NCBI GenBank assembly: GCA_022897995.1 | Contig: GCA_022897995.1_4763.1 | Strand: one strand, 5' to 3' | Origin: a phage | DNA length: 64,000 nt | In this document: positions 1 through 64,000 of the stretch, one piece after another | Position numbering within the stretch: the stretch's first letter is position 1 | Layout of the letters: every line of letters begins with the position of its first letter | Position numbers and translations under genes: made by a program | The notes under the pieces: generated by a model | Databases searched by the model: none | Told to the model about the DNA's origin: nothing | Seen by the model: the letters and a program-made list of their open reading frames with translations, nothing else

Positions 1-166
1 TGTCCGTTACCAATGGGTACGCTAGATGGTTTTATCGCACATGATGCAATTCATGATTGCGCTCGCGATATTCTTATGCTAATCTATGCACAACGTTATG
101 CTATGGGTCTGGAAGACCTACCAGAAAATCCAGATCCAAATTCAGTTAAGAAACAAAGGGGATAAT

Positions 167-340
167 ATGCCATTATACGATTATTCTTGTGAAGAACACG
201 GTCAATTTCAGAAAATCCGCAAAATTTCCGAGCGTGAAAAGGCAGAATGCCCTGAATGTGGTAAAGAATGCAAACAGGGATTAACTGCCCCGCGCGGGAT
301 TAATGGCGGGTACTATGATAAAAATGTGCGCGTGTCATGA
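167..340 (+). CDS. small zinc-ribbon protein (FmdB-like CxxC...CPECG)
   Basis: Two Cys pairs in a short ORF; start placed at ATG 167, though the frame is open from 86. Confidence 0.4.
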   Translation: MPLYDYSCEEHGQFQKIRKISEREKAECPECGKECKQGLTAPRGINGGYYDKNVRVS

Positions 341-439
341 GTCATATACTTGACAATCACTCAATTTTTAATATGATTGTTGCAGCCGTCTTTGTGGCGG
401 TTGCAGTAAGTTATGGTTATGTTATGAAGAGGTTTAATA

Positions 440-2263
440 ATGAGTGAGTTTCGCATTTTATCTGATCGTGAACATGTCCTTAAGCGTGCAGGAATGTATA
501 TAGGATCAACAACTTACGAAGAACATCAACGTTTCCTGTTCGGTAAATGGACAAAAATTTCATACGTTCCTGGACTGGTTAAAATCATTGATGAGATCAT
601 CGACAACTCTGTAGACGAGGCGATCCGCACTAACTTTGAATTTGCCAATGTGATTAGCGTCGATATCCAAAACAATATTGTTACGGTAACAGACAATGGT
701 CGCGGTATTCCTCAACATATGGTTACTACCCCAGAGGGCACGCAGATTCCGCAACCTGTAGCCGCATGGACACGAACAAAAGCAGGGTCTAACTTTGATG
801 ATACCAATCGATTAACGCAAGGGATGAACGGTGTTGGGTCGTCGTTGTCAAATTTCTTTAGCGATTGGTTTACTGGTGTAACCTGTGACGGCGAAACAGA
901 AATGACCGTTCAATGCACAAACGGTGCTGAAAATATCACATGGTCATCAAAACCATCAAAATTGAAGGGAACGAAGGTTACATTTTGTCCAGACTTCGAC
1001 CACTTCGAAGGTTATATGATGGACAACTCTGTTTTAGATATTGTTCATGATCGTCTGCAATCATTGAGCGTAATATTTCCTAAGATCACGTTTAAGTTTA
1101 ATGGTAAACGTATTGTTAGTAAGTTCAAGGATTATGCTAAACTATACAATGATGATCCGTTTGTCATTGAAGATAAAAACTTTTCACTTGCCCTAGTTCC
1201 TGCGGTCGAGGGAGAAGGTTTTAAATCAGTATCCTTTGCTAATGGTCTGTTTACCAAAAACGGGGGAACACACGTAGACTACGTGACAGATGATCTTTGT
1301 GAAGAGATTGTAAAACGAATCAAGAAAGAATATAAGGTTGATGTTACTAAAGCTGCGGTTAAGTCTGGATTGACCTGTATTCTTATTGTTCGTGAATTGC
1401 CTAACCTTCGTTTTGATTCACAGACAAAAGAACGATTGACTAACCCGACTGGTGATATCAAGCGTCATATTGATCTTGATTTTAAAAAGCTGGCTAAAGT
1501 CATTGCGAAGAAAGAAAACATTATCATGCCTATTATTGCTGTAGTCCTGGCACGCAAAGAGGCAGCCGATAAAGCGGCAGCGACTAAGGCAGCAAAGGCA
1601 GCAAAACGGGCTAAGGTGGCAAAACACGTTAAAGCTAACCTTATTGGAACTGACGCAGAAACTACCCTGTTTTTGACGGAAGGTGATTCCGCGATCAACT
1701 ATCTGATCTCTGTACGTGATCAAGATTTACATGGCGGTTTCCCGTTGCGAGGCAAAACTCTTACAACGTGGGAACAACCGGAGGCAAAGATCGTTAAGAA
1801 CGCCGAAATTTTTAACATCATGGCGATCACTGGCTTGCAATTTGGTGTTGATGCATTGGAAGTTATGCAATACAAAAATATTGCGATTATGACAGACGCT
1901 GATACTGACGGGATCGGGTCTATTAAACCTAGTCTGATCTCTTTCTTTGCACGTTGGCCTGAATTGTTCGAAGATGGACGAATCCGGTTTATCAAAACAC
2001 CTATTATCATTGCTGAACCAAAGAAAGGTGATGATGTTCGATGGTATTATGACCTAGAAGATTTCGAGAACGACCGAGATAATATCAAAGGTTACAACAT
2101 TCGATATATCAAAGGTTTAGCATCGCTCACAGAATCCGACTATCATCGCGTGATCAACGATCCTGTCATGGAGATCATCACGTTACCGGAAAACTATAAA
2201 GAGCTATTCGATTTGCTCTATAGTGAAGATGCAGATCAGCGCAAAATTTGGATGTGTAGCTAA
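440..2263 (+). CDS. 39: DNA topoisomerase II large subunit, contiguous form (GyrB-like ATPase + Toprim)
   Basis: GHKL ATPase motifs DNGRGIP and GMNGVGSSLSN; Toprim motifs LTEGDSA and MTDADTDG; 607 aa single ORF. Confidence 0.9.
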   Translation: MSEFRILSDREHVLKRAGMYIGSTTYEEHQRFLFGKWTKISYVPGLVKIIDEIIDNSVDEAIRTNFEFANVISVDIQNNIVTVTDNGRGIPQHMVTTPEGTQIPQPVAAWTRTKAGSNFDDTNRLTQGMNGVGSSLSNFFSDWFTGVTCDGETEMTVQCTNGAENITWSSKPSKLKGTKVTFCPDFDHFEGYMMDNSVLDIVHDRLQSLSVIFPKITFKFNGKRIVSKFKDYAKLYNDDPFVIEDKNFSLALVPAVEGEGFKSVSFANGLFTKNGGTHVDYVTDDLCEEIVKRIKKEYKVDVTKAAVKSGLTCILIVRELPNLRFDSQTKERLTNPTGDIKRHIDLDFKKLAKVIAKKENIIMPIIAVVLARKEAADKAAATKAAKAAKRAKVAKHVKANLIGTDAETTLFLTEGDSAINYLISVRDQDLHGGFPLRGKTLTTWEQPEAKIVKNAEIFNIMAITGLQFGVDALEVMQYKNIAIMTDADTDGIGSIKPSLISFFARWPELFEDGRIRFIKTPIIIAEPKKGDDVRWYYDLEDFENDRDNIKGYNIRYIKGLASLTESDYHRVINDPVMEIITLPENYKELFDLLYSEDADQRKIWMCS

Positions 2264-2269
2264 AAATAC

Positions 2270-2315
2270 TTGACATAAAAGGGAGATTCTCTATAATGGG
2301 AGTCTCCCTTTTCTT
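2270..2315 (+). promoter_or_regulatory. sigma70-like promoter overlapping a terminator hairpin
   Basis: TTGACA 2270-2275, 16 nt spacer, TATAAT 2292-2297; GGGAGA/TCTCCC stem encloses the -10 and is followed by a T-run, directly after the gene 39 stop. Confidence 0.55.
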
Positions 2316-2331
2316 TTATGAGGATTAAACA

Positions 2332-2631
2332 ATGAGCAAAAAGAATAATATGATGATGAGTATGGCAAAGTTTATGGAAGCGGACCTGATCAAAAATACA
2401 GTACAACATGAACGCCAGCGAGAAGCCGCAGTGATTGCAGAACAAGGTTTTCAGGTTATCCGCAATCCACCTAAAGACACGGTTAAATCGAAATACAGAG
2501 ACGATCTGAAAGACCATGAAGTACGGGAACTGGTTAATGATCTGCGTGACATTGCCATCAAATATCATGGTTATCAGTGCTTACGAGAACTGATTGCATC
2601 GCGAGTAATGGATGCCCTGAAAAAAGATTAA
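2332..2631 (+). CDS. hypothetical protein
   Basis: 99 aa ORF immediately downstream of the promoter at 2270. Confidence 0.5.
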   Translation: MSKKNNMMMSMAKFMEADLIKNTVQHERQREAAVIAEQGFQVIRNPPKDTVKSKYRDDLKDHEVRELVNDLRDIAIKYHGYQCLRELIASRVMDALKKD

Positions 2632-2637
2632 AATCTG

Positions 2638-2680
2638 TTGACACCGGATCGGGGATATATCATAATGTCCCCATCGAAAA
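2638..2680 (+). promoter_or_regulatory. sigma70-like promoter with inverted repeat over the -10
   Basis: TTGACA 2638-2643, 17 nt spacer, CATAAT 2661-2666; GGGGA...TCCCC stem; conserved CCCATCGAAA leader. Confidence 0.55.
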
Positions 2681-2696
2681 CAAAAGGTTGACTTAT

Positions 2697-2891
2697 ATGA
2701 AACCGTTTAAGAATGAAGAAACTCAAAAATTTTGTGAAAAAATTGCAGAAATCTACTTGACAGGGAATAAGGAAAAAGCTAATATTATGTTCAAAGAGTC
2801 AGTTTCCATGATGAAAGTAGCACGCTGGGAACTGATCGCAATGCAAGACCAAATTCGTTATCTAGTAACAAAGGAGAATCAAAATGCGTAA
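2697..2891 (+). CDS. hypothetical protein
   Basis: ATG 2697 downstream of the promoter at 2638; the tracked frame 2577..2891 would start inside the previous gene. Confidence 0.4.
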   Translation: MKPFKNEETQKFCEKIAEIYLTGNKEKANIMFKESVSMMKVARWELIAMQDQIRYLVTKENQNA

Positions 2892-3078
2892 CCATTACAT
2901 CGAACTGACAAGCCGTAGAGTTTCCGATCTGAAAGGCGTAATTGCTTACTATGAAGAAGTCCTGAAAAACGAAATTGCCGAGTGGGAACGTAAAGAATAC
3001 AGCAAGTGCTTAGAGAAAAGCCGCGCTGAACTGGTTGACGCAGAAGCCCATTTGCAATGGGTGATTGAAAATGTATAA
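2884..3078 (+). CDS. hypothetical protein
   Basis: SD AAGGAGAATCAAA then ATG; start overlaps the stop of the previous ORF. Confidence 0.45.
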   Translation: MRNHYIELTSRRVSDLKGVIAYYEEVLKNEIAEWERKEYSKCLEKSRAELVDAEAHLQWVIENV

Positions 3079-3088
3079 GGAGTAGAAA

Positions 3089-3346
3089 ATGAATAGAAGT
3101 TTTGATTTTATTTTCGCCAAGTGTCATCGAGAAAAGAAATCGATGGACCTGTTTATGGAGTGTTTGAGGTATGAATATGCGCATCTTCGTAAACACAAAA
3201 TTGATCCGCAAGTTTCCTACGAAAACATCAAGAAATATGCGAAAGAAGTGATTGACAACGATTGCACCGTGACATATAATGCGTTTATTGATTTATGGGC
3301 GTGGGATGTAATCTACGCAGAGATGGACAAAGAAGATTTTAATTAA
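3089..3346 (+). CDS. hypothetical protein
   Basis: 85 aa ORF with SD GGAG upstream. Confidence 0.45.
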   Translation: MNRSFDFIFAKCHREKKSMDLFMECLRYEYAHLRKHKIDPQVSYENIKKYAKEVIDNDCTVTYNAFIDLWAWDVIYAEMDKEDFN

Positions 3347-3360
3347 GTGAGGATTATATT

Positions 3361-5469
3361 ATGAAAATGCATATTGATAATGAAGAAGTATTTGGCAGTG
3401 ACTTGAGCGGTGCGGTTGATTTTTCACTGAAAGCAAGTAGCAAGGCTTTTATGGTGCTTTCTAAGAACACTTATCAATATTGTGAGCGTGCTTGCGTCCG
3501 TGAGTATTCGTGCAATGCTACCGACACTCACAAAGAAGCCGGAACCTTAGATCGTCCGTTTGATATTCATTTACCGACTGCAATCGAACCGTATTTTTCT
3601 GTGCGTGATTATGGTACTGGTATTCCGTCTAAGAAAGAATTAGAACAACTGTTTACGGTTTACTTTGAATCAACCAAAGACCAGACTAATGATTATATCG
3701 GATCTTTTGGTTTGGGTGCGAAGTCTGCTTATAGCTATACCGACACCTTTACAATCGTAAACTACTACAATGGTCGCGCTTATGGCTTTACTGCATTTGT
3801 GCAAAACTCTATGCCGAAAATGGTGCAGATTTTCGACGAACCGACCTATGAAGACAATGGTCTGAAAATCACTATTCCGGTGAAAGAAAAAGACATTCAG
3901 ACATGGCATCGAGAAGCACAATTTGTACTGCGTCATTTTGGGGAACACAAACCTAATATCAATGCCATCGAAATTAATTATTTCCCTAGCTTTGATAATT
4001 ATTATGTGTGTAATGGACGTGATAACGATTCCTATGTGGTATATGCAATCATGGGTAAGATCCAGTATCCGATCCCGTATGAATATGTTCGCGGAACATG
4101 GTTAGAAGCTGTAAACCACCAGCACCAGACCATTTACATTAATTTTGAGTTGGGTGATCTGGACCTTATGCCATCGCGTGAAGAAGTTCACTTGTCAATT
4201 GAGACTAAAGCGAACATCGAAAAACGCATTGCAGAAATCAATGAAATGATGTTGGAAAAGGTTAAAGAGAAGATCGCCAACATTAAAACAGAGCGTAAAC
4301 TTGCTCAATTTATGAGCGAGTATTCATCGACGCAACGCAATATTATTAGCAAGATGGGTAAGATCGGACAATGGGACGATCCGGTAGCAATCTATAATAA
4401 GTTTGTGAATGCGGGTAAATATTCGCCTAATGACGTAGAAGGTCAGGTGTATACTCTGTATCGTACTCGTCACACAATCAGTAAATTGCGACCTGCTTTC
4501 GTTAGCAGTCAATACAACATTACGCATTTTGTATGGATGCATAAAGAAGATATTACGTGTCTTATTGATGATACCGATAAACCGAAACTGCGTGCACTGA
4601 CTCTTAACGGCATGGTCCAGGAATATGGAATCAATAAAAAAGTACTGGTGTTCCGTCAGAACAACGAAAAACATATGGAGACTTTCGAGTACATCAAACA
4701 GTATTATGATGATTCTGAAATGACCGTGATTAAGGTATCAGAGGCCGATGATCTGCGTGCTAAAGCAGTTAAGCCGGAGAAGACCGAGCGTACACAACGT
4801 GAAGCTACTCCCAAGCTGCCTAACGTGTATATCATGGAAAAGATTGGTGACAGTTGGCATAAAACCAGCCATCACATGAAAGCGGCAGAGATTCGCGAGT
4901 TATCAGGCTTGCACATGTTCCGCGTAGGTGATGCATTCGAAAGCCGTAGCCGTCAATCGATCTATAATGAAAATACATTACATACGGCGCTTGACTACTT
5001 CGGGGTAACAAAGTATATTATTACTCGAAACGAGACACAAAAATATCTCGTTGACGAACAATTGGAATGTGCGCTAGAATTTGTTCGCGGTAAGCTGGCT
5101 GGTCTGGCTAAGAAGGTTAAGACCAATCATCTGGGGTATGGCGAATATCTGGGTGTGATCACTATGTTGTTTCATGACGATGAACTAGAACGCTGTGTTC
5201 CAGAATTTATTGACAGACTGTACGGTCGTCATTATAATAAAGAGGTTTCCAAGTTACTCCTTCATACTCGTTGGATTATGGACGAAGAAACTAAAAAGAT
5301 TTGTGATGAAAAATTCACGGCAGCAAACGAACGAATTAAAGCAGTTTGTGCGAAGTTTAAAGAGAATAGCCCGTTACTGTATGATATTGTAGATAACTGG
5401 TATCGTATTCTGCATAACGACAAACGCGCACAAGACTTTATGAAACTGGTTAAGAATGTTAAATTTTAA
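3361..5469 (+). CDS. rIIA: rIIA protein (membrane-associated, N-terminal GHKL ATPase-like domain)
   Basis: 702 aa (T4 rIIA about 725 aa); motifs DYGTGIP and GSFGLGAKSAY; sits between 39 and rIIB as in T-even phages. Confidence 0.8.
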   Translation: MKMHIDNEEVFGSDLSGAVDFSLKASSKAFMVLSKNTYQYCERACVREYSCNATDTHKEAGTLDRPFDIHLPTAIEPYFSVRDYGTGIPSKKELEQLFTVYFESTKDQTNDYIGSFGLGAKSAYSYTDTFTIVNYYNGRAYGFTAFVQNSMPKMVQIFDEPTYEDNGLKITIPVKEKDIQTWHREAQFVLRHFGEHKPNINAIEINYFPSFDNYYVCNGRDNDSYVVYAIMGKIQYPIPYEYVRGTWLEAVNHQHQTIYINFELGDLDLMPSREEVHLSIETKANIEKRIAEINEMMLEKVKEKIANIKTERKLAQFMSEYSSTQRNIISKMGKIGQWDDPVAIYNKFVNAGKYSPNDVEGQVYTLYRTRHTISKLRPAFVSSQYNITHFVWMHKEDITCLIDDTDKPKLRALTLNGMVQEYGINKKVLVFRQNNEKHMETFEYIKQYYDDSEMTVIKVSEADDLRAKAVKPEKTERTQREATPKLPNVYIMEKIGDSWHKTSHHMKAAEIRELSGLHMFRVGDAFESRSRQSIYNENTLHTALDYFGVTKYIITRNETQKYLVDEQLECALEFVRGKLAGLAKKVKTNHLGYGEYLGVITMLFHDDELERCVPEFIDRLYGRHYNKEVSKLLLHTRWIMDEETKKICDEKFTAANERIKAVCAKFKENSPLLYDIVDNWYRILHNDKRAQDFMKLVKNVKF

Positions 5470-5481
5470 GAGGTGATATTA

Positions 5482-5613
5482 TGACTAAACTGACCGCTAT
5501 CCAGAAAGAAACCATCCGTAAACAATACGCTCGCGGCTTGACTAAAGGCGAACTGGCACGAATCTATAATGTGTCAGACCGCACAATCCGCAAGGTTGTA
5601 GAAGCAAAATAAT
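5482..5613 (+). CDS. small helix-turn-helix protein
   Basis: 43 aa ORF with SD GAGGTGATATT; HTH-like segment LTKGELARIYNVSDRTIRK; too short for the ORF track. Confidence 0.35.
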
Positions 5614-5650
5614 TCTGGTATAATGATGTGAATCGGGCGGCGATAGTCGC
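5597..5650 (+). promoter_or_regulatory. candidate promoter plus hairpin upstream of rIIB
   Basis: TTGTAG 5597-5602, 17 nt spacer, TATAAT 5620-5625; GGGCGgcgatagtCGCCC hairpin 5635-5652. Confidence 0.35.
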
Positions 5651-5665
5651 CCAACTAATAGAGGA

Positions 5666-6667
5666 ATGAATACTATGACTAAAGCAAAAATCACCGTCTC
5701 TGACCGTAACGTTCAATGCCTGGATTCTGAAAAACAAATCAAACTGGCTAAACAGTGGGGCGAAGGTAAGTTTACTACCCGCGAAGCACTTGCGGCAGCA
5801 TTTGGGGTATCTCGTCGTACTGCCTCCCGTGTATTACTGATTCAGAAAGACGCAGTAGCGGAAGGTCGCAAGGCACTAGAAAAACGTAAAGCACGCCGTA
5901 AAACCAGTAAAGGAAAAGGCGGTGAACGCGCAAAAAAGCCCGTGACTACTTCCTCAAAAATCGTAGCAATAGCCTCAACTAAGTTTATTACTATTACATG
6001 TGGTGACATTGTTTATACTGCTGATCCGTCGCATGTTAACTTTAATGAAGCACTGGAAGCGATTAAACATAATGATTTCATCAAAGCTATTACGCTGATT
6101 GACATTAAGAAAGCGGTTGAAGTATATTATCACGGCGCTTTCCGTATCGAAAATGGTATTGTGTATTATCATAATATTGTTCTTGATAATAATCTGACTC
6201 GTCGAGTTGTGGAGTCGATTAAAGAGAATAAGCCATATACGCACTATCTGAACTTCTTTGAGAAGTGCAAGAAAAACCCTAGCCGTAAGGCCGTAGATCG
6301 TCTATTTGACTTCTTAGAGCACAACGACATTGAGATCGGGGAAGATGGTTGTTTCTATGCATGGAAACGTGTTGATGTTGATTATAAAGATTTCTTTACG
6401 CATACGTTTGATAATAGCCCAGGTCGCACGGTTAAAATGAAGCGTAAAGACGTGGACCCAGATGATGATCGCACTTGCTCTAATGGCCTCCACGTTGCAG
6501 CGAAACACTATATTCCGCACTATGGCGGTGGACGAGGCCGAATCATTAAATGTAAAGTTGATCCGCGTCACGTTGTAAGTATCCCGAAAGATTATGCGAA
6601 TGCCAAAATGCGCTGTCATCGTTACTATGTGGTTGAAGATGTAACCGAAGGTTTTAGCCATTACTAA
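5666..6667 (+). CDS. rIIB: rIIB protein
   Basis: 333 aa; C-terminal half closely resembles T4 rIIB as recalled (AVDRLFDFL, FYAWK, TFDNSPG); adjacent to rIIA. Confidence 0.8.
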   Translation: MNTMTKAKITVSDRNVQCLDSEKQIKLAKQWGEGKFTTREALAAAFGVSRRTASRVLLIQKDAVAEGRKALEKRKARRKTSKGKGGERAKKPVTTSSKIVAIASTKFITITCGDIVYTADPSHVNFNEALEAIKHNDFIKAITLIDIKKAVEVYYHGAFRIENGIVYYHNIVLDNNLTRRVVESIKENKPYTHYLNFFEKCKKNPSRKAVDRLFDFLEHNDIEIGEDGCFYAWKRVDVDYKDFFTHTFDNSPGRTVKMKRKDVDPDDDRTCSNGLHVAAKHYIPHYGGGRGRIIKCKVDPRHVVSIPKDYANAKMRCHRYYVVEDVTEGFSHY

Positions 6668-6681
6668 CAGAGGAATTAATT

Positions 6682-7008
6682 ATGGTTGATATGAAAGTTA
6701 CTTGCGAAAGTGCACATGTTGAAGTTGAAAGTAGCCAATATTCATTGCGTCCGTCCGGTCGCGTTACTGTGACTATGGATGATGTTGATTTGGTTAATAA
6801 TGTTAGTGTTGAAGATATCGTTAATGAGTATGATCATAGCGAACTGCTAGACGCAATTCCTGAACATGTTGTGATCCAGCACGTAGTAAGCAATAATGAT
6901 CCATCGACTTTCATTAAAGAATACGGCGCTGATGAAATGCTCGATGAAATTGGCGAAAAGATTGTTATTGCATGGCTTGAAAACAACGGTTATACTGTAG
7001 AACAATAA
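6682..7008 (+). CDS. hypothetical acidic protein
   Basis: 108 aa ORF following rIIB. Confidence 0.45.
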   Translation: MVDMKVTCESAHVEVESSQYSLRPSGRVTVTMDDVDLVNNVSVEDIVNEYDHSELLDAIPEHVVIQHVVSNNDPSTFIKEYGADEMLDEIGEKIVIAWLENNGYTVEQ

Positions 7009-7016
7009 TCAACATA

Positions 7017-7042
7017 GGCCGCTTTGCGCGGCCTTTCTTAGA
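7017..7042 (+). terminator. rho-independent terminator
   Basis: GGCCGC-tttgc-GCGGCC hairpin followed by TTTCTT. Confidence 0.5.
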
Positions 7043-7053
7043 GGGAATACATT

Positions 7054-7347
7054 ATGACGGTCACGGTTATTACCAAATACGACGACGAAAATGTGATTTA
7101 CGGTGACGTGGTTGTTGTTCACGGTCGTAGCATGAAAGTTACTGGTAATTGTAAAGATGGTGCTATTATTTGTGGTGAATTTGTGAGAACAGTCAATCCT
7201 ATCACCGACGAACAAAAGCGAGTCATTATCAGAAAACTTAAAGACAGTGGATATTGTAACGTCGTGGTGATTCAAGAAAAAATTGAAGTAGGCCACTTAT
7301 ACACAAATCAGAAAACAATTCCGGTATCAATGGTTAAAGGCGGTTAA
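7054..7347 (+). CDS. hypothetical protein
   Basis: 97 aa ORF with SD GAGGGAATACATT. Confidence 0.45.
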   Translation: MTVTVITKYDDENVIYGDVVVVHGRSMKVTGNCKDGAIICGEFVRTVNPITDEQKRVIIRKLKDSGYCNVVVIQEKIEVGHLYTNQKTIPVSMVKGG

Positions 7348-7349
7348 TA

Positions 7350-7712
7350 ATGCTAGGTCATTCTAAAATAGAAGATTGCTCATTCAGAGCAATGAAAGAT
7401 GATTTTTCGGTCCTGTACGCGTCTATCCGAGAGTTGTTTGTAGATTTTAAGCAATTCAGAGAATACAAAGGCGTTAAGATGCGGGAGTGGGTATTCTGGC
7501 CTTTCTATATCATTACTCTGTTTTCTATGGTATTTTGTTTTGTCGGGATCTCTATCGCTAGTTTTGTCACTTGCGTTTTCCTGATTATCAGGTGTATCAT
7601 GTTTGCTTTGATTGCTGCCCCGTTTATTGTGTCAATCCTTCCGTTAAAATGGCTATTGGATTGGGCTGATAAATCTGATAAAGTAAAGAATGTGATTTGT
7701 AAGCGTGTATGA
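7350..7712 (+). CDS. small integral membrane protein
   Basis: 120 aa with long hydrophobic stretches (WVFWPFYIITLFSMVFCFVGISIASFV, FALIAAPFIVSIL). Confidence 0.45.
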   Translation: MLGHSKIEDCSFRAMKDDFSVLYASIRELFVDFKQFREYKGVKMREWVFWPFYIITLFSMVFCFVGISIASFVTCVFLIIRCIMFALIAAPFIVSILPLKWLLDWADKSDKVKNVICKRV

Positions 7713-9084
7713 GGTGAAGATGGATAAAATTAGTCAAATTGTAAACACATTTACTTACCGCAGCCTTGAAAGCATTGTACATAATGAAGCTAAGGAATAT
7801 GCGATCTATTCTGCCGAGGAACGCGGGATTCCTCAATTAGTGGATGGGCTTAAACCAGTTCAACGCTTTGTTATGGAGTGCGCACTTCAAAAGAGTAAAG
7901 GCGACCGTAAGAAATTCCGTAAGATGGCAGATATTGGATCTGGTGTTGCTGAGTTGGGTTATCACCACGGGGAAACTAATGCCGTAGAAGCCGGATCACT
8001 CATGGCGAATACATGGAGCAATAATACTCCACTGCTTGACGGTCAAGGTAACTTCGGATCGCGTTTAGTCCAGAAAGCAGGTGCGGCACGTTATATCTTT
8101 GCTCGTGTTCATGAAAACTTCTTTAAAATCTATAAAGATATGAATTGCGCACCTAAACACGAAGATCTGGAACACATCCCGCCAGTGTTCTACTTGCCAG
8201 TTGTGCCAATGGTATTGGCTAATGGTATTAGTGGTATTGCTACAGGGTATAAAACTGACATTTTACCGCATTCACTGGAAAGCCTTATTGAATGCACAGA
8301 GCTAGCACTTGCCGGAAAACTGGATAAAGAACCTAGTGTTCAATTCCCGAAATTCACGGGTAAAGTTATCCCTCGTGATGACCGAGATGGTGTCATTCTT
8401 GAGGGTACATATGAACTAAACGGCAAGACTAAGCTGACAATATCAGAAGTTCCTTATAAGTTCGACCGTGAAGAATATGTAGCGGTACTGGATGCACTGG
8501 AAGAAAAAGATCTGATTGTCTCATATAATGACCGTTGCTCTAAGGATGGATTCAGATTTGAAGTAACACTGAAACGCGATTATTTCAAAAGCGAAGATGA
8601 ATCCGCTCGACATGAGCAAATCATGAAGGATTTTAAACTAACGCAGTTAGTAGCCCAGAATATCGTAGTAGTTAACGAACGTGGTTTAGTTGAAGTATTC
8701 GAGAAAGCTAGCGACCTGATCCGTCGATTCGTCGAAATCCGATTAGGGTATGTCGATAAACGCATTGAATTGATGCAAGCGGAAACGCTGGAAGCATACA
8801 ATTATGCAATGGCTAAAGCCGAATTTATCGATCGCGTAATTAAGGGCGAAATCGAGCTACAGGGCAAGAAAAAGGCCGAGGTAATGCAATCCATCAATGG
8901 ACATGAAAAACTGCGTCCATACGCCGATAAGCTAGTTTCTATGCCATTGTATAGCGTTACTCAAGAAGAGTATGATCGACTGGTCAAAGATGCCGATAAA
9001 CATCATAGTGAATATGAGTATTGGACAAAGACGACCGCAATGAAGGAATATAAGAAAGATCTTAAAGAACTTAAGAAGGGTTGA
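7705..9084 (+). CDS. 52: DNA topoisomerase II medium subunit (GyrA-like cleavage/religation)
   Basis: 459 aa (T4 gp52 about 442 aa); GyrA-like N-terminus; same operon direction as 39. Confidence 0.85.
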   Translation: MYEVKMDKISQIVNTFTYRSLESIVHNEAKEYAIYSAEERGIPQLVDGLKPVQRFVMECALQKSKGDRKKFRKMADIGSGVAELGYHHGETNAVEAGSLMANTWSNNTPLLDGQGNFGSRLVQKAGAARYIFARVHENFFKIYKDMNCAPKHEDLEHIPPVFYLPVVPMVLANGISGIATGYKTDILPHSLESLIECTELALAGKLDKEPSVQFPKFTGKVIPRDDRDGVILEGTYELNGKTKLTISEVPYKFDREEYVAVLDALEEKDLIVSYNDRCSKDGFRFEVTLKRDYFKSEDESARHEQIMKDFKLTQLVAQNIVVVNERGLVEVFEKASDLIRRFVEIRLGYVDKRIELMQAETLEAYNYAMAKAEFIDRVIKGEIELQGKKKAEVMQSINGHEKLRPYADKLVSMPLYSVTQEEYDRLVKDADKHHSEYEYWTKTTAMKEYKKDLKELKKG

Positions 9085-9284
9085 TTATGAAAGAATATCC
9101 AGAAGGCGGTTATATTGCATTTCTGTACAACAATAAAAAGATTGTGCCAATTGTCGTTGAAACACTGGAAGAATCCAACCGGATCACCAGTGAATCTCTG
9201 AGCAAATTAGCAGAGATGACAAACACGCCAGAACACAGAGCAAAGATCGACAACTTGATGAAAGAATTATCAGAGAGGAAATAA
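9081..9284 (+). CDS. hypothetical protein
   Basis: 67 aa ORF translationally coupled to 52. Confidence 0.4.
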   Translation: MIMKEYPEGGYIAFLYNNKKIVPIVVETLEESNRITSESLSKLAEMTNTPEHRAKIDNLMKELSERK

Positions 9285-9287
9285 ATT

Positions 9288-9683
9288 ATGACTGAACGAC
9301 GCATCACTTCAAATGGTTTGGGTACTCATCATGCATGGATGGTTGACCCAGACAAAAATCCTTATAAACTTTACGACACAACGATTAAACCGTGGAATAA
9401 TGGCGTATGGAAAACACCGCCCACAACAGCACCTATTATGACAGACCCGAAACCGTTTAGCCCGATGGCGGAACCAGTACAGATTAAGCCGTTACCTTAC
9501 CAGATAACGACGAATAGCATCGCCAACAAACAAGAAAATGATATTGATATGATCTACGAGATGATTAAACTTTGGCGTGATGTTTATCTGGGTGTTCTAT
9601 GCAACACAGATAAAAGTGCACATGCGGCAGCGGTACTTGCATCTCATGCGGTAGACGAAGCCAAAAAGAAATTTAGTAAGTAA
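9288..9683 (+). CDS. hypothetical protein
   Basis: 131 aa ORF. Confidence 0.45.
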   Translation: MTERRITSNGLGTHHAWMVDPDKNPYKLYDTTIKPWNNGVWKTPPTTAPIMTDPKPFSPMAEPVQIKPLPYQITTNSIANKQENDIDMIYEMIKLWRDVYLGVLCNTDKSAHAAAVLASHAVDEAKKKFSK

Positions 9684-9692
9684 CTGATTATT

Positions 9693-9722
9693 AAGCCGAT
9701 CCGTGTGGTCGGCTTTTTTATT
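9693..9722 (+). terminator. rho-independent terminator
   Basis: AGCCGAtccgtgtgGTCGGCT hairpin followed by TTTTTTATTTT. Confidence 0.6.
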
Positions 9723-9733
9723 TTAAAAAGTTG

Positions 9734-9790
9734 TTGACTTCCATAATCCATCATTGCATAATACACACCCATACCAAACGAAAGGAGAAT
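9734..9790 (+). promoter_or_regulatory. sigma70-like promoter with conserved leader
   Basis: TTGACT 9734-9739, 17 nt spacer, CATAAT 9757-9762; leader ACCCATACCAAACGAAAGGAGAATCA. Confidence 0.55.
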
Positions 9791-9795
9791 CAAAG

Positions 9796-10068
9796 ATGAG
9801 CAACGAAAACAGCAAAGTGTTAGCAATTGCCGATAAAGTAGGTTACTGGAAATGTTGGGATGATATGGAGAAATTAGGCGGTCGATATCTCGATAACTTA
9901 GAGTTGCATTATTGCCAAGCGCGTAATGCAGAAGTTGCGGGAGTAGCAATTGAAGATATTCCGTCTAAGGTCTTCGGATTCTCTAAAGATGATACTTTAG
10001 AATATGTTTTCAAGGCTGTTATGGATCAAGCATGGGAAGACGCAGAGACACGCGCTCTTGATTGGTGA
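9796..10068 (+). CDS. hypothetical protein
   Basis: ATG 9796 preceded by AAGGAGAATCAAAG. Confidence 0.5.
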   Translation: MSNENSKVLAIADKVGYWKCWDDMEKLGGRYLDNLELHYCQARNAEVAGVAIEDIPSKVFGFSKDDTLEYVFKAVMDQAWEDAETRALDW

Positions 10069-10072
10069 TAAT

Positions 10073-10234
10073 ATGAACTGGTATAAAATTTGGAAAAATC
10101 AGGTGGAGGCTTATCTAGGGTATAAGCCCACCGACAAAGAATTACTTGATGCAATGTACGAAGACGGCTTAAATCCGAAAGTAGCCGCGCAAGAATACGC
10201 GGAATGGGTGAAGGTCGAAAATAATTTAAAATAG
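10073..10234 (+). CDS. hypothetical small protein
   Basis: ATG 10073 just after the previous stop; the tracked frame extends upstream to 10004. Confidence 0.3.
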   Translation: MNWYKIWKNQVEAYLGYKPTDKELLDAMYEDGLNPKVAAQEYAEWVKVENNLK

Positions 10235-10237
10235 TTG

Positions 10238-10295
10238 TTGACGTAAAGAAATGGGAGTAGTATTATACTCCCACACCGAAACGAAAGAAGGAGAA
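10238..10295 (+). promoter_or_regulatory. sigma70-like promoter with inverted repeat over the -10
   Basis: TTGACG 10238-10243, 17 nt spacer, TATTAT 10261-10266; GGGAGTA...TACTCCC stem; leader CACACCGAAACGAAAGAAGGAGAATCA. Confidence 0.6.
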
Positions 10296-10299
10296 TCAC

Positions 10300-10512
10300 A
10301 TGAAATCTATTGAGCAAGTAGTAACAGAATTTATGAGCTACGAAGGAAACCGCATCTTTGGACGTTCTCAAGTTCGCGAGATCGTAGAAGAAGTTGCGGG
10401 AGAGTTTGCGGAATCTGGTCACGTTATCACGCAAGAACGTAAAGAAGAAGCAGTAAGCCAGATCATGGCTATGCAGAAAATGCGTATTAATGCACGAGCG
10501 GGTAAAAATTAA
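10300..10512 (+). CDS. hypothetical protein
   Basis: 70 aa ORF directly after the promoter cassette. Confidence 0.5.
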   Translation: MKSIEQVVTEFMSYEGNRIFGRSQVREIVEEVAGEFAESGHVITQERKEEAVSQIMAMQKMRINARAGKN

Positions 10513-10519
10513 AAAGTAG

Positions 10520-10575
10520 TTGACACCGGATTATGGGAGTAGTAAGATACTCCCATCAAGACAAAACATTGAGGA
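10520..10575 (+). promoter_or_regulatory. sigma70-like promoter with inverted repeat over the -10
   Basis: TTGACA 10520-10525, 17 nt spacer, TAAGAT 10543-10548; same GGGAGTA/TACTCCC stem as the element at 10238. Confidence 0.55.
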
Positions 10576-10582
10576 ATATATT

Positions 10583-11383
10583 ATGAAAAACATTATCGCT
10601 GCTATCGTTCTTTCTGCTACTGCTTTCGGTGCTAATGCTGCGTCCTTTGATTGCGCTAAAGCTACTACCAAATCAGAGAAGTTTATTTGTGCTAATGAGT
10701 CAATCTCCGCACTGGATTCGAAACTTCATGAAGTATATGTTAAAGCTGTTAAGATTGATCCGTCTCTGAAACAAGAGCAACGCAACTGGAATAAAACTGT
10801 TCGTGATACAATGATCAATATCGGGCAGATTCAGCCACTGGAGGCTGTATATAACGCTCAAATCCAAAACTTGATGAATGTATTACCTAAAGAAGAAACC
10901 TCGTCAGAAAGCGATTCAGAGACTTCTGTGAAGGTTGAAGAAGAACAACCGAAACAGGAAGAAAAAGTGGTGGAAGAACAGAAGAAAGAAGAAAAAATCT
11001 CTGGATCTATCACTTACCAGTGCATTGCAAAATTTACATGGAAAATCATTGATGGTATTGAAACAGACAGCCGCAAAGATCCATTGTATGGAAACTCTAC
11101 TTATGGCAACAAGGGCGGAAAGCTGAAAATGACCATGACCGAAGGTGAATTGTCTTCTTTCGTATATGTTGATGAGCGCGAAGTGTTTAAATCAAATCTG
11201 ACACGCAGCAAACAATATAAAAATATGGTTGTTGGTATGAGCAAACCGGATGTAGCAGGATACTTCAACGAGTACAAAATGTGGGTAGGGGAAAACGATG
11301 AAATCCGCTTTGAAGTCATCGAGAAAGGTCGCATTAGCTATGATTATGGTACTCAATATGTTTGCGAATATAAGAAGGGTTAA
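10583..11383 (+). CDS. secreted or periplasmic protein with N-terminal signal peptide
   Basis: MKNIIAAIVLSATAFGANA-AS signal-peptide-like start; Lys/Glu-rich linker; ATG 10583 follows the promoter and GAGGAATATATT. Confidence 0.5.
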   Translation: MKNIIAAIVLSATAFGANAASFDCAKATTKSEKFICANESISALDSKLHEVYVKAVKIDPSLKQEQRNWNKTVRDTMINIGQIQPLEAVYNAQIQNLMNVLPKEETSSESDSETSVKVEEEQPKQEEKVVEEQKKEEKISGSITYQCIAKFTWKIIDGIETDSRKDPLYGNSTYGNKGGKLKMTMTEGELSSFVYVDEREVFKSNLTRSKQYKNMVVGMSKPDVAGYFNEYKMWVGENDEIRFEVIEKGRISYDYGTQYVCEYKKG

Positions 11384-11665
11384 ATGATGAAATTTAACAA
11401 CATGAAGTTTAAAAAAGATTGGTGGGATGCTATGAGAGCTAACGACCGAATCGGAATTGGAAAGGCAGAAAAGACAGTTGTTATTGTCAAGTATAAAGCG
11501 ACGCAAGATCTTTTGATTAAGGAACTCATTCGAGCGGGTAACTATCAAACACCGGAAGGTCTTATTGACATGATGGTTGATAACATGTATAGTGACGAAC
11601 CACCAAACATTAAACAATATTACAAGCAGTATTACCGAAAGTGGCAGAAGTATAACCGAAAATAG
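11384..11665 (+). CDS. hypothetical basic protein
   Basis: 93 aa ORF coupled to the upstream stop. Confidence 0.45.
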   Translation: MMKFNNMKFKKDWWDAMRANDRIGIGKAEKTVVIVKYKATQDLLIKELIRAGNYQTPEGLIDMMVDNMYSDEPPNIKQYYKQYYRKWQKYNRK

Positions 11666-11688
11666 TTTGTTGACGTGAGGATTATATT

Positions 11689-11880
11689 ATGGTAATTTTT
11701 AATCGCGATGGTATCATAGTTCGGCAACACCCATTCCTTGAATACTATCAGGTTGAACAATGGGGATACGGGGATTGCTCTCGATCATACGGTCAAAGCT
11801 GGGGATACCGTACAGTTTTTGAATCAACTAATATTAACAAAGTACGACAGAAAGTTTTAGAACTTCTTAACGATAAGTGA
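11689..11880 (+). CDS. hypothetical protein
   Basis: 63 aa ORF with SD GAGGATTATATT. Confidence 0.4.
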   Translation: MVIFNRDGIIVRQHPFLEYYQVEQWGYGDCSRSYGQSWGYRTVFESTNINKVRQKVLELLNDK

Positions 11881-11892
11881 GGATATTATATC

Positions 11893-12261
11893 ATGGAAAT
11901 TCAAAACAATTACGAAAAATGTGTTATTATCAATGATTTGCAACGTCAATTGCATCATTACGAAACCGATTATAAAACAGCAACCAAAACCGGAAAGTTG
12001 AAAGTGTGGGAAGTCTGGTATAACCGAAACTATCTGGGAAGCATCCACAAACTTGATCGCAGTGATGTTTATACAATGCATGTGGGCGCGTGTGGCGAAT
12101 CGGATGTAGCATCTAATTTCATGGAAGCACTTGCATTCTATGTAGAATATCTGGTAGACTATATCGAGTTGGAAGAGGAAGTTGTAGAATTGCTTCCTCC
12201 ACCGGAAGAAGCACCGGAAGCAACGATCCTGAAAGCATTAAAGAAAATCTTTGTTAAGTGA
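11893..12261 (+). CDS. hypothetical protein
   Basis: 122 aa ORF with SD GAGGATATTATATC. Confidence 0.45.
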   Translation: MEIQNNYEKCVIINDLQRQLHHYETDYKTATKTGKLKVWEVWYNRNYLGSIHKLDRSDVYTMHVGACGESDVASNFMEALAFYVEYLVDYIELEEEVVELLPPPEEAPEATILKALKKIFVK

Positions 12262-12269
12262 GGTGAACT

Positions 12270-12602
12270 ATGAAAAATGTACTGATTGTGTGGGAACTGA
12301 TTCCAGAAACTACTGAATTATACATGGTACAGGTTGACAATAAAGAATTTGAAATTCTGAAACGCGTCAACTGCAAATATATTAACATTGATGACATGAC
12401 CCCAGAAATGGACTATGTAAACTATGCTCTCATGCAGCCTAGTTGGATTATGGATGAAACTAAAGCAGACGCCGAATCGCTGGGTGTACCGGAAGAAGTA
12501 TTAGCGAAATGGCATCAATTCAAAGTTGAGATAAAAGAGGGTGAACCTTTTATCCCTAGCGGTATGATCGACGCGGTGATCGTAACAGGTTTTCATCTGT
12601 AA
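12270..12602 (+). CDS. hypothetical protein
   Basis: 110 aa ORF with SD GAGGTGAACT. Confidence 0.45.
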   Translation: MKNVLIVWELIPETTELYMVQVDNKEFEILKRVNCKYINIDDMTPEMDYVNYALMQPSWIMDETKADAESLGVPEEVLAKWHQFKVEIKEGEPFIPSGMIDAVIVTGFHL

Positions 12603-12615
12603 GGACATTTATACA

Positions 12616-12948
12616 ATGTTTAATTATGACAAATATGAATCATGGAAAGCATCCGAACTGAAAGAGGCAGCGCGGTTAATCACACCGCGTCTTTATCCGG
12701 TACTGTTTAGCGCCGATAAAGTAACAAGGGAAGTAAACGAGGCGCTATCGGTTTTAGGTTATCTAATCGATAAAGTAGAGAAAACATCGGTATTCACAAA
12801 TAGTATAGAATATACCCGTTATCGAGTGTTTTTAGATTCCTTGCTCGTTGTTATTAAAGCACTAAATGATCATAACTACACCATGAACATGACGAAAATA
12901 ATCGACGAAGCAAGAATTATGACAGAGAATATTTTCGGAAGATTTTGA
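12616..12948 (+). CDS. hypothetical protein, paralog of 13057..13377
   Basis: 110 aa; C-terminal pattern H.Y.M....ID.AR...EN..G.F shared with the ORF at 13057. Confidence 0.45.
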   Translation: MFNYDKYESWKASELKEAARLITPRLYPVLFSADKVTREVNEALSVLGYLIDKVEKTSVFTNSIEYTRYRVFLDSLLVVIKALNDHNYTMNMTKIIDEARIMTENIFGRF

Positions 12949-13056
12949 TTATGAAAGATGATGAATCATTGAAAATTGCACTGGTTATGCTATTACAAGG
13001 TATAGAATTAGCAAACCACGAAAAAATGTTGATACAACAGCGTGAAATTATGAGAG

Positions 13057-13377
13057 GTGATTATGAGTGATATTAAAACCGATGAAGAAATGCAGGATAT
13101 TGCAAAGGAATTAACCACCATCATGATCCGTCGCGGATCGTATAATGCAAAAACCATTATCGATGAAGTCAATACAGCGGTTAAGGCAATCGAGAAAGTA
13201 AAGTCAGACGTTGCATTTGAAAGATACACATGGGAAGATATTCGCAATCGAAGCCGCTATAATTTCTTTGTTGATTGTATTATGTCAATGACTGAACACT
13301 ACGGGCATAGCATGAACGACATTATCATCGATGCGCGTAAATTAGCAGAGAATGTTTACGGGAAGTTTCCAGAATGA
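13057..13377 (+). CDS. hypothetical protein, paralog of 12616..12948
   Basis: 106 aa; shares R.RY..F.D and IDxARxxxENxxGxF segments with the ORF at 12616. Confidence 0.45.
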   Translation: MIMSDIKTDEEMQDIAKELTTIMIRRGSYNAKTIIDEVNTAVKAIEKVKSDVAFERYTWEDIRNRSRYNFFVDCIMSMTEHYGHSMNDIIIDARKLAENVYGKFPE

Positions 13378-13622
13378 GATTAGAGCAAGCGATTGTTTAT
13401 TTTGAGATGGGTTATGATATTGCTCGTGTAGAATGGGAAGATGGTGATTTTGTACGATTGATCGATCTTCCAGAAACAGCTATTGCACTGGTCAAAGTAG
13501 AAAACGGCATACAACGCAATTACGCGTTTTCTGACGAAGACAAACAAGCCGATGACTGGTACGCTACCTGTTTTCATCATACAGCGTCAAAATGTGATTC
13601 AGGGGCTTCTATGCGCCAATAA
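13374..13622 (+). CDS. hypothetical protein
   Basis: 82 aa ORF overlapping the previous stop. Confidence 0.4.
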   Translation: MRLEQAIVYFEMGYDIARVEWEDGDFVRLIDLPETAIALVKVENGIQRNYAFSDEDKQADDWYATCFHHTASKCDSGASMRQ

Positions 13623-13626
13623 AAAA

Positions 13627-13656
13627 GAAGGGGAAGCCTTTCGGCTTCCCCTTTAA
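13627..13656. terminator. bidirectional terminator between convergent genes
   Basis: GGGGAAGCCtttcGGCTTCCCC palindrome flanked by A-run and T-run, between the plus-strand ORF ending 13622 and holin t ending 13658. Confidence 0.6.
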
Positions 13657-13657
13657 G

Positions 13658-14314
13658 TTATCTAATCCTTCCGAGGATTCTGGCAGATTGATTGCAAAGA
13701 GTATCTAAATTCTCAATGTCAATATCCGGTTTATTCTTCCATGCAATGGAGATACTACCAGAATAGACATTATCGAGATTGAATATAGGGCAAGAATACA
13801 TAAACCCTATATCGATACTCTCTAATTTCTTTTCTCTTGATGGAATATACTGGAAATCTTTATCGGTAAAATATGATTTACCTAAAAGATGCCTACGATA
13901 TTCTTCACTCGTTTTATTGATAGGGAATCCGCCTAAATTTTTTTCATCGATTGTGTGCGGTAGCTTTCCTTCATACGCCACCAAATCAACAAAATAGTTT
14001 AGGTTTTTCGGACGAAAACTAAAAACAGCAGAAAAATCGGCATCAGCCGATACATGAACTATCTGTAACTGCTCCTGTGCTGCATTATCAAAATTGCGGT
14101 CTTTCTCTACCTGGAGAACGTGAGCATAAGTCTCATAACGAGTCTCTTTATACAATGCAAATAACTCGTTTTTACTATAAACGACAAATGCTAATATAGA
14201 CAACACGACGGCAGCAAAAACACGAAGTACGAGCAACTCCGTGCTTTTAGTTGTGAAAATAGCGCGCAGGACATTTGAGATAGCAAAGTCTTTCCCTTTT
14301 TCAGAAACTTGCAT
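13658..14314 (-). CDS. t: holin (T4 t-type, single N-terminal transmembrane segment)
   Basis: 218 aa, the same length as T4 holin T; N-terminal TM LLVLRVFAAVVLSILAFVVYS; downstream of 38 as in T-even phages. Confidence 0.8.
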   Translation of the reverse strand: MQVSEKGKDFAISNVLRAIFTTKSTELLVLRVFAAVVLSILAFVVYSKNELFALYKETRYETYAHVLQVEKDRNFDNAAQEQLQIVHVSADADFSAVFSFRPKNLNYFVDLVAYEGKLPHTIDEKNLGGFPINKTSEEYRRHLLGKSYFTDKDFQYIPSREKKLESIDIGFMYSCPIFNLDNVYSGSISIAWKNKPDIDIENLDTLCNQSARILGRIR

Positions 14315-14347
14315 ATAATGCCCTAAGATAACTATGACAGTGTACTC

Positions 14348-14587
14348 TTATTTAGGTAGTTGACTATCACTAGATTTATCTTGCTCGTTACTATCTTCTG
14401 ACTGATCTTTATTAAACTCCTTATAAAGTTCTTCCACAAAACGATCATCAATTGGCGTATTGGTATAAGCCGCAAGACGACGAGCGCAATAGAAGAAAAT
14501 TTTAGTGAGCATCTTTTCACTAATTAACTTTGATAATAGTTTCATTCCGAAACTAGACAAAGCACCAATAACGATATTATAGACCAT
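14348..14587 (-). CDS. hypothetical small protein inserted between 38 and t
   Basis: 79 aa ORF with SD AAGGAG; hydrophobic N-terminus, acidic Ser-rich C-terminus. Confidence 0.45.
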   Translation of the reverse strand: MVYNIVIGALSSFGMKLLSKLISEKMLTKIFFYCARRLAAYTNTPIDDRFVEELYKEFNKDQSEDSNEQDKSSDSQLPK

Positions 14588-14650
14588 AGCCGTTTCTCCT
14601 TAGTAGTTCCCTTCCGTGGGAGTTTTCCTTAATTCTTTTTATAATTACGT

Positions 14651-15430
14651 CTAAACAGCCGGTCCGTAAATAGCTCCGCGATTTATCCACGTTGGAGCAG
14701 ACCCTATAACAGCATAACCAGCACCGCCGCCGTTATATTCTGTGCCGGTACCGTGAGTATTACATCTACCTCCTGCGGAGCCAACTTCGCCGCCATTCCC
14801 GCCTGTATATGCACTAAGAGACCCCTCACCGACAGATCCTGCACCCGGAGCGTAAATGGAGCCAGCGGTTGCACCAGAACTCATATGAGAGGAAGACCCG
14901 CCACCACCGAATGGGCGACCACCGCCACCACCAAATACTAGTCTACCCCTGTTACCGCCGCCACCGCCGCCACCGCCGCCAGCGATAGCACCGCCATTAT
15001 TAATTCTTAGCCTCCCACCAATATCATTTTGAATACAATGACCCCCAGATGAGCCAGGACTATTACTACCGCCATTACCGCCACGACCATACATCGTTAC
15101 GCCGTGTATATTTAACTGAACATATTCATTTGGTGTATCCCCGTACATGAAGAATAAAGGAACATCTTTAGAATATGATACTAAATCACCTGTAATATTA
15201 AACACTATAGGTGTACTACCTGCCTCAAAGCATCTATCACGGAACCACTGACCATTGAAGTTATGGTCTGCTCCAAGTGTATGAATAATTTCTCGCGAGC
15301 GACCTGCAAATTGACTCATCCAGCAAGGAACACCCAATCTTAGTTGACCAGCCGCTTGACTCATCCACCGTTGTCCTGTTTCATTTGCGGCTGAACTTCC
15401 AATCCAACCGGGAACACCAACTACTGCCAT
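14651..15430 (-). CDS. 38: tail fiber adhesin gp38, T2-type with glycine-rich motifs
   Basis: 259 aa; N-terminus [14 protein letters not shown]...[10 protein letters not shown] matches T2-type gp38 as recalled; poly-Gly runs flank variable segments. Confidence 0.8.
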
Positions 15431-15466
15431 AATTTATACTCCAAAGGGGGCAATGCCCCCTTGTTG

Positions 15467-18235
15467 TTAGAATTTAAAATATTTACTAATTTTGCGAGCA
15501 ATTTTAGTAAAGAAAGGAGTTTTCAATTCTTTAATTTCTTCACTCATTTCCTGAATAGCCTTAATTAAAAGAGCATTCACTGCCGAGTTAGAAATTGTCA
15601 GAACGTCAGATCCATCAACTTCAACTTTCGATACAGCTTCCGGCAATTCTTTTTCAAGATCCTGAGCAATAATACCAGCTTCACGTTTAATCACACTACG
15701 ATCTTTAATAGACTTAACTTTATCGTAAGTATAAACTTTCAGACGGCATACTTTTTCAAGTGCTCCGTTTTCTAACTCTTCTTTATTAATCTTAAGACGG
15801 TCATCAGAACGAATATAAACATCGTTAAAGTTACCATTACCAGGACAGTAAAAAGTACCATCATGATGGAACTCGAATACAGCTTGAGGATGACCAGCCG
15901 CTGGCGATGCCTCCGCAGATCCAACACGAATAATTGCTTGTCCCCAATTGTTAGGAACACGACGCATACCAAAATCGACGGCAGTTGTATATCCTTGATT
16001 GGTGATTAAACTTCTGCCTTTAATAATTGGGTAATAACTGTCTGGTCCAACATAGCCGTGGTCAACAAATATCGGCGCTTCTAATCCCCATTGGTCGTTC
16101 CAACTTCCAGATTGGCTAGCAGTCCAACGTTCACCATGAACATAGAATCGAACGTTATTGACATGAGTCATTTCGATGCCTTTTGGACTTAGTGCGATAT
16201 CCCCCGCGTTTGTAATGTATATGGCAGCATTAGTAGCATAACTATAGAACGCTAATCCATTATCAGCACCACCTTTACCGATATACCAGTTGTTATTATC
16301 AGCACAAGTACCCAACAAATATACCGACGAATCTCCCGTTTCAGCATTAATGGTAATAGCGTCAGAACCACGATTAACTTTCAGTTTCCCAAAGAATGTA
16401 TTTTGAATGGTGTTATCACCTTTACGCTCAAATTCGGCTAAAAATCCTTTTGAGTCACGAAGACTTAAAACGTTATTTCGACCTATATTGCTTGCCCCCC
16501 AATGGACGATTTCCATATAGTCCATAGATTGACGAGAACCAGCTTTAAAGAAAAGATTGTCCTCAAGACGAGTGCTGCCATCAATTCCAAGATGCAAACA
16601 ACGAGCGGTTTCAGTACCACCTAAATATAATCCACCGTCCGCAAAATTATAGCTGAATGGTCTGCGATTATTCCAACTACCAAAAGAATCTTTTAAATTG
16701 GTAGTAAGAATATGGAAATTAGAACCATCATTGCGTAACATCAAACCATAGTTACCGCCTTTGACAGCCAAACGAGCATTTTCAGACAATGCAACTTCGC
16801 CATTCATTACAATTTTCTGGCCTTTACCACCAGAAATCTGTAATTCACCGTTTTCGAGCAAGTTTATCGAGTTTTGACCGTTATCGTTCCACCAAATAAA
16901 ATCTTTGGTCTGACCATCACCGAAACCAAACCAGCCATTACGAACATCTTGTCCAGTGCGATAATCCATAAAATTAAAATGGCTTGCTTCGTTTGGTCCT
17001 CGACGAATGTCAATACCGGCATTACCAACACCACCATCCAACGTTAATCTCTTGACATGTAACCCGGTTACAGCCGAAAGCAATAATTCCTGACTTGTAT
17101 CTTCGTATCCAGTAGCAAGACGATATGAGTTAGCATCAACTGTCTCATGCCAGATAGTGGCAGGAGCACAACTACGGAAGCGACGCAACATCTTTTTAGC
17201 ATTTGTCGGTTGTTCGTTCAAATGCTCAATGTCATATTGGCCTTGAGAATTAGCACCAAAATTTAATGTCCCGTGGTTGCGATGAGTACTAAATGAAGTG
17301 ATTGTATAAGCATCGAACTTTGTTTCAGCTTCCGGTAATTGACCTCCTATAAATTGTGGTTTATCATATAAAGTCAGGTTAACATCAGGGCTAGTCTGGT
17401 ATTCAGCCAACACAAATCCAGTATGACCGGAATAGCTACCGTATATATCATAAGAGTCACCACCAGTAGGAATAGCACAAAACTTCTGGTCTATATACCA
17501 GATGGTCATATAAGCGTTAAACACAACACCAACCGGATTTCCATTCCCGCTACGCAGAACCAATTCAATAATATTAGCTTGCCCGGTCTGTCCTACATTA
17601 TAACCATTACCACCAACCAATCTAATTTTAGCACTACGCCCATATTGTTGTGGTAGATATACTGTCGCGATTTTAAACCAACCGAACTCAATTCCAAAAT
17701 CAAGTGTCTTTTGGAACATCCGATCTACTTCTTGTTTGCTGTACACATTCAATTCCGACGGACTAGGCTTATCACCTTCGTGATACATGCGATATGAATA
17801 TGCCAATACACCATCAGCGTTATAACCATAGGTTTTTACAGTAGGAACAACGTTAGAACCATAAGTAAAATCCAACCCACGAGCATGATTTATACCGCTA
17901 GGATGGGGAATATGCAAAGCCAATGCTAGATGACCATCCATATCATTAGTACGAAATGCCCCAAATTTATCAAGATTTCGTGAGGTCGGGTCATCGAAAT
18001 AGTTTGCGGTATTACTCCACACAAGGTCATCCACAACCACGCGGCCTCTTACATCAAAGCCTTTGTCATAAACAGGAGGGCAGCTTAAATTAACAATTTG
18101 CCCATCATCATTTTTTGTAAGCAGATATTGGTCTGCTAAGTTAATTGCCAACTCTCCCGGATTCATCGTACCAGCATCCGGTTTACGTCCGGCTGCGCTA
18201 GTGCGTTTAAACTGGATTCTGTTTAAATCTGCCAT
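15467..18235 (-). CDS. 37: long tail fiber distal subunit gp37 with C-terminal intramolecular chaperone-like domain
   Basis: 922 aa between 36 and 38; C-terminal SDDRLKINKEELE... resembles the S74-type autoproteolytic chaperone domain. Confidence 0.75.
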   Translation of the reverse strand: MADLNRIQFKRTSAAGRKPDAGTMNPGELAINLADQYLLTKNDDGQIVNLSCPPVYDKGFDVRGRVVVDDLVWSNTANYFDDPTSRNLDKFGAFRTNDMDGHLALALHIPHPSGINHARGLDFTYGSNVVPTVKTYGYNADGVLAYSYRMYHEGDKPSPSELNVYSKQEVDRMFQKTLDFGIEFGWFKIATVYLPQQYGRSAKIRLVGGNGYNVGQTGQANIIELVLRSGNGNPVGVVFNAYMTIWYIDQKFCAIPTGGDSYDIYGSYSGHTGFVLAEYQTSPDVNLTLYDKPQFIGGQLPEAETKFDAYTITSFSTHRNHGTLNFGANSQGQYDIEHLNEQPTNAKKMLRRFRSCAPATIWHETVDANSYRLATGYEDTSQELLLSAVTGLHVKRLTLDGGVGNAGIDIRRGPNEASHFNFMDYRTGQDVRNGWFGFGDGQTKDFIWWNDNGQNSINLLENGELQISGGKGQKIVMNGEVALSENARLAVKGGNYGLMLRNDGSNFHILTTNLKDSFGSWNNRRPFSYNFADGGLYLGGTETARCLHLGIDGSTRLEDNLFFKAGSRQSMDYMEIVHWGASNIGRNNVLSLRDSKGFLAEFERKGDNTIQNTFFGKLKVNRGSDAITINAETGDSSVYLLGTCADNNNWYIGKGGADNGLAFYSYATNAAIYITNAGDIALSPKGIEMTHVNNVRFYVHGERWTASQSGSWNDQWGLEAPIFVDHGYVGPDSYYPIIKGRSLITNQGYTTAVDFGMRRVPNNWGQAIIRVGSAEASPAAGHPQAVFEFHHDGTFYCPGNGNFNDVYIRSDDRLKINKEELENGALEKVCRLKVYTYDKVKSIKDRSVIKREAGIIAQDLEKELPEAVSKVEVDGSDVLTISNSAVNALLIKAIQEMSEEIKELKTPFFTKIARKISKYFKF

Positions 18236-18280
18236 TTTATAAAATCCTTAAACGGTTATTAGAATAATATTATTTAGAAA

Positions 18281-18299
18281 AGCGGGGAGAATCCCCGCT
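18281..18299 (-). terminator. intergenic hairpin after gene 36
   Basis: AGCGGGGAgaaTCCCCGCT palindrome, followed by TTTTCT on the minus strand. Confidence 0.45.
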
Positions 18300-18303
18300 A
18301 AAA

Positions 18304-19794
18304 TTAGAAAGTACCAAAATCAATCACCGCATTAAGTGGAACCGCGCCAACTTCGGCAGGGGTGGGTTTATGCCCTTCGTGGTAAAGTTCAAAGGTATCG
18401 GTGTCCTGAGTATTGTCACGGGATTTAACGAAAATAATTTTAGAATCATGTGTGATTCCTAGTTTCTCGTGCGCTTTAATATCACTAACACGATGAATCA
18501 TTGCTGTACCATTTAAGCTATTAAGTCCAGCGTAGCAATTATCACCATTATAGTTAGATTCTGTGGTATGAACGCCGTTCGCAGCAGGAACCGTCAAAGC
18601 GCCAGTCATGGTATCGCCAGTCACATTAACATAGCGAATATCAGCCAATTTACGGTGATCTACATAGTTCCATGCAGTCCATGATTCATTAGAACACGAA
18701 CGCCAGCACATCGGATGGTCAATAGATTCAGGATAATACACCTGAACAATTCGACGAGTACCGACCGCATCTTCTGGGCGATATACCATCAAAACGCCGT
18801 TATAATAGCTATCAGACGGTTTATTAGTACCTGACCCAGCATTTTCCACACGATAGATACCGCGATTAATAAGAGTGTTCCAATCAACGTTTCCAATGAT
18901 GGTTGGATTTGCTACCATTGATTTTTTCTCAAAGTAGCTCAAACGAACCAATTCATTAGGACCAGCCGGATCGTTTGTCGCCAACATTCTAGGCGCTTGC
19001 AAGTTACCTTCCATAATATCACCAGCACGTTTAACCTGTGCATCATTGGTGACATTGCCTAGTCCAACATCGGCTTTAGTTGGTTTATTGTTGGTGTGAT
19101 AAAAACGACCTTCTCTGCCATTAACAAAAATGGTAGGCTCATCTTTACTTCGGAAGACCAACGTATCAAGAACGTTGCCATAATAGATCTTAGTCGCATC
19201 AAAATTAATTAAATCACGCTCCCTTGCAATTAATTTCGAATCAACCGATAGTTTAACAGTGACAGTGTTTAAATTATATGTTCCTGTGAGGGTATCACCG
19301 CGACGAGACACCAAATCTAAATCATTATTCGTTGGTTTATTAACAGGGCTATAGACGCGTTGACCTGTGTCTTTAATGGTTGTCCCTTCGATAGTCCCTT
19401 TAGTTTTAAAATCACCTGTGGTAGTGTCAATATAAGCCATGATAACATCATCACGAGCATTAACAAAACCAATAGATTTCCACGAATGCAAACCCCAACT
19501 TACACCATCAAAGTTAGCCGCATCACTATTTCCTTTAAAGATCCCGTTCTTTTTGGTTTCTCCACCGGATGCGCTACCTACGCTTAAACCTTCCTCAAAA
19601 TGGACCAGTTTCTGAAATGTACCTCCTTCGGATGCACTAACAGCATCAAAATCGGCAGCCGAAGGTTTATCAAAAGCGGTATAGATTTTATGACCTTTGT
19701 AGAAAAGCTGATCCCCCGCTGGCTGGATCGTCAAGTTTCCTTGCGTCCAAATGGGAGATCCGCCTACAGTAGATCCATGTTTCAAATCTGCCAT
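18304..19794 (-). CDS. 36: long tail fiber subunit (gp36 position)
   Basis: 496 aa ORF between 35 and 37; larger than T4 gp36 (about 221 aa), so assigned by position. Confidence 0.6.
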   Translation of the reverse strand: MADLKHGSTVGGSPIWTQGNLTIQPAGDQLFYKGHKIYTAFDKPSAADFDAVSASEGGTFQKLVHFEEGLSVGSASGGETKKNGIFKGNSDAANFDGVSWGLHSWKSIGFVNARDDVIMAYIDTTTGDFKTKGTIEGTTIKDTGQRVYSPVNKPTNNDLDLVSRRGDTLTGTYNLNTVTVKLSVDSKLIARERDLINFDATKIYYGNVLDTLVFRSKDEPTIFVNGREGRFYHTNNKPTKADVGLGNVTNDAQVKRAGDIMEGNLQAPRMLATNDPAGPNELVRLSYFEKKSMVANPTIIGNVDWNTLINRGIYRVENAGSGTNKPSDSYYNGVLMVYRPEDAVGTRRIVQVYYPESIDHPMCWRSCSNESWTAWNYVDHRKLADIRYVNVTGDTMTGALTVPAANGVHTTESNYNGDNCYAGLNSLNGTAMIHRVSDIKAHEKLGITHDSKIIFVKSRDNTQDTDTFELYHEGHKPTPAEVGAVPLNAVIDFGTF

Positions 19795-19827
19795 AAAGTA
19801 ACCTCAAAAATTAGTTATAGTTCCGAG

Positions 19828-19835
19828 TATTTATA
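19828..19835 (-). promoter_or_regulatory. T4-type late promoter (TATAAATA)
   Basis: Minus-strand TATAAATA (plus strand TATTTATA) about 30 nt upstream of the gene 36 start. Confidence 0.5.
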
Positions 19836-19964
19836 GAATGTTAACAAAATATCGCTTCGCGACGTGCCGTAGGCACTGACTATTTTTTAGCCGAAACAAA
19901 TTTTCTATTATTCTAAAGATCTTTCTTCGTTTTGGTTATGTTTTAACCAACTGTATAAAAATAA

Positions 19965-19985
19965 AGCCGACCACATGGATCGGCT
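19965..19985 (-). terminator. rho-independent terminator after gene 35
   Basis: Minus-strand AGCCGATCCATGTGGTCGGCT hairpin followed by TTTATTTTTAT. Confidence 0.5.
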
Positions 19986-19996
19986 TGTTAAAAATG

Positions 19997-21136
19997 TTAA
20001 TCAACATCGAACTCTTTAAAGTTGTTGGATGTGATGTGTTTATTATCTCTAGGCAGTTTAAGAAGACTCATTACAGGGTTAGTAAAATCACCGTTATCCT
20101 GAATATGAGTTGTTCTAACACCATTAACACCAAATGAAGTAGGACCAGTAGTTTTGACGACTCCACTGATCGGCGTTATTAGTATGTTTCTAACCTTAAC
20201 AACACCTTCATTGGAGTTGGTTGGATATCTGATACAACCAGTTACTACACTATCAACTCCTTCCGGTACGGTATAGACGGCTTCAAACTTTTCCCATTGA
20301 TCTTTCTGGCTGGCATTATAACGAACGCCAGTTTGATATTGTCCATCAGTGAAGTAGTTGTGATAGAAACGCGCTGTTACGTTGGCTGCGGCTGCGGCAC
20401 TATCACGGAACAATTCAAAGGATATTGATAGTTTGTCACCTGCCTTTATGTTAAAATATTCAAGTGGTGCGCTGATCTCATCATGAGGCCATTGTATTAG
20501 CTCGAAATGTTCGGCATCTTCGCTAACATACTCGACCGGATAATCTAAAAATCGTTGTGGTGTTCCTGTGACCGCAAGATCATCTATAGTATCATAGACT
20601 TTCTCAATCTGTATAGACGAATCTTGCCCTTCTCCGTGAGTTGCTTGCATACCTTCACAAACAATTTTACCCATTTTAGTAGAATAAATTGCTGCATACG
20701 ATACACGAGGCATTTGCTGTAATAGAATATAATTAGGGAAAGACACAGATCCTAACTTAGCAAATATGCCATCACTTACAACATCTGCAAATAGTTCTCC
20801 ATGTGATGCCATTGCGATAATATAATCACCTTTCAGTAAAGAAAGATAATCACGCATTGCCAATACAGCACCACGACCATAGAATACCTTTTCTTCGTGC
20901 AATTGTCCAGTTGGAGTAAGAACTTTAAAGTTTAGGCCAGTCTCATAGCCAGTCCCGACGATCTCCACTCCATTAAATCTAATCCTTGCTGGTTTGGAAG
21001 AATCCGCATTAGATCCGCGCACTTCCAGCTTATACATCACAGAGTTGTTTTCTGAAATGCTTGTAAATGTCGCGGAGTCTTCGTCGAAATGCGCAAACTT
21101 AATTCCAGTATTGCGTAATTCTATCTCTTGTGTCAT
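19997..21136 (-). CDS. 35: long tail fiber hinge connector gp35
   Basis: 379 aa (T4 gp35 about 372 aa); sits between 34 and 36. Confidence 0.7.
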   Translation of the reverse strand: MTQEIELRNTGIKFAHFDEDSATFTSISENNSVMYKLEVRGSNADSSKPARIRFNGVEIVGTGYETGLNFKVLTPTGQLHEEKVFYGRGAVLAMRDYLSLLKGDYIIAMASHGELFADVVSDGIFAKLGSVSFPNYILLQQMPRVSYAAIYSTKMGKIVCEGMQATHGEGQDSSIQIEKVYDTIDDLAVTGTPQRFLDYPVEYVSEDAEHFELIQWPHDEISAPLEYFNIKAGDKLSISFELFRDSAAAAANVTARFYHNYFTDGQYQTGVRYNASQKDQWEKFEAVYTVPEGVDSVVTGCIRYPTNSNEGVVKVRNILITPISGVVKTTGPTSFGVNGVRTTHIQDNGDFTNPVMSLLKLPRDNKHITSNNFKEFDVD

Positions 21137-21171
21137 AATAACCCCATAGGGGGCTTTCGCCCCCCTTTTAA

Positions 21172-24100
21172 TTAGTCTTCCCAGATAAAATCTACGGTAC
21201 GAGTCAGATTATTGGCAATGATTTTAACATTACCAACCTTGATCCAGTCACGAACCGTCATAGAGTTCATTAAACCACCTTCGGCAACAACTGCCCCGAT
21301 TTCCTGAGCGGTAGGCTTGTTCTGTTTGGTGTAAATTTCGCCCCATGCGGTCCATTGACCATCTGTACCGGAACGGATATAATGCTTATGAGTACCATCA
21401 GGCGACCAGATTTGGGTAAGGCCGTTTTCATCAGTACCCCATTGCATCAATGTACCATTTTTCTTTTCTGGGTAGGTTTCTTTGATGTTTTGGGTCGTTA
21501 CTCGCATGTTCCAGAAGCCAATGTTACCAATTGCTGGTGCAGTAGTAGCGATCGCTTCATGCTTAACTGATACAATAGACGCGTTATCCATAATCAATTT
21601 ACCAGTCATTGTATCGCCAGCATTCTTAACAAACTGACGGTTGAGAACTTCGTCTGCGTTTCCTGCGTGGACGATCTGATATTTCTGTCCTGCGATCTCT
21701 GTAGTCAGATTCTGATAACCTGCTTTGATGTTAACACTTCCACCGTGACCGATATTCAACATACCATCAGGGGAACGAGTCATTGCCGGATTAGACTGAT
21801 CAACAATGTATAAACCGCCTTGTTTCGCATACAGGTTACGACCTGCAATAAAGTCTCGATATGCTGCCGCGTCGCCATTATGTTCCATAGCAAAGGCGTA
21901 ATGCTCAACAGATCCAGAATCGTCAATCTTACAGAAAGCGATAGCATCACTATTAACTGCTTGCGCCGTTCCAGTACCACCAACGATAAGAGACCATGAG
22001 TTTTCCATACCTTCTGACAAGGTTGTGCCATGCAGAGTAATTCCGGTGTGACCATCAACTCCACGCTCGCCCAATACCAGATGACCATTACTCGGATCAT
22101 CAGTTGAGTTCTTAGTCACAAAGAGAGTTTCAAAGGAACCGGATTTTAAGCACTCTAAATCGCCCTCTACGTTGACGTTTTTCTTAAAGGTGTAATTACT
22201 CTCGATGGTCTGGTCAATGTCTCTACGCGCCCATTTAGCGGCCTCTACGTTGCCCAACTTCAAACTATTCTGAGCGGTTGCCATCTTAGGTAAGAAATTA
22301 GCAAGTGTGTAGTTTAATCCTTTCGGAGTTACCGCAATCCCGTCATGCTGATATTCATCAAGCTCTTGAGTAGAACCTTGCAGATCGTCACCAACAAAAC
22401 AGTTTTCTTGTGTTGCTACTTTCAGGAATCCGCGACGGGCTTCCGTTGCTTGCCATGTTTCTTCTGTCTGCGCAACATACTTGAAGTTTTTAGGCGAAAT
22501 TGCTACGTTGTCCATAGTACCAGCGACGGTTTCGGCTTGAGTACCGACTCGGATAATACCTTCTTTACCCTCGGTGGCCTTTTTGCCTTGCAGCTTTTTA
22601 GGAGTAATGATCGTAGCGTCATCTTCTCCTGCGTCCGTAAGCTGACTAGTTGCAACTTTCGCGACGCCTTTTGTATCTTCGGTTGCATCAAGACCACTGA
22701 TCATGATACCCTGCCACAAGTCACCAGTAAGGTTAAGTCCTTGAGTCGGATCTACTTTCAAACGCTGTGCGTTCTCAAAGAAGGTTTTAATCTTCAATGG
22801 GGTAGAAATGCGAGCGTCGTCACGACCTGCGTCGAACTCTTCTTGAGTTGCAATTTCTGCTAAACCATGTAAAGTTTCCGTAGCACGGCGAGTATGCAGT
22901 TTTTTAGGTGTGATAATATGTTTATCACTTTGGCCTAAGTTAGTTTCTTCCTGCGTAGCAATTTCAGCGATACCAGTACGGGATTCGGTAGCAGTACGCT
23001 TGGTTAACGTGCGAGTGGTGATCAGCAATGCATCTTGCGGGGTTGATTCAGTAGCCCCTTGCACTTCCGCGTCAGTTGCCAGATACCCAACACCACGAGA
23101 AGTTTCAGTAGCTTTAACTTCGTTGATGTTTTGCGGAGTAACGATTTTAGCGTGGTCGTTGATGTTATAGATCCCCGTGCCAGCTTCACCCCTTCGAGCG
23201 GCAGCATTACCGCCTACCTGAACAATTTCAGCGATACCAGCAAGATCCTCGGACGCGCGACGTTCTTCTAACTTCTTAGGAGTGATTGCGCGAGTATCGT
23301 CTAAACCTTCGTTGGTTTCATGTTGAGTTGCAATTTCCATCACACCACGACGGTCTTCGGTAGCAACACAGTCATTTAACTTTTTAGGTGTAACGATAAC
23401 ATCATCCAGGAAGTTGGAACCAGTATCTTGATGCGTTTCCGCTTGAGTTGCAATGCGAGCAATACCGCGTCGAGTTTCGTTGGCTGTTTTATTGGCCAGA
23501 ACCTTTGGAGTCACCGCAACTTCGTCGCTAGGATCATCTTCATGGTTTTTGTTTGTTTCATCCTGGTTAGCCAGTGCAATTACACCAACTCGATCTTTAC
23601 GGGTAGGATCTACTCGTTCTACAATCGGGTGAGCATGTGCTACCAACCAGTGTTTCTTACCGTCATCACCTTCTGAATAAGAGAACTCCAGATAAGGTAC
23701 ATAATCATTTGCAGCGTTGAAAGACAATTCAGACACTTCCGTCCATGTATCGGTCCCATTGAATGGGTACTCGCTACGCTTAGGAAACTGAACCATGTTT
23801 TTCTGCATAAGAATTTTTGTATCTTCTGCGGCGGTAATGATTCGGCAGGTCTGGTTTCCGTGCATATACTGCATAGAAACTTGGATACGATCGCCAGGCT
23901 CGACGTTAGTCGGTAAGGTCAGAGTAACATCATGATCACCAAATACAGCAACATAGCTATTAGGAGATAGGCGAGTATCATCAATGATTGGATTCAAGCG
24001 AACCGACTGATCACCATCCCACACACGCCATAAGTTTTCCGGCTTGTCAAAGATGAATACACCATGACCGCTACGCTTACCAACAATTTCTTTTAACCCG

Positions 24101-24912
24101 AAAGTACCGATTGATTGTTCTTGCGCACCTTCATGCACTTTTACCGTAACATGGTTGGTTGCCGTCAATCCGTCAAGATCGGTAGTCTGGATCATATCAC
24201 CGTTATTAGCAAACTTAGGAAGCATCAAAACGATGTTACCTAAAGAACTACGACGGAATACCTGATCACCGTTTTGCATCTGAATCGGATCAATAGATGG
24301 TTGTGCATATACCCCGCGCGGCTCTGTTCCCGTCTGGTAAACGTGCCAGCGATTGCGAACAAAAATGAAGTAGTTCATTGCATAAGGGGTAGTACAATAC
24401 CATTTGCGGTTGTTTACCACACCGTTATGATAGAACTCATGACCAGCCGCAAGGAACGATAACTCATTAACACCGCACTTGCCACCGATATCTTTTACTG
24501 TTATAGTGTCGCCCTCTGCCGGATTAGTAGGCATTGAGAATGTCAAGTTTGCAAACTGACAGTCCGCTGCGATATAATCACCGGACTTTAAAGGAGTATC
24601 GCCGGAAGTTGCTGCAACATAATCCCAACGTGGGTCCGTGCGCAGTGCTTGCCATTTAGTCGGGTCAAAGTCACCTGCTGGTTTTGCGATATCTTCTTTT
24701 GCATAATACGGGCGGTTTTGATATATTGTAGTTCCGTATTGATCATAACCGCGAGTTGTGTCATACTGAGTAATACCATTATGGTAATTGAAAAATTCAA
24801 CGTTGACCGCATCCGTTGATGTGTTTTTATCTGCGTATGCTACATTGACGACCTTTTCATTACCAGCGTCAAAGCCAAATGTGGCCTTGAAATGTTGAGA
24901 AAAATCTGCCAT
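21172..24912 (-). CDS. 34: long tail fiber proximal subunit gp34
   Basis: 1246 aa (T4 gp34 about 1289 aa); internal repeats IATQAETH / IATQEETN / VATQENCF; follows rnh region as in T4. Confidence 0.8.
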   Translation of the reverse strand: MADFSQHFKATFGFDAGNEKVVNVAYADKNTSTDAVNVEFFNYHNGITQYDTTRGYDQYGTTIYQNRPYYAKEDIAKPAGDFDPTKWQALRTDPRWDYVAATSGDTPLKSGDYIAADCQFANLTFSMPTNPAEGDTITVKDIGGKCGVNELSFLAAGHEFYHNGVVNNRKWYCTTPYAMNYFIFVRNRWHVYQTGTEPRGVYAQPSIDPIQMQNGDQVFRRSSLGNIVLMLPKFANNGDMIQTTDLDGLTATNHVTVKVHEGAQEQSIGTFGLKEIVGKRSGHGVFIFDKPENLWRVWDGDQSVRLNPIIDDTRLSPNSYVAVFGDHDVTLTLPTNVEPGDRIQVSMQYMHGNQTCRIITAAEDTKILMQKNMVQFPKRSEYPFNGTDTWTEVSELSFNAANDYVPYLEFSYSEGDDGKKHWLVAHAHPIVERVDPTRKDRVGVIALANQDETNKNHEDDPSDEVAVTPKVLANKTANETRRGIARIATQAETHQDTGSNFLDDVIVTPKKLNDCVATEDRRGVMEIATQHETNEGLDDTRAITPKKLEERRASEDLAGIAEIVQVGGNAAARRGEAGTGIYNINDHAKIVTPQNINEVKATETSRGVGYLATDAEVQGATESTPQDALLITTRTLTKRTATESRTGIAEIATQEETNLGQSDKHIITPKKLHTRRATETLHGLAEIATQEEFDAGRDDARISTPLKIKTFFENAQRLKVDPTQGLNLTGDLWQGIMISGLDATEDTKGVAKVATSQLTDAGEDDATIITPKKLQGKKATEGKEGIIRVGTQAETVAGTMDNVAISPKNFKYVAQTEETWQATEARRGFLKVATQENCFVGDDLQGSTQELDEYQHDGIAVTPKGLNYTLANFLPKMATAQNSLKLGNVEAAKWARRDIDQTIESNYTFKKNVNVEGDLECLKSGSFETLFVTKNSTDDPSNGHLVLGERGVDGHTGITLHGTTLSEGMENSWSLIVGGTGTAQAVNSDAIAFCKIDDSGSVEHYAFAMEHNGDAAAYRDFIAGRNLYAKQGGLYIVDQSNPAMTRSPDGMLNIGHGGSVNIKAGYQNLTTEIAGQKYQIVHAGNADEVLNRQFVKNAGDTMTGKLIMDNASIVSVKHEAIATTAPAIGNIGFWNMRVTTQNIKETYPEKKNGTLMQWGTDENGLTQIWSPDGTHKHYIRSGTDGQWTAWGEIYTKQNKPTAQEIGAVVAEGGLMNSMTVRDWIKVGNVKIIANNLTRTVDFIWED

Positions 24913-24940
24913 TATTGGGTCTCCTTTTATAGTATGTTCA

Positions 24941-24948
24941 TATTTATA
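24941..24948 (-). promoter_or_regulatory. T4-type late promoter (TATAAATA)
   Basis: Minus-strand TATAAATA about 29 nt upstream of the gene 34 start, with SD AAGGAG between. Confidence 0.55.
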
Positions 24949-24984
24949 AAATAAGGCTTGATAGAAACAAAAGAGGATGATATT

Positions 24985-25170
24985 ATGGTTAAAGTTAATT
25001 TGTCAGACGGTGCAAAATGGGTAGTTGACAGAATCCCAGATAAGGATTATAATCATTTCCGTGCCGAATTAAACAATGCTATTCTGCGAGTTATGGAGAA
25101 ATACGGGTATGATCGTGAAGTATCTAGCTCGTTTGATGAGTCTGTTGTTGTGAGAGTGGAGAGAACTTAA
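24985..25170 (+). CDS. hypothetical protein
   Basis: ATG 24985 after GAGGATGATATT; the tracked frame starts at 24958. Confidence 0.4.
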   Translation: MVKVNLSDGAKWVVDRIPDKDYNHFRAELNNAILRVMEKYGYDREVSSSFDESVVVRVERT

Positions 25171-25172
25171 TT

Positions 25173-26120
25173 ATGACGTATAACCCGTTTACAAAAACTA
25201 CCGCTACACTTAATGATTTTTTTGATGACCCAGAAGATAAACTGCCGGAAGGTGTGCATTTGATTGATATGTCGCAGCTTATGATTGCTACTATCTCTCA
25301 TACATTTAAGCCGGAAGATCCGATTAATGAAGGTATGATCCGTCATCTTATCCTTGACACCATGCGTTATAATATGACAAAATTCAAAGAGCAATACCCG
25401 ATTACGGTACTTGCCTTTGACTCTAGCAAAGGTTACTGGCGACGTGATATCGCACCTTATTACAAGCGTAACCGTAAGGAAAAGCGAGACGCAGATCCGC
25501 GTGATTGGGATATGATCTTTGCGGCGATCAATAAGATCACCGAAGAGTTTAAAGAGAACATGCCTTATCACGTTATTAAGGTTGACAAAGTTGAAGCGGA
25601 TGATATAATCGCTGTGTTAACTAAAAAGTTTTCTGTAGAAGGTCGCCAGGTGCTAATCAACTCCGGCGATGGTGACTACACACAGTTACACAAATACAAA
25701 AATGTGAAACAGTGGGCGCCAGTACAGAAAGCATGGAAGAAGTGCAAATATGGTAGCCCATACAAAGACCTTATGGTAAAATGTGTTAAGGGTGACGCAA
25801 AAGACGGTGTAGCCTCTGTCAAATGTCGTAGTGATTTTATTATCTCTCGACTGGAAGGGGAACGGGCTAAACCAGTTGCAACCAAATGGTTAGAGCAAAT
25901 TTTCGATGCCGAAGATCCAAAGTCTTTGATGACAGAGGAAGAAGCACGACGCTTTGACGAAAACCGCGAACTTATTGATTTTGAATTTATTCCTGATAAC
26001 ATTGAGTATGAAATTTTGTTAGCATGGGAAAAATCTAAACCAGCACCACGCGGTAAAATTTATAACTATTTTGTAACAAATGCGTTAGTTAAAATGTTGC
26101 AGAAAATTGGTGAGTTCTAA
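25173..26120 (+). CDS. rnh: RNase H / 5'-3' exonuclease (FEN family)
   Basis: 315 aa (T4 RNase H about 305 aa); acidic FEN-type motifs; position between 34 and 59. Confidence 0.8.
   Translation: MTYNPFTKTTATLNDFFDDPEDKLPEGVHLIDMSQLMIATISHTFKPEDPINEGMIRHLILDTMRYNMTKFKEQYPITVLAFDSSKGYWRRDIAPYYKRNRKEKRDADPRDWDMIFAAINKITEEFKENMPYHVIKVDKVEADDIIAVLTKKFSVEGRQVLINSGDGDYTQLHKYKNVKQWAPVQKAWKKCKYGSPYKDLMVKCVKGDAKDGVASVKCRSDFIISRLEGERAKPVATKWLEQIFDAEDPKSLMTEEEARRFDENRELIDFEFIPDNIEYEILLAWEKSKPAPRGKIYNYFVTNALVKMLQKIGEF
25581..25610 (+). promoter_or_regulatory. candidate internal sigma70-like promoter inside rnh
   Basis: TTGACA 25581-25586, 16 nt spacer, TATAAT; could drive the downstream CYTH-like gene. 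Confidence 0.25.
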
Positions 26121-26130
26121 GGGTTGACAC

Positions 26131-26727
26131 ATGAAAGAACTTGAATTAAAATACTATGCACACTCACAGGAAGGTGTAGAAACAATCCATGATGTGTGGG
26201 TAGCAATGTATGACGGGTACAATCTCGTAGACCGTGATAACATACTAAAACACGAATTTTATTATGATACAGAAGACCATGCATTACGCAAAAAAGGAAT
26301 TTATGCACGACTTGACGTTTACAGGTCATTGGTCATGGTAAAAATTGGCGATAGTGAATCGGGACTCTTCAACCGAGAAGAAATTACTTTTTCAACAATG
26401 GATGATTTCTATCATTATGTTGATAGTCTGGGCGTTAACTCCGACCTTATTGTGCCTTTACTGCAAATAATGACACATCGCAAGTCATTGACTCTAGATA
26501 TGGGTTGTGGTATAGTGGAAATGTGCAAAGACACTTTCTATTATCGCAAAGTAGGCGAAAGAATGGGCGACGCTCACTATGAAATTGAGTTCGAGTTAAA
26601 ATCGGGTGATGAAAAAGCACTTGACATTATCCGAGAAATGATGCTAGAATATGTAGGTGATGACTTACGTCCTAGCGAAATATCAAAAGCTGAACGTGGT
26701 TTTCAATTAATGACTAAAGAGGGTTAA
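26131..26727 (+). CDS. CYTH-like (triphosphate tunnel metalloenzyme) domain protein
   Basis: N-terminal ELELKYY (ExExK signature) and C-terminal EIEFELK acidic pattern; 198 aa; inserted between rnh and dsbA. Confidence 0.45.
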   Translation: MKELELKYYAHSQEGVETIHDVWVAMYDGYNLVDRDNILKHEFYYDTEDHALRKKGIYARLDVYRSLVMVKIGDSESGLFNREEITFSTMDDFYHYVDSLGVNSDLIVPLLQIMTHRKSLTLDMGCGIVEMCKDTFYYRKVGERMGDAHYEIEFELKSGDEKALDIIREMMLEYVGDDLRPSEISKAERGFQLMTKEG

Positions 26728-26731
26728 TATT

Positions 26732-27007
26732 ATGGCTGAACAGAAAAAAGAAAAAGTAGTATTTGATGAAGCAGTACACGGAAATACCCTGGCACAACTG
26801 ATTAAAGAAGCCAGCGATCAGAAAACCATTCAAGAAGCATATGGCGATAAGATCAAAGAGATCAAACAGCGTGCTAAAGAAGAATTAGGCGTAGATGGTA
26901 AAATGTGGGGCATTCTGTTTAAACTGTATCACCAGCAACAGCGCGAAACCTTCGAAGCAGAACGCGACGAAGCGGTAGAACTCTATGATCGGGTGTTCAA
27001 TGCTTAA
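26732..27007 (+). CDS. dsbA: dsDNA-binding protein DsbA (late transcription enhancer)
   Basis: 91 aa (T4 DsbA about 89 aa); position between rnh and 33. Confidence 0.55.
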   Translation: MAEQKKEKVVFDEAVHGNTLAQLIKEASDQKTIQEAYGDKIKEIKQRAKEELGVDGKMWGILFKLYHQQQRETFEAERDEAVELYDRVFNA

Positions 27008-27254
27008 TGAACATGCGGTAAAAGCCGCGAATAAAACAGCAAACGGTCTTGCAATCGAAAAACTGGTTGTTGAAGAGGGATTGACTTATCTTGAAGCGAC
27101 AACGCAGTTTGTAGAGGAAAACTCTATAGAATATGGTCACTATCAGAAATATATTCCTGTGTCCATTATTGACAAGATCACACAAGAATGTATAGTAAAT
27201 AGAACGCTCAGGAAGGGAGTGATCGACGAACCGACCAACACTCTCGATATTTAA
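26985..27254 (+). CDS. 33: late transcription co-activator gp33
   Basis: 89 aa acidic protein directly upstream of gene 59; assigned by position. Confidence 0.5.
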   Translation: MIGCSMLNEHAVKAANKTANGLAIEKLVVEEGLTYLEATTQFVEENSIEYGHYQKYIPVSIIDKITQECIVNRTLRKGVIDEPTNTLDI

Positions 27255-27263
27255 GGGGTATGT

Positions 27264-27944
27264 ATGATCAGAAACCGTCTTCCTCCAGATCCAGATATGC
27301 GAATTAATGCTAAATCTGTGTATATGTTATATTGCATGATGAAAGCTCATATGAACGGGCGTTATGATTGCGTAAAATATAATTGGAGGATGCGGTTATC
27401 TGATGCCGCATTCAATAAACGCAGAGATAAGTATTATTTCGCAAAATTAGCGGAAAAGTACAATCTAAGAGAATTATACTTCCTATTCCTAAGCAATCTG
27501 GTAGCTAATACCGATGCATGGGTAGGTGAAATCACTGATGTTGACGCATACGGCTTTTATATGGAATACATAGGAAAGATAACCGATGCAGCAACAAGAT
27601 TTGACGATGACGTTAAAAGTCTGGTATACTTCTCAGAGAAACGCGGGGTTACTCTTAAAGAGCTAATTACATACAATCCCGCAACCGAAACTAGCGGTAT
27701 ATTTAAACTACTGCAAAATCGGATTATATCGTTTGAGTCGTTTATGTTGTTAGATAGCTTTCTAAATATAATCGACGAACACGACAAGGTAGCCAAAGAC
27801 TTGATTTGGCAAACTTATAGTGTTAAAATGAAGGCGTACAAGAAACTACTTGTTATTGACGCCGCAAAAGCAAGAGCATTATTTGTTAAAGTAGTTAAAG
27901 AGTGTAAAGAAATATCTCAATTAAAAGCCGAAACAAATAGTTGA
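27264..27944 (+). CDS. 59: helicase loader gp59
   Basis: 226 aa; near-colinear with T4 gp59 as recalled (KSVYxLY, KYNW, ISFExFxLLDSFLNIID). Confidence 0.9.
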   Translation: MIRNRLPPDPDMRINAKSVYMLYCMMKAHMNGRYDCVKYNWRMRLSDAAFNKRRDKYYFAKLAEKYNLRELYFLFLSNLVANTDAWVGEITDVDAYGFYMEYIGKITDAATRFDDDVKSLVYFSEKRGVTLKELITYNPATETSGIFKLLQNRIISFESFMLLDSFLNIIDEHDKVAKDLIWQTYSVKMKAYKKLLVIDAAKARALFVKVVKECKEISQLKAETNS

Positions 27945-27968
27945 CAAGTAAACTTAAATCTGTATAAT
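27940..27968 (+). promoter_or_regulatory. sigma70-like promoter upstream of gene 32
   Basis: TTGACA 27940-27945, 17 nt spacer, TATAAT 27963-27968. Confidence 0.5.
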
Positions 27969-28004
27969 AGTCTAGTAAATTAATCAAAAGAAGGAATAGT
28001 GAAT

Positions 28005-28946
28005 ATGTTTAAACGCCAAGATTCTTCCAAACTGCAAGCTCAACTGGCCGCACTGAAAGGTGGCAACGGTTTCTCCAAAGAAGATCCGAAAGAGTGGAAG
28101 ATTAAGACTGATGCAGCAGGTAACGGTGAAGCCCTGATTCGCTTCCTGCCGTCTAAGACAGAAGACGGTCTGCCGATTGTGAAACTGGTAAACCATTCCT
28201 TCAAAGTTAATGGAAAATGGTATTGGGAAAACTGCTCCAGCACCCACGGTGATTTTGATTCTTGCCCTGTGTGCAAATATATTAACGAAAAAGACCTGTA
28301 CAATACCGATAAAACAGAATGGCAACTGATTAAGCGTAAAGCGTCTTACTACGCAAACATTCTGGTACTGAAAGATCCTCAAGCACCAGAAAATGAAGGT
28401 AAGGTATTCAAATTCCGCTTCGGTCAGAAAATTTATGATAAGATCGTTGCGATGGTGAACGTGAATACCGACATGGGCGAAGTTCCGGTAGATGTAACTT
28501 GTGTGTTCTCTGGCGCTAACTTCCTCCTGAAAGCTAAGAAGGTTGATAAACACCAGAACTATGATGATTCTCGTTTCATGCAGCAATCACAGCTTCCGAA
28601 AATTGAAGACGAAGCATATCAGAAATATCTGATGGAAAACATGGTTGATCTGGGTGAAATTGTAGCACCGAGCCAGTTTAAACCGTTTGATGAACTGGAA
28701 ACCAAATTTAAGAAAACTATGGGCGTGTCTATGGTAGCGGGTGCTGCGGCTTCCAGTGCTGCGGCAGCGATTAACAGCCAGCTTGACGATTTTGATGCTC
28801 AGATGAATGCATTCGATGCTGGTATTACCGCAGCTAGCACGGCGGCAGATTCTTCCGCTGATGACCTGATGGCATCGCTGGATCTGGGTGGCGGTACTTC
28901 CTCCGCTTCTGATCTGGATGACCTGGATTCTCTGTTAGCGATGTAA
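28005..28946 (+). CDS. 32: single-stranded DNA-binding protein gp32
   Basis: MFKRQ...[13 protein letters not shown]...LIRFLPSK... nearly colinear with T4 gp32 as recalled; acidic C-terminal tail; start placed at ATG 28005. Confidence 0.95.
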
Positions 28947-28956
28947 TGAATTTTAC

Positions 28957-28983
28957 AGCCTCCCTTCGGGGAGGCTTTTTTAT
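28957..28983 (+). terminator. rho-independent terminator after gene 32
   Basis: AGCCTCCCcttcGGGGAGGCT hairpin followed by TTTTTTATT. Confidence 0.65.
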
Positions 28984-29008
28984 TGCCTAAAAATTTATGA
29001 AAAAGGTG

Positions 29009-29036
29009 TTGACATGTTGGCGAGGTAATGTATAAT
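29009..29036 (+). promoter_or_regulatory. sigma70-like promoter
   Basis: TTGACA 29009-29014, 16 nt spacer, TATAAT 29031-29036; leader contains ATCGAAAC. Confidence 0.5.
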
Positions 29037-29065
29037 GAACTAATCGAAACAACGGAGGATTAACA

Positions 29066-29395
29066 ATGTTTTTGAATGCTACCCTTTCCCAGAAAAGTGA
29101 TAAAATCGAACTTCTGTATGTCATTGCTGATGTAGACGTACAACGAAGAAATATAGATTTAAAAATTCACAAATATTATACTATGAGCGAATATCACGAA
29201 ATCGAGATCCCACATAGTGTGTATCCCGCATTATTGTTAGGAAAAGGAAATCTAAGTGAATATTCTTTGAAAGTCATCAAAGATTCTAAATCAATGCTTG
29301 CTCATATGGAAAAAGATTTTCTTGATGAAGTTTCCGCGCTAGTTATTAAACTGAAAGAAGAAACAGCACCGCTTTTCATGGAACAAAAAGGTTGA
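29066..29395 (+). CDS. hypothetical protein
   Basis: 109 aa ORF with SD GGAGGATTAACA. Confidence 0.45.
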   Translation: MFLNATLSQKSDKIELLYVIADVDVQRRNIDLKIHKYYTMSEYHEIEIPHSVYPALLLGKGNLSEYSLKVIKDSKSMLAHMEKDFLDEVSALVIKLKEETAPLFMEQKG

Positions 29396-29419
29396 CTCCG
29401 AACACAGATGATGTATAAT
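29392..29419 (+). promoter_or_regulatory. sigma70-like promoter
   Basis: TTGACT 29392-29397, 16 nt spacer, TATAAT 29414-29419. Confidence 0.5.
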
Positions 29420-29450
29420 ACAAACATCAAAACAAAGAGAGGATTATATT

Positions 29451-29780
29451 ATGTGGACAGTAGAACAAATCGTAGATGAAACAGTAAGTATTATCGCATG
29501 TGGCACTATTGAAGAATGCCTTAAAGCCGCTAACCGTGAATGTATTACGGTTTATGAAGCCCGTCGCGGTGATGGTACTGTGTTAACAAGCGACTATCGA
29601 TATGAACCAAAAATGATTACCTTTCGTTTTTGGGAAAATGGTGTTAATGTTGGGGTATCTCACTTAAAACGTTTTCGTGATTATTCTGACCGTTATTTCA
29701 TCACACCGGATAACGGTCAAGAATTTAAGACAGCAATCACCGAAGAAAATGTAAACGAAAACTTCTTTAAACTGATTTGA
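29451..29780 (+). CDS. hypothetical protein
   Basis: 109 aa ORF with SD GAGAGGATTATATT. Confidence 0.45.
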   Translation: MWTVEQIVDETVSIIACGTIEECLKAANRECITVYEARRGDGTVLTSDYRYEPKMITFRFWENGVNVGVSHLKRFRDYSDRYFITPDNGQEFKTAITEENVNENFFKLI

Positions 29781-29794
29781 CAGGAGATTATATT

Positions 29795-30364
29795 ATGATT
29801 CAATGTGTATTTGCGATTGGTGACACTAAAATGTCAGATGAAAATTGGGCGTTTGGTTTTAAAGGCGGTTTACCGTGGGGTCGTCCAATCAAAAAGGATA
29901 TGGAAAACTTTAAAATCCGCACTATTGGCGAGGTTGATTTTGCTGCGGTAGTAATGGGACGTAATACCTTTGAAAGTCTGCCTAAAGCACTTTGGGGACG
30001 TTTGAATGTGGTTGTTAGCACCGATACCAGCAAGCCAGAACCGAAAGCTAAAAACGGCGACCAACCTGATGTGTATACTGGAATTGAATTGAAGGATCTG
30101 TTAAAAGCCCTAGAGAAAACGCAAGGTTTGGTAAGTGTTATCGGTGGACCTTCCCTGATTGAAAACGCAGTTGACTTTGCGGACCGTATTGTGTTAACGT
30201 ATGTTCAACGTTCAGGGATCAACGATCCATTTGAATATGATGTTGGTATCTCTAAGGAAATGATTCATGAATTATATTTTGACTTTGCAACAAAAGAAGA
30301 ACATAATTACTTCCTTGATAATTACCTGATCAGCGAACAAATTTTAGAACGTAAGAAGGTGTAA
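29795..30364 (+). CDS. frd: dihydrofolate reductase
   Basis: GGLPWGRPIKKDMENFK and VIGGPSL motifs; start at ATG 29795 after CAGGAGATTATATT; directly upstream of td. Confidence 0.85.
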   Translation: MIQCVFAIGDTKMSDENWAFGFKGGLPWGRPIKKDMENFKIRTIGEVDFAAVVMGRNTFESLPKALWGRLNVVVSTDTSKPEPKAKNGDQPDVYTGIELKDLLKALEKTQGLVSVIGGPSLIENAVDFADRIVLTYVQRSGINDPFEYDVGISKEMIHELYFDFATKEEHNYFLDNYLISEQILERKKV

Positions 30365-30365
30365 C

Positions 30366-30458
30366 ATGAAAATTCTGACAGATTATGAGTGCAAACATTG
30401 TGGTGGATCTTTGATGTTTGCTGGTAGTCGGTGTTTACACTGCGGACGGGAACAATAA
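30366..30458 (+). CDS. very small zinc-ribbon peptide
   Basis: 30 aa with CKHCGG...CLHCG; too short for the ORF track. Confidence 0.25.
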   Translation: MKILTDYECKHCGGSLMFAGSRCLHCGREQ

Positions 30459-30721
30459 TGAAAATCAGTATTATTCGATTATGGTCGGCAACCAATGAAA
30501 ACTACGCAGTAGCAGAAGATTTTTACGGGTTGCAATATCTCTATGATGAATCGAAAGCGTCATGGTTTCCTGTACAAGAAAATAGCGATATATCAAGACC
30601 TGTTACTGTATTCGGTCCAGACGATATTTTTATTAACATTAGCGAGACAGTAGCAAAACTGCGTAAGAAAGCAAAGAAAAAGGGGAAGTGGGATGAAAGA
30701 ATATTTGAAACTGTTGCGTGA
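30458..30721 (+). CDS. hypothetical protein
   Basis: ATG 30458 overlaps the previous stop; 3' end overlaps the td start. Confidence 0.35.
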   Translation: MKISIIRLWSATNENYAVAEDFYGLQYLYDESKASWFPVQENSDISRPVTVFGPDDIFINISETVAKLRKKAKKKGKWDERIFETVA

Positions 30722-31925
30722 TGTTCTTGATAATGGCTGGCCTCGTGAAGACCGCACGGGGGTAGGTACGCTCTCTAAATTCGGCGCAGAGATGCGAATT
30801 GATTTAAGCAAGGGTTTCCCATTACTGACCACTAAAAAGATGGCTACAGCCTCTGTAATTGGCGAATTGCTATGGTTTATGGAGGGATCACTTGACCGCC
30901 GTCGCTTACAGGAAATTACACGCGGTCAGTTTGACGAAGAAGCCTTCGACATTTGGCGTGGCAACTGTCTTGATATGAAAGAAAAGAATCCTTTGCGATT
31001 CAATGGTTATAATGTCGGCAATATGTATGGTATGGCGTGGCGACGCAAACCGATTCATCCACACGGTGAAATCAAAATTAAGCGCGTTAAGAGCAAATAT
31101 ACACATACATTTAAGCACCCGTGGGTAGAAGACTTTACGCCAACCAATGAAACAGAAGACCGTTTATGTGCTATCTGGCGTGGTATGCGTTATGAAGAGT
31201 TTGATTCTGAATATAATCTATTCTTAATAGCAGACCACTGGAAGACTCAATCTAATTTTGTTAATGATGCATATTGCTTGTGGGGATTCCAGGAATGGGT
31301 AGATGATGGTTATTTCGGTTATCTGCTTGATAGTGATTATCTGGGAGGGGATATTTTAGCGCCAGATACCACGATCTTTGCTAGTATGGACGTAGACACA
31401 TCGAGCACTAAAGACGATGAAGAATATGTCTATCGCCCGAAGATTTGGGAAGACCAGTTACAAAACGTGATTGAACAAATTAAAAACAATCCAACGGATC
31501 GACGTATCATCATTGACTCATGGAACGTACAAGGAACACATAATGCTGTATTGGGTGTATGTCATCCGTTCGTACAATTCTATGTCAATGAAGGTAAACT
31601 GTCTTGTATGTGGTTTCAGCGAAGCGTAGACAGCTTTTTGGGCTTGCCCTTTAACGTCGCCAGCTATGCGCTGTTAACTCACATCATAGCGAAAATGTGT
31701 GATCTTGAGGTAGGGGAACTGATTTTCTCTGGTGGAGATACTCACATTTACAAAAACCATTTTGATCAAGTTATGGAACAGTTAAGCCGTGTTCCTTTTG
31801 ATAAACCAACAATTGAGTTGCCGGAATTTAAATCTTTAGATGAGGTATTGACAAAGACTCCGAAAGACTTTAAAATTCACAACTATCAAAGCCATCCAGC
31901 AATCACCGCTCAAATGGCAGTATAA
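30693..31925 (+). CDS. td: thymidylate synthase with a large in-frame insertion
   Basis: N-terminal DRTGVGT, central DRRIIIDSWNV and C-terminal FSGGDTHIY...AQMAV are TS core blocks; about 130 aa of extra sequence lies between them. Confidence 0.85.
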   Translation: MKEYLKLLRDVLDNGWPREDRTGVGTLSKFGAEMRIDLSKGFPLLTTKKMATASVIGELLWFMEGSLDRRRLQEITRGQFDEEAFDIWRGNCLDMKEKNPLRFNGYNVGNMYGMAWRRKPIHPHGEIKIKRVKSKYTHTFKHPWVEDFTPTNETEDRLCAIWRGMRYEEFDSEYNLFLIADHWKTQSNFVNDAYCLWGFQEWVDDGYFGYLLDSDYLGGDILAPDTTIFASMDVDTSSTKDDEEYVYRPKIWEDQLQNVIEQIKNNPTDRRIIIDSWNVQGTHNAVLGVCHPFVQFYVNEGKLSCMWFQRSVDSFLGLPFNVASYALLTHIIAKMCDLEVGELIFSGGDTHIYKNHFDQVMEQLSRVPFDKPTIELPEFKSLDEVLTKTPKDFKIHNYQSHPAITAQMAV

Positions 31926-31928
31926 ACA

Positions 31929-31946
31929 AAGGGGGCGAAAGCCCCC
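31929..31946 (+). other. GNRA-loop hairpin GGGGGC-GAAA-GCCCCC after td
   Basis: Perfect GC stem with GAAA loop immediately after the td stop. Confidence 0.45.
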
Positions 31947-31993
31947 AATATGGAGGATAAACTTGTTCCTGCTAAAATATGAAGTGAGGTAAT

Positions 31994-34237
31994 ATGATTA
32001 AAAATGTTGTTAAGTCTTCCGGTCTGACTGTTCCGTTTGAAAAAGAAAAAGTAATGAAAATTCTGGAAGCGGCAGCCGAAGGTCATAACGTTGATCCATA
32101 TGAATTGTTTGATATGGTTGAACCACTTCTGACAGAAGGTATGTCTACCAATGATATCCAGAAAGTATTGATTAAGGTCGCCGCAGATAACATTACTGTA
32201 GAAACACCTGATTATCAATATGTAGCAAGTAACCTTGCAATGTTCGCGCTTCGTAAATCAGTATACGGTCAATTCCAACCTATTGATTTTTATAGCCATA
32301 TTGAGCGTAATATTGCAACCGGAAAATATGATCGCGAAATTCTGCAAAAGTATTCCCGCGAAGAAGTGGAATATCTGGAGAAATTCATCGACCATAAACT
32401 TGATTTTAAAATGACCTATGCTGGTGCGATGCAGTTAAAAGAGAAATATCTTGTTCAGGATCGCAGCACTAAGAAAATCATTGAAACACCGCAATTTGCG
32501 TATATGCTGATCGGTATGTGCTTGCATCAAGAAGAGACAGAAAATCGACTTGAACATGTGATTGATTTTTATAATGCTGTTGCGAATAAGCAAATCTCTC
32601 TTCCTACTCCGATTATGGCGGGTGTGCGTACTCCAACACGACAATTTAGTTCGTGTGTGGTGATTGAAAGTGATGACTCATTGCAGGGTATTAATGAAAC
32701 CGCAAATGCAATCATCAAGTATATTAGCAAGCGTGCTGGTATCGGTATCAACGCTGGCATGATTCGCGCGGAAGGATCTAAGATCGGGCATGGTGAAGTT
32801 CGTCATACTGGTGTTATCCCATTCTGGAAGCATTTTCAGACTGCCGTTAAGTCATGCTCACAAGGCGGTATTCGTGGCGGGGCAGCGACTCTCTATTACC
32901 CAATGTGGCATTTAGAATTTGAAAGTCTTATTGTGTTGAAGAATAACAAAGGGGTAGAAGACAACCGCATTCGCCATCTTGATTACGGCGTACAGATTAA
33001 TAACCTGATGGTAGAGCGATTCCTTAAACGGGATTACATTACTCTGTTTAGTCCAGATGTTGCGGGTGGCTTGTTGTGGGATCTGTACTTCCGAGATGAG
33101 GAAGGTTTCCGCCAGCTTTACGAAAAACTGGAAAAAGATCCGAGTGTTCGTAAAACTCGTGTTAAAGCCGAAGACCTATTTTTAGCGGTGGCAATTGAAC
33201 GTTTTAACACTGGTCGAATCTATCCGGCGTTCACAGACAACATGAACAATCACGGGGCGTTTATTCGCAATGTAGCACCGATTAAACAATCTAACCTGTG
33301 TTGTGAAATTGCACTTCCTACTAAACCGATGGGTCGTGATGATTCAGAGATCAGCCTATGTACTTTGGCAGCATATGTTTTAGGTAATTTCGATATCGAA
33401 AATATGGAAGAAGTAGAACGCATTGCTATGGTTATGGTGCGTGCACTTGACAACCTGTTAGATTATCAGGATTATCCTGTAGAACAAGCTCTGACAGCCA
33501 AAAAACGTCGCTCTCTGGGTGTTGGTGTGACTAACTTTGCATCATATCTGGCGGATAATTTCTTCACATATGAAGACGCTAACGAGTTTACGCATAAAAC
33601 GTTTGAACGCTTGCAATATGCTCTGATTAAGGCTAGTGTGCAACTGGCTAAAGAGAAGGGTGCTTGCGAACTGATGCACGAAACACGTTATGGACGCGGT
33701 GAACTGCCTATCGACTGGTACAAAAAGACAGTAGATGAACTGGTTGATCCGGTGTATGAGATGGATTGGGAAGAACTGCGCGAAGACCTGAAAAAATATG
33801 GCATTCGTAACAGTACGCTTTCGGCGCTGATGCCTTGTGAGTCGTCTTCTCAGGTGTCTAACAGCACAAACGGTATTGAACCGCCTCGCGGGATTGTATC
33901 GGTTAAAGGATCGAAAGAAGGGCAATTTAATCAGGTTATTCCGAACGTAGAGAATAATGCTGATGTTATTGACTTGCTTTGGACACTGATCAAGAAAGGT
34001 AACAAGCCTTATCTGACACTGGCAGCGATCATGCAGAAGTTTGTCGATCAGGCGATTAGTTCCAATACATCCTACGATCCAAGCACTTATAAGACTGGTA
34101 AAGTCGATATTGCTGATGTATTAGATGATATGTTGTTTGCTCAATATTACGGCCTCAAGACACTGTATTACGCTAACGTGCGTGATGGTGCTGATGGTAC
34201 GGAAGACGCTAGCGAATGTTCATCTTGCAAACTGTAA
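31994..34237 (+). CDS. nrdA: ribonucleotide reductase large subunit (class Ia)
   Basis: 747 aa (T4 NrdA about 754 aa); N-terminal ATP-cone, active-site NLCCEI, C-terminal CSSC...L tail. Confidence 0.95.
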   Translation: MIKNVVKSSGLTVPFEKEKVMKILEAAAEGHNVDPYELFDMVEPLLTEGMSTNDIQKVLIKVAADNITVETPDYQYVASNLAMFALRKSVYGQFQPIDFYSHIERNIATGKYDREILQKYSREEVEYLEKFIDHKLDFKMTYAGAMQLKEKYLVQDRSTKKIIETPQFAYMLIGMCLHQEETENRLEHVIDFYNAVANKQISLPTPIMAGVRTPTRQFSSCVVIESDDSLQGINETANAIIKYISKRAGIGINAGMIRAEGSKIGHGEVRHTGVIPFWKHFQTAVKSCSQGGIRGGAATLYYPMWHLEFESLIVLKNNKGVEDNRIRHLDYGVQINNLMVERFLKRDYITLFSPDVAGGLLWDLYFRDEEGFRQLYEKLEKDPSVRKTRVKAEDLFLAVAIERFNTGRIYPAFTDNMNNHGAFIRNVAPIKQSNLCCEIALPTKPMGRDDSEISLCTLAAYVLGNFDIENMEEVERIAMVMVRALDNLLDYQDYPVEQALTAKKRRSLGVGVTNFASYLADNFFTYEDANEFTHKTFERLQYALIKASVQLAKEKGACELMHETRYGRGELPIDWYKKTVDELVDPVYEMDWEELREDLKKYGIRNSTLSALMPCESSSQVSNSTNGIEPPRGIVSVKGSKEGQFNQVIPNVENNADVIDLLWTLIKKGNKPYLTLAAIMQKFVDQAISSNTSYDPSTYKTGKVDIADVLDDMLFAQYYGLKTLYYANVRDGADGTEDASECSSCKL

Positions 34238-34247
34238 AAAATAAGTG

Positions 34248-34300
34248 TTGACGCGGGGAGAAATCCCCGCTATAATTCAACCATCAAAAACAAGTGAGGA
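34248..34300 (+). promoter_or_regulatory. sigma70-like promoter with inverted repeat in the spacer
   Basis: TTGACG 34248-34253, spacer GCGGGGAGAAATCCCCGC, TATAAT 34271-34276. Confidence 0.55.
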
Positions 34301-34307
34301 TTTTATT

Positions 34308-34475
34308 ATGACCAAATTAAAATGTGTTGCTGTAGATTTTGAGCTAGCTGATAGCTTTGTTGTCGGTGATGAATATGATGCTCGACATGATGGGGCTTGC
34401 TACTACGTTGAGGATGAATACGGCGTAGAATGGGCTATTCTTCCTGATGATAAATGCTTTGAGGTTGTCGAATAA
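34308..34475 (+). CDS. hypothetical small acidic protein
   Basis: ATG 34308 after GTGAGGATTTTATT; 55 aa. Confidence 0.4.
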   Translation: MTKLKCVAVDFELADSFVVGDEYDARHDGACYYVEDEYGVEWAILPDDKCFEVVE

Positions 34476-34648
34476 TGGCTACTGTATGGTTATTGATTGC
34501 AATCAGCAATTCAATGTATAATTACGGAAATATGTCAAGCATTGAATTTGCAACAAAGCAGGATTGCGTTAAAGCTCGCGAGATTATCCGCGAAGACAAT
34601 AAACGCTTTATGAATCTGTACTGTGTTGAAAAGCAGAAGGTGAACTAA
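34475..34648 (+). CDS. small Cys-containing protein, first of a tandem paralog pair
   Basis: 57 aa starting MATVWLL; TAATG overlap with both neighbours. Confidence 0.4.
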   Translation: MATVWLLIAISNSMYNYGNMSSIEFATKQDCVKAREIIREDNKRFMNLYCVEKQKVN

Positions 34649-34815
34649 TGGCTACAATATGGTTATTGCTTTCCGTTAGCGTAGGCTCATATAATAAAGG
34701 AACTGTTACCAGCGTGGAGTTTTCATCACATCAAAGTTGTTTTGAAGCCGTGCAGGAATTGCAACAGGATAACGAAATAAAAAGAAATACTAAGTTCTTT
34801 TGTGTTAAAAAGTGA
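34648..34815 (+). CDS. small Cys-containing protein, second of a tandem paralog pair
   Basis: 55 aa starting MATIWLL; shares Y-N-G-S-EF-C-C-V-K pattern with the preceding ORF. Confidence 0.4.
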   Translation: MATIWLLLSVSVGSYNKGTVTSVEFSSHQSCFEAVQELQQDNEIKRNTKFFCVKK

Positions 34816-34830
34816 TAGTGAGGTGAATTA

Positions 34831-35991
34831 ATGAGCGTATTTAACCGCGAACATGTTGATATTATGAACGAACCGATGTTTCTGGGTAGTGGGTTGGGTA
34901 TCGCTCGCTATGATATTCAGCGTCATCAAGTATTTGAAGAACTGATCGAAAAGCAATTGTCATTTTTCTGGCGTCCAGAAGAGATTTCACTTGCAACCGA
35001 CCGCATACAATATCTTAATATGGGTGACGTTGAAAAGCGTTTCTTTACCGAAAACTTGAAGTATCAGACATTACTTGATTCTATTCAAGGTCGCGCACCG
35101 TCCGCAGCATTTGGTCCAATTGTATCTGATCCAACTCTCGATACATGGTTGCAAACATGGACATTCAGCGAAACGATTCATAGCCGAAGCTATACACACA
35201 TTATGCGTAACTGTTTCATTGACCCGGCTAGTGAGTTTGACCAGATCATCGATAACCCCGCTATCATGAAGCGAGCGGAATCTATCGGGCAATATTATGA
35301 TGATGTTCTTTATTGGATTCGTAAGTATGAGAATGCAAAAGAAGATCTCCGCTATTGGGAAGAACGAGACGACCAGACAGCATTAAATGATGCAAGAATA
35401 TTTTTTGAAGATACAAAACGAGATCTGATGGCTTCGATTTATCTGTGTGCACACTGCGTCAATGCACTGGAAGCAATCCGCTTTTATGTGTCCTTTGCAT
35501 GTACTTTCAGCTTTGCCGAACGTGGTTTACTGGAAGGTAACGCGAAGATCATGAAATTTATTGCGCGTGATGAACAACTTCATTTAAAAGGCACACAATA
35601 CATTATTCGTCAATGGCAAACAGGGGCTGATGGTGATGAGTGGAAACAGATTGCGGAAGAACTTGAAGACGAAGCAACGAAAATCTTTCTGGATGTTGTC
35701 GAGCAAGAGAAAGAATGGGTAGATCACTTATTCGCAATGGGGGCAATTCCTAATCTGTCACCGGAAATTCTGAAAACCTATGTAGAATACCTGGCCGATT
35801 CCCGTATGCGTGCTGCCGGACTGAAAAGCCCGTTTAGTGTTCGTCGTCATCCGTTACCGTGGATGCGTAAATGGTTGAACTCTGACGAAGTACAGAATGC
35901 AGCGCAGGAAGTAGAGATTATGTATCTGGTATCTCAGGTTAATACCGATTTAACAGACGATGACTACAACCGATTCGGGAAATATCTATGA
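34831..35991 (+). CDS. nrdB: ribonucleotide reductase small subunit (class Ia), uninterrupted
   Basis: 386 aa (T4 NrdB about 388 aa); di-iron ligand blocks (SETIHSRSY, RDEQLH); no intron-like interruption. Confidence 0.95.
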   Translation: MSVFNREHVDIMNEPMFLGSGLGIARYDIQRHQVFEELIEKQLSFFWRPEEISLATDRIQYLNMGDVEKRFFTENLKYQTLLDSIQGRAPSAAFGPIVSDPTLDTWLQTWTFSETIHSRSYTHIMRNCFIDPASEFDQIIDNPAIMKRAESIGQYYDDVLYWIRKYENAKEDLRYWEERDDQTALNDARIFFEDTKRDLMASIYLCAHCVNALEAIRFYVSFACTFSFAERGLLEGNAKIMKFIARDEQLHLKGTQYIIRQWQTGADGDEWKQIAEELEDEATKIFLDVVEQEKEWVDHLFAMGAIPNLSPEILKTYVEYLADSRMRAAGLKSPFSVRRHPLPWMRKWLNSDEVQNAAQEVEIMYLVSQVNTDLTDDDYNRFGKYL

Positions 35992-36464
35992 TATATTTTG
36001 TCGATTTAGATTTTACGATCACAGATCCAACACATCGACTAGCAAAGATGCCAACCGAAAATCTTGATAAAGTCGAGTCATGGATCGAATATAACAAGGC
36101 ATGTGGGGGAGATTCCCCCATTTACGATGTAATTCGTGTTATTAATGCCCTTTCCGACAACGGGCATTTGATTTACATCCTCACCGGACGAAGTTCACAT
36201 GCTTACATGGAAACGGTGGAATGGTTGATCGCTAATGATGTGTGTTTCGATAAAATCTTTATGAGAGGTCGCAATGATTCCCGTAAAGACTATCACATCA
36301 AATTAGAGGTAATTAAATCCTTTGATAAAGATGAAGTGGTGGGAGTATTCGAAGATAACCCAGAAGTGATTAAAGTTCTCCGAGAAAACGGCTATCGTGT
36401 CTTTGACGTAGGAAATCACAAAGATAAGACGCGAGCGGATATTGCAAATCACGGTCATGATTAA
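35988..36464 (+). CDS. HAD-superfamily phosphatase (possible deoxynucleotidase)
   Basis: Motif I FVDLDFTIT, motif II ILTGRS, C-terminal GVFEDNP; 158 aa; occupies the position of denA in T4. Confidence 0.45.
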   Translation: MIYFVDLDFTITDPTHRLAKMPTENLDKVESWIEYNKACGGDSPIYDVIRVINALSDNGHLIYILTGRSSHAYMETVEWLIANDVCFDKIFMRGRNDSRKDYHIKLEVIKSFDKDEVVGVFEDNPEVIKVLRENGYRVFDVGNHKDKTRADIANHGHD

Positions 36465-36476
36465 TGTTTGTTCAAA

Positions 36477-36503
36477 GTCGCCCATAGTGGCGACTTTTTT
36501 GTT
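36477..36503 (+). terminator. rho-independent terminator
   Basis: GTCGCCcatagtGGCGAC hairpin followed by TTTTTTGTT. Confidence 0.55.
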
Positions 36504-36511
36504 ATTGGGTG

Positions 36512-36560
36512 TTGACAATCGGATCTTGCCATAGCATAATACCCCCATCGAAACGGAGGA
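36512..36560 (+). promoter_or_regulatory. sigma70-like promoter with conserved leader
   Basis: TTGACA 36512-36517, 17 nt spacer, CATAAT 36535-36540; leader ACCCCCATCGAAACGGAGG. Confidence 0.55.
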
Positions 36561-36564
36561 ACAT

Positions 36565-36783
36565 ATGGAAACAGAAGAACAAGTCATTGCATATTTTCAT
36601 CGTAAAAAGATGAAACTTAGAATCGAAAAACAGTACATCAATCACTATATTGACCGAGTCCACTTAACAAGTACACCTTACCTATTCCGGTTGATAAACC
36701 CTCGAAAACGGTGGGATAAGTTGGATAGAAACACAAAAATAATTGATAAGCTCACCCAATGGTGGAATGAATACAACAAGTAA
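36565..36783 (+). CDS. hypothetical protein
   Basis: 72 aa ORF downstream of the promoter cassette. Confidence 0.45.
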   Translation: METEEQVIAYFHRKKMKLRIEKQYINHYIDRVHLTSTPYLFRLINPRKRWDKLDRNTKIIDKLTQWWNEYNK

Positions 36784-36790
36784 AAAGTAG

Positions 36791-36848
36791 TTGACACTGA
36801 ATAACGGGGGTAGTAATATACCCCCATCGAAAAGAAACAAAGGAGAAT
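36791..36848 (+). promoter_or_regulatory. sigma70-like promoter with inverted repeat over the -10
   Basis: TTGACA 36791-36796, 17 nt spacer, TAATAT 36814-36819; GGGGGtagtaatataCCCCC stem; leader ATCGAAAAGAAACAAAGGAGAATCA. Confidence 0.6.
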
Positions 36849-36852
36849 CAAA

Positions 36853-37071
36853 ATGAAATTTACTTGCACCGACTCTATCAGCAAACACTTTGTAGTAGGC
36901 GAAGTATACGAATCTACTACCATTCGCCAGCGTGACCTGATGGGTCGCCTTTACAATCAGCCAATATTCATTATTGGCGAAGAATTGTTCTACATTGAAA
37001 ACCGTCCGTGGGTTGCTTTCAATAAACGAGGGCGCAAGGTAGCAAAATTCGAACTTGTCATTAAAAAGTAG
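36853..37071 (+). CDS. hypothetical protein
   Basis: 72 aa ORF directly after the promoter cassette. Confidence 0.5.
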   Translation: MKFTCTDSISKHFVVGEVYESTTIRQRDLMGRLYNQPIFIIGEELFYIENRPWVAFNKRGRKVAKFELVIKK

Positions 37072-37137
37072 TTGACAGCATGAAACGGGGGTAGTAATAT
37101 ACCCCCATCGAAACGAAACTAACTTACTAAGGAGTAT
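37072..37137 (+). promoter_or_regulatory. sigma70-like promoter with inverted repeat over the -10, near-identical to the copy at 36791
   Basis: TTGACA 37072-37077, 17 nt spacer, TAATAT 37095-37100; identical GGGGGTAGTAATATACCCCCATCGAAA core. Confidence 0.6.
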
Positions 37138-37141
37138 CAAG

Positions 37142-37540
37142 ATGATTAAATTTCAAACTCGCAAAGACGTTCTGGACTTCGTTAAAGTTTTCGGTTACGC
37201 TGCATTGCAACATGCAATGGACAAAATGACCATCTCCCCAGATCAGACTATGCTGATCCGTATGGTTAAAGCAACCGCCTACAAAAACGACATTACCCTC
37301 TCAGAAATCAACGACGGCAATACTGTCCGCGAGGTAATTGTTTCTTTCGAATCACCGAAAATTGGCGGTTTTCATACCACGATGTTAGGTGAAATCACTG
37401 TCACTGTATACGGGCAAGGTGGCGGAGTGTTTACCGTCAAAGAAGCAATGGAAAACGGAACACTGAACAAAGAAAAACTGGAATTTGTCCTGAAAATCAT
37501 CAAGGAGCGTAACGAAGCTCGCGATATTCTGGAAAGTTAA
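37142..37540 (+). CDS. hypothetical protein
   Basis: 132 aa ORF with SD AAGGAGTATCAAG. Confidence 0.5.
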   Translation: MIKFQTRKDVLDFVKVFGYAALQHAMDKMTISPDQTMLIRMVKATAYKNDITLSEINDGNTVREVIVSFESPKIGGFHTTMLGEITVTVYGQGGGVFTVKEAMENGTLNKEKLEFVLKIIKERNEARDILES

Positions 37541-37547
37541 TAAGGTG

Positions 37548-37572
37548 GGCGGGAGAAATCCCGCCTTTGTTG
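37548..37572 (+). terminator. rho-independent terminator
   Basis: GGCGGGAgaaaTCCCGCC hairpin followed by TTTGTTGT. Confidence 0.5.
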
Positions 37573-37590
37573 TGACGTGAGGAAAGGATA

Positions 37591-37845
37591 ATGATTAATG
37601 AGCTAATAGAAAACTATGGATTCGTTAAATATTCATGTTTAGAGTGTAAAGATGGTGATGTGATTCTACCGCCTCAGAAGAACCGTTTAAATGTTCTTTA
37701 CGCTATTGTGGTTGATGATGAACTGGTATATATATTGGTCAGACTGTTAATCTCAGAAAGCGGATCAATTATTACCGGACTAGCATTAACAGACAGACAC
37801 CAACGGCGGATACTCGCAAGAGTAAGAATATTCATAAGGCGCTAG
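37591..37845 (+). CDS. hypothetical protein
   Basis: 84 aa ORF with SD GAGGAAAGGATA. Confidence 0.4.
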   Translation: MINELIENYGFVKYSCLECKDGDVILPPQKNRLNVLYAIVVDDELVYILVRLLISESGSIITGLALTDRHQRRILARVRIFIRR

Positions 37846-37989
37846 AGGAAGGGAAGACAGTAACATTCTATTACCGCCAGTGCTTTGAGTTATATATTGA
37901 GAATCCAACGGGTAAAGATATTATAAGCACTGCCGATATCGAAGAACCTGTTTTGATCACCAAATTTAAACCAGAATGGAACACAAATT

Positions 37990-39159
37990 ATGTCAACAAA
38001 AGAAAACAACAAAAAAGTTTTAGCATTGTTCAAAAATCTGATGGCACTATGTGACGGATCTGATACGTTCTATTACAAAGATGAAATTACGGCGATGCAA
38101 ACCCGTATGCGCATTTTTAGCTATCTGTACTTGAGCAAACCGGAAATGTGGAATAAACCAGATGCGTTAGAGTGTCGCGGGATCATGTTTGAAATCGATG
38201 ATAAAGACCGACCAGTCCGCATTGCATCTCGTCCTATGGAGAAGTTTTTTAATTTAGGCGAGAATGACCGCGCTCGCTTTAAGCCGGAAGAGGTGGAAAT
38301 GGTCATGGACAAAATGGACGGTAGTCTAGTAAGCACATACATTGATAACGGCTATGTTCAGTTGAAGTCTAAAGCGGCATTGTACTCAAGCCAGGCAGAG
38401 AGAGCAAACGGTCTTCTGTATTCAGAGAAGTATGCGGAACTACGTGCTAAGATCGCCGATATTGGATCTGATTATACTTTCAACTTTGAATATACAGCAC
38501 CAAGCAACCGAATTGTTGTAGAATACAACGAACCGTCGCTGACACTTCTGAATGTACGCCATAACGTCACAGGAGAGTATGTACCGCATCAAATTATATT
38601 CTCCGATGCAATCCTGCGTCCTCATTTGGTAAATGCGTTACAGGTTGATTCAGCGCGTTTTAGCAATATTCTTGATGAAGTTCGGGTAGCGGAAGGTATC
38701 GAGGGAATTGTTGCACGAACCAAAGACGGTCAGATGTTCAAGGTGAAAAGTGAATGGTATATTGGTGTGCATAACATTAAAAACACATCGATGTTTCCTA
38801 ATAACCTGATCTACTATGTAGTAGAAAGCGAAACCGATGATTTGCGTGCTGCATATGAAGGTGAACCGGAAGCACTGGAACGAATCGAGCTATTCGAGGA
38901 AGCATTCAGGTCTATTCTTCGCAATGCCTTCACGACAGCAACAGAATTTTATAACACACACGCGGGAGAAGACAGAAAGACATATGCATCCAATGCGACT
39001 ATCGAATCACGTAAACATGGTGATGCACAAGCATATATTTTCATGTGTCTGATGATTGCATTTGATGGTCTTGATTATGACCGTATTCTGGCTTCAATGA
39101 AAACTTACTATATACGGAATTATAAGAAACTGATTCCGGCTGATAAGATTGATTGGTAA
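37990..39159 (+). CDS. rnlA: RNA ligase 1 (nucleotidyltransferase)
   Basis: 389 aa (T4 Rnl1 about 374 aa); KMDG lysine-adenylation motif (MDKMDGSLV); upstream of the spanin and pseT genes as in T4. Confidence 0.8.
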   Translation: MSTKENNKKVLALFKNLMALCDGSDTFYYKDEITAMQTRMRIFSYLYLSKPEMWNKPDALECRGIMFEIDDKDRPVRIASRPMEKFFNLGENDRARFKPEEVEMVMDKMDGSLVSTYIDNGYVQLKSKAALYSSQAERANGLLYSEKYAELRAKIADIGSDYTFNFEYTAPSNRIVVEYNEPSLTLLNVRHNVTGEYVPHQIIFSDAILRPHLVNALQVDSARFSNILDEVRVAEGIEGIVARTKDGQMFKVKSEWYIGVHNIKNTSMFPNNLIYYVVESETDDLRAAYEGEPEALERIELFEEAFRSILRNAFTTATEFYNTHAGEDRKTYASNATIESRKHGDAQAYIFMCLMIAFDGLDYDRILASMKTYYIRNYKKLIPADKIDW

Positions 39160-39164
39160 TAATA

Positions 39165-39190
39165 AGCGGGGCTTGCCCCGCCTTTTGTCG
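39165..39190 (+). terminator. rho-independent terminator
   Basis: GCGGGGCttgCCCCGCC hairpin followed by TTTTGT. Confidence 0.5.
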
Positions 39191-39201
39191 TTGGGGGTAA
39201 T

Positions 39202-39525
39202 ATGTCAAAGCTGATATACATTGTTATCATATCTGTGTTGTTGGGGGTAGGTGGCAATATGTGGTGGGAAAATAAAAAGGAGGTGGACCGATTAAATCAG
39301 GAATTTACAGAGTATAAGAAAAAGACAGATGAGAAGATGAAGATTGTAGACTCTCTACAAAAGGAGATGTACGGGATAAGAACTAAGTTTGCGGAAGAAC
39401 AAAACAAAGCAATGAAAGACGCTACACGAGGATATGTAGTAGCACAAAAACCTAAGTTGGTAGAGAAACAGCTTAATGATTCATTTAAGGAGTTTACCGA
39501 AGAATTAAAGGAGGCTACTAAATGA
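39202..39525 (+). CDS. inner-membrane spanin (i-spanin)
   Basis: N-terminal TM LIYIVIISVLLGVGG then coiled-coil-rich periplasmic part; located where T4 has its spanin genes next to pseT. Confidence 0.5.
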   Translation: MSKLIYIVIISVLLGVGGNMWWENKKEVDRLNQEFTEYKKKTDEKMKIVDSLQKEMYGIRTKFAEEQNKAMKDATRGYVVAQKPKLVEKQLNDSFKEFTEELKEATK

Positions 39526-39641
39526 GCATAGAAATATTGCCTACGCAAGAGCAGATAAGCAATTTTAATCTGGTTGATTATCTGGGGATAGGTGCAAGCA
39601 TTATTATCCTGATGGTGTTTTCAATTTTCGTGATACACTGG

Positions 39642-39974
39642 ATGTTTAAGAAAGCACATAAGAATTTTCAGACCGCCATAATCCATGTCTTCGCTGTACC
39701 TATTGTATTTGCTCTTTCTTCGTGTACAATGGACCATTATTCACAGGAACCGAAATTACATCCTCCACTACCAGCACCAATAGAAAAAGTTGACATTGAC
39801 CTGAAAGTGGATACAATAGACGGTAAACCTAGAGTTTCTATGTCGTGGGAGGACTCCCAAAAATTCAGAGTCTGGCTTGCGGATATCAAGAGATATACAC
39901 TTGAAAGTAAGTTGATCATGTGTTATTATCGCAAAGAACTTAATGAGGAACGGTGCAAACCGAAGGAGAAATAA
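39642..39974 (+). CDS. outer-membrane lipoprotein spanin (o-spanin)
   Basis: Internal start gives a signal peptide with lipobox ALSSC, then a proline-rich mature part; the tracked frame is open from 39522. Confidence 0.45.
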   Translation: MFKKAHKNFQTAIIHVFAVPIVFALSSCTMDHYSQEPKLHPPLPAPIEKVDIDLKVDTIDGKPRVSMSWEDSQKFRVWLADIKRYTLESKLIMCYYRKELNEERCKPKEK

Positions 39975-40852
39975 TGCCGAAATGTGAAGTGATTTTAACC
40001 GTTGGTTGTTCTGGGTCCGGTAAAACTACATGGGCTATGGAAACATGTAAACGGTTTAGTAATTATCGTAATGTGAATCGTGATGACCTTCGTCTTATGT
40101 TGTTTGGTGTTGACTCGCATTTGAAATACAAGTATACTAAGGAAAAAGAAAAGCTGGTAGAGTCTATTCAGAGAATGATTGCTCGCGAGACTCTATCACG
40201 CGGATTGAGTATCATTATCTCTGATACCAACCTGAAAGAAAAACATCGTGTATTCTACAAAGAACTTGCAAAAGAATTTAACGCGGTGTATACTGAACAA
40301 GTGTTCAATGAATCATTTGAGACACTAAAGAAACGTAATTTCTATCGTGGAGAGAAAGCAATTCCACTTTCTCATTTGCGTAACCAATTTTATCTGATGC
40401 AGGAATATATGGGTCAAGAAGTATACAAACCGAATACCATGCTGCCAAAGGCAGTGATCTTTGATATTGATGGGACATTAGCGGATAAAGGCGGTCGTCA
40501 TCCGTTTGACTGGACAAAGGTCAAAGAAGATAAACCGCGTCCGCAAGTGATCGAAATGCTTAAACTGTATCGTGACAATGGCTATCGTATCATTACGTGC
40601 TCAGGTCGTGAGGATGTTTGCGAGGAAGATACGCTGCAATGGTTGCGTGAACAAGGTATCGAACCTAGCGATCACTTCCAGCGTGAAACTAATGATCGAC
40701 GTCCAGACCATGAGGTGAAGAAAGAGATCTTTTTCTCGGAAATTGCACCGCGTTATCATGTTGTTTTGGCGGTAGATGACCGTGATCAAGTGGTTGACAT
40801 GTACCGCACAATCGGTGTAGAATGTTTTCAGGTTAACTACGGAGACTTTTAA
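39974..40852 (+). CDS. pseT: polynucleotide 5'-kinase / 3'-phosphatase
   Basis: P-loop GCSGSGKTT and HAD phosphatase motif FDIDGTL; about 292 aa from ATG 39974 (T4 Pnk about 301 aa). Confidence 0.9.
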   Translation: MPKCEVILTVGCSGSGKTTWAMETCKRFSNYRNVNRDDLRLMLFGVDSHLKYKYTKEKEKLVESIQRMIARETLSRGLSIIISDTNLKEKHRVFYKELAKEFNAVYTEQVFNESFETLKKRNFYRGEKAIPLSHLRNQFYLMQEYMGQEVYKPNTMLPKAVIFDIDGTLADKGGRHPFDWTKVKEDKPRPQVIEMLKLYRDNGYRIITCSGREDVCEEDTLQWLREQGIEPSDHFQRETNDRRPDHEVKKEIFFSEIAPRYHVVLAVDDRDQVVDMYRTIGVECFQVNYGDF

Positions 40853-41055
40853 TGTTTAACGATAAACTCAAGCAATTAGGCGAAGCACTTGCTAAACGTG
40901 GTTTTAATGTTGACATTGAACCAGCACCAATTAACCCGTTTAGCAATGAGCGTCGTAGTGTATATGTCATTATGCGAAATGATCATGGTGTGAATACATT
41001 CAGTGTAAAACAGTATAGCGACGGATCGGTAGAATACTTTCGCGTATACGGTTAA
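40852..41055 (+). CDS. hypothetical protein
   Basis: 67 aa ORF coupled to the pseT stop. Confidence 0.4.
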   Translation: MFNDKLKQLGEALAKRGFNVDIEPAPINPFSNERRSVYVIMRNDHGVNTFSVKQYSDGSVEYFRVYG

Positions 41056-41076
41056 TTATCTGGTGAGGATTATATT

Positions 41077-41583
41077 ATGTTGTCACAGACTTACATGCAG
41101 ATCGCCTATCTGATCGCAAAGAACTCTAAATGTGTTTCGTGGAAGGTAGGCGCACTAATTGAAAAAGACGGGCGAATCATTTCTACTGGATTTAATGGCA
41201 CTCCAGCAGGGCAAGTAAATTGTAGCTGTCATGCACATAAAAGCGGTTGGCTGGATGATGAAGGCAAAATGATCCCTGAAAAGCGACCGGAGCATAGCGC
41301 ATGGTCACAGAAAAACGAGATCCACGCTGAATTAAATGCTATTTTGTTTGCTGCCCGTAGCGGTGTATCGATTGAAGGCGCTAGTATGTGGTGTACTGCT
41401 TCACCGTGTCCAGATTGCGCTAAAGCAATTGCAAACAGTGGAATTAAACATCTATACTATTGCGATACATACGACCGAAATGGTGGGCGTGATTGGGCTG
41501 ATATTTTGGATAAAGCCGACATTACGGTTACGCGTATTCCAAAAGCCTTATTGACTGATTTGAAGGGTATTGATAATGACTGA
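41077..41583 (+). CDS. cd: dCMP deaminase
   Basis: Zinc-binding HAE ... PCxxC deaminase motifs (HAELNAIL, SPCPDCAKAI); 168 aa. Confidence 0.85.
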   Translation: MLSQTYMQIAYLIAKNSKCVSWKVGALIEKDGRIISTGFNGTPAGQVNCSCHAHKSGWLDDEGKMIPEKRPEHSAWSQKNEIHAELNAILFAARSGVSIEGASMWCTASPCPDCAKAIANSGIKHLYYCDTYDRNGGRDWADILDKADITVTRIPKALLTDLKGIDND

Positions 41584-41890
41584 ACAAATTGATAATATCG
41601 CACTTCGTGAAGCACTCAAGAAAATGTTTTCGGTCGGTACTCACTCTTTGCAGTTTACTAAGAAAGATGGTACTGTCCGCGAGATGATCGCCACGCGAGA
41701 TCCGGCACTGATGCCGTTTGAAACATACGAAAAGTGGTTAGTTCCGAATGTTGAAAAACCGCGTAAAGAATCAGAAACATCTTTGCCAGTATATGAAATT
41801 GCGGTTGAAGGTTTTCGTAGCTTCGGGCTTGATAGTCTGATTCATGTAGACGGGCGGACTCCAGCGCAGATCATCGAAATTTATAAATAA
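41570..41890 (+). CDS. hypothetical protein
   Basis: 106 aa ORF overlapping the cd stop. Confidence 0.4.
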   Translation: MIMTEQIDNIALREALKKMFSVGTHSLQFTKKDGTVREMIATRDPALMPFETYEKWLVPNVEKPRKESETSLPVYEIAVEGFRSFGLDSLIHVDGRTPAQIIEIYK

Positions 41891-41931
41891 TTCATCATTA
41901 AACTGTATTGATTTGAAGAGGTAATAAAATT

Positions 41932-42255
41932 ATGACCGTTAAAACTCCTAAAGCACTTGGTGACTATGTGATCATTGAAGCTAAAGCAGAAAGCGCAGGG
42001 ACCGAAGTTAAAAGCTCTATGGGTATCATTATTGAGCAAAAGCGCACTATGGGCGAGATTCCGCTGGTAGGTAAGATTATTGATATTGGTGAAACTGTAG
42101 ATAAAGAATTGCTGGGTAAAATTGTTCTACTGCCACATGGCAAGATGAATAAAGTTCCTCATCCAGACGTTATTAACGGCGTTAAGAAGGAAGAAGAGAT
42201 CGACCTGAAATGGACTGTAACGCACAAACAGAATATTGTGGTAGTTTACGGTTAA
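41932..42255 (+). CDS. 31: GroES-like co-chaperonin for capsid folding
   Basis: 107 aa (T4 gp31 about 111 aa); conserved VPHP segment; position between cd and ligase. Confidence 0.7.
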   Translation: MTVKTPKALGDYVIIEAKAESAGTEVKSSMGIIIEQKRTMGEIPLVGKIIDIGETVDKELLGKIVLLPHGKMNKVPHPDVINGVKKEEEIDLKWTVTHKQNIVVVYG

Positions 42256-42269
42256 TGATTTTAAACGGC

Positions 42270-42295
42270 GGGAAATAATCCCGCCTATATTTTGG
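42270..42295 (+). terminator. rho-independent terminator
   Basis: GGCGGGAaataaTCCCGCC hairpin followed by TATATTTTGG. Confidence 0.5.
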
Positions 42296-42337
42296 CTATA
42301 TGATTTTGTAAGTTATTGATTATTAAGGAATTTTATT

Positions 42338-42502
42338 ATGAAAACTATGAATGTAAACATCCACGAAATCCATACCGAAGTATTCACCGAAGAAGACCAG
42401 TTTGGTGTATGGGTAAATCCTCATTCGATTACTATCGATATTCCTCATGACGATTATGATCCGTTCTCTCTGATTAGCGAGATTAGTTTCAATGACTTCT
42501 GA
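42338..42502 (+). CDS. hypothetical small acidic protein
   Basis: 54 aa ORF after SD GGAATTTTATT; overlaps the next gene start. Confidence 0.35.
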   Translation: MKTMNVNIHEIHTEVFTEEDQFGVWVNPHSITIDIPHDDYDPFSLISEISFNDF

Positions 42503-42971
42503 AATTGATATCTATGCGGGTGGACCTTATCCATCGGGTGAATTGAGCAACTTCAATAAAAGACCATTCCGTCTATTTGGTTGCGATATTAACAGCACAG
42601 AAGGATTTTTACAGGGATTAAGATTCAAGAATCCAGAAAAGCAAAGAGAAATCTTTTTGATGCACGGTGGCAAAGCAAAAAGAACCGGAAGAACTGAAAA
42701 GATTGAGAATCACATGCTATATTTTCAGGGTCGCCCGATTCATCGAATGAGTGAGCATTATTACAGACTGGTACATCTGGCATTTGTTACGATGGCACGG
42801 AATAACCCAGAATTTTGTAAAGCATTACTCGCTACCGGAAATAAGAAATTACGTCATAGCATAGGTGGAACTGATCCGTTAAAGACTATATTGACCGAAT
42901 CAGAATTTTGTAGTATCCTCAATGATATTCGTGAACGTTTAACAAAACGAGGTGAAAATGTCAATTCTTAA
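42492..42971 (+). CDS. NADAR-like (YbiA/DUF1768) domain protein
   Basis: Pattern LSNF...PF...G......EhxxQxxKF and ALLATG resembles the YbiA/NADAR family; 159 aa. Confidence 0.45.
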   Translation: MTSEIDIYAGGPYPSGELSNFNKRPFRLFGCDINSTEGFLQGLRFKNPEKQREIFLMHGGKAKRTGRTEKIENHMLYFQGRPIHRMSEHYYRLVHLAFVTMARNNPEFCKALLATGNKKLRHSIGGTDPLKTILTESEFCSILNDIRERLTKRGENVNS

Positions 42972-44454
42972 TATCATTAACCAGCTTGCAGCAACAGACA
43001 AAACATCGCTGAAAGAAAAGATTCTGAAAGAATCTGCAAGCAATGAAACGCTGAAAGAATGCTTTTATCTGGCATATTGCAAACAGGTTACGTTTGGCGT
43101 AAAGAAATACGATAAACCATCGCGCTATTCGTCTGTATTGTCTTTATCCGGTGCATTACAAGTCTTTAAAAATAAACTTGCCACGCGTCAAGTAACTGGT
43201 AATGCTGCATTACAGCTAGTTACCGATACTCTGACTTGCTTGTCAGAAGACGATGCTAAAGTTGCAATGATGGTATTGAATCGAGACCTAGAATGCGGTT
43301 GTTCCGCTACCACCGCAAACAAGGTATGGAAGAAACTGATCCCCCAGCAACCATGCCACCTTGCATCGTCATATTCTGATAAGGCTATTGCTAATATCAA
43401 ATATCCGGCGTATGCACAGCTTAAAAGCGATGGCGCTCGTGGTATGGCTGATATTGACGGGGAAACATTAGCAATCTATACCCGTTCAGGTAATATCTAT
43501 CAGGGACTTGATGATTTGTTTTCTGTTTTAGAGCGTCTACGAGGCCGTGGAATTGTTCTAGATGGCGAATTGGTATATATGCCTACCCTTTCGCAAACAC
43601 CAGCGCAGAACTTCGTTGAGAGCGTTTATGATGGTACTCTGTCATGGATATTTGAAGAAGAGGAAATGCCATTAACGCCAGTAGCGGAAGCAGTGAAAGA
43701 ATCCGTTGTTGCAGATCGTCAGACCGGAAATGGTATCCTCAACAAATCACTGAAAGGAACTATTCCAAAAGAAGAAGCCCAATGTATTGTTTACACTGTC
43801 TGGGATGTTATCGACCGTGATGTGTATTACGGAAACGAGAAAGCAACGAAGCAATATAAAGATCGATTCGAAGAACTAAAACAGATTGTTGAAGAACTTA
43901 ACGATCCTCGTGTGCAGATAATCGAAAATACTGTAGTTAACAATATCGATGAAGCTCGCGAAGTATATCATCGCTATGTAAACATGGGCTTAGAAGGTAT
44001 TATCCTTAAAAATTTACATGGTGTATTTGAAGATCGTCGCAGTAAAGATCAGGTTAAATTTAAAGAAGTGATTGACTTCGACGCGGAAATTGTTGATGTA
44101 TATCCGCATAGTAAAGATCCTAATAAGGTAGGCGGTTTTACTGTCCGTAGTGCGTGCGGACGAATGATGACTAACACCGGGTCGGGATTGACAGACACCA
44201 CAACCGAAAAAGGTGATGATGGTATCGAACGTGTGATTCCGTTAGATCGTCGAAATGAACTCGACCGAGAAATGTTATGGGCTGACCGTCATAACCTGAT
44301 TGGAAAAGTCATTGAGATGACATGCAACGGGTATATCCGCAGCAAATCACGTAAAGAAGATGAACCGGAGTTCTCTTTATTTCTCCCGATCATCAAACGT
44401 ATTCGCTACGACAAGACCACTGCAAATACAGTAAAAGAGGTATTCGATGTGTGA
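42952..44454 (+). CDS. 30: ATP-dependent DNA ligase
   Basis: 500 aa (T4 ligase about 487 aa); adenylation motif KSDG (AQLKSDGARG). Confidence 0.9.
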   Translation: MKMSILNIINQLAATDKTSLKEKILKESASNETLKECFYLAYCKQVTFGVKKYDKPSRYSSVLSLSGALQVFKNKLATRQVTGNAALQLVTDTLTCLSEDDAKVAMMVLNRDLECGCSATTANKVWKKLIPQQPCHLASSYSDKAIANIKYPAYAQLKSDGARGMADIDGETLAIYTRSGNIYQGLDDLFSVLERLRGRGIVLDGELVYMPTLSQTPAQNFVESVYDGTLSWIFEEEEMPLTPVAEAVKESVVADRQTGNGILNKSLKGTIPKEEAQCIVYTVWDVIDRDVYYGNEKATKQYKDRFEELKQIVEELNDPRVQIIENTVVNNIDEAREVYHRYVNMGLEGIILKNLHGVFEDRRSKDQVKFKEVIDFDAEIVDVYPHSKDPNKVGGFTVRSACGRMMTNTGSGLTDTTTEKGDDGIERVIPLDRRNELDREMLWADRHNLIGKVIEMTCNGYIRSKSRKEDEPEFSLFLPIIKRIRYDKTTANTVKEVFDV

Positions 44455-44923
44455 TAATGAAGGGGCGAAAGCCCCTAAACCTAAAAAATTGTCAAAGAAA
44501 GAGCAACGCCAGATCCTGAAAATGAAATACGGTGGACGTTGTGCCTATTGTGGCGAGGAACTAGGGGATCGCTGGCACGCAGACCACATCAAACCAGTAT
44601 TGCGACGCTCAAAAGTAGTCTATGATGAAAATGGACGAATTGCCCGTAATGATGATGGATCGTGGAAGTATAAGGTTGTAGGAATGCATAAACCGGAGCA
44701 CGATATACTTGATAACATGAATCCGGCTTGTGTGCAATGCAATCTTTACAAAAGCTGTATGGGCTTAGAATACTGGCGTAAGTGTATACGCGAGAACTTC
44801 CAGAAGTACATTCAACGTAACATGGGATTACGTGCGGCTAAACGCTTTGGCTTGCTTTCAATCCACGATCAACCAGTAGAATTTTATTTCGAAAAGTACG
44901 AGCGCGAGCATCAAGAAAAATAA
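44447..44923 (+). CDS. HNH endonuclease (possible free-standing homing endonuclease)
   Basis: CAYCG...HADHIKP...N...CVQCNLYK His-Me finger motif; a GGGGCGAAAGCCCC hairpin lies in the first codons, so the true start may be the internal ATG near 44522. Confidence 0.55.
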   Translation: MCDNEGAKAPKPKKLSKKEQRQILKMKYGGRCAYCGEELGDRWHADHIKPVLRRSKVVYDENGRIARNDDGSWKYKVVGMHKPEHDILDNMNPACVQCNLYKSCMGLEYWRKCIRENFQKYIQRNMGLRAAKRFGLLSIHDQPVEFYFEKYEREHQEK

Positions 44924-44937
44924 TTCAAAAAAAGTTG

Positions 44938-44996
44938 TTGACAGGGGATCACCGATCCCCTATACTACACACATACCGAAACGAACTAGGAGAATC
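44938..44996 (+). promoter_or_regulatory. sigma70-like promoter with stem-loop in the spacer
   Basis: TTGACA 44938-44943, spacer GGGGATCACCGATCCCC (perfect palindrome), TATACT 44961-44966; leader CACATACCGAAACGAACTAGGAGAATCA. Confidence 0.65.
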
Positions 44997-45000
44997 AATT

Positions 45001-45180
45001 ATGAACTTCAACGAAATCATCGCTAAAATCCGCTACAACGAAGAAACCATTGAACTGATGCAAAACAATATCACCAATGGTTATATGATTGCAGCGTCAC
45101 AAGAAATCATTGATTTGACAGTAGCAGAAAATGCTCAGTTGAAACATCAACTTTCAACGGCTGGCGTGATTGTTATGTAA
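45001..45180 (+). CDS. hypothetical protein
   Basis: ATG 45001 directly after the conserved leader and SD. Confidence 0.45.
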   Translation: MNFNEIIAKIRYNEETIELMQNNITNGYMIAASQEIIDLTVAENAQLKHQLSTAGVIVM

Positions 45181-45197
45181 TAAAGAGAGGTGACTAA

Positions 45198-45530
45198 ATG
45201 GCAAAAGTTCAGGTAGGCGAGGTCTTCAAAATGGAAGACCATACCGTAGAAGAGATGAAAGGCGCAGTATTGAAAGTAATTAATTCAATGTGGCGTAGTG
45301 TTCTTTACATCAACTTTATCGACGGTGATGTGTGGTGGGCTAGTGATAACGTTAAATGGGGCGTTAAATGGGACGAAGAAGGCAATATGGTCATCAAGTT
45401 CTACAAAGGTCATACTCACTGGTTAGGAACAGAGGATGTTGTAGAAGTTCTGGCGGTTGATGTTATGCCAGGAGAGATCGAAAGTCTTAGCGGAACCGCA
45501 AAAGAAGCATTGACACGCCATTTCGTGTGA
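45198..45530 (+). CDS. hypothetical protein
   Basis: 110 aa ORF with SD AGAGAGGTGACT. Confidence 0.45.
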   Translation: MAKVQVGEVFKMEDHTVEEMKGAVLKVINSMWRSVLYINFIDGDVWWASDNVKWGVKWDEEGNMVIKFYKGHTHWLGTEDVVEVLAVDVMPGEIESLSGTAKEALTRHFV

Positions 45531-45587
45531 TGTAATATAACAATCATCGGGAGGGGCAATACTCTCCCACAAATTGAGGATAATATT

Positions 45588-45896
45588 ATGGAACGTACCA
45601 ATTTGTTTGTAACCGAACCTTTCGTTGAAGGCAACAAGAACCTTGCTAATACGGTTATTCTTTACGAAGATTGGATCTTTTACATTGACGAGAATTTAGA
45701 CGTATATTGTCGTCCAACTCCAAATGACTCATTCTATATCGAAGAAAACGATACACATAATCATTGGTATAACGGAAACGACGAAACAGACCTTGCTATT
45801 GTTCTCGAATCAGGTGTAGAATCGGAACATGCAGATGAAGTAGCGGATAAATTTGTACAATACGCATATAAAGATAAAGATGAGGATGAAGAATAA
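45588..45896 (+). CDS. hypothetical acidic protein
   Basis: 102 aa ORF with SD GAGGATAATATT. Confidence 0.45.
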   Translation: MERTNLFVTEPFVEGNKNLANTVILYEDWIFYIDENLDVYCRPTPNDSFYIEENDTHNHWYNGNDETDLAIVLESGVESEHADEVADKFVQYAYKDKDEDEE

Positions 45897-45903
45897 AAAG
45901 TTG

Positions 45904-45962
45904 TTGACAGGGGATCGGTGATCCCCTATACTACACACATACCAACGAGATATAGGAGAATC
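45904..45962 (+). promoter_or_regulatory. sigma70-like promoter with stem-loop in the spacer, near-identical to the copy at 44938
   Basis: TTGACA 45904-45909, spacer GGGGATCGGTGATCCCC, TATACT 45927-45932; same leader and SD. Confidence 0.65.
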
Positions 45963-45966
45963 AAAA

Positions 45967-46134
45967 ATGTTCCAGACTAAAGCAGAATGCGAAGCATACA
46001 TTGTAGCAAACCACGGTGAAGACTACCTGAAATTCGATATCGTAGTAGCACAGAAGATCACCGGAATGGTTGCAAAATATCTGGGTGTTAAAGAAGGTTA
46101 CTATCCAAGCAACGCACCAGAAATTAACAAATAA
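45967..46134 (+). CDS. hypothetical small protein
   Basis: 55 aa ORF after TAGGAGAATCAAAA; too short for the ORF track. Confidence 0.4.
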   Translation: MFQTKAECEAYIVANHGEDYLKFDIVVAQKITGMVAKYLGVKEGYYPSNAPEINK

Positions 46135-46148
46135 TTTTATAAAAAGTG

Positions 46149-46213
46149 TTGACAGGGGAGACACCCTCCCCTATAATATACACATCGAAACGAGATACCA
46201 ATTAGGAGAATCA
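46149..46213 (+). promoter_or_regulatory. sigma70-like promoter with stem-loop in the spacer
   Basis: TTGACA 46149-46154, spacer GGGGAGACACCCTCCCC, TATAAT 46172-46177; leader ACACATCGAAACGAGA...TAGGAGAATCA. Confidence 0.65.
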
Positions 46214-46217
46214 AACA

Positions 46218-46469
46218 ATGGCTAACATCGAAACCGCAAAGAAAATCGCTAAAGACCTGAACGTTAAAGGCTTCCGTAAACTGAAATTACAGCGTGTACG
46301 CTACACCATCGGCAAACAGTGCTCTTTCATGAGCGAAGAAGTTGCTAACAGCCTCATCGATAACCTGATCGCGGCTGGCTGGGAAGTTACGGATCTGAAA
46401 ACTTGCAGCGAACTGGCTAACAAAGGTCTTTTAGATTCTGTTACTATCAAACCAATGGGGGCAGCGTGA
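46218..46469 (+). CDS. hypothetical protein
   Basis: 83 aa starting MANIET, the same first five codons as the ORF at 48105; first gene after the promoter. Confidence 0.45.
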   Translation: MANIETAKKIAKDLNVKGFRKLKLQRVRYTIGKQCSFMSEEVANSLIDNLIAAGWEVTDLKTCSELANKGLLDSVTIKPMGAA

Positions 46470-47182
46470 AACAAAAATTAATATTCTGCAACTTTGACGG
46501 ATCGGGGATAATGGGGCTAGAATGGGCTAAAGCAGGTCATAAGGTGATCTGCTTTAATGCTGACGATGGCGACCACGGTACATACAAAAAGTATAATACC
46601 AGATTTGAACATCCAAACATTACCTATGTAAACACATGGATTGATTTGAACTGGCTGGAAAGAGCAATGGACCTTGAATGGGGGAAACCGGATATTATCT
46701 TTGCATTCCCACCGTGCACAAATTTAGCTGTTAGTGGCGCTGCACACTTTGAACGAAAGAAACGAGAGCAAGGACCATTGATTCAAGTTCATGATGTGAG
46801 GGCAGCTAAAATAACCGCTTATTTGGGTGAATGGCTAGGAGTTCCCTACATGATAGAGAATCCTGTAAGCGTTATCTCTAGCATGTGGCGTAAGCCTGAT
46901 TACATGTTCCATCCGTGGGAATATGGTGGTTATTTGCCGGAAGATGATAAACATCCTACGTTTCCTGAGTATATCGCCGCCCGTGATATGTACCCGAAAA
47001 AGACTTGCTTATGGACCGGACAAGGCTTTATAATGCCAGAAAAGAAACCGTTGCCGATTAATAAAGGGTACAGTAAACAGCATTCTAAGCTAGGCGGGAA
47101 AGGAACCAGAACAAAGACTATCAGGTCACTTACCCCGCGAGGATTTGCAAAGGCAGTATTTGAAGCCAATAAGGATCTATAA
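46466..47182 (+). CDS. C5-cytosine methyltransferase-like protein (SAM-dependent, compact)
   Basis: Motif I-like FCNFDGSGIMG, motif IV-like FAFPPCTNLAVSG (PC catalytic Cys), motif VI-like MIENPVS, C-terminal RSLTPRGFAKAV; 238 aa with only a short candidate target-recognition region. Confidence 0.45.
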   Translation: MKQKLIFCNFDGSGIMGLEWAKAGHKVICFNADDGDHGTYKKYNTRFEHPNITYVNTWIDLNWLERAMDLEWGKPDIIFAFPPCTNLAVSGAAHFERKKREQGPLIQVHDVRAAKITAYLGEWLGVPYMIENPVSVISSMWRKPDYMFHPWEYGGYLPEDDKHPTFPEYIAARDMYPKKTCLWTGQGFIMPEKKPLPINKGYSKQHSKLGGKGTRTKTIRSLTPRGFAKAVFEANKDL

Positions 47183-47511
47183 TGAGATTGTTTAAGTATT
47201 CTCTAACGTCAAATTACGATAAACAAGGTCATTGCATCCGTTGCCCTAATTGCCATAGCCATAACATTGAAAGCAAGATCACCGATCATATTGATGGACT
47301 TTGGTCGCCAGCAAGCGAGATAGAATACTATTGCGCTGATTGTGGAATTGTAGTAGCATATTGGGCATACGGATCATATGATCCTTACTTCCAGATGGGA
47401 GAGCGTTCAATCCCTGCTCTTATCTGGAGAATTAAGAACAATATCCGGCATTCATGGGATGAGTTCTTAAAAGATATTGATTTACGTGATGATCCATTCA
47501 GGAGACTATAA
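47182..47511 (+). CDS. zinc-ribbon protein
   Basis: CIRCPNCHSH ... YYCADCG; TAATG overlap with the upstream methyltransferase-like gene. Confidence 0.4.
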   Translation: MRLFKYSLTSNYDKQGHCIRCPNCHSHNIESKITDHIDGLWSPASEIEYYCADCGIVVAYWAYGSYDPYFQMGERSIPALIWRIKNNIRHSWDEFLKDIDLRDDPFRRL

Positions 47512-48028
47512 CATGAACAGATTAACGCCTAAACGCCGTTACTATACCAATACTAAAAACTTTGTCATCTCTGTTTATGAGGCGTGGTTAGAAGATGGAT
47601 ATATCAACATGAACCCAGATTATCAGCGTCCTTTAGTATGGGACACCGAAAACAAACGTATGTTTATCGAAAACCTGATTAATGATTTTCCGGTTGGTGC
47701 TATCGCAATGGCTAAGATTGATGATGGCTCTCGCTATGAGATCGAAATCGTGGACGGTAAACAGCGTTTAAACGCAATATTCTCTTTCATGAAGGATGAG
47801 TTTAGCATTGCTGGTAATGATGATTCTATGCTGTATTACAGCGATTTTACGCCAGCAGAAAAGCGACGTTTCCGAAATCTCGGACTACCAGCGATCATGA
47901 TGGAAGAGAGCACACGAGAAGACCGATTAGAGTATTTCTACAAAACAAACTTTTTCGGTGTGCCTCAATCGGAAGAACATCGCCAGCACGTAATTGCCCT
48001 ATTGCAAGATGAGCAATTAAAAAAATAA
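47477..48028 (+). CDS. DUF262 (ParB/GmrS-N-like) domain protein
   Basis: DYQRPLVW and IVDGKQRLNAI motifs as in DUF262 (DYQR...W, DGQQR); 183 aa stand-alone; overlaps the upstream ORF. Confidence 0.45.
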   Translation: MIYVMIHSGDYNMNRLTPKRRYYTNTKNFVISVYEAWLEDGYINMNPDYQRPLVWDTENKRMFIENLINDFPVGAIAMAKIDDGSRYEIEIVDGKQRLNAIFSFMKDEFSIAGNDDSMLYYSDFTPAEKRRFRNLGLPAIMMEESTREDRLEYFYKTNFFGVPQSEEHRQHVIALLQDEQLKK

Positions 48029-48039
48029 CTAAAAAGTTG

Positions 48040-48100
48040 TTGACATAACAGAGGGTGTATATCATAATACACCCATACCGAAACGAACTACTAAGGAGTA
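48040..48100 (+). promoter_or_regulatory. sigma70-like promoter with inverted repeat over the -10
   Basis: TTGACA 48040-48045, 17 nt spacer, CATAAT 48063-48068; GGGTGTATatcataatACACCC stem; leader ATACCGAAACGAACTACTAAGGAGTATCA. Confidence 0.6.
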
Positions 48101-48104
48101 TCAA

Positions 48105-48317
48105 ATGGCTAACATCGAAATCATCATTACCGACGTAACTTATGACCGCATCAACGAAATCGGTACTGCATTACTGGAAGATGGAACAACTCGTACCATC
48201 AACTACGCAGAATACGTTGAAATGCGCGGTTGGATTAAACGAGTAGGAAAATATATCCTGATTGAAAAAGACTATTCAGGATACACCTTAGAGCAATTGC
48301 TTGATGGTGCATTATAA
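48105..48317 (+). CDS. hypothetical protein
   Basis: 70 aa starting MANIE, the same first five codons as the ORF at 46218. Confidence 0.45.
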   Translation: MANIEIIITDVTYDRINEIGTALLEDGTTRTINYAEYVEMRGWIKRVGKYILIEKDYSGYTLEQLLDGAL

Positions 48318-48324
48318 TAAAAAG

Positions 48325-48352
48325 GGGGCGTTAAGCCCCTTTTTCATAAATA
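48325..48352 (+). terminator. rho-independent terminator
   Basis: AAAGGGGGCgttaaGCCCCTTTTTC hairpin with T-run. Confidence 0.6.
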
Positions 48353-48385
48353 TAGGTTTATAGGTTATCAACTAGAGGATATAAA

Positions 48386-50437
48386 ATGTTTAACTTAGAA
48401 ATCGACGATCTAATGATTGAATCTTTCGAGAAATGGCTGTTGACGGAAGAGGAAGAAAACTTTGGCAGTATTGCTCCGGTACAGTGCTTAAAGCCTAAGC
48501 AGAATCCTAAACAGCTTTTTGCAGTACAGACACGCGATAAAGATGTGATTGTCCGTCTTTGCAACTTCACCAACAAAACACCTAAAATTGTTCGTATGGG
48601 TGACAAGACCGCACATGTTGTACTGTGCGAAATGAACAAAAGCGGTCGTATTGTACAGCTTAAAAATGGTCTAGGCGATAACCCGATTGCAGTTATGGCA
48701 AGTGCTTTTGATGTGGTTATGGAAACAGCCCGTAAAGCGCAATTAGACGCTGTTATGTTCCGTTTTAACGTATCCCGCATGAAAGGTAAGACCGAACTGG
48801 TTAAGCGCGTTATAGAGCGTTTGGTGCGTCGTACACCGAAGTTCGAAGTATTCCAGCAGGAAGTAATGACCAGCAAAAAGATCGCTTTGGTTGTTGTCAA
48901 GCGTCGCGGGATGGCGATTGATAAGATTAAAGGGATTAAACTTGATGATTCCCTGTTCACTAAAGTAGAAAGTGATTTAGGTGATCGCTGGGTATCTAAG
49001 GCTACTGGCGAATCTCTGACTAAAGATGAAGCGTATGCGGCTAGCCTTGCATCAGAAGAAGAACGAAACGCGGAAGCGGAACAACGTGTAGCGGCTAAAT
49101 CTCGTTTGACTAAAGAAGAAATGCTGAAAACTCAAGCGACCTATAACAGCGACTATGTGAATCATCCAGAAAAAATTAATCTTAAACCGGAAGAAGATAT
49201 CACCGAAGCCGAACCTAAGAAACAGTTTAATACTCTGATTGATCGTCAAGCCTTAGAACGTTCAACCGCTCGTTCTCTGAATGACTGGACAAGTGATATT
49301 ATCACTCGCTATGGTTTCATGCGTACTATTTTTGAAAGCGAAGCCGATGCAAAATACGCAGTAAGCGAACTGGTAAAAGTTCAGGACCAATATGATCCGT
49401 TGTCTGCGGAAGTTATCGCAGCATCAATCAAACGCTTAAAAGAAATCATGAATGAAGAAGTGTTTGAAAACAAGATCACCGCCCTAGCAATGGATCGAGT
49501 AGACCAGTCTATGCCAGCAGATGTAAAGGCTGAAATGTTGCGTAGTCACATCACGCAGATTAAAACCGATGCCCTACGTAATGTTGCTTCCGGTATGTTT
49601 GAAGCAATTGCTAGCAACATGGGTGAAATGATGGCAGATATTGATCTTGATCTGCCGGGCGCGGAAGGTTTTGTGTTGAGCGAGTATGCCGATGCAGCAT
49701 ACATCAATATGAACAACTTCCTAACCGACCGTAAGCTGGAAGAGTTTGACGGCATCGCAGATCCAGAAGAATTGGTCAAGATGTGCGATGCACTGGATAA
49801 TGCCTTCTCTAACTATGGCGTTAAACTTGATCCGGGTACTATTCTGTATCGTGGTATGGACTTCCGGTCTCAAATGTGGGAAACTGCACGTAAGCAAAAA
49901 GCGTTTTACTTTAAAAACTATGTGAGCACTTCCCTTGCACCTAACATTTTTGGCGGCTGGAATGCAAACGTGGCTAGTGCCGTTGCTGGTGTTGATTCTA
50001 TGGCTGGATCTCGCGGTGAAGGTGGCGCTAATGTTGCTTTCTCCATTGCTGGCGCGGAAAACATCCCTGTATTGCCAGTAGGTAACAAGGCATTTGCTTA
50101 CAAAGAATGCGAGATTTTACTTCCTCGCGGCGTTGTGTTATCCTTTGATACGGTAACTCGTGCCACGGCATCGACGGATTCACAAGAAACTTATTACATT
50201 GAGGCACATATTATGAACAAAAATGAACTGGCAGCATTACAAGAATCTGGCGAGATGATCGCGGACGGTGATGCATTCATCCGTGAAGGTGTTGTTAAAC
50301 CTGCTTCTGACCTGTCTTTCTCCAGCTTTATTACCGAAGCTAAAACCGAACGTAAGAAAGCAGATAAGGCAACTCTACGTCAGCTTATCGCTGATCTGGT
50401 ATCTGTAGACGCAATGCCAGATAAATTTAAAATGTAA
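48386..50437 (+). CDS. alt: ADP-ribosyltransferase Alt
   Basis: 683 aa (T4 Alt about 682 aa); C-terminal R-S-E motifs: LYRGM, FKNYVSTSLAP, ECEILLPRG; position between 30 and 54. Confidence 0.75.
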   Translation: MFNLEIDDLMIESFEKWLLTEEEENFGSIAPVQCLKPKQNPKQLFAVQTRDKDVIVRLCNFTNKTPKIVRMGDKTAHVVLCEMNKSGRIVQLKNGLGDNPIAVMASAFDVVMETARKAQLDAVMFRFNVSRMKGKTELVKRVIERLVRRTPKFEVFQQEVMTSKKIALVVVKRRGMAIDKIKGIKLDDSLFTKVESDLGDRWVSKATGESLTKDEAYAASLASEEERNAEAEQRVAAKSRLTKEEMLKTQATYNSDYVNHPEKINLKPEEDITEAEPKKQFNTLIDRQALERSTARSLNDWTSDIITRYGFMRTIFESEADAKYAVSELVKVQDQYDPLSAEVIAASIKRLKEIMNEEVFENKITALAMDRVDQSMPADVKAEMLRSHITQIKTDALRNVASGMFEAIASNMGEMMADIDLDLPGAEGFVLSEYADAAYINMNNFLTDRKLEEFDGIADPEELVKMCDALDNAFSNYGVKLDPGTILYRGMDFRSQMWETARKQKAFYFKNYVSTSLAPNIFGGWNANVASAVAGVDSMAGSRGEGGANVAFSIAGAENIPVLPVGNKAFAYKECEILLPRGVVLSFDTVTRATASTDSQETYYIEAHIMNKNELAALQESGEMIADGDAFIREGVVKPASDLSFSSFITEAKTERKKADKATLRQLIADLVSVDAMPDKFKM

Positions 50438-50454
50438 TTTTTAAGAAATAATGG

Positions 50455-50500
50455 TTGACTCAAACGGGGACTAGTTTTATACTAGCCCCGTTTTCTGTTA
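50455..50500 (+). promoter_or_regulatory. sigma70-like promoter overlapping a hairpin with T-run
   Basis: TTGACT 50455-50460, 18 nt spacer, TATACT 50479-50484; ACGGGGACTAGT...ACTAGCCCCGT stem followed by TTTTCTGTT. Confidence 0.5.
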
Positions 50501-50515
50501 TATGGGAGGTTTAAA

Positions 50516-51340
50516 ATGTTCAAACAATTACAGGATTTTCGTCTTTCAGAAGAATCACGCGAATCAATGATGGAACGTATGGATAATTACATAGAAACAT
50601 ATGGCATTGAGGGGATTAATGGTTACATGATCACTGAGATGATCAGCGATCAGATTAATTTTGATGATTATGTGAAGATTATCCGCTTCCTTGAGCGTGA
50701 GACACAAGATTATGGATTTGTCAAGAAAATCATTAATGTGATGTATGAAGTACACTCCGAAGATTTTGGAGATAATGTATTCAAACATTACAAACATAAC
50801 AACATAACCCCAGCAGAATATAATGCAATCTGTGATTATGTGTCTGAACAATACGAATGGGTAAATGGTGCTCTCTTAGGGGAAGAAGACATGACCGACG
50901 AGATATCAGAAATTGTTGATTTGATGGATTGTGTCATGGATAAAACCGAAAAGTTAAACGGTACTCTTTATCGCGGTCAACATCTTGACATTCAGACAAT
51001 AGAGCGTATTATTGAAGATAAGGAATTTACCTTTAAAAACTTTGTGTCAACCAGCATGACACCAATCATCTTTGGAGGCTGGCTTTCAAATAGCACTAGC
51101 CTTTATTGTGAGAATCGATATGAATCCATGACCGGAAAGATGCAACATTCTTGTAATGTATCATGGGTAATTGACGTAAAAGATCATAAAGGTTTTGTTG
51201 TTGGATCAATTGCATGGAATCCTTGCGAATGTGAAGTAATTTTACCGCGCGGGACTTGCATAAAGGTAAACGACGTAGTAGAATCCTTCGGCGATGAGAA
51301 TCGTAGACAATTTACAATTTTCGGTGAGGTGACTAAATGA
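50516..51340 (+). CDS. second ADP-ribosyltransferase, Alt-domain paralog
   Basis: LYRGQ, FKNFVSTSMTPIIFGGW and ECEVILPRG closely mirror the Alt catalytic motifs; 274 aa. Confidence 0.6.
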   Translation: MFKQLQDFRLSEESRESMMERMDNYIETYGIEGINGYMITEMISDQINFDDYVKIIRFLERETQDYGFVKKIINVMYEVHSEDFGDNVFKHYKHNNITPAEYNAICDYVSEQYEWVNGALLGEEDMTDEISEIVDLMDCVMDKTEKLNGTLYRGQHLDIQTIERIIEDKEFTFKNFVSTSMTPIIFGGWLSNSTSLYCENRYESMTGKMQHSCNVSWVIDVKDHKGFVVGSIAWNPCECEVILPRGTCIKVNDVVESFGDENRRQFTIFGEVTK

Positions 51341-51822
51341 AAATGATTAAACTGATTGGTCTTGCGGCTGCATTCATGCTTACTGGTTGTGCTAACATGG
51401 AAGCTATGATGAATGCTAAATCAGATCCGGTTTTCTTGCTTCGTGAATGTAAAGCAGCATATGCAAGCGATGACCAGATCGAATCGTGCTTTATTTCTAA
51501 AATGGAACGTCGAGACGTGGATCGCGTTAAAGTTGGTTTAGCACCACAAACGCAGATGTTCAAAGATGCGATCAAAGAAGCGCGGGAAGAGAAAGCACGA
51601 GAAGAAAAGAAGCGTCAAGAAGAATTGCGCAAACAGAAAGAAGAGTCTATACAACTTGAGAAGATGAAAGCAAGGGATCGTTGTATTATCATGTCTGACA
51701 TGCAGATAGAGCAAGAAGCAAGAAAAGCAGCATTAAACGGTGATTATGACCGTTATGAAGAACTTAACAGCGCAGAATTTCAAGCTAAGGCACTAAAATA
51801 TTGCAATGATTTAGCAAAATAA
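51337..51822 (+). CDS. lipoprotein with charged coiled-coil C-terminus
   Basis: Signal peptide MKMIKLIGLAAAFMLTGC with lipobox LTGC; C-terminal KEAREEKAREEKKRQEELRKQKEE. Confidence 0.5.
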   Translation: MKMIKLIGLAAAFMLTGCANMEAMMNAKSDPVFLLRECKAAYASDDQIESCFISKMERRDVDRVKVGLAPQTQMFKDAIKEAREEKAREEKKRQEELRKQKEESIQLEKMKARDRCIIMSDMQIEQEARKAALNGDYDRYEELNSAEFQAKALKYCNDLAK

Positions 51823-51825
51823 AAA

Positions 51826-51850
51826 GGCGGGGATAATCCCCGCCTTTCGC
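51826..51850. terminator. bidirectional terminator between convergent genes
   Basis: GGCGGGGAtaaTCCCCGCC hairpin flanked by A-run and TTTCGC, between the lipoprotein gene and gene 54. Confidence 0.55.
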
Positions 51851-51853
51851 TTA

Positions 51854-52786
51854 TCAGAACCAGTTAGTGACAGTATTCACCACACGCCCACCAACGCCAT
51901 TTAGACGCGATAAAGCATTACCAGCAGCAGATAACCCACTATCAAGTAAATTGTTGCCGAAAGTGTTTGTTATTGCGTTTATTGCCTTATCCTCAATCCA
52001 TTCTCGCGCAGCTTGCTCTCCTACAGCACCAGTTTGCATAGAACGATATGCAAAAGTAACATCGAATGTTGTGATTTCATTATTGTTTTCATAGGTTAAT
52101 TCCGGTGCACTCACACCAACAGGAACACAACCATTAAACATCATGATCGTGTGAGGTACTCCCATTCGGTTATGTAAGTTGACCTGAATATCTGCTTCAA
52201 CGTCAACAGGAAGCGCACGAAGCCCTGTAACGGGGTCTTCTACTGAGTTAACCCAATCCTGCATTGCTCTATAGTTTGATGCGCTAGAGTCCATTCTAAA
52301 GCTCAATACAAGCGGATCAAAATCACGTCCGGTAATTCGAATGTTTGGCGCATTGTGGTTACGGTCCATTTCATAACTCAATCTGTTTTCTGGAACCTTA
52401 ACAGCATACACCAGAAGACCGCTTGTCTTATATGCCATATTGAACCAGTCAAGCGCATATGTACCAACATCAAATTGCCCCAGAAGAGATTGAACTACGC
52501 GGGATGACATTGCACCTAAAAGATACTTTTTGACACCGGATGAATCAACAGCACGCCTAACACCCTGTACAGCAAGATTTGTTAATGCGTCCGTATAATC
52601 ACCGCGAGTAATCCCGAAATAGTCATTTAATGCATTTGGTATAATATCATATACCGCACCACCCATACTTTCTAGGATCGCTTGTGTCTTATTACTTGGA
52701 GTGGTGGCAAATGCCACGCTGAATAAGTTAGATCGCTGAAAGTCAAGGTTAGCGGCTTGTTCGTTAAAATCATTTAAATCAAACAT
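51854..52786 (-). CDS. 54: baseplate tail tube initiator gp54
   Basis: 310 aa (T4 gp54 about 320 aa); last gene of the 51-27-28-29-48-54 operon. Confidence 0.7.
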   Translation of the reverse strand: MFDLNDFNEQAANLDFQRSNLFSVAFATTPSNKTQAILESMGGAVYDIIPNALNDYFGITRGDYTDALTNLAVQGVRRAVDSSGVKKYLLGAMSSRVVQSLLGQFDVGTYALDWFNMAYKTSGLLVYAVKVPENRLSYEMDRNHNAPNIRITGRDFDPLVLSFRMDSSASNYRAMQDWVNSVEDPVTGLRALPVDVEADIQVNLHNRMGVPHTIMMFNGCVPVGVSAPELTYENNNEITTFDVTFAYRSMQTGAVGEQAAREWIEDKAINAITNTFGNNLLDSGLSAAGNALSRLNGVGGRVVNTVTNWF

Positions 52787-53844
52787 TATACCGCACTCCC
52801 AAATATAGTACCACGGGAAAGTGTCAAGATCTCTCTAAATGATACTTCCAGAACAAATGTACTAGGCAAGTTAGGAGAAATAGCAAGACCATTAAACTTA
52901 CCATCAGGCGACTTGTCCAGACGTACACTTGAGATCTGAGCGGGACCAAATGCATCGCTACGCCCTTCAAATGATGTACGCTTACCGAAGTTAGAGATCA
53001 TCCATATTGTCGGGTTAGATACAGTAATTACGTTTGATAGAAAATCGGTGATCCCTTCAAACAGAGTATCATTTCTCTTCGCTTCCTCTGGAGTGGATTT
53101 TCTCAATAGTGTATTTTTATACCACGCATCAACTTCCGCTTTTAATTCTTTTGCGGTGCTGGAAATACCACTAGAACCATAAGACAATTCTAAAAACGTT
53201 TCGTATATGATCAGAATATTGCGAAGGTCTTCAATACTACGTGGGGTTAGATGCCATACGTAGTTTTTAGTTCGTGCGTCAGCACCCGCATACATGCTTC
53301 GCGCAGTATTATAAATCTGTTCACCGTGATCGGCAAGGTATCCACCAGTAATACTTTCGATACCACCAAAAACGGCAGTAGATGCCATATTAGAAAGAGC
53401 ACCGCCTAAAGTACCACCGCCACGAGAAATAACAGATTCACCAACATCATTAAACTTATGGCTAGCAGCGTCAACGTCAGATTGACTACGAGGAAGAAGA
53501 ATATTAGCAATTGCCTCGCGGTCAAATGCAGCATTTCTCCCTCCCAAATTTAAATCAAAACCAGCGATATTAACACTACCACCAAAACCGCTAGCAACAT
53601 TTTTCTTTTTCCTGAAATCACGCAGCGATCCAGTAGTACGAGATGTGTAATCGTATGCAGTGAATAACAGACCATTATTATATAAGTCGTTGATATAATA
53701 ACCGCTAGCATCATTGCCGCTAGCACGTTCAGCGGGGAATTGAGCGGTTAATGTTTTCCCTTTATTTTTTGAGGTAAAACCAGCGGAGGTTTTAACCCCC
53801 GCTTTAAAGCTATCAACGGCATCATTGATAACACTAATTTTCAT
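52786..53844 (-). CDS. 48: baseplate tail tube cap gp48
   Basis: 352 aa (T4 gp48 about 364 aa); assigned by order and size. Confidence 0.7.
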   Translation of the reverse strand: MKISVINDAVDSFKAGVKTSAGFTSKNKGKTLTAQFPAERASGNDASGYYINDLYNNGLLFTAYDYTSRTTGSLRDFRKKKNVASGFGGSVNIAGFDLNLGGRNAAFDREAIANILLPRSQSDVDAASHKFNDVGESVISRGGGTLGGALSNMASTAVFGGIESITGGYLADHGEQIYNTARSMYAGADARTKNYVWHLTPRSIEDLRNILIIYETFLELSYGSSGISSTAKELKAEVDAWYKNTLLRKSTPEEAKRNDTLFEGITDFLSNVITVSNPTIWMISNFGKRTSFEGRSDAFGPAQISSVRLDKSPDGKFNGLAISPNLPSTFVLEVSFREILTLSRGTIFGSAV

Positions 53845-55577
53845 TAAAAGTTCCCCATATTAATTGTACCGGGGGCATCAATTCTAGTTGTTGGTGCACC
53901 CTGTTTAATAGTTCTATTGTTTGTTACAATTTGTGTATTATTTACGTTTGAGGTCTGATTTGTCGTTTGTTGCTTGATTGCAGCTTGTTTCTGCATTTGT
54001 TCAGTACGTTCCGCTTGTTTTGCTGTTTCCGTTTCAGTTGCCGGAACTGGCTGTGTTTGCACAACACCCTTAGTTTTATCAGCATACATCTCATCAAATT
54101 TTTCAATAAGACGCTCTAACTGAGAACGATCACTTTCAACTAATGTAGGATCTTGAACTTGCTCACGGTAAACATCAATATCCTTTTTCAACTCTCCAAT
54201 TTTTTCTTTGTCATAGTCACCGCTCAAGTTCTCCATAACTTCATTAATATTATTGATCGCGCCCTCGCTTTTAATTCTAAGTTTACGACTAGCAGATCGT
54301 TGTTCAGCAGAAACAGACTCATATTCCCCGCGTTTTAATTCTTCTTGTCTTTTCTCTGCGTCAACATCCTTTTGATCTCGCCAACCCAGACTAACAAGAC
54401 CTTCGTTAACTTTATCCTTAATAGAATCACCGATAGCTTCGCCAATATCACGGGCTTTTCCGGTCCACCCTGTGCGCTCTCCATACTTGTCTTCTTCGTG
54501 TTCAGACTCGACCTTATCCATTAATTCGAGTTCTCTTTCATTTGGCGTATAGCCTTGAGCGACAGCAGATTTTAAAGCACCATATTCTAACTTATCGGCA
54601 TAATCACCCATACCAGGGATCATGCGAAGAATTTTAGCAATACCAGTAGTGATAATTCGATCAAGTTGGATAAAGGTTTTATAGAATGCATCACCAATAC
54701 CCATAACAAGAGATTTAATTAATTCTCCATATTCGCCTTTAGACCAATAATCTCGAACTTGACGAATAGTTGTTAGAATATCACTAATTGGTCCAGCCCA
54801 TTCTCCGGCCTTATCCATAAATTCATCAAATTTTGTTTCGAATAAATCACTCCAATATCTGAAATGAATCATAAGGGTATCAATGGCAAAAACAATACCC
54901 ATCAAAATAGCGCCCCATTTTGCGGCTTCTGCCATAGCGGTCAAGGTGATCTTAAATAACATCCCTAAGACCTTATTAGAGATACCTATGGTTTCTTTAA
55001 ATCCTCCACGAACAACTTTAAGAAGATTTTCCATAGAATCCGCATTGCGCTTATCTGCGGCGTTCTTTTTCTTCCGTTCCTCAACATCTGGTTTTTTCTT
55101 TGGAAGACCTTGATAGTTGTCATTATTAGGATGTTCCGGTACAGTAGGCAAAACTGGCTGAGGTGATGGCATTGTTTGCGGTTGTTCCGGTTTTTTCAGT
55201 GCTTCTTCAATCGCACCAATACCGCTAGCCATTTTACTGACAACACCAAATCTACGTTCCATCATAACACCAAAACCACGTAATTTCTCATTCATCTGAG
55301 AAGAGAAATTATTGAGTTTTTGCAATTCTTCATATGTTTTTTGGGTATTGCCAGCGGTAGATTGTGTATTCTCTGCCGTCAATTCATTGGCTGCGGTGTT
55401 ATCCTCTACAGCACCAACAACTTCATTAGATTTTTGTTCTACTGTCTCCGCCACCAATTCGGTAGCGGCTTGCAAATTATCAATAGAATCAAGTTTATCT
55501 AATTTGTTAAGTTTATCAATCGGGTTTTCTTCCGCTTCCTTGCGCATCCCGCGAAATGATGTTAATGCGTCATTCAT
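53844..55577 (-). CDS. 29: baseplate hub / tail length determinator gp29
   Basis: 577 aa (T4 gp29 about 590 aa); coiled-coil-rich; assigned by order. Confidence 0.7.
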   Translation of the reverse strand: MNDALTSFRGMRKEAEENPIDKLNKLDKLDSIDNLQAATELVAETVEQKSNEVVGAVEDNTAANELTAENTQSTAGNTQKTYEELQKLNNFSSQMNEKLRGFGVMMERRFGVVSKMASGIGAIEEALKKPEQPQTMPSPQPVLPTVPEHPNNDNYQGLPKKKPDVEERKKKNAADKRNADSMENLLKVVRGGFKETIGISNKVLGMLFKITLTAMAEAAKWGAILMGIVFAIDTLMIHFRYWSDLFETKFDEFMDKAGEWAGPISDILTTIRQVRDYWSKGEYGELIKSLVMGIGDAFYKTFIQLDRIITTGIAKILRMIPGMGDYADKLEYGALKSAVAQGYTPNERELELMDKVESEHEEDKYGERTGWTGKARDIGEAIGDSIKDKVNEGLVSLGWRDQKDVDAEKRQEELKRGEYESVSAEQRSASRKLRIKSEGAINNINEVMENLSGDYDKEKIGELKKDIDVYREQVQDPTLVESDRSQLERLIEKFDEMYADKTKGVVQTQPVPATETETAKQAERTEQMQKQAAIKQQTTNQTSNVNNTQIVTNNRTIKQGAPTTRIDAPGTINMGNF

Positions 55578-56092
55578 GATAGGCGATCCAATATGTTAAT
55601 TCCACCATAGATAGTACCTTCCGGTGTATCCAGTGCAATAGTTTTTCTTAATCCTGTAGCCCAATCCATAATAAAAGCTGGGAAATCATGGAAGTCTACG
55701 CTAGGATCGTGATAATGATGACTCAAGAAATCAGCGTCATCGATAATAGGGTCAGAAGTATACATTGGATTTTTAAATTTAAAGACTTTACCATTTAAAG
55801 TAAATTCAGTCTCTGTACAAATATACACATCAGACAGCTTAAGACCATCTTTTTCTTCCAGACACTTACCATTAAACGCACAAAGGTTAAGCATAACCAA
55901 TTCAGACTCGGCAGCGTTTAACCCAGGACAGATTGAATCAAGAAGAATCTTTAATGTTTCATCACAGCTACGAACATCTTTTAATAATCGATGTTGCTTA
56001 ATCCCCATTTTTGGGATCTTGATATGTTTCCCGTTTATCTCTAATTTTTTTACAGGAACAACAAATTTTAACATAGGTTTAGTTTCTGTCAT
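55574..56092 (-). CDS. 28: baseplate hub distal subunit gp28
   Basis: 172 aa (T4 gp28 about 177 aa); assigned by order. Confidence 0.65.
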   Translation of the reverse strand: MTETKPMLKFVVPVKKLEINGKHIKIPKMGIKQHRLLKDVRSCDETLKILLDSICPGLNAAESELVMLNLCAFNGKCLEEKDGLKLSDVYICTETEFTLNGKVFKFKNPMYTSDPIIDDADFLSHHYHDPSVDFHDFPAFIMDWATGLRKTIALDTPEGTIYGGINILDRLS

Positions 56093-57201
56093 TATATCTT
56101 ACCTTCAAATTTGACTTCCTGTAATTCTTCGCTGTTACCGATCATATACAGGTGAGTTAATGATTGCTCTCGGCTAATTTCATGCACAACTTCGTCAACA
56201 ATAAAATCATTGCGTGCTTGTTGTTTCTCATCAAAGAATCGAATAACCATACCGGGGCGCAACGAAAAATTACCGTGACACACGGCGGTAGCATACGAAT
56301 CATATTGTTCTATTGTGGCAAGTTTAGAACCTTCCAAAAACGCATTCTTATAAGTTAAATCGCCGTAAGCGCCACCATGAGCAAAGTGTGCAATATTATC
56401 CCCATTACCAACAACAATTTTATTATACTGCTTAGTAACAAAATCAATAGTTGTGTATGTCACATTGCTAAATGAATTTTTAACTTTAGCATTGCTCTTA
56501 GTCTGCCACTCGAAATTAAAAACCATCAGATTAGGCGACATATCAATAAATTGCCCCATGAGTCTAGGCTCACAGATTATAGCTGGTATTGGCTCATTTT
56601 TTAATATTGTATCGTGTCCAGCGATCGTTATACCATCAAAATCTTCCCAGCAATACACGAAAGACTCGGTTTCTACGCTTTGCCCGTATGCCCTCACAAA
56701 ATCCATATAGTCATTTATGGTACTAACCCACGGACAGCGAGGAATAACAACGTTATCACCCTTTATAGTAGGTTTCCATAAAGGAACTTCCTTATAGATG
56801 GCATCAATCATGCTAGTTACGTTATTAACAGCGTTATTTGTCAATGAGCGAGAAAATTTAAGGTTTAGTGTTTCGTGATAGCTCTTTAACTGGAATGTTA
56901 AAATGTTGTCAGATTTTTGGTCAATTGTTACATTACTATGAGAGATCCCATAGATTCGGTTGAAAACTTCATCTGTATTAGCAGTGGATAGCGAAATCTG
57001 AATGATCTCTCTCCCGTTTAATTTTGTATGCATCGCCTTATTATCATAGAATTGCAACAATCCTTCGTTCACCCCACGAATCGAATCACGCAGAGTCATT
57101 GTAACAAAGGTAGCACCCAATTCTATAAAGCGATGATTTAGAAACGCCTCATAATCCTGATAAAGTTTTATTGAGACATTAGGAAACCCCGTTCTTTGCA
57201 T
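56092..57201 (-). CDS. 27: baseplate hub subunit gp27
   Basis: 369 aa (T4 gp27 about 391 aa); assigned by order. Confidence 0.7.
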   Translation of the reverse strand: MQRTGFPNVSIKLYQDYEAFLNHRFIELGATFVTMTLRDSIRGVNEGLLQFYDNKAMHTKLNGREIIQISLSTANTDEVFNRIYGISHSNVTIDQKSDNILTFQLKSYHETLNLKFSRSLTNNAVNNVTSMIDAIYKEVPLWKPTIKGDNVVIPRCPWVSTINDYMDFVRAYGQSVETESFVYCWEDFDGITIAGHDTILKNEPIPAIICEPRLMGQFIDMSPNLMVFNFEWQTKSNAKVKNSFSNVTYTTIDFVTKQYNKIVVGNGDNIAHFAHGGAYGDLTYKNAFLEGSKLATIEQYDSYATAVCHGNFSLRPGMVIRFFDEKQQARNDFIVDEVVHEISREQSLTHLYMIGNSEELQEVKFEGKI

Positions 57202-57949
57202 TGTTTGCCTCTTTTACGTCTTTCTCGACCAGTGTCAGTGCAATGTTTCTCTCGACTGGTAACATATCCATAAGATCACTGATAGAATAATTTGATTTTG
57301 CCAATAGATGGTTTATTCGATAAAAGATGAATAACTCATCTGGATTCAACAACAATTTGAATAATGGAAGAAGACCTATGTATTTCAGGTCATGACTTTC
57401 ACAACAAGATATCTTTTGTTCGATCTTGATTGTGTGCATCTGCTTAACAACTTCTTCAAATTCAGCAAATGAGATTGAATCGATAACCTGTTCTCTAACT
57501 TCTTCCGGTAATTCAGTCCATAGATAATCATTAATACCATCAGATACACGCTCTATCGCATCCAGAAACGTTTTTGCATAGTCGGTTGATGGTTTAACAT
57601 ACCGGAAGGTTATTTTAAGCCCTGCGGCCTCTAGAACGATTGGTTTTAGTGCTTCAACCTGTAAGTTAAGCAACATTTTTCTTTCTTTGTTGCAAGTCGG
57701 GCAAGTAAAACAAAGCGGTATCTTAGTTTTACCAATTGAACTAGTAAAGACATTCAGGAAAATATATTCACGAAATGCCGGATCTACTTCTGGATATATT
57801 TCTTCTAATAGCTCATCCAGAATCGTTTGTTCTTCTTCTGGATTCATCTTAATTTCAGTTGACACCAGAAGGAAATCTCTATAATCTTTTACCGTGAATG
57901 GTTTAAATCTCTGCACACCTTCCGGTAGTTTTATTCGGATAATATTCAT
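57179..57949 (-). CDS. 51: baseplate hub assembly catalyst gp51
   Basis: 256 aa (T4 gp51 about 249 aa); CxxC pairs; first gene of the minus-strand hub operon. Confidence 0.65.
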   Translation of the reverse strand: MNIIRIKLPEGVQRFKPFTVKDYRDFLLVSTEIKMNPEEEQTILDELLEEIYPEVDPAFREYIFLNVFTSSIGKTKIPLCFTCPTCNKERKMLLNLQVEALKPIVLEAAGLKITFRYVKPSTDYAKTFLDAIERVSDGINDYLWTELPEEVREQVIDSISFAEFEEVVKQMHTIKIEQKISCCESHDLKYIGLLPLFKLLLNPDELFIFYRINHLLAKSNYSISDLMDMLPVERNIALTLVEKDVKEANNAKNGVS

Positions 57950-57969
57950 GGTATAATCCCCCTTTCGGG

Positions 57970-57977
57970 TATTTATA
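57970..57977 (-). promoter_or_regulatory. T4-type late promoter (TATAAATA)
   Basis: Minus-strand TATAAATA about 21 nt upstream of the gene 51 start, in the divergent 51/26 intergenic region. Confidence 0.55.
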
Positions 57978-58019
57978 AAATACTAAATAATTCTATGTGT
58001 TTATAAAGGGTGTTTTATT

Positions 58020-58649
58020 ATGCAATACTTTTTCAAGATCCAATTAGGCGAAAAGTTGATACACGCCCGTGCTTTCACCTTCGGCGAATTTCAAAAACTG
58101 GTAGCAGCAAAAGAGACTGGCAAGCTGTCAGAGGTTGTTATAGAGATCATACATGAATGTACGGGGATCAATGCATTAGAGCTAGAGAAATGCGAAGCAG
58201 AATATATTTTTCTTCTCTTATGGTGTCACAGCCTCAATAAGATGAAAATTGATGCTACTTGGGTATGTGGTGTATGCAATAAAGAGAAAGTATATTCTCT
58301 TGATGTTTCACGCACACAGATACCAGAAGTTGAACCGTATATTCTGGACTTAGGTCAAATAAAAATCAAATTTCGTCAACCTAAGTTTACAGAAGATGTT
58401 GATATTATGCAGATGGTAATTTCATGTATCGAATATATCGTGATCGGCGATCAGCAATTCAATATAGACGACCTGAACGCACAGGACTTTGACCGCGTGC
58501 TGGATATGCTTACCACGGATAAAGTGGAAGAAGTGATCGACGAGCTAACAAGAAATCAAATCACGCTGGCAGTACCGATCAAGTGCGAATGCGGGGAATC
58601 TGGTGTATATTCATTATCAGGTCTATCCAGTTTCCTTAAAATTCTTTGA
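58020..58649 (+). CDS. 26: baseplate hub subunit gp26
   Basis: 209 aa (T4 gp26 about 208 aa); divergent from 51, upstream of 25. Confidence 0.65.
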   Translation: MQYFFKIQLGEKLIHARAFTFGEFQKLVAAKETGKLSEVVIEIIHECTGINALELEKCEAEYIFLLLWCHSLNKMKIDATWVCGVCNKEKVYSLDVSRTQIPEVEPYILDLGQIKIKFRQPKFTEDVDIMQMVISCIEYIVIGDQQFNIDDLNAQDFDRVLDMLTTDKVEEVIDELTRNQITLAVPIKCECGESGVYSLSGLSSFLKIL

Positions 58650-59044
58650 GGTATAACATGGCAACTATTAATCAGATGTATACTGATTTGGATCTCAATA
58701 TATCCAGATCGTGGAATAACGACGTTAAAAAGAACATAGGGATTAAAGCGGTTAAGGATTCTATTCTACTGATCGTTACTACTCGCAAGGGATCTCGTCC
58801 ATTTGATCCACTGTTTGGATGCGATCTCAATAAATCTTTGTTTGAGAACATGAACCCACTGACGGTGGATACCTTATCAAAAAACATCAATGAGGCGATC
58901 CGAAACTATGAACCACGGGTCCGAAACCTGACAGTAGAAGTAACTCCGCAGTACGACGATAATTCAATCATAGTATCAATCTACTTTTCAGTAATAGATA
59001 ACCCAGATGATCTTGAACAACTACGCATAAGACTTGCAAAGTGA
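58646..59044 (+). CDS. 25: baseplate wedge subunit gp25 (GPW/lysozyme-like fold)
   Basis: 132 aa, the same length as T4 gp25; GSRPFDPLFGCDL signature. Confidence 0.8.
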   Translation: MRYNMATINQMYTDLDLNISRSWNNDVKKNIGIKAVKDSILLIVTTRKGSRPFDPLFGCDLNKSLFENMNPLTVDTLSKNINEAIRNYEPRVRNLTVEVTPQYDDNSIIVSIYFSVIDNPDDLEQLRIRLAK

Positions 59045-59091
59045 TTTTGTGTGTGATATGATATAGGTCTTAGTGTGAATAAGGGGATATT

Positions 59092-59499
59092 ATGGACCTA
59101 AACGATTTGAAAGAACAATTAGAAGCTGACATGAAGATCGATGCGACTAAGTTGCAATGGGAGGCGCTGAATAATCCGGTAGTATACTCAAAGTGGTTAA
59201 GGATTTACAGCGAGGCGAAAAGAGAGACGATTGCTCTTGAGGCTAAAAAGAAAAAGGCTATGAAAAATCGTCTTGACTTTTACACTAACCGCAGTGATGA
59301 CTGGTGTCGCGCTGAATATGAGAAATCAGAATTGAAAGTTGTCATGGCAGCAGACGACGAGATCTTGCCACTTGATACGAAAATTGCATATTACCAGATG
59401 GTAATGGATTTCGCTGGTCGCGCACTTGATATCGTTAAATCTCGTGGCTTTGCGATCAAGAATGCTATAGAATTGCGTATGCTGGAATCTGGTCGCTAA
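59092..59499 (+). CDS. uvsY: recombination mediator UvsY
   Basis: 135 aa (T4 UvsY about 137 aa); position between 25 and uvsW. Confidence 0.7.
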   Translation: MDLNDLKEQLEADMKIDATKLQWEALNNPVVYSKWLRIYSEAKRETIALEAKKKKAMKNRLDFYTNRSDDWCRAEYEKSELKVVMAADDEILPLDTKIAYYQMVMDFAGRALDIVKSRGFAIKNAIELRMLESGR

Positions 59500-59519
59500 A
59501 TACATGCAGGAGGAATTTT

Positions 59520-59696
59520 ATGAAAATCTGTATTTGTTGTAAACAACCTGTCGAGGATGCGTTAGCCGTCCAGACAGAAAACGGCGTTGTTCACACTGGC
59601 TACTGCTTACAGCTAGTAACAGAACGTTCGATTAGTGAAGATGCGAACGGCGAAGAACAAGAACAACTCGTAGAGCAAACAATGCTGTTAATGTAA
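59520..59696 (+). CDS. hypothetical small Cys-rich protein
   Basis: 58 aa with N-terminal CICCK and a second Cys; too short for the ORF track. Confidence 0.35.
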   Translation: MKICICCKQPVEDALAVQTENGVVHTGYCLQLVTERSISEDANGEEQEQLVEQTMLLM

Positions 59697-59730
59697 TTTG
59701 TTGATAACCGATTTTAATTGGTTTATTTTG

Positions 59731-59757
59731 CCCCATCATTGATGGGGCTTTTTTATA
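59731..59757. terminator. bidirectional terminator between convergent genes
   Basis: GCCCCATCattGATGGGGC hairpin followed by TTTTTTAT. Confidence 0.55.
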
Positions 59758-59759
59758 TC

Positions 59760-59996
59760 TTAAAAATCCTCTTCCGGCTCCTCTTCTGGCTCGTTGTCCG
59801 CTTCCAGTTGCTTACGGCGTCCAGCGATGGCATCACGGATCGAAATGTCATCAGCAGGTTTCAATTCTGTTTCTTTCTTGCGCTTCTCATAATATGCCTC
59901 AAGTTCATTTAATCCCTCGATAGTATTACAAGAATAAATCTTACTCATAAAACCGTCAATAGCGGCCTCAACCAAAAAACGTTTAAAGCTAATCAT
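59760..59996 (-). CDS. uvsW.1: UvsW.1-like small acidic protein
   Basis: 78 aa (T4 UvsW.1 about 76 aa); immediately downstream of uvsW on the minus strand. Confidence 0.6.
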   Translation of the reverse strand: MISFKRFLVEAAIDGFMSKIYSCNTIEGLNELEAYYEKRKKETELKPADDISIRDAIAGRRKQLEADNEPEEEPEEDF

Positions 59997-60039
59997 TTTT
60001 AATCTCCGTAGAATAAAGGGGCATTAAAGCCCCTATTTA

Positions 60040-61557
60040 TTAAATCTCGATTGTTTTCGTGGCATATTCGAATCGATCGGTGTTGTAAATTTTTATTCTT
60101 TCAAGCGCGTGTTTAAGAGCATAATTAAGGTGGCTAAACTGTTTCTTAGCATTCTTGCTCTTTGTCTTAACCGCCAAATGATCGATAAGATCCCAGACCG
60201 TTGCAATGTCTTTCGAACCATGTTTACGCAATGCACGACCGATACTCTGACGAACGATAGTTGATTCCTTCACTGGATGACCGAAAATAACATGATGCAA
60301 GTTCTTGATGGAAACACCAGTAGAGAACACACCATAAGACGCAACACAAATGATCCCTGTTTCCCCTTCCGCTAATTTCTTAAATTCATCACGTTCTTCT
60401 GTCTTAACTCCACCGTCAATATAATAAACCTTGTCGTGTACCTTCTGCAACGCATCATACATAAGTTTTCCGTGCTTAGTATTGCGGAACATCAGGAATA
60501 CGTTTTCGCCCTTCTTAGCGAGTTTTAGCGCCAAATTGCAAGCAAACTTATTTCGTCGTGGGTTAGACGTAATATACTTGATCTCTTCCGCATATTCTCT
60601 CCCCTTAACCGCGCTACATTCCTCATCGGTATAACGAAGGAAAAGACAGTTAATTTTCAGTTTTGTCACTTGGCCTTCTTCCATCAGGCGGTCAATACTC
60701 ACGATCTTAGAAATATCACCGAAAAGCCCGACATACTGCATCATGTTAGCTTTCCCGTCACGAGGGGAACCAGTCATGCCGATCTTAAATTGGCAATGAT
60801 CCATATCAGTAACGATGTTTAGCAGGTTTTTAGCAGTGGCCTTGTGACATTCATCAACAATCACCATCCCGAATTGTTTAAACCATTCACGAGGTTGTTT
60901 ACATGCTGATTGCCACGTACTAACAACGATCAGGCGATCGCCTACATTCTTACTAGTACCACTCATGATAGTATGAATTGCTTCATAAGGAAACTGTCGA
61001 TAATCAACAAAATCATCACGCATTTGCAGCACTAGCGACGTGGTAGGAACGATAATCAGCACTTTCCCTTCGTAGTTCTCTAAGTACCAGCGAGACAACA
61101 TACAAGCAATCGCAGATTTACCAGCGGACGTAGGCAAAACTAACATACGGCGTTTATGATGGATACCTTCAAAGACAGCCTTTGATTGATACCAATGAGG
61201 GGTGATCCTGTTAGCACCGGAATATAATTCTAAGTCGTTACACCATTTTGTGATCTCTTCTTCTGTAACCTGTTCTTTCTCGAATAAGCGAGGGTCTACC
61301 CAAACAGAATAACCCATATTTTTAGCGAAGATGCCAACGGTTTTAGTTAGGCCGATTGGCAACTTTCCATTGTAATCTAAAAGACGAATACGCCCATCCC
61401 ATCCGCCATACTTAAATCTTTTTTGAAACCGCGCTCCCTCGACTTCAAAACTAAAATAATCTCGCATTTCTAATAAAATTGAATCGCTACATTCAATTTG
61501 AACATGGGAGTAGTTCAGAAAGTGAATTTTAATATCTTGCATAGCGAATAGCCTCAC
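60040..61557 (-). CDS. uvsW: SF2 DNA helicase UvsW
   Basis: 505 aa (T4 UvsW about 503 aa); Walker A PTSAGKS, DECH box (VDECHKA), helicase C-terminal motifs. Confidence 0.85.
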   Translation of the reverse strand: MRLFAMQDIKIHFLNYSHVQIECSDSILLEMRDYFSFEVEGARFQKRFKYGGWDGRIRLLDYNGKLPIGLTKTVGIFAKNMGYSVWVDPRLFEKEQVTEEEITKWCNDLELYSGANRITPHWYQSKAVFEGIHHKRRMLVLPTSAGKSAIACMLSRWYLENYEGKVLIIVPTTSLVLQMRDDFVDYRQFPYEAIHTIMSGTSKNVGDRLIVVSTWQSACKQPREWFKQFGMVIVDECHKATAKNLLNIVTDMDHCQFKIGMTGSPRDGKANMMQYVGLFGDISKIVSIDRLMEEGQVTKLKINCLFLRYTDEECSAVKGREYAEEIKYITSNPRRNKFACNLALKLAKKGENVFLMFRNTKHGKLMYDALQKVHDKVYYIDGGVKTEERDEFKKLAEGETGIICVASYGVFSTGVSIKNLHHVIFGHPVKESTIVRQSIGRALRKHGSKDIATVWDLIDHLAVKTKSKNAKKQFSHLNYALKHALERIKIYNTDRFEYATKTIEI

Positions 61558-61612
61558 TCAATAAATACAGTATACAAATATTTATACAAACACCCCCAAT
61601 CAGGAGAATAAC

Positions 61613-62338
61613 ATGTTTGATAAAGAATATTTCGAAGAACTCCGCGCTATTGCGGCGTCCGACGACAAAGAAGCACAGAAAACAGCTAAAACAGAATTAG
61701 CAGACTATGCAAAACAATTTGATATCAAGGTCAAAAAGACTTTATCACTAGAGAACATGATCGAGTTCGTAGAAACCGAATTAACTAAACTGGCTTCCGA
61801 AATGGAAGAAGAAACTCCGGCAGAAGGAACCAGTATTAACGACCTTATTCTGGCAGCAGATACCGCAGATGATAAAGTGGTATTCGACGAAGTTGATCCG
61901 TCTCTGGTTGAAGCAATGAAAGAACCTGAGATCGTCATTGAAGAAACAAAAGAAGAATCTCCAGCAGTTGAACCAGTGGTCGAAGAAGTTAAGTCAGATG
62001 TTGAAGAAGCACTGGAAGTTAAAGTGGAATCTCCGGTAGCCAACATTTTCTCTGACGAAGCAGAGCATCGTTCCCCAGCACATGACACTGATTCATTTTG
62101 TGATCTTACTGGTTTCCGTCCGACCATTTGCTTGATCGGTGGCGGTCGTGGTTACTACTCCTGCCCGTGGTGGATTTTCGACTGGATCGTTAATACTCCA
62201 GATTGGAAGAAGTATCCAGAGCGTTTCCCTCACGCGTATGTACACGACACCCTCAAGTCACTGATCTATTATATCAAACGTGATGGGTCTGTCAAGGTGC
62301 GAGAGACTAAACATAGCCAATTCCACACTCTTAAATAA
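61613..62338 (+). CDS. hypothetical acidic protein (position of T4 inh)
   Basis: 241 aa; highly acidic middle, Cys/Trp-rich C-terminus; lies between uvsW and the hoc-like gene. Confidence 0.4.
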   Translation: MFDKEYFEELRAIAASDDKEAQKTAKTELADYAKQFDIKVKKTLSLENMIEFVETELTKLASEMEEETPAEGTSINDLILAADTADDKVVFDEVDPSLVEAMKEPEIVIEETKEESPAVEPVVEEVKSDVEEALEVKVESPVANIFSDEAEHRSPAHDTDSFCDLTGFRPTICLIGGGRGYYSCPWWIFDWIVNTPDWKKYPERFPHAYVHDTLKSLIYYIKRDGSVKVRETKHSQFHTLK

Positions 62339-62414
62339 TAAGAGTGTAAAAGTTGTGAAATATTTGTTATGTTTTTAATTGTAGTTCCGTTATGCAATTA
62401 AAAAGAGGATATTA

Positions 62415-64000
62415 CATGTCTAACAAAATCAATGTATTACATCAAACAGAAGGTCCGGTTTATGGCTCCGTTGGTCGTCCACTTCTGTTAAAGATTGTTG
62501 TCAGTACAGCAGATTTTAAAGATTTTATAGCAGAATGGAAGCTGAACGGTGTAAATGTGCCAGCAGAACAAATTTCCGACGCGGATCAGTCTCTGTATAT
62601 TGAGGAAATGCAAGAAAATCAATTTGGTACATATACATGTCACATTAAACTGAAAGACGAACCACAGGTCGGTGTAGATATTAAGCCTATTCTTGTACAG
62701 CGTAGATTTTTTATTGCACCGCAAGATCAGTCTCCGACGTATATTAAAAAACGAATCGGCGAAGAATTAACCCTATTCGCAACACCAGCAATTGAACTAG
62801 GTCAACACCCAGAGTTTCAATGGTATCGAAATCATATTCCGGTAGAACCAGAAAAAATCGAGGACAACCGAACCGTTCATATTGCCCGTGTTGGTCTTAT
62901 TGATTTTGGCAATTATACGTGTCGTGTTACTGTCCGTGGTGAACCAGCATCACAATATTGGATTAATCCAATTATTGTAGAAAAGAATGATACCCCTCCG
63001 GTGATACATCTTAATGAAGAATATCCTAGCTCTATTACAGTAGCCGAGGATTCAGCGGTACATCTCAATGTACTTGTTACATCAGATGATAAAGTATCGC
63101 CTATTGAGTATACGTGGATTCATAACGGTAGGATTGTTATCGAAGAAAACGGAAACTCTTTGGCAATTCCGCATATTCGAAAAGATCAGGAAGGTATCTG
63201 GCGTCTTGAGGTAAAACAAGGTGACACTACGGTGTATTCTAAAGATTGTCATATTGAGGTTGATAGTCAACCATTCTTTAGGATCACACGTCAACCGCAA
63301 ACTCTTAACGTGTCTGGCGGTGCTTTGGGTCTATTCAGCGTTGACTATAGAACAAACTATTCACCTGTAAAGATCCAGTGGTATCGTAAAAAGAATGCAG
63401 AAAATGAGTTTACACCGATTGTAGGTGAAACTAATAAAGATCTTCATATTACACCAGCTACTACTGAATTAAACCGAGCACGCTACAAAGCTCGTATCAC
63501 GTATGGAACAGACCAATACAGAGATTCAGAAGAAGCCGAATTACTAGTAGGTGAAGCATTAACTATTAGAATCACTAAACAGCCACAAGCATTGCGAAAC
63601 GTCCGTGTTTCTTCCTCACAGACGATCACTTGCGAGGCGGAAACAAACTATGAACATTATCGCTTAGATTATCAGTGGTATAAAGATGATGAATTAATGC
63701 CAGGCAAAACATCTAATGTATTGCATTTTTCGTCAATTAAAAAGACTGACGAAGGGCAGTATAAGTGTATTGCATCAATGGGTATTTCTGGTCATCGAAT
63801 TACCGCAGAATCATCTCCGGCTCAAGTAACGGTAGATAATTCAAAGGCATCATTGACCATTACTAAACATCCATCAGCGGTTACAATTCGCACTGGTGGG
63901 TCGTGGTCTATTTCAGTGGAAGCAAATTCCAACGATGCACTACCTATTCGCTATCGATGGTTTAAAGATGGTCAAGATTTATTCCCACAGGGTATTGAAC
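62415..64000 (+). CDS. hoc: Hoc-like outer capsid decoration protein with tandem Ig-like domains (3' partial)
   Basis: Open frame to the window end; repeated Ig-like units with W-Y/F-K/R and G-x-Y-x-C motifs; neighbours uvsW as hoc does in T4. Confidence 0.5.

Follow-up and report, generated by a model that had tools for sequence, protein, structure and literature searches.

Dispersed promoter and stem-loop units before small genes of an RB49-like phage, very probably PeSL cassettes

Between positions 2270 and 50500 of the window, the 64,000-nucleotide stretch of phage DNA analysed here, promoters close to the sigma70 consensus precede small ORFs and most of them are accompanied by a hairpin. 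The question that they raise is whether they are copies of one defined cassette or a mere set of early promoters. Sites matching at least 11 of the 12 consensus positions were found 26 times on the + strand and once on the − strand (mean of shuffled sequences, 1.27). These near-consensus promoters have the same orientation as the early genes, and 18 of the sites are located before ORFs in intergenic gaps of 55–231 nt (Table 1). The first-pass annotation had reported at least 16 elements, a number that the 18 intergenic cassettes bear out. All 12 hairpin-bearing copies that it listed were recovered, with a −35 hexamer TTGACA, TTGACG or TTGACT, a spacer of 16–17 nt and a −10-like hexamer, and both of the hairpin placements described, in the spacer (four copies) and looped over the −10 (eight copies), were seen. 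The cassettes at 45510, 9734, 29009, 36512, 27941 and 29392 are additional to that list.

The unit is intergenic and of about 70–100 nt. Its 5' end is the stop codon of the preceding gene, set in an A-rich tract (AAAAAGTwG); the near-consensus promoter comes next, accompanied by a G(n)...C(n) hairpin, and after these an unstructured leader rich in A and C and a strong SD that runs directly into the small ORF. The hairpin takes one of four places: within the spacer, looped around the −10, immediately 3' of the −10 or, in the form of a separate terminator, a short distance upstream. It is found within the cassette in 13 of the 18 cases, in 12 of them with at least 7 bp. Three other cassettes (9734, 29009 and 36512) lie about 20–35 nt 3' of a separate hairpin and T-run terminator, as expected for the terminator-promoter units previously proposed, and the two at 27941 and 29392 have no hairpin. 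The orthologue of promoter 27941 is annotated in the RB49 record as 'early RB49 promoter'. Cassette 2270 has gp39 (topoisomerase large subunit) on one side and a 99-aa ORFan on the other; the neighbours of cassette 50455 are alt and a second ADP-ribosyltransferase gene.

Table 1. Coordinates of the 18 intergenic cassettes of the window (PeSL is a very probable assignment)
Class	Interval	Strand	−35	−10	Hairpin	Leader and SD	ATG
PeSL, −10 in hairpin loop	2264..2334	+	2270-2275	2292-2297	2277-2312; 15 bp, then T-run, terminator-like; dG −23.2, z −3.9	SD GAGGA	2332
PeSL, −10 in hairpin loop	2632..2699	+	2638-2643	CATAAT 2661-2666	2651-2672; GGGGATAT/ATGTCCCC, one G.T pair		2697
Terminator + promoter unit	9690..9798	+	TTGACT 9734-9739	9757-9762	9693-9715 + T-run	leader ACACACCCATACCAAACGA, SD GGAGAATCA 9784	9796
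PeSL, −10 in hairpin loop	10216..10302	+	TTGACG 10238	10261-10266	10252-10273; TGGGAGTA/TACTCCCA; z −3.5	leader CACCGAAACGA, SD 10290	10300
PeSL, −10 in hairpin loop	10504..10585	+	10520	10543-10548	10533-10556	SD GAGGAAT	10583
Consensus early promoter (12/12), no hairpin, before gene 32	27930..28007	+	27941	27963-27968			28005
Terminator + promoter unit	28950..29068	+	29009	29031-29036	28957-28976 + T-run		29066
Promoter cassette without hairpin	29383..29453	+	TTGACT 29392	29414-29419		SD GAGAGGATTATATT	29451
PeSL, hairpin in spacer, after nrdA	34238..34310	+	TTGACG 34248	34271-34276	34253-34270; GCGGGGA-gaaa-TCCCCGC; z −3.3		34308
Terminator + promoter unit	36470..36567	+	36512	CATAAT 36535-36540	36474-36497 + T-run	leader ACCCCCATCGAAACGGAGG	36565
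PeSL, −10 in hairpin loop	36775..36855	+	36791	36814-36819	36806-36825; GGGGGTA/TACCCCC	SD 36842	36853
PeSL, −10 in hairpin loop	37056..37153	+	37072		37087-37106	SD GGAGTATCA 37131	37142
PeSL, hairpin in spacer	44918..45003	+	44938	44961-44966	44943-44961; AGGGGATC-acc-GATCCCCT	leader ACACACATACCGAAACGA, SD 44989	45001
PeSL, hairpin 3' of −10	45500..45590	+	45510	45533-45538	45549-45568; GGGAGGG/CTCTCCC	SD 45576	45588
PeSL, hairpin in spacer	45884..45969	+	45904	45927-45932	45909-45927; AGGGGATC-ggt-GATCCCCT	SD 45955	45967
PeSL, hairpin in spacer	46129..46220	+	46149	TATAAT 46172-46177	46154-46172; AGGGGAG-acacc-CTCCCCT; z −3.2	SD 46205	46218
PeSL, −10 in hairpin loop	48014..48107	+	48040	CATAAT 48063-48068	48053-48074; GGGTGTAT/ATACACCC; z −3.5	leader CCCATACCGAAACGA, SD GGAGTATCA 48095	48105
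PeSL, −10 in hairpin loop	50438..50518	+	TTGACT 50455	50478-50483	50462-50493; AAACGGGG(A)CTAGT/ACTAGCCCCGTTT, then TTCTGTT, terminator-like; dG −20.6, z −3.3		50516

The cassettes have far more in common than the sigma70 hexamers. Alignment of the 18 intergenic copies gave 8.8 bits of flanking information upstream (AAAAAGTwG) and 9.4 bits downstream (ACACACATaCCGAAACGA), versus 2.8 and 1.3 bits, respectively, in 13 strong intragenic promoters taken as internal control. The conservation of the leader is visible in this in-register alignment only; as a literal 9-mer it did not hold, since CCGAAACGA is exact in three copies only and its occurrences with at most one mismatch (19 versus 13.8 expected) are not above chance. 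The common SD was confirmed by the nine copies of GGAGWATCA, all on the + strand, versus 0.94 expected. In an unbiased repeat search using no promoter model, the cassettes came out as the top dispersed families (D1, D2, D5, D6 and D7), of 57–75 nt and 60–88% identity, and the similarity ends at the ATG.

The window shares 95–98% identity with the Krischvirus genomes RB49, Phi1, JSE and MIZ6, which indicates that its source is an RB49-like (Krischvirus) T4-type coliphage. It is in the coliphages RB49 and phi1 that promoter-early stem-loop (PeSL) cassettes were defined (Arbiol, Comeau, Kutateladze, Adamia and Krisch, 2010, Genome Biol Evol 2:140, PMC2839356), and the dispersed units of the window very probably belong to them. 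Every sequence feature that defines RB49/phi1-type PeSLs was looked for in the window and found: (i) an AT-rich tract with the preceding gene's stop codon inside; (ii) a near-perfect TTGACA-N17-TATAAT; (iii) a G(n)-loop-C(n) stem-loop at the published positions; (iv) a 3' end formed by SD and start codon; (v) a site 5' of ORFans; and (vi) an association with indels between relatives. Moreover, cassette 44938 is identical to RB49 PeSL210/209 at 77 of 77 positions and to PeSL211/210 at 59 of 62, and cassette 45904 to RB49 PeSL206/205 at 71 of 73. The promoter activity of PeSL206/205 was measured at about 13,000 Miller units, and the stem-loop of PeSL211/210 lowered lacZ to about the extent seen with rrnB T1, in a terminator test covering one stem-loop in a plasmid reporter (PMC2839356). 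For RB49/phi1, the literature (PMC2839356) reports activity as promoter and as terminator, and also the formation of mini-circles; we infer that the same would hold in the present isolate. A search of 50,697 phage records detected the spacer-hairpin cassette in 59 of them, at 424 places, with 5–9 copies per genome in the 30 records that were listed; to judge by organism name, the carriers among the matches listed are all phages of E. coli or Shigella that belong to the Krischvirus group. As far as described in PMC2839356, the RB49/phi1 PeSLs agree with those of the window in genus, genomic positions and anatomy, both stand before ORFans in hyperplastic regions and both flank indels between relatives. 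There is no difference in kind, and what differs in the present isolate is the set of cassette-flanked ORFs. The PeSL cassettes of this phage group were already described, so the first-pass reading is correct and not new.

The comparison drew on 11 loci from 8 relatives and covered 72 + strand gene junctions, with junctions collapsed per site. A cassette was present at 18 junctions, an indel or replacement junction at 18 and both at 11 (odds ratio 10.6, Fisher p=1.5e-4); the test is not fully independent, given that the relatives share ancestry, and cassette junctions have longer spacers, which may tolerate indels for length alone. The flanking alignments overlap by 15–95 nt inside the cassette, that is, cassette sequence is shared at the joints. 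Four sites (37059-37153, 44928-44985, 48032-48105 and 9759-9799) have a single cassette in the window and two around an ORF in a relative. Cassette 37072, for instance, is duplicated in RB49, Phi1, MIZ6 and kaaroe, where the copies flank ORF226 (alignment overlap, 95 nt), and cassette 48040 is so in relatives around ORF186. At cassette 9734, SSG23 has an insert of 232 bp bordered by 41 nt of cassette sequence, and a slot that is replaceable against relatives has cassette 29009 as its left edge and cassette 29392 as its right edge. The window is devoid of RB49 ORF226, ORF211/210, ORF207, ORF189.1 and ORF186, and also of a block of about 4.1 kb, roughly from ORF204 to ORF192 of RB49. The crossover intervals were found anywhere in the cassette (A-rich tract, leader, SD) and not at the hairpin. 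Seven of the 18 breakpoint junctions have no cassette (e.g., 46467-46482, 47513-47516, 45198-45200 and the homing-endonuclease site 34476-34837) and, as a consequence, PeSLs are not the sole route of exchange.

Folding z-scores of the hairpin copies ranged from −1.3 to −3.9, with 11 of 13 below −2.3, versus +1.1 to −1.5 for the hairpin-less promoters. Stem sequences vary between copies with complementarity retained. When 30 distinct −10-loop cassettes, taken from relatives as well as from the window, were compared, pairing was seen in 99% of cells, and the covariation in this subclass is based on one variable pair (A-U 18, G-C 10, G-U 2, A-C 0). In 40 distinct cassette hairpins the non-Watson-Crick pairs were G.T in 11 cases versus A.C in one (binomial p=0.003), an excess that points to pairing maintained in the + sense strand, with RNA as the simplest reading. 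Like rho-independent terminators, these are GC-rich stem-loops at the end of the upstream gene, and the canonical T-run is found at 2270, at 50455 and at the separate upstream hairpins 9693, 28957 and 36474. Unlike such terminators, the remaining spacer, −10-loop and downstream-of-−10 hairpins are not followed by a U-tract, the spacer and −10-loop ones running into TATACTACAC or ATCGAAAC. If these last terminate transcription, the mechanism is not the textbook one.

The absence of the U-tract from most copies would also agree with a repeat that acts as DNA, either bound by a phage or host protein (as an operator that silences the early promoters, or as a site recognised by a recombination protein) or forming a cruciform that a structure-specific nuclease cuts, with site-specific exchange instead of general homologous recombination. 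The repeat lies within the promoter (spacer or around the −10), which is a natural place for an operator, its GGGG...CCCC ends are conserved across subclasses, and Arbiol et al. speculate on a specific DNA-binding protein (PMC2839356). In addition, the loop of the spacer hairpin was found both ways round, GATCggtGATC and GATCaccGATC, suggesting that the hairpin may be extruded in DNA at least occasionally. However, we consider a DNA-level role improbable. The stems differ by subclass (GGGAGTA, GGGGGTA, GGGTGTAT, GGGGATAT, GCGGGGA, GGGGATC, GGGGAG and GGGAGGG), and the hairpins vary also in the length of the loop and in where they stand with respect to the −35, all of which is hard to reconcile with one sequence-specific protein. 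Furthermore, the G.T excess indicates pairing preserved on one strand only, crossovers spread over the whole cassette, and RB49/phi1 have no identified integrase or recombinase according to PMC2839356.

The likeness of the cassettes could also have arisen secondarily, small genes having been duplicated in tandem along with their upstream regions, and would then reflect no module conserved or exchanged independently. Some neighbouring cassette-driven ORFs are equal in length (72 aa each at 36565 and 36853; 109 aa each at 29066 and 29451), RB49 ORF205 and ORF191 are apparent paralogues, both of 168 nt, and window positions 45895-46135 align to the regions of both (85 and 91%). Nevertheless, all-against-all BLASTP of the 18 downstream ORFs gave no significant pair (best E-value 0.006, over 58 aa with 24% identity), by which this origin is largely refuted, and repeat-family similarity does not pass the ATG; we give it very little credit. 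A Pfam scan of nine cassette-driven ORFs left seven without a match, and their PHROGs are of function unknown. By their sequences, the ORFs behind the cassettes appear to be mutually unrelated ORFans, and the family would not come from gene duplication. Finally, ordinary sigma70-type early promoters, with a family consisting of consensus plus AT-rich background and incidental hairpins, would fit a loose scan (at least 9/12) barely above chance (48 versus 42.6, 67 versus 53.7 and 61 versus 57.2), the unenriched leader 9-mer and the 13 hairpin-less intragenic promoters of equal strength, but this reading is refuted, and almost certainly wrong, given the flank conservation that those controls lack, the repeat families that emerge independently of promoters, the compensatory changes in stems and the restriction of hairpins to intergenic cassettes save for at most one weak intragenic stem (40794; 7 bp, 3 G-C).

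The PeSL reading may also be set against other known systems. The PeSLs/PmSLs of T4/PST and KVP40/nt-1 (Comeau, Arbiol and Krisch, 2014, PMC4122927) are likewise composites of promoter and stem-loop tied to indels in hyperplastic regions; their promoters, as given there, are TTTACW...TAYWAT and TTGYVH...TAWWAT and their stems AGNA...TCNT and A3-4G3...C3T3-4, whereas the promoters of the window are of the RB49 type, with a near-perfect sigma70 consensus, and their stems are G(n)/C(n). Lambdoid phage morons (Hendrix et al., 2000, as presented in PMC2839356) are also lone accessory genes with their own promoter and terminator, but in the window the flanking cassettes provide the repeated homology. 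Integron gene cassettes, an analogy of Arbiol et al. (PMC2839356), share small promoter-served ORFs, excision as circles and reinsertion at a repeated site. In contrast, PeSLs have neither integrase nor attC/attI, each carries its own promoter, and they appear to be exchanged by general homologous recombination. Four of the present observations, namely the covariation of a stem pair, the excess of G.T over A.C, the two orientations of the spacer-hairpin loop and the Fisher test on junctions, were not found in the available portions of PMC2839356 and PMC4122927.

According to the model that we propose, host RNA polymerase with sigma70 would initiate at each cassette right after infection, so that each small early gene would have a strong promoter to itself, together with a translation-initiation region of standard type. 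A hairpin in the spacer or around the −10 would be outside the transcript of its own cassette and would fold only in read-through RNA from upstream, where it may serve as attenuator, terminator or 3'-end structure insulating adjacent units. Dozens of cassettes, of 60–95 nt and in direct orientation, would offer patches of homology to the phage recombination system, and exchange between two of them could delete the intervening ORFs, insert an ORF via a circular intermediate or replace one ORF by another. Throughout such exchanges, the expression signals would stay with each ORF.

Between positions 2270 and 50500 the window contains 18 cassettes, designated here by the first base of their −35 box, each directly 5' of an ORF and lying in an intergenic gap of 55–231 nt; at most other gene junctions the gap is 20 nt or less. 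Sigma70 sites matching at least 11 of the 12 positions of TTGACA-N16-18-TATAAT numbered 26 on the + strand and one on the − strand, dinucleotide shuffles giving 1.27 ± 1.17 per strand, and 8 perfect sites were found against 0.04 expected. A looser promoter scan (at least 9/12) was close to background, as was the terminator scan, and the signal is therefore confined to the stringent class. All cassette promoters are near-perfect copies of TTGACA-N17-TATAAT, with spacers of 16–17 nt and at least 10 of the 12 consensus positions in every copy, the −35 box being TTGACA in 13, TTGACT in three and TTGACG in two. Their transcripts are predicted to start 6–8 nt 3' of each −10, within ACACACAT or CCCAT. 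The cassettes are clustered at 2.2–2.7, 9.7–10.6, 36.5–37.1 and 44.9–48.1 kb, and none was found within the − strand late-gene blocks.

Coordinates in the window of the cassettes and of other features
Feature	Position	Strand	Remarks
Cassettes, hairpin in spacer	34248, 44938, 45904, 46149	+	four copies
Cassettes, −10 in or at hairpin loop	2270, 2638, 10238, 10520, 36791, 37072, 48040, 50455	+	eight copies
Cassette, hairpin 3' of −10	45510	+	hairpin 45549-45568
Cassettes after a separate hairpin and T-run terminator	9734, 29009, 36512	+	hairpins 9693-9715, 28957-28976, 36474-36497, respectively
Cassettes with no hairpin	27941, 29392	+	27941 before gene 32
Stems followed by a T-run	2277-2312, 50462-50493, 9693-9715, 28957-28976, 36474-36497		GC-rich, as in intrinsic terminators
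Opposite loop orientations	44943-44961, 45909-45927		GGGGATC-acc-GATCCCC, GGGGATC-ggt-GATCCCC
Paired GATC sites	44946-44958, 45912-45924		in the commonest spacer-hairpin stem, within the promoter spacer
DNA methyltransferase ORF	46511-47182		about 0.5 kb 3' of the cassette cluster; so annotated in RB49, Phi1, MIZ6
Overlaps of flanking alignments	37059-37153, 44928-44985, 48015/48032-48105, 9759-9799, 10506-10531, 45574-45590, 10216-10230		95, 58, 74-91, 41, 26, 17 and 15 nt, respectively
Slot between cassettes 29009 and 29392	29066-29395		109-aa ORF, no Pfam or PHROG match
Homing-endonuclease replacement in JSE	34476-34837		window slot 34475-34815, two small ORFs
Sigma70 sites (at least 11/12) inside coding sequence	3252, 5210, 6099, 11565, 25025, 25582, 26124, 26621, 27169, 31848, 39790, 40794, 50985	+	perfect: 3252, 5210, 25025, 25582
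Perfect (12/12) sigma70 site, the only one on its strand	62295-62268	−	TTGACA-16-TATAAT, TG before −10; beyond the cassette range
Apparent truncated cassette	11661-11691		before ORF 11689-11880
PeSL-like unit before rIIB	5613-5674		62-nt gap
Probable bidirectional terminators	13628-13653, 51822-51848, 60017-60034		GC-rich hairpins and T-runs at + early/− late block borders
Gp38 tail-fibre adhesin	14651-15430	−	259 aa; PF05268, E=5e-68
Divergent distal gp37	about 15838-17715		
Internal repeats of the proximal tail-fibre gene (gp34)	22842-23478	−	five copies of a 37-nt unit, 65-73% identity, spacing 108/120/252 nt

The first-pass annotation had taken these units for promoter-early stem-loops (PeSLs), and had named as refuting this the case that their shared bases were only the sigma70 consensus and AT-richness. 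That possibility was tested with an internal control, the 13 equally strong + strand promoters located inside coding sequence, with the −35 as alignment anchor in both sets. The −35 and −10 hexamers scored equally in the two sets. The 20 nt upstream carried 8.8 bits in the 18 intergenic cassettes against 2.8 bits in the intragenic promoters, and the 30 nt downstream of the −10 carried 9.4 bits (AC.C.CATc.AAA...) against 1.3, so the shared bases cannot be reduced to promoter and composition. The upstream consensus is AAAAAGTwG, directly 5' of TTGAC, and it is within this AT-rich tract that the preceding gene ends, commonly at an embedded TAA. The intragenic sites, which are probably internal early promoters, showed neither flanking conservation nor a hairpin (at most one weak stem, at 40794). 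A repeat search made without any promoter model also placed the cassettes first among dispersed families (57–75 nt, 60–88% identity), in which similarity ends at the ATG.

At the 3' end, all copies have a Shine-Dalgarno sequence, GGAGWATCA or GAGGATTATATT, 5–8 nt 5' of the ATG. Repeat units measure 57–75 nt and homology shared at the junctions extends to 95 nt, compared with conservation over about 100 bp in PeSLs of the RB49/phi1 type. GGAGWATCA occurs nine times in the window, always on the + strand and eight times inside cassettes, against 0.94 expected; the second type, GAGGATTATATTATG, is found in other copies. The leader motif described in the first-pass annotation stood only in part. 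Its literal 9-mer, CCGAAACGA, is exact in three copies only and, at up to one mismatch, showed no excess over chance (19 against 13.8), so that it was a loose description. The leader was scored instead by in-register information content, and conservation in register is real.

Two further segments were recorded outside the family count. At 11661-11691 the Shine-Dalgarno sequence and start of an ORF (aaaatagtttgTTGACGtGAGGATTATATTATG) directly follow an A-rich tract with a −35-like TTGACG, neither −10 nor hairpin being present; the segment looks like a truncated cassette, similar to the degraded PeSLs of Comeau et al. (2014; PMC4122927). In the gap before rIIB, which has no good −35, an extended −10 (TGgTATAAT) precedes a hairpin (GGGCGGCGATAGTCGCCC); this arrangement looks like a PeSL-like unit with the stem-loop downstream of the −10.

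By megablast against 50,697 phage records, positions 2000-12000 and 26000-50999 showed 95–98% identity to Krischvirus genomes, including MIZ6, RB49, Phi1, JSE, ECD7 and Brandy, none of them identical to the window. The + strand begins at the left with gene 39, rIIA, rIIB, gene 52 and a small-ORF block, and is followed by − strand late genes (holin, gp38, gp37-34). The + strand then resumes with rnh, 59, 32, frd, td, nrdA, nrdB, denA, rnlA, pseT, cd, 31 and 30, a second small-ORF block and alt, before the baseplate genes on the − strand. PeSLs were first defined in RB49 and phi1, the lineage of this window (Arbiol et al., 2010; PMC2839356). Cassette 44938 is identical to RB49 PeSL210/209 at 77 of 77 positions and to PeSL211/210 at 59 of 62, and cassette 45904 to PeSL206/205 at 71 of 73. 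The stem-loop of PeSL211/210 lowered lacZ expression about as much as rrnB T1, and the promoter of PeSL206/205 gave about 13,000 Miller units (PMC2839356). Most clones of such PeSLs had acquired mutations in the −35 or the −10, suggesting that their promoters are strong enough to be toxic (PMC2839356). Promoter activity, terminator or attenuator activity and mini-circles were shown experimentally for RB49/phi1 copies (PMC2839356); given their identity to the tested elements (71/73 and 59/62), we infer the same activities for the copies in the window.

The position of the cassettes with respect to variable genes was studied by BLASTN of the window against 11 loci, seven for the right early region (RB49, Phi1, JSE, MIZ6, Brandy, kaaroe and JK32) and four for the left (MIZ6, SSG23, kaaroe and AV108). 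Among the 72 + strand gene junctions, 18 have a cassette, 18 have an indel or replacement and 11 have both. Breakpoints were concentrated at cassettes, 11 of 18 such junctions against 7 of the 54 others (odds ratio 10.6, one-sided Fisher p=1.5e-4). Flanking alignments overlapped in the window at the cassettes, with shared homology of up to 95 nt, indicating that, for each single cassette copy in the window, the relative carries two, one on either side of an ORF. Such a footprint would be expected of homologous exchange between direct repeats. Absent with respect to RB49 are ORF226, ORF211/210, ORF207, ORF189.1 and ORF186, as well as a block some 4.1 kb long, spanning approximately ORF204 to ORF192, which ends in paralogous PeSL-plus-ORF units (ORF205-like and ORF191-like). 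The slot delimited by cassettes 29009 and 29392 is occupied in the window by a 109-aa ORF and in RB49, Phi1, kaaroe and JK32 by a 1.2–1.4 kb gene (an endonuclease according to the RB49 and Phi1 annotation), and it is empty in JSE. Seven breakpoint junctions lack a cassette, one of them the homing-endonuclease replacement in JSE, and PeSLs are thus a major but not the sole route of variation.

In the late region, the gp38 position of MIZ6, SSG23, kaaroe and AV108 holds 25–32 nt only. The DNA of this gene in the window shares 85–93% identity with the gp38 genes of certain other Krischviruses, and about 91% with genomes of coliphages apparently of T4/T2 type, judged by name and size (for example NBG2, IME340 and T4_ev240); the region would be a host-range module swap.

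Except for the two hairpin-less copies, the cassettes bear G(n)-loop-C(n) stem-loops in positions published for PeSLs, that is, between the boxes, over the −10 or −35, in the upstream AT tract or downstream of the −10 (PMC2839356). The 12 hairpin-bearing copies listed in the first-pass annotation were all correctly placed, and the terminator-promoter units that it reported are present in three copies. RNA folding gave z values of −1.3 to −3.9 for 13 hairpin copies (11 of them below −2.3) and of +1.1 to −1.5 for seven hairpin-less promoters. Stems vary between subclasses while staying complementary (GGGAGTA/TACTCCC, GGGGGTA/TACCCCC, GGGTGTAT/ATACACCC, GGGGATAT/ATGTCCCC, GCGGGGA/TCCCCGC, GGGGATC/GATCCCC, GGGGAG/CTCCCC and GGGAGGG/CTCTCCC). 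When the −10-loop cassettes of the window and of seven relatives were aligned (30 distinct sequences), 99% of the cells were paired and the sole variable stem pair was A-U in 18, G-C in 10, G-U in two and A-C in none, values unmatched by any shuffle or slid register. Internal non-Watson-Crick pairs, counted in 40 distinct hairpins when flanked by two Watson-Crick pairs on each side, were G.T in 11 cases and A.C in one, better read as a bulged A (binomial p=0.003, the copies being partly dependent). This excess indicates that pairing is maintained on the + (sense) strand. In hairpins of the spacer and −10-loop types the 5' arm lies outside the cassette's own transcript. The simplest reading is that the pairing takes place in RNA read through from upstream.

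The hairpin may instead have a role at the DNA level, as operator, recombination target or cruciform, as was raised by the original authors (PMC2839356). The variety of stem sequences, the G.T over A.C asymmetry and the scattering of crossover intervals over the entire cassette argue against this as its main function. A stronger form, that the hairpin extrudes in DNA during replication or supercoiling and initiates cassette exchange, for instance through structure-specific nuclease cleavage or template switching, being more than a passive RNA attenuator, seems to us very improbable. It is hinted at by the −10 hexamer held in the loop of one hairpin class, by two GATC sites fixed in a stem with a DNA methyltransferase gene nearby, and by the spacer-hairpin loop, which appears in both orientations in near-identical cassettes. 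The acc loop is the exact reverse complement of the ggt loop, and each is common in the set of 26 distinct copies, which suggests hairpin flip inversions via template switching or cruciform-type events. If extrusion occurred, PeSL shuffling would be a structure-targeted process and not plain homologous recombination. Termination is the weak step of the mechanism. Nine hairpins without a U-tract are followed by TATACTACAC, ATCGAAAC or ACAAATTG, and their effect on read-through, if any, differs from that of a textbook intrinsic terminator, its support being one published reporter construct (PMC2839356).

That the cassettes are a by-product of gene duplication was rejected, as the 18 downstream ORFs show no significant similarity to each other. 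The cassettes prefer hyperplastic regions and stand before ORFans; seven of the nine cassette-driven ORFs scanned had no Pfam match and belong to PHROGs of unknown function.

The spacer-hairpin cassette was found at 424 places in 59 of the 50,697 phage records, with 5–9 copies per genome among the 30 records listed, all of them, by name, E. coli or Shigella phages of this group. The exact core matched only two contigs in IMG/VR, both Krischvirus-sized, with no sign of spread beyond the genus; the Rfam scan gave no family for the cassette and the tRNA scan found nothing. Likeness to integron cassettes is an analogy only, since those depend on a tyrosine-recombinase integrase and attI/attC sites, and Arbiol et al. 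report no integrase for RB49/phi1 (PMC2839356).

In every sequence-level property of RB49/phi1-type PeSLs the cassettes agree with that family, and the PeSL interpretation is supported; the feature is already known. The covarying pair, the wobble strand asymmetry, the loop flip and the junction-level statistics are added here, refining the published model and leaving it unchanged. We take the cassettes to act at once as early promoters, as standard translation-initiation regions and as portable homology for ORF shuffling; the hairpin would insulate the units from read-through. Annotations should label such intergenic repeats as early promoter/PeSL elements instead of leaving them blank. The window is an independent natural example: with respect to RB49, individual ORFs and an approximately 4-kb block have been lost exactly between cassettes, and these losses support the published model. 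Modular phage-evolution theory requires linker sequences, for which few concrete candidates exist; PeSLs are one of them, and allow T4-type phages to gain, lose and swap small accessory genes while the transcription of their neighbours is undisturbed.

Follow-up and report, generated by a model that had tools for sequence, protein, structure and literature searches.

A divergent, phage-restricted CYTH protein at the rnh-dsbA junction of Krischvirus, with a re-tooled tunnel and an exchangeable core

The window, a 64,000-nt stretch of phage DNA, comes from a Krischvirus, i.e. one of the RB49/JSE/Phi1/GEC-3S-like coliphages. Pfam and PHROG scans gave the gene order gene 34 (minus strand), a small conserved ORF, rnh, a CYTH gene, dsbA, 33, 59 and 32. 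The CYTH gene (26131..26727, plus strand) runs from an ATG start to a TAA stop and specifies 198 aa; a preliminary description of this DNA had picked out the ORF by its ELELKYY and EIEFELK stretches, and it reads as claimed. It is flanked upstream by rnh, for the T4 RNase H/5'-3' exonuclease (25173..26120, plus strand; Pfam RNaseH_C 1.2e-37, 5_3_exonuc_N 7.9e-18), and downstream by dsbA, for the dsDNA-binding late-transcription protein (26732..27007, plus strand; Pfam Phage_DsbA 5.4e-22). The rnh stop lies 10 nt upstream of the CYTH ATG and the dsbA ATG 4 nt downstream of the CYTH gene, so the three genes are tightly packed. An AAGGG Shine-Dalgarno sequence (26119..26123, plus strand), read directly from the DNA 7 nt before the ATG, overlaps the rnh stop codon (26118-26120) and is the same in every aligned relative. 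Against relatives the dN/dS of the CYTH gene is 0.11-0.33, which marks it as a coding gene under purifying selection; the flanking genes have values of 0.00-0.34, mostly below 0.15.

Promoter assignments here are consensus matches only, and sigma70-type matches number 26 in the region, vs 11.5 ± 3.6 expected in shuffles. A perfect sigma70 consensus (TTGACA-17-TATAAT; 25025..25053, plus strand) upstream of rnh is a candidate early promoter for a transcript covering rnh, the CYTH gene and dsbA, a second perfect match (25582-25609) lies inside rnh, and an 11/12 match (26621-26650) falls in the conserved 3' segment of the CYTH gene, upstream of dsbA. The sole T4-type late promoter box nearby, TATAAATA (24941-24948, minus strand), serves gene 34. 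This arrangement makes early co-transcription with rnh likely, and early promoters of the sigma70 type would probably drive the CYTH gene along with the replication genes. The first perfect match is contained in the small ORF (24958-25170, plus strand) that abuts the 5' side of rnh; listed at 70 aa with a TTG start and annotated at 61-62 aa in relatives, this ORF is kept in all Krischvirus loci examined and matches phrog_3594 (unknown function) over residues 10-69.

Among 50,697 phage genomes, the 2.8-kb region is 90-96% DNA-identical to 59 records, all of them Krischvirus. The CYTH ORF is present in 59/59, with 82-92% protein identity except in vB_EcoM_Skers (58%), and no record of the CYTH clade was found outside Krischvirus in this collection, even when the most distant members were used as queries; DsbA is detectable in 1,404 of the phage records, the CYTH clade in 59 only. 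In T4 (NC_000866) 8 nt separate rnh from the dsbA that follows, so the ORF does occupy the T4 rnh-dsbA junction, as had been proposed. Like T4, six sampled genera are without it, with rnh directly abutting dsbA in Bragavirus phiP4-3, Dhakavirus IME08, Winklervirus CBH8, Marfavirus F48, Gelderlandvirus Melville and Tulanevirus Aes508. In an Acinetobacter Lazarusvirus a 76-aa ORF lies between rnh and dsbA. Three metagenomic relatives, P0043, P0044 and P0045 (49%, 38% and 34% identity), are each encoded immediately 5' of dsbA-33 on T4-like contigs; for P0044 and P0045 a related-locus search of viral contigs found nothing, and the context was read from their encoding contigs. The CYTH gene is linked to dsbA in every relative found. 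Since even distant relatives share the position upstream of dsbA-33, the gene is best regarded as an old lineage-specific occupant and not a recent insertion; it is a lineage-specific accessory gene. The allele in the window is closest to metagenomic copies (97-99%) and at most 92% identical to that of any genome in the phage collection.

Other differences among phages were seen around this block. Homing endonucleases fill differing gaps of the 33-59-32 block across phages, with none there in the window: Skers (locus L002) has an HNH gene between 59 and 32 and a GIY-YIG gene after 32 (5802-6398 and 7554-8597), T4 has SegG between 59 and 32, and CBH8 has segD between 33 and 59. In the window, gene 32 is followed by a GC-rich terminator-like stem-loop (28957-28976) and then by a perfect sigma70 consensus (29009-29036), a combination resembling the PeSL (promoter-early stem-loop) elements described for RB49 and Phi1 (PMC2839356). 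Two 109-aa ORFs (29066-29780) then precede frd; at the same place RB49, Phi1 and GEC-3S have a 392-486-aa ORF plus one 109-aa ORF, and a further contig (L006) has a single 109-aa ORF.

The earlier suggestion of a triphosphate tunnel metalloenzyme (TTM) type of protein is upheld by three approaches. The CYTH profile PF01928 scores 27.7 bits where the gathering cut-off is 23.2 (E 2.9e-6), and the match spans profile positions 1-178 of 179; Pfam finds this domain alone. Profile-profile alignment (hhalign) of the phage clade with 147 cellular CYTH proteins gave a probability of 99.95% (E 7e-38). An AlphaFold2 model built from 15 family members (pLDDT 89.3, pTM 0.82) has long tunnel strands and a C-terminal helix at 186-195, agreeing with the eight-stranded antiparallel barrel and plug helix of the fold. 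The product of 26131-26727 is, by these profiles and this model, a stand-alone, single-domain CYTH/TTM protein. When 1.84 billion cluster representatives were searched exhaustively with the profile, the phage clade proved to be a very small family, with 3 matches below 1e-30 and 6 below 1e-10; next beyond it come cellular CYTH proteins, in stand-alone (~200 aa) and CYTH-CHAD (~500 aa) forms. Escherichia coli YgiF is the best structural and sequence neighbour. We also note a metagenomic protein of 462 aa (P0048), whose N-terminal domain is CYTH-like, has ExExK and is fused to a kinase-like P-loop domain (AAA_28); that N-terminal domain matches the phage-clade profile (E 1.4e-9) with no Pfam CYTH match at E ≤ 0.001, and its architecture recalls plant TTM1/2 in reversed order.

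Four motifs line up with those of the family. The hallmark ExExK motif, E3-L-E5-L-K7 within MKELELKYY (26137..26151, plus strand), is invariant in the family and aligns to E4/E6/K8 of YgiF. On strand β3, Y58-A-R60-L-D62 (26302..26316, plus strand) is a variant of small-x-R-x-R on which MAFFT and hhalign agree. On strand β8, E151-I-E153-F-E155 within YEIEFELK (26581..26595, plus strand) is invariant and gives the intact ExE of hydrolase-type TTMs. Alignments also place S185-K186-A-E-R189-G190 (26683..26700, plus strand) on the C-terminal plug-helix motif that is common to YgiF (SKAARG).

The catalytic set of YgiF has been defined (Martinez et al. 2015, PMC4641920): metal 1 is bound, along with the triphosphate, by E160; metal 2, whose part is to activate the water that attacks, is bound by E4, E6 and E162; and the enzyme also needs R56, the essential arginine, and K69. 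MAFFT (149 sequences) and hhalign map YgiF E160/E4/E6/E162/R56/K69 to phage E153/E3/E5/E155/R60/K71. Fifteen residues are invariant in every family member: E3, E5, K7, R60, K71, R82, E84, R117, D134, E151, E153, E155, S185, K186 and R189. This invariance covers alleles whose cores share only 39-61% identity, and the basic tunnel residues R60, K71, R82, R117, K186 and R189 are all retained. One arginine of RxR is absent, its place taken by D62 in the MAFFT/hhalign register or by Y58 in that of HMMER. The HMMER register, which lies 2 residues off and sets Y58 opposite YgiF R56, was set aside as the primary reading, as MAFFT and hhalign disagree with it. We prefer R60 on R56 because it pairs invariant with invariant residues, two methods agree on it, and the hairpin geometry fits: the predicted strands 57-62 and 67-76 accommodate a β3-β4 loop 2 residues shorter than that of YgiF (ENGR turn). 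Were the HMMER register right, the catalytic arginine would be absent from the phage protein.

Six further residues, K40, Y58, D62, M69, F136 and H149, all on the tunnel-facing parity of their strands, set the clade apart, being almost absent from the 147 cellular relatives. The second arginine of RxR is Arg in 143/147 cellular CYTH proteins; the phage clade has Asp62, with Asn in its most distant member. Two residues before the catalytic arginine, almost all cellular CYTH proteins have a small residue (aromatic in 2/147) and the phage has Tyr58, replaced by Val or Ile in P0044 and P0045, the most distant clade members. The position of Lys40 is basic in 0/147, and the residue types of Met69, Phe136 and His149 are each shared by 1/147, with Gly at the Phe136 position in 112. 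The phage thus reads Y-A-R-L-D in place of the YgiF-type small-x-R-x-R; set against the W/YxRxR of the thiamine triphosphatase (ThTPase) subgroup, Y58 and R60 are present and the second Arg is Asp. ThTPase stacks the thiazole ring of its substrate on Trp53, at the position matching Tyr58 (PMC4641920, PMC8233210).

Deduced from strand order and parity, not coordinates, Y58, F136 and H149 would cluster with Y9, Y44 and Y138 at the plug-helix end, where ThTPase binds organic moieties, and by the same strand topology the metal-2 end would have K40 and D62, which may compensate for each other. Asp in place of the second tunnel arginine could weaken triphosphate binding. On the strength of the six re-tooled positions an organic triphosphate appears a likelier substrate than free tripolyphosphate, i.e. 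the residue pattern suggests a substrate other than the latter.

Most of the gene is an exchangeable cassette. In a 60-nt sliding comparison, nucleotide identity falls from 0.98 to ~0.5 at ~26160 and returns to ~0.97 at ~26577, and the drop is seen in two independent alleles, those of Skers and of the P0040 type. The core so delimited (codons ~10-149; 26160..26576, plus strand), defined by dS/dN, sliding identity, alignment breakpoints and allele clustering, is 48-69% identical in nucleotides to the Skers and P0040-type alleles, with flanks at 93-100%. The 3' segment (codons 150-198; 26577..26727, plus strand) is conserved at 93-95% nucleotide identity even where the core is at ~57%. Comparison of the window with Skers shows how local the divergence is: identity is 93% for rnh, 98% for dsbA and 97.5% for gene 59, and for the CYTH gene it is 57% over codons 1-150 (dS 1.85, dN 0.49) and 94% over codons 151-198. 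At least four core alleles exist, 39-61% identical to one another between flanks at 93-98%, with a common C-terminus that is 86-98% identical. In the phages of P0043, P0044 and P0045 the CYTH proteins are 34-49% identical, vs 71-83% for rnh, dsbA and gp33.

In the DNA alignments the 5' junction immediately follows ATGAAAGAACTTGAATTAAAATACTATGC, which encodes MKELELKYY with the ExExK motif, and the 3' junction is at TATGAAnTTGAGTTCGAG, which encodes YExEFE with the ExE motif. Because both junctions fall at catalytic-motif stretches, it is the DNA encoding ExExK and ExE that provides the patches of homology through which exchange takes place. Mosaicism on a finer scale is seen among closer CYTH alleles, and once in rnh. 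The rnh patch, 60 nt in its 3' part (25978-26037), is 65-72% identical to Skers, Phi1, RB49 and GEC-3S and 100% identical to L006, with the surrounding rnh sequence at 87-100%. Since dS is saturated, the divergence is better explained by old alleles imported through recombination than by positive selection, which it does not demonstrate. Three other origins were considered and rejected. PeSL cassettes flank whole ORFans, whereas the junctions here lie inside an ORF; the PeSL paper (PMC2839356) makes no mention of the present locus. A diversity-generating mechanism or in-situ hypermutation conflicts with the saturation of dS (1.85) alongside dN and with differences that involve all base types. 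Recent capture of host ygiF conflicts with an identity of just 22-23%.

Conservation within the cassette is higher at strand positions that face the tunnel than at outward ones (0.72 vs 0.49, p 3e-4; 0.64 vs 0.49, p 0.017, with the canonical catalytic residues excluded), in a test that is partly circular, as strand parity was set from known catalytic residues. One phage, vB_EcoM_G2494 (locus L012, 601-1196), lacks 1 nt at codons 58-59, which breaks the CYTH gene into ORFs of 66 and 130 aa, and it has several private substitutions close by. Either the gene is a pseudogene there although the phage is viable, which would imply that it is dispensable, or the sequence is in error.

Taking motifs and model together, we consider it likely that the phage CYTH protein is a metal-dependent triphosphate phosphohydrolase of the TTM type, a statement about enzyme class and chemistry; most likely it would be an early-expressed and dispensable one. 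It would remove the terminal phosphate from a triphosphate-bearing substrate in a reaction dependent on Mg2+ or Mn2+, by the two-metal mechanism established for YgiF, AtTTM3 and ThTPase. The substrate-metal complex would dock on E153 (metal 1), while E3, E5 and E155 would hold metal 2, activating the attacking water. R60 would stabilise the leaving group, and the phosphates would be bound by K7, K71, R82 and R117 together with K186 and R189 of the plug helix. The substrate might be a nucleotide, a 5'-triphosphate end of an RNA or oligonucleotide, or a small-molecule triphosphate. Between phages, the core (codons ~10-149) is swapped, as deeply divergent alleles, by recombination at the two motif stretches, leaving the tunnel interior conserved.

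The closest relatives by structure and sequence are inorganic triphosphatases, so free PPPi or short polyphosphate stays a simple alternative. The protein would then be a YgiF-like inorganic triphosphatase or short-chain polyphosphatase acting in the infected cell on free PPPi or polyP, perhaps to free phosphate for nucleotide synthesis or to remove a polyP-linked stress signal, and its clade-specific residues would merely tune stability. This is a real if minority possibility. It accords with YgiF as best neighbour, with nearest cellular relatives that are stand-alone CYTH and CYTH-CHAD proteins, with a fully conserved two-metal site, and with the few GenBank records that say 'inorganic triphosphatase'. 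It sits less easily with an identity to YgiF of just 22-23%, the missing CHAD (polyP-binding) domain, the exchange of the second phosphate-binding Arg for Asp, and six tunnel residues of types found in at most 2/147 cellular relatives, one of them the ThTPase-type aromatic.

A second alternative concerns the biological role and is compatible with triphosphate hydrolase chemistry: a counter-defence or host-takeover enzyme that destroys a triphosphate-bearing stress or immune nucleotide, or trims 5'-ppp RNA ends. Candidate targets would include pppGpp, (p)ppApp, a linear 5'-ppp oligonucleotide intermediate or an aberrant dNTP signal and, among RNAs, host mRNA or the primer fragments released by the neighbouring RNase H; the surface would diversify because a host factor senses or inhibits the protein. 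We think such a role rather unlikely, although several features fit it. The gene is a lineage-specific accessory in an otherwise fixed junction, adjoins rnh and is probably co-transcribed with it; the protein has diverged far more than rnh, dsbA and gp33 of the same phages (34-49% vs 71-83% identity); at least four ancient alleles sit in near-identical backbones, conserved in the interior and variable outside; and the tunnel has been re-tooled with an aromatic platform. Against it, the overall dN/dS is below 1 and the saturated dS indicates imported old alleles, patchy mosaicism occurs in rnh as well, a PADLOC search, which covers defence rather than anti-defence models, gave no match with the phage protein, and no paper found links a CYTH protein to phage counter-defence. 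Literature searches on phage CYTH/TTM proteins, a Krischvirus triphosphatase and RB49/ygiF found nothing relevant, nor did recent phage gene-essentiality studies. We hold the most elaborate version to be doubtful: a TTM of new specificity, serving counter-defence or takeover, would hydrolyse a triphosphate-bearing nucleotide signal or RNA 5' end early in infection, and cassette exchange would keep its exposed surface polymorphic in response to a host immune factor that recognises or inhibits the protein.

It is very improbable that the protein is a non-catalytic binder, i.e. a degenerate TTM that sequesters a triphosphate ligand or serves as a structural or regulatory partner of the neighbouring replication and late-transcription proteins. 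One canonical tunnel arginine has been lost, non-enzymatic TTM folds do exist (Mediator Med18/20 is among the structural matches), and linkage to dsbA and gp33 is tight in all relatives; yet metal ligands and a catalytic arginine that are invariant down to 34% identity are hard to explain without catalysis, and purifying selection is concentrated on the tunnel interior.

Several phage records annotate the gene as adenylate cyclase, a label that, in a passage of PMC3440374, is presented as the historical default for CYTH proteins. Class IV cyclases carry HFxxxxExExK, in which HF serves nucleobase stacking (Vogt et al. 2021, PMC8233210); in them ExA replaces ExE on β8, and a small residue replaces the first Arg of xRxR (PMC8233210), ExE on β8 being the hydrolase-type motif (PMC8233210, PMC4641920). 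No HF motif was found before ExExK in the phage protein, where just M1-K2 precede; ExE is kept, with E155 invariant and no Ala as in cyclases; and the first Arg of xRxR is retained in the MAFFT/hhalign register. The NCBIfam equivalog TIGR00318 (cyaB) gave no match at E ≤ 0.1. With all three published signatures failing and this profile negative, the record label is unsupported, and it is scarcely credible that the protein is a class IV (CyaB-like) adenylate or nucleotidyl cyclase whose product, cAMP or some other cyclic nucleotide, serves to manipulate the host. On these motifs, the gene should be annotated as a hydrolase-type triphosphate tunnel metalloenzyme and not as an adenylate cyclase.

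CYTH/TTM enzymes are ancient and widespread, and their physiological roles are mostly unclear even in E. coli. The Krischvirus gene offers a tractable case for the role of a TTM in vivo, with a small soluble protein, easy phage genetics and a natural allele series. It has been kept amid a block of replication and late-transcription genes with its tunnel conserved, six residues re-tooled and the rest swapped between lineages. New here are the signature of a re-tooled tunnel and the allelic cassette anchored on the motifs, each of them directly testable. If the arms-race reading proves true, this would be a new enzyme class in phage counter-defence and the first TTM assigned to phage-host conflict, as well as a case in which alleles are swapped within a gene at the codons of its catalytic motifs; if false, it is an ordinary accessory gene.

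Among known systems, the orthologues are the Krischvirus hypothetical proteins RB49 ORF244c, Phi1 ORF245 and phrog_14893, 82-92% identical and at the same rnh-dsbA locus. Most records call the protein hypothetical, a few 'adenylate cyclase' or 'inorganic triphosphatase'; the RB49 GenBank entry carries the note 'similar to P45267, P30871, HI1598, ygiF', so that the likeness to the family was already recorded when the entry was annotated. Compared with CyaB (PDB 2fjt, 3n10), the phage protein is without HF, has ExE not ExA, and keeps the first Arg. Mammalian thiamine triphosphatase (PDB 3bhd, 5a64; W/YxRxR subgroup) is 14-17% identical; its second motif Arg is Asp in the phage protein, and the aromatic residue at 58 is not universal in the phage clade. 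E. coli YgiF (PDB 5a60/5a61), a CYTH-CHAD inorganic triphosphatase, is 22-23% identical and at 433 aa includes CHAD, whereas the phage protein has 198 aa and no CHAD; YgiF R58 corresponds to Asp62, YgiF G54, G145, L36 and I156 correspond to Tyr58, Phe136, Lys40 and His149, and the phage β3-β4 hairpin is 2 residues shorter. With its family assignment already public, the phage CYTH protein is a divergent, phage-restricted member of a known enzyme family.

Follow-up and report, generated by a model that had tools for sequence, protein, structure and literature searches.

A near-identical pair of promoter/stem-loop cassettes brackets a 72-aa ORFan in an RB49-like phage and holds the breakpoints of natural variants

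The stretch of phage DNA analysed here (64,000 nucleotides; hereafter the window) comes from a Krischvirus, a member of the RB49/phi1/JSE group, and its region of interest is 95-98% identical to ECD7, Skers, UPWr_E1, JSE, RB49, phi1 and others. Three successive small ORFs, homologues of RB49p228, RB49p227 and RB49p225, form a block in which each ORF is preceded by an intergenic promoter cassette, and we refer to these cassettes as 0, 1 and 2 (Table 1). All of the small ORFs here fall into PHROGs of unknown function, and no Pfam match was obtained for them. A terminator scan of the locus detected canonical terminators only at 36474-36503 and 37547-37575, so that they bracket the three-ORF block. 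A 152-aa ORF on the minus strand (36682..37140) also runs across the region. It was dismissed as a gene candidate: it has a TTG start, lies antisense to two conserved PHROG ORFs and would be disrupted in every one of the alternative architectures described below.

Table 1. Positions in the window of the ORFs, cassettes and hairpins of the locus
Feature	Position	Strand	Parts or remarks	Basis
Cassette 0, weaker family member	36474..36564	+	terminator hairpin and T-run 36474-36503; -35 TTGACA 36512-36517; -10 CATAAT 36535-36540; ATG 36565	repeat search, motif search, folding, promoter/terminator scan
Upstream 72-aa ORFan, RB49p228 homologue, phrog_18672	36565..36783	+	two 55-aa ORFs instead in E26, ELT4 and 011D4	
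Cassette 1, between RB49p228 and RB49p227 homologues	36781..36852	+	stop TAA 36781-36783; -35 TTGACA 36791-36796; -10 TAATAT 36814-36819; +1 near A36826 (inferred from -10 spacing); SD AAGGAG 36840-36845; ATG 36853	sequence, repeat search, promoter scan
Cassette 1 hairpin	36806..36825	+	GGGGGTA / loop GTAATA / TACCCCC	folding vs shuffles
Bracketed 72-aa ORFan, RB49p227 homologue, phrog_14957	36853..37071	+	function unknown; deleted unit in ELT3 and AV108	
Cassette 2, between RB49p227 and RB49p225 homologues	37062..37141	+	stop TAG 37069-37071 abutting -35 TTGACA 37072-37077; -10 TAATAT 37095-37100; predicted +1 near 37107; SD AAGGAG 37129-37134; ATG 37142	sequence, repeat search, promoter scan
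Cassette 2 hairpin	37087..37106	+	identical to cassette 1 hairpin	folding vs shuffles
Downstream 132-aa ORFan, RB49p225 homologue, phrog_10173	37142-37540	+	terminator 37547-37575 closes block	

A preliminary description of this DNA had reported two near-identical cassettes about 280 bp apart, with promoters at 36791 and 37072, bracketing a single small ORF, and the present analysis bears this out. In a repeat search, 36781-36841 and 37062-37122 form a direct repeat of 61 nt with 87% identity in ungapped alignment and a start-to-start distance of 281 nt. The -35 hexamers begin at exactly the two positions named, and the one 72-aa ORF lies between the copies. When both cassettes are aligned in register, the first exact block is 16 nt long (TAAAAAGTAGTTGACA). 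It is followed by six mismatched spacer positions, CTGAAT in cassette 1 and GCATGA in cassette 2, and then by a second exact block of 30 nt (AACGGGGGTAGTAATATACCCCCATCGAAA, 36803-36832 = 37084-37113), after which the leaders are partly similar. Given these two exact blocks, identity is not restricted to the -35 and -10 hexamers. The 30-mer is the longest exact direct repeat of the whole window, and the similarity of cassettes 1 and 2 is far beyond chance: in 30 dinucleotide-preserving shuffles of the window the longest repeat had a mean length of 15.6 nt and a maximum of 19. The sequence TACCCCCATCGAAA occurs three times exactly, and five times when up to two mismatches are allowed, compared with 0.34 occurrences expected. 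Two features had gone unmentioned in the preliminary description. One is a third and weaker copy (36512-36555), which lies about 280 bp and one gene upstream of cassette 1; TACCCCCATCGAAACG is common to cassettes 0, 1 and 2. The other is a 7-bp inverted repeat, GGGGGTA/TACCCCC, within the block common to both copies. The two successive 72-aa ORFs gave no BLASTP alignment with each other even at E <= 100, and they belong to different PHROGs. Since the two ORFs are unrelated, it is the regulatory cassette alone that is repeated and not the genes.

Both promoters consist of TTGACA, a 17-nt spacer and TAATAT, matching the consensus at 10 of 12 positions. Ahead of the -35 comes an A-rich tract in which the upstream ORF has its stop codon (cassette 1, gTAAAAAGTAG-TTGACA; cassette 2, ATTAAAAAGTAG-TTGACA), and the leader of each cassette is A/C-rich, with AAGGAG placed 7 nt before ATG. 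Folding of the hairpins (7-bp stem, 6-nt loop) yields -14 kcal/mol, a z of about -3, which no more than 1-2 of 200 shuffled sequences equal. Each hairpin overlaps the -10 and ends at about -1 relative to the predicted transcription start. Consequently, it would be absent from the transcript of its own cassette and would be present only in RNA initiated upstream. Downstream of both hairpins lies ATCGAAA, with no T-tract, and a canonical intrinsic terminator was rejected because no T-run follows the stem. A known structured RNA was likewise rejected, since a search of the region against Rfam gave only two matches at chance level, 22.8 and 20.2 bits versus gathering scores of 70 and 50.

A simple scan found about 17 cassettes of the same design in the window, all on the plus strand. 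The -35, the -10, a CATCGAAAC-type leader and AGGAG are common to all of them. Strong G+C-rich hairpins are present in 12 of the 17 and fall into two positional classes; in the class of cassettes 1 and 2 the hairpin lies over the -10 and ends 7-9 nt past it (2638, 10238, 10520, 36791, 37072 and 48040). Stem sequences vary while pairing is kept, as in GGGGGTA/TACCCCC, GGGAGTA/TACTCCC, GGGTGTAT/ATACACCC, GGGGATC/GATCCCC and GGGGAG/CTCCCC. Among 15 different cassettes of the focal class, pairing holds in 97% of cells; in slid controls the figure is mostly about 51%, rising to 79% for a slide of -2. One stem position alternates between G-C (eight cases) and A-U (six cases), with a G.U intermediate in RB49 cassette 1. 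This supports selection on the hairpin as a structure, a reading that rests on one covarying position among related sequences; conversion could carry both arms of a stem together and thereby mimic covariation. The cassettes at 2270-2320 and 50455-50500 have a T-run after the hairpin that overlaps the -10 (AAAGGGAGA...TCTCCCTTTTCTTTT and ACGGGGACTAG...CTAGCCCCGTTTTCT), and these promoter-embedded hairpins, unlike those of cassettes 1 and 2, resemble canonical intrinsic terminators.

Within the family, cassettes 1 and 2 are the most similar pair, with 83% identity over 65 nt compared with a median of 48%. The second most similar pair has its -35 elements at 44938 and 45904 (44929-44990 and 45895-45956), with a neighbouring cassette at 46149. 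In megablast comparisons with other Krischviruses, homology is interrupted at about 44928, 45895 and 46135, each time just upstream of a cassette. At least 80% of the interval 44500-46700 is covered by only 2 of 59 Krischvirus records, which makes it far more plastic than the focal locus.

Elements of this design are already known as PeSLs (promoter-early stem-loops), which number about 50 per genome in RB49/phi1 (Arbiol et al. 2010, Genome Biol Evol 2:140, PMC2839356). As defined there, the 5' part of a PeSL comprises an AT-rich tract, which holds the upstream stop codon, and after it a sigma-70 consensus promoter (PMC2839356). Both of our cassettes have such a tract with its stop codon, followed by TTGACA-17 nt-TAATAT at 36791-36819 and 37072-37100. 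The published stem-loop is of the polyG/polyC type and lies mostly between the boxes or over the -10 (PMC2839356), and a polyG/polyC hairpin over the -10 is what both cassettes contain. PeSLs end in an SD and ATG and are found mostly upstream of ORFans in hyperplastic regions (PMC2839356). Correspondingly, both cassettes end in AAGGAG and ATG, they are part of a repeated family upstream of ORFans in a T4-type genome, and indels and replacements among close relatives have their breakpoints in the cassettes. With every defining feature that can be read from the DNA matched, we identify cassettes 1 and 2 as PeSLs. Promoter and terminator/attenuator activity was demonstrated by lacZ fusions for PeSLs 193/192, 206/205 and 211/210 only (PMC2839356). 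In the published model, neighbouring PeSLs recombine and ORFans are thereby deleted, inserted or swapped (PMC2839356). The ORFan mini-circles predicted by this model were detected; their crossovers mapped to stretches of 100% homology in the zone from the -10 to the SD/ATG (PMC2839356). The PeSL idea was later extended to T4/PST and KVP40/nt-1 (Comeau et al. 2014, PMC4122927). In the window, an exact 20-nt repeat covering leader, SD and start codon (AACAAAGGAGAATCAAAATG) occurs in two distant cassettes, at 2867-2886 and 36836-36855; the 3' leader/SD part of PeSLs is thus also a dispersed repeat.

Gene content was compared in the 59 Krischvirus records over the interval running from the phosphatase gene as far as the 132-aa ORF, and representatives were read at the sequence level. 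RB49 numbering is used, in which 228 denotes 36565-36783 of the window, 227 the bracketed ORF and 225 the ORF at 37142-37540. Four architectures were found. Architecture A, 228-227-225, is that of the window, JSE, ECD7, Skers and others (13 records). Architecture B, 228-227-226-225, occurs in RB49, phi1, GEC-3S, kaaroe and others, about 41 records by a count judged mostly by span, with sequences read for RB49, GEC-3S and kaaroe; these RB49-type genomes have an extra ORF, RB49p226, and one more cassette at the position of cassette 2. Architecture C, 228-226-225, is found in ELT3 and AV108 and is without the bracketed ORF. In architecture D, 55aa-55aa-227-226-225 (E26, ELT4 and 011D4), two unrelated 55-aa ORFs take the place of 228, the exchange lying at cassette 0/1. 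The IMG/VR and metagenome contigs added only 2 + 2 loci; the only complete genome of metagenomic origin (L012) belongs to architecture A, and the stem of its cassette 1, GGGAG/CTCCC, is fully compensated.

Of the 59 records, 57 contain a single copy of the bracketed ORF. In the remaining two, ELT3 and AV108, exactly the segment corresponding to 36853-37071 is missing and a single chimeric cassette stands there. No duplication of the ORF was found in the 59 records at either the DNA or the protein level. According to the preliminary description, homologous recombination between the repeats could delete or duplicate the enclosed gene, and relatives that lack or duplicate it were to be looked for; deletion is borne out by 2 of 59 records, duplication by 0 of 59. 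Since so few records lack the ORF and none duplicates it, either recombination at this pair seldom happens or selection usually acts against its products. Presence and absence alone do not distinguish deletion from insertion for the individual events. No copy of the bracketed ORF was found outside Krischvirus, and neither RB49p226 nor the 55-aa ORFs of E26 have a copy elsewhere in the window. A search for the E26-type 55-aa pair at other sites was also negative, the pair occurring only at this locus, in three records. As none of these alternative ORFs has relocated, the 're-insertion elsewhere' half of the mini-circle model finds no support here.

Two further differences among the genomes were observed near the locus. 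A homing endonuclease gene lies directly upstream of nrdB in JSE (L002 1-425) and AV108 (L005 1-37) and is absent from RB49, ELT3, E26 and kaaroe, and thus constitutes another presence/absence polymorphism. In addition, denA (endonuclease II; window 37591-38054) has two extra nucleotides, TA, in a (TA)n run near 37737-37746 and is thereby split, the tract reading GGTATATATATTGG in the window versus GGTATATATTGG in RB49. The ORF ends after 84 aa and the rest of DenA is in another frame. The same frameshift is present in ELT3, and denA is intact in RB49, JSE and AV108. The split could be a real pseudogene, a phase-variable tract or a shared sequencing error.

The junction cassettes place the crossovers more precisely. 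In ELT3 the 5' part of the single cassette is that of cassette 1 (the end of 228, TTGACA and the spacer ctgaataa), and the 3' part is the RB49 cassette-2 leader (cgaaacgaaatacactttaaggagaatcaaATGaac). The combination of a cassette-1 spacer with a cassette-2 leader puts the crossover within the shared hairpin block, that is, within the 30-nt identical block. In AV108 the junction retains the cassette 1 leader as far as the SD/ATG, and its crossover point differs from that of ELT3. The genomic backgrounds differ as well: AV108 has the homing endonuclease beside nrdB and an intact denA, and denA is frameshifted in ELT3. These different backgrounds suggest that the two losses were independent events, later conversion being an alternative. 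The window itself carries a comparable composite. Its cassette 2 is the same as RB49 cassette 2 up to ...CATCGAAACGAAA and then continues into the SD of the 225 gene, so that, measured against architecture B, it is itself a junction cassette. The spacer of cassette 1 is found in cassette 2 of E26 and GEC-3S with nothing deleted, a swap that indicates a patch of conversion. In RB49, the 3' arm and the -10 of cassette 1 are those of cassette 3, which explains the G.T mismatch in the stem of cassette 1. Every breakpoint at the three-gene locus falls within a PeSL, and the crossover zones, from the -10 to the SD/ATG, are those mapped experimentally for the mini-circles (PMC2839356).

Not all cassettes in the relatives are intact. 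In AV108 the cassette between the 226 and 225 homologues (L005, about 2205-2290) is scrambled, with the -35 lost and tagtaagatact duplicated (gcagttggggagtagtaagatacttagtaagatactccc); it looks like the product of slippage or rearrangement within the hairpin. The GEC-3S orthologue of cassette 1 (L010, about 1997-2060) is degraded, with TTTACA as its -35, TACCCC as its 3' arm and a different leader; it is nevertheless annotated as a promoter.

Taking together the observed repeat, the anatomy of the cassettes, their membership of a family and the natural variants with breakpoints inside cassettes, we consider it highly likely that cassettes 1 and 2 are PeSLs, which are at once sigma-70 early promoter/hairpin/leader modules, serving to insulate and drive single ORFans, and, as dispersed direct repeats, substrates of the phage's general homologous recombination, through which ORFans are deleted, inserted, replaced or converted. 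For cassettes 1 and 2 in particular, promoter and attenuator activity, the recombination pathway and mini-circles are what we infer or take from the literature. Each cassette would end the upstream ORFan in its A-rich tract and supply a near-consensus early promoter for the host sigma-70 polymerase. The G5/C5 hairpin, predicted to be transcribed only by polymerases arriving from upstream, may attenuate or terminate read-through or may stabilise 3' ends. The next ORFan would then be provided with a short unstructured leader and a strong SD. At the DNA level, direct copies that are near-identical over 30-60 nt would allow neighbouring cassettes to cross over by the very active general homologous recombination of the phage. 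Such a crossover would remove the enclosed ORFan, possibly as a mini-circle, or would insert or swap units of an ORFan plus its cassette. Because one intact chimeric cassette would always be left, expression of the neighbours would be preserved. Exchange without crossover, that is, gene conversion, would keep some pairs such as cassettes 1 and 2 nearly identical. Recombination between the direct repeats had been put forward in the preliminary description, and the chimeric cassettes of ELT3 and AV108 agree with its deletion part; the mechanism is the one already published as the PeSL model.

A different account is that the cassettes resemble each other through functional constraint on early promoter, leader and SD, and that genes changed by illegitimate or microhomology events which survived in intergenic DNA. 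The -35, -10, leader type and AGGAG shared by all cassettes are compatible with this, the AV108 junction can be explained by about 13 nt of homology in the SD region, and only intergenic breakpoints would leave a viable phage. However, constraint does not readily explain why the focal pair exceeds the family median so clearly (83% versus 48%), with identity extending to positions that look unconstrained, such as the AAC ahead of the stem and the loop. In ELT3 the junction falls within the identical 30-nt stretch, the spacer swaps of E26 and GEC-3S without deletion point to real homologous exchange, and the junctions of the experimental mini-circles were in regions of 100% homology (PMC2839356). 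On balance we regard this account as unlikely.

A special role in recombination can also be imagined for the hairpin. That the G5/C5 stem is a folded-DNA recognition site for a phage protein which nicks or pairs PeSLs, with integron-like, site-directed shuffling as the result, has in our estimation only a slim chance of being correct; were it true, the near-identity of cassettes 1 and 2 would reflect active homogenisation. Very improbable, too, is the proposal that a dedicated DNA-binding or nicking protein targets the GGGG...CCCC hairpin and that exchange is site-specific in place of general homologous recombination. Arbiol et al. raised such a speculation, citing T4 deletions at GGGC/GCCC motifs (PMC2839356), and the strong conservation of the hairpin as a structure fits it. 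The crossovers, however, are scattered: ELT3 has its crossover inside the hairpin block, AV108 at the SD/ATG, the window (compared with RB49) between hairpin and SD, and E26 in the leader. An attC-type site as in integrons was rejected on the grounds that the crossover intervals differ among these cases. Moreover, both the sequence and the position of the hairpin differ between cassette classes, and RB49/phi1 are not known to have any recombinase or integrase besides the T4-type machinery (PMC2839356).

That the repeat is the remnant of a tandem duplication of gene plus promoter, with the two 72-aa ORFs as paralogues, is scarcely credible: successive ORFs of 72 aa and three cassettes spaced 279 and 281 nt apart might suggest it, but the similarity ends at the cassette borders and, with no BLASTP alignment at E <= 100 and different PHROGs, the repeated units contain no homologous coding sequence, which refutes it at the sequence level.

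We believe, then, that exchange between PeSLs by general homologous recombination remains the best description of this locus. The original observation is real and was correctly interpreted, and it is already known, being an instance of a class of elements published in 2010 for this phage group. The sole increment is descriptive, namely that natural variants have lost exactly the bracketed ORF, probably twice. The locus thus offers an independently rediscovered, clean example of a published mechanism of modular evolution in T4-type phages, and some small support for it from natural history; it opens no new question. For annotators and phage engineers it carries a warning, as small ORFans between near-identical PeSLs are unstable units, and PeSLs suggest themselves as natural landing pads for insertions.

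Compared with the PeSLs of Arbiol et al., the cassettes described here differ in nothing essential. They come from the same phage genus, occupy orthologous intergenic positions (RB49p228/227 and 227/226-225), have the same list of parts, lie upstream of ORFans, and share the association with indels and the crossovers between the -10 and the SD/ATG. This locus is alike in RB49 and phi1 and hence was outside the worked examples of that study. RB49 cassettes 1 and 2 are also less alike than those of the window, RB49 cassette 1 having TAAGAT and a G.T mismatch in the stem. The four architectures, and the loss of the 227 homologue from ELT3 and AV108, were seen in genomes sequenced after Arbiol et al.

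Other systems share part of this organisation. The 'linker' sequences of Botstein and Campbell in lambdoid phages are likewise short, conserved intergenic points of homologous crossover at which modules are swapped with regulation left intact. Those linkers lie between functional modules of temperate phages, whereas PeSLs are dense (about 50 per genome) and sit around individual ORFans of a lytic T4-type phage, every one with a promoter and hairpin to itself. Morons (Hendrix et al. 2000) are also single extra genes between resident genes, with their own promoter and terminator; in contrast to them, the flanks here form a repeated family and the breakpoints lie inside the flanks. Integron gene cassettes with their attC sites again consist of small promoter-served ORF units, possibly circular, bounded by sites that contain imperfect inverted repeats. 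Integrons, however, require an integrase and a fixed crossover point in the folded attC, while PeSLs have variable crossover points, no known integrase and a promoter of their own for each unit.

Follow-up and report, generated by a model that had tools for sequence, protein, structure and literature searches.

The window analysed was a stretch of 64,000 nt of phage DNA. The gene under study, called adfN here on the grounds given below, was found on the plus strand in a chain of overlapping genes, together with a small ORF of 54 aa, the DNA ligase gene and an HNH endonuclease gene (Table 1). The initial annotation had placed a 159-aa reading frame here, overlapping the ligase gene, and this was exact: the frame runs from ATG to TAA, and the overlap is 14 nt. 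The ligase start used for this overlap is the one annotated in the records of phages ECD7, Brandy, Sf20 and kaaroe. The upstream GTG at 42952, taken as the ligase start in a mechanical ORF listing, gave an overlap of 20 nt. At the other end of adfN, its start was overlapped by the 3' end of the 54-aa ORF by 11 nt. Translation may be coupled through both overlaps, from the 54-aa ORF to adfN and from adfN to the ligase.

Table 1. Features of the adfN locus and the downstream ADP-ribosyltransferase genes, in window coordinates
Feature	Position	Strand	Basis or remark
Terminator-like hairpin 3' of gene 31, upstream edge of the small ORF/adfN/ligase/HNH block	42267..42285	+	
Krischvirus-specific 54-aa ORF	42338..42502	+	phrog_15277, E 6.4e-42; first gene of the block
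adfN (gp30.3 orthologue) CDS, phage-clade NADAR, 159 aa	42492..42971	+	ATG 42492 to TAA 42971
Helix-1 active-site motif E37-GFL-Q41-GL-R44-F45	42600..42626	+	Pairwise alignment; profile alignment to 2b3w and 8bau
Codon AGA for R44, natural Lys-to-Arg at the residue coordinating ADP-ribose phosphate/adenine	42621..42623	+	Sequence
Codon CAT for H122, last-strand histidine, marker of the phage NADAR clade	42855..42857	+	Family alignment; model strand 119-121
C-terminal alpha-helix, residues 136-157, predicted intact	42897..42962	+	DSSP on the model; alignment reaches the T4 C-terminus
Overlap of adfN stop and ligase ATG 42958, 14 nt	42958..42971	+	Sequence; ligase start in related records
ATP-dependent DNA ligase (gene 30), directly 3' of adfN	42958..44454	+	PF01068, phrog_114
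HNH endonuclease	44447-44923	+	PF01844; phrog_2118, E 7.9e-55
Alt, full-length, 683 aa	48386-50437	+	PF03496
Alt-like paralogue, 274 aa, essentially the ART domain alone	50516-51340	+	PF03496, 58.6 bits

The hairpin at the upstream edge of the block is annotated as a putative terminator in the record of phage G2248. A strong promoter-like site was seen at 44938, after the block; the number of sites in the promoter scan was not above that in shuffled controls. T4 30.3 contains an alternative-frame internal ORF, 30.3'. Nothing similar of 40 aa or more was present on the plus strand of adfN (42492-42971); the mechanical listing gave only two ORFs inside the gene, both on the minus strand and 48-52 aa long.

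The gene order (pseT, cd, 31.1, 31, small ORFs, 30.3, 30 ... alt) was that of T4. T4 30.1 and 30.2 gave no tblastn match within the window, and the absence of these two genes, and also of 30.4, explains why adfN lies directly against the ligase gene and overlaps it. The 54-aa ORF was in the same position in all seven of the annotated Krischvirus records examined. It was compared with T4 gp30.4 as the possible counterpart of a conserved partner; the two sequences were not similar, and this assignment was rejected. The other T4 anti-DarT factors, AdfA/61.2 and AdfM/tk.4, had no homologue within the window, the rest of the phage genome lying outside it.

Several other features of the neighborhood were recorded. 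The last 8 nt of the ligase gene also belong to the HNH endonuclease gene, whose place is taken by alt.1 in T4. A gp31.1 homologue (41570-41890, plus strand) carried a WYL_2/Sm-like SH3 domain (PF10902, 38.7 bits). Phage ECD7 has an HNH homing endonuclease gene (ECD7 10793-11404) inserted between 31.1 and 31. No such gene was present at 41890-41932 of the window, where about 40 nt separate 31.1 and 31. The mobile endonuclease is polymorphic, being present in one and absent from the other of two near-identical phages. Between the ligase and alt, a 183-aa protein (47477-48028, plus strand) with a GmrSD N-terminal (DUF262) domain (PF03235, 72.9 bits) was matched by PADLOC to NsnA (E 1.3e-20) and PD-T4-2_A (E 5.5e-12). 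It is a homologue, or a fragment, of type IV restriction or defence nucleases that is carried by the phage.

The best Pfam match of the adfN product was PF08010, 'Bacteriophage protein GP30.3', with 135.4 bits (cut-off 36; E 1.5e-39), and the alignment covered positions 2-138 of the 138 in the profile. The product also matched phrog_652, which is of unknown function in PHROGs (E 1.7e-45). T4 gp30.3 and the window protein aligned over their full length (residues 3-150 versus 2-152) with 39% identity (E 5e-31). A homologue was found in 1510 phage records. The 2.6-kb region around adfN was 97-98% identical to about 60 Krischvirus (RB49/ECD7-type) genomes, and by its sequence the window phage belongs to Krischvirus, as an RB49/ECD7-type T-even-like coliphage. 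The protein itself was 100% identical to the ECD7 copy and 98% identical to the RB49 copy. In nearly all of the annotated Krischvirus records examined it is a 'hypothetical protein', in some with the note 'gp30.3'; the record of Shigella phage Sf20 notes the orthologue as 'NAD and ADP-ribose NADAR superfamily'.

Judged from the PF08010 match, the identity to gp30.3 and the 31-30-alt neighborhood, the gene is the Krischvirus orthologue of T4 gp30.3, and it almost certainly belongs to the gp30.3/AdfN family. The profile matches, the number of records and the dN/dS ratios given below showed that it is not a chance ORF.

The initial annotation had proposed a search with the general NADAR profile PF08719. 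No match was obtained: the score was 16.3 bits against a gathering score of 35.1 (E 0.012), below the threshold. PADLOC gave no match to the adfN protein. The NCBIfam model NF053876, 'NADAR family anti-phage protein', gave 14.4 bits against 240, and membership in that family was ruled out by this score. On the other hand, a profile built from 88 diverse members of the gp30.3 family matched YbiA by sequence (E 3.6e-4), and in the profile alignment to 2b3w and 8bau the Glu and Lys columns of the family aligned with the Glu and Lys of YbiA and PnNADAR. Membership in the NADAR superfamily is therefore supported by the predicted fold and the family-specific profile, and not by PF08719.

Among metagenomic proteins, gp30.3-type NADAR domains were seen in tandem, with N, A or Q replacing the catalytic Glu in one of the copies. 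Other proteins joined the domain to BspA-type LRRs (LRR_5) or a calcineurin-like metallophosphatase. In a form that recurred, about 470 aa long, the domain followed an N-terminal region of about 310 aa with no Pfam match. These arrangements (LRR_5, metallophosphatase, tandem copies and unannotated N-termini) gave no functional lead.

An AlphaFold2 model was built from an alignment of 12 sequences (pLDDT 94.2, pTM 0.89). In a Foldseek search of the PDB with this model, the best match was E. coli YbiA (2b3w; E 2.3e-6, TM 0.65) and the second was the Phytophthora NADAR in complex with ADP-ribose (8bau; E 6.5e-4). Only these two matches were significant, both are NADARs, and all others had E > 3. 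These structures are among those that Johannesman et al. reported for T4 AdfN (PMC11257639). The model thus predicts a core-only YbiA/NADAR fold. The YbiA/NADAR-like character that had been proposed for the protein was upheld by this fold and by the PF08010 match. The proposal was to be given up if a NADAR profile match was missing and the fold was also unrelated to YbiA; it was kept because the predicted fold was YbiA-like.

With YbiA as the best structural match, the protein might be read as a YbiA-like metabolic N-glycosidase, for example one that detoxifies an intermediate of the riboflavin pathway, with no part in defence evasion. We consider this extremely improbable. The last-strand Glu that defines YbiA is a His in the window protein, and the protein falls in the phage gp30.3 clade, for the T4 member of which a role against DarTG1 has been demonstrated.

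The motifs on which the initial annotation had based its reading were largely found. LSNF (residues 18-21), PF (25-26) and ALLATG (111-116) were literally present, and the pattern EhxxQxxKF was not, the sequence at this place being EGFLQGLRF. In this helix-1 motif (E37-G-F-L-Q41-G-L-R44-F45), an Arg stands at the NADAR Lys position, and a Lys (K46) follows two residues later. By sequence and profile alignments, which were used for the equivalence of E37, R44 and H122, E37 corresponds to T4 E36, PnNADAR E43 and C7 E88, and R44 to T4 K43, PnNADAR K50 and C7 NADAR K95. The positive charge is kept at the R44 position.

Conservation was counted over 167 aligned stretches of the family, drawn from 1.8 billion representative proteins. 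E37 was invariant in one alignment of the family, and Glu stood at its position in 161 of the 167 stretches; Gln was found at the Q41 position in 154 and His at the H122 position (context KKLRHSIGG) in 158. In the R44 column, 152 stretches had Lys, 9 had Arg and 4 had some other residue. All eight Krischvirus orthologues had R44, and all eight copies were 159 aa long. The nearest metagenomic relative (69% identity) also had Arg, and the next (62%) had Lys. The members that retain E37 and H122 included at least three distinct lineages with Arg here, and the nearest neighbors of these lineages have Lys.

Between the ECD7-type and RB49-type subclades, only 3-4 non-synonymous differences were found against 12-19 synonymous ones (dN/dS 0.04-0.08, about 0.05; eight orthologues). 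This pattern indicates that the protein is under strong purifying selection in Krischvirus.

The effect of substitutions at this Lys has been reported for two enzymes. In the E. coli C7 NADAR, which is of the DarG1 type, K95R kept hydrolysis in vitro and lost the rescue from DarT1 in vivo (PMC11543638). In T4 AdfN, partial rescue by K43A was still seen in the final paper of Johannesman et al. (PMC11825919). The efficiency of the Arg44 enzyme in vivo could be lower, as C7 K95R hydrolyzes in vitro without rescuing in vivo. The published mutagenesis being ambiguous, Arg44 was treated as a tolerated natural variant, presumably a minor active-site substitution.

The same observations may be taken to mean that the Arg44 protein is attenuated or re-tuned. 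It would keep the NADAR fold and bind ADP-ribosylated nucleic acid while being a poor DarT1 antagonist, and would act on another toxin that ADP-ribosylates guanine or other bases, or need a Krischvirus-specific partner. The change of K to R at a conserved position, the behavior of C7 K95R (PMC11543638) and the already unexplained context dependence of T4 AdfN (PMC11825919) are in keeping with this. Against it, Krischvirus has R44 throughout, under strong purifying selection, Arg recurs independently in intact members that keep E37 and H122, the remaining active-site and fold features are all conserved, and T4 K43A itself gave partial rescue. We regard attenuation as unlikely. About equally unlikely is that the Lys-to-Arg change, being fixed, selected and recurrent, is not neutral and marks a functional sub-type of phage NADARs with altered kinetics or substrate range. 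Such a sub-type could, for example, be tuned to a DarT1 variant or another base-ADP-ribosylating toxin, or no longer need a T-even co-factor.

The activity expected of a gp30.3 orthologue has been described in recent papers. Schuller et al. (2023) reported that NADARs hydrolyze the guanine-N2-ADP-ribose made by DarT1 (PMC11543638). In a 2024 paper in Toxins, the T4 phage NADAR was active in vitro on G-ADPr and gave uninfected cells no rescue from DarT1 (PMC11125620). Johannesman et al. (Nat Commun 2025) mapped the DarTG1 resistance of T4 and T2 to gene 30.3, which was renamed adfN for anti-DarT factor NADAR and is required for T4 growth on DarTG1 hosts (PMC11825919). In an independent transposon screen, T4 30.3 was essential only on DarTG1 hosts and dispensable otherwise. 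T4 gp30.3 is on record in several sources as a guanine-specific DNA ADP-ribosylglycohydrolase and as the counter-defence of T4 against DarT1 (PMC11825919, PMC11125620, PMC11543638, bioRxiv 10.1101/2025.11.20.689424).

T4 AdfN strips ADP-ribose off DNA, and this is impaired by E36A and K43A (PMC11825919). It does not bind DarT1 and is inactive against the thymidine-modifying DarTG2 (PMC11825919). A version ending at the stop of RB69, where a frameshift removes the last helix, was less active (PMC11257639, PMC11825919). It works fully only in T-even infection, a context dependence that is unexplained (PMC11825919).

RB49 DNA has unmodified cytosine (PMC4041780). An hmC-specific AdfN, as suggested by the preprint (PMC11257639), would have been a paradox in a phage with unmodified cytosine (PMC4041780). 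This point was dropped, since the protection by AdfN persists in T4-GT7, whose DNA is wholly unmodified (PMC11825919).

Taken together with these reports, the gene probably acts as a counter-defence against DarTG1 in its phage. The orthology, the fold, the conservation of E37, Q41 and H122, the intact C-terminal helix and the purifying selection were observed here. The glycohydrolase chemistry and the DarTG1 phenotype come from publications on the T4 enzyme, and the Arg44 enzyme of the window phage would be expected to perform the same reaction efficiently in vivo. An anti-defence role against a DNA-ADP-ribosylating toxin had been put forward in the initial annotation, and the orthology to T4 gp30.3/AdfN lends it support. 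Points against this role are the Arg at the T4 K43 position, the sub-threshold PF08719 score (16.3 vs 35.1 bits) and the limitation of the full function of T4 AdfN to T-even infection (PMC11825919). No report on Krischvirus and DarTG1 was found in the searchable literature.

In the proposed mechanism, the AdfN orthologue would be a minimal, core-only NADAR ADP-ribosylglycohydrolase, made early from the overlapping gene block of the ligase. In a host with the DarTG1 toxin-antitoxin system, infection would release DarT1, which would put ADP-ribose on the N2 amino group of guanine in phage DNA and so block replication. AdfN would then cleave the guanine-ADP-ribose bond and restore replicable DNA. 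It would be an orphan antitoxin, acting on the product of the toxin with no binding to the toxin. E37 and H122 are expected on either side of the distal ribose in the active site, and the diphosphate and the adenine would be held by R44, at whose position almost all relatives have a Lys.

The main substrate in vivo could also be RNA, with guanosine ADP-ribose being removed from phage or host RNA hit by RNA-targeting toxins. The T4 phage NADAR does hydrolyze guanosine-ADPr on RNA in vitro, but it is markedly less active there than the C7 NADAR (PMC11833690). The family has only one known in vivo phenotype, directed at the DNA-modifying DarT1, and a guanosine-RNA ART defence of E. coli is not named in the NADAR literature examined. 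This makes RNA a very unlikely main substrate. Phage NADARs are not listed among the enzymes that reverse cytidine-ADPr.

The initial annotation had also pointed to two ADP-ribosyltransferases about 6 kb downstream as possible partners. Both are present (Table 1), on the same strand and 5.4-8.4 kb downstream; at the corresponding place T4 has the degenerate duplicates alt.-1 and alt.-2. Nothing supported a cooperation with these Alt-type enzymes, in which AdfN would erase or edit their modifications. They lie near adfN through synteny inherited from the T4 gene order (30.3 ... 30, alt) and not as a specific pairing, and the annotated targets of Alt are proteins (RNA polymerase alpha and others). 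Alt modifies arginine side chains. The NADAR substrates reported in the papers examined are all nucleobases (PMC12945103, PMC11833690), and phosphate-linked ADPr was not cleaved by NADARs. T4 30.3 is, moreover, dispensable without DarTG1. A functional link between adfN and the Alt enzymes is accordingly not supported, and we give it almost no credence.

The family, the fold, the chemistry and the biological role were published in 2023-2025, and the exact protein is in public databases; none of these is new. For the phages, the DarTG1 counter-defence reading would mean that RB49-type (Krischvirus) coliphages carry AdfN. Its carriage would then help to predict how these phages fare on E. coli and Shigella hosts that bear DarTG1, a matter of host range that bears, for instance, on phage therapy cocktails. 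Most GenBank records that were examined carry the label 'hypothetical protein', which merits correction.

The place of the protein among known NADARs was considered last. The phage NADAR clade, the 'gp30.3 proteins' of De Souza and Aravind, is defined, as cited in two papers, by a last-strand His; this residue is Glu in YbiA-type and Asp in BC4488/DarG1-type NADARs (PMC11125620, PMC11543638). With E. coli YbiA (2b3w) and the Phytophthora NADAR (8bau) the window protein shared just 18-22% identity, and its PF08719 score was sub-threshold. It has His122 for the defining Glu of the YbiA type, and its biological context is different. By this residue it would not be a YbiA-type NADAR.

[quoted passage not shown] The last-strand catalytic residue is His122 and not Asp, Arg stands for the C7 K95 equivalent, and the N-terminal extension that forms an electropositive DNA channel is missing (159 aa versus 219 aa). 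The gene is also not beside a DarT toxin gene, its neighbors being the small ORF and the ligase gene, and is thus an orphan. Without the Asp, the extension and an adjacent darT1, the protein is not of the DarG1/BC4488 type.

AdfN-Bas32 and AdfN-Bas60, from T5-like and Vequintavirinae phages, were acquired independently; like the window protein they are encoded by phages as orphans, and they counter DarTG1 (PMC11825919). Both fall in other branches of the NADARs and neutralize DarT1 even in uninfected cells, whereas the window protein lies in the T4-superfamily gp30.3 clade.

T4 gp30.3 itself differs from the window protein in having K43 for Arg44 and in lacking 7 residues found at the C-terminus of the latter. 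In its surroundings, the window adfN abuts the ligase gene, without 30.2, 30.1 or the internal 30.3' ORF, and the small ORF before it bears no relation to T4 30.4. Unlike that of T4, the DNA of the window phage has unmodified cytosine (PMC4041780). On the other hand, the two proteins are orthologous, 39% identical and share a core-only NADAR fold of about 150 aa. They have the same Glu, Gln and last-strand His and an intact C-terminal helix, and their genes occupy the same early-gene location between gene 31 and gene 30.
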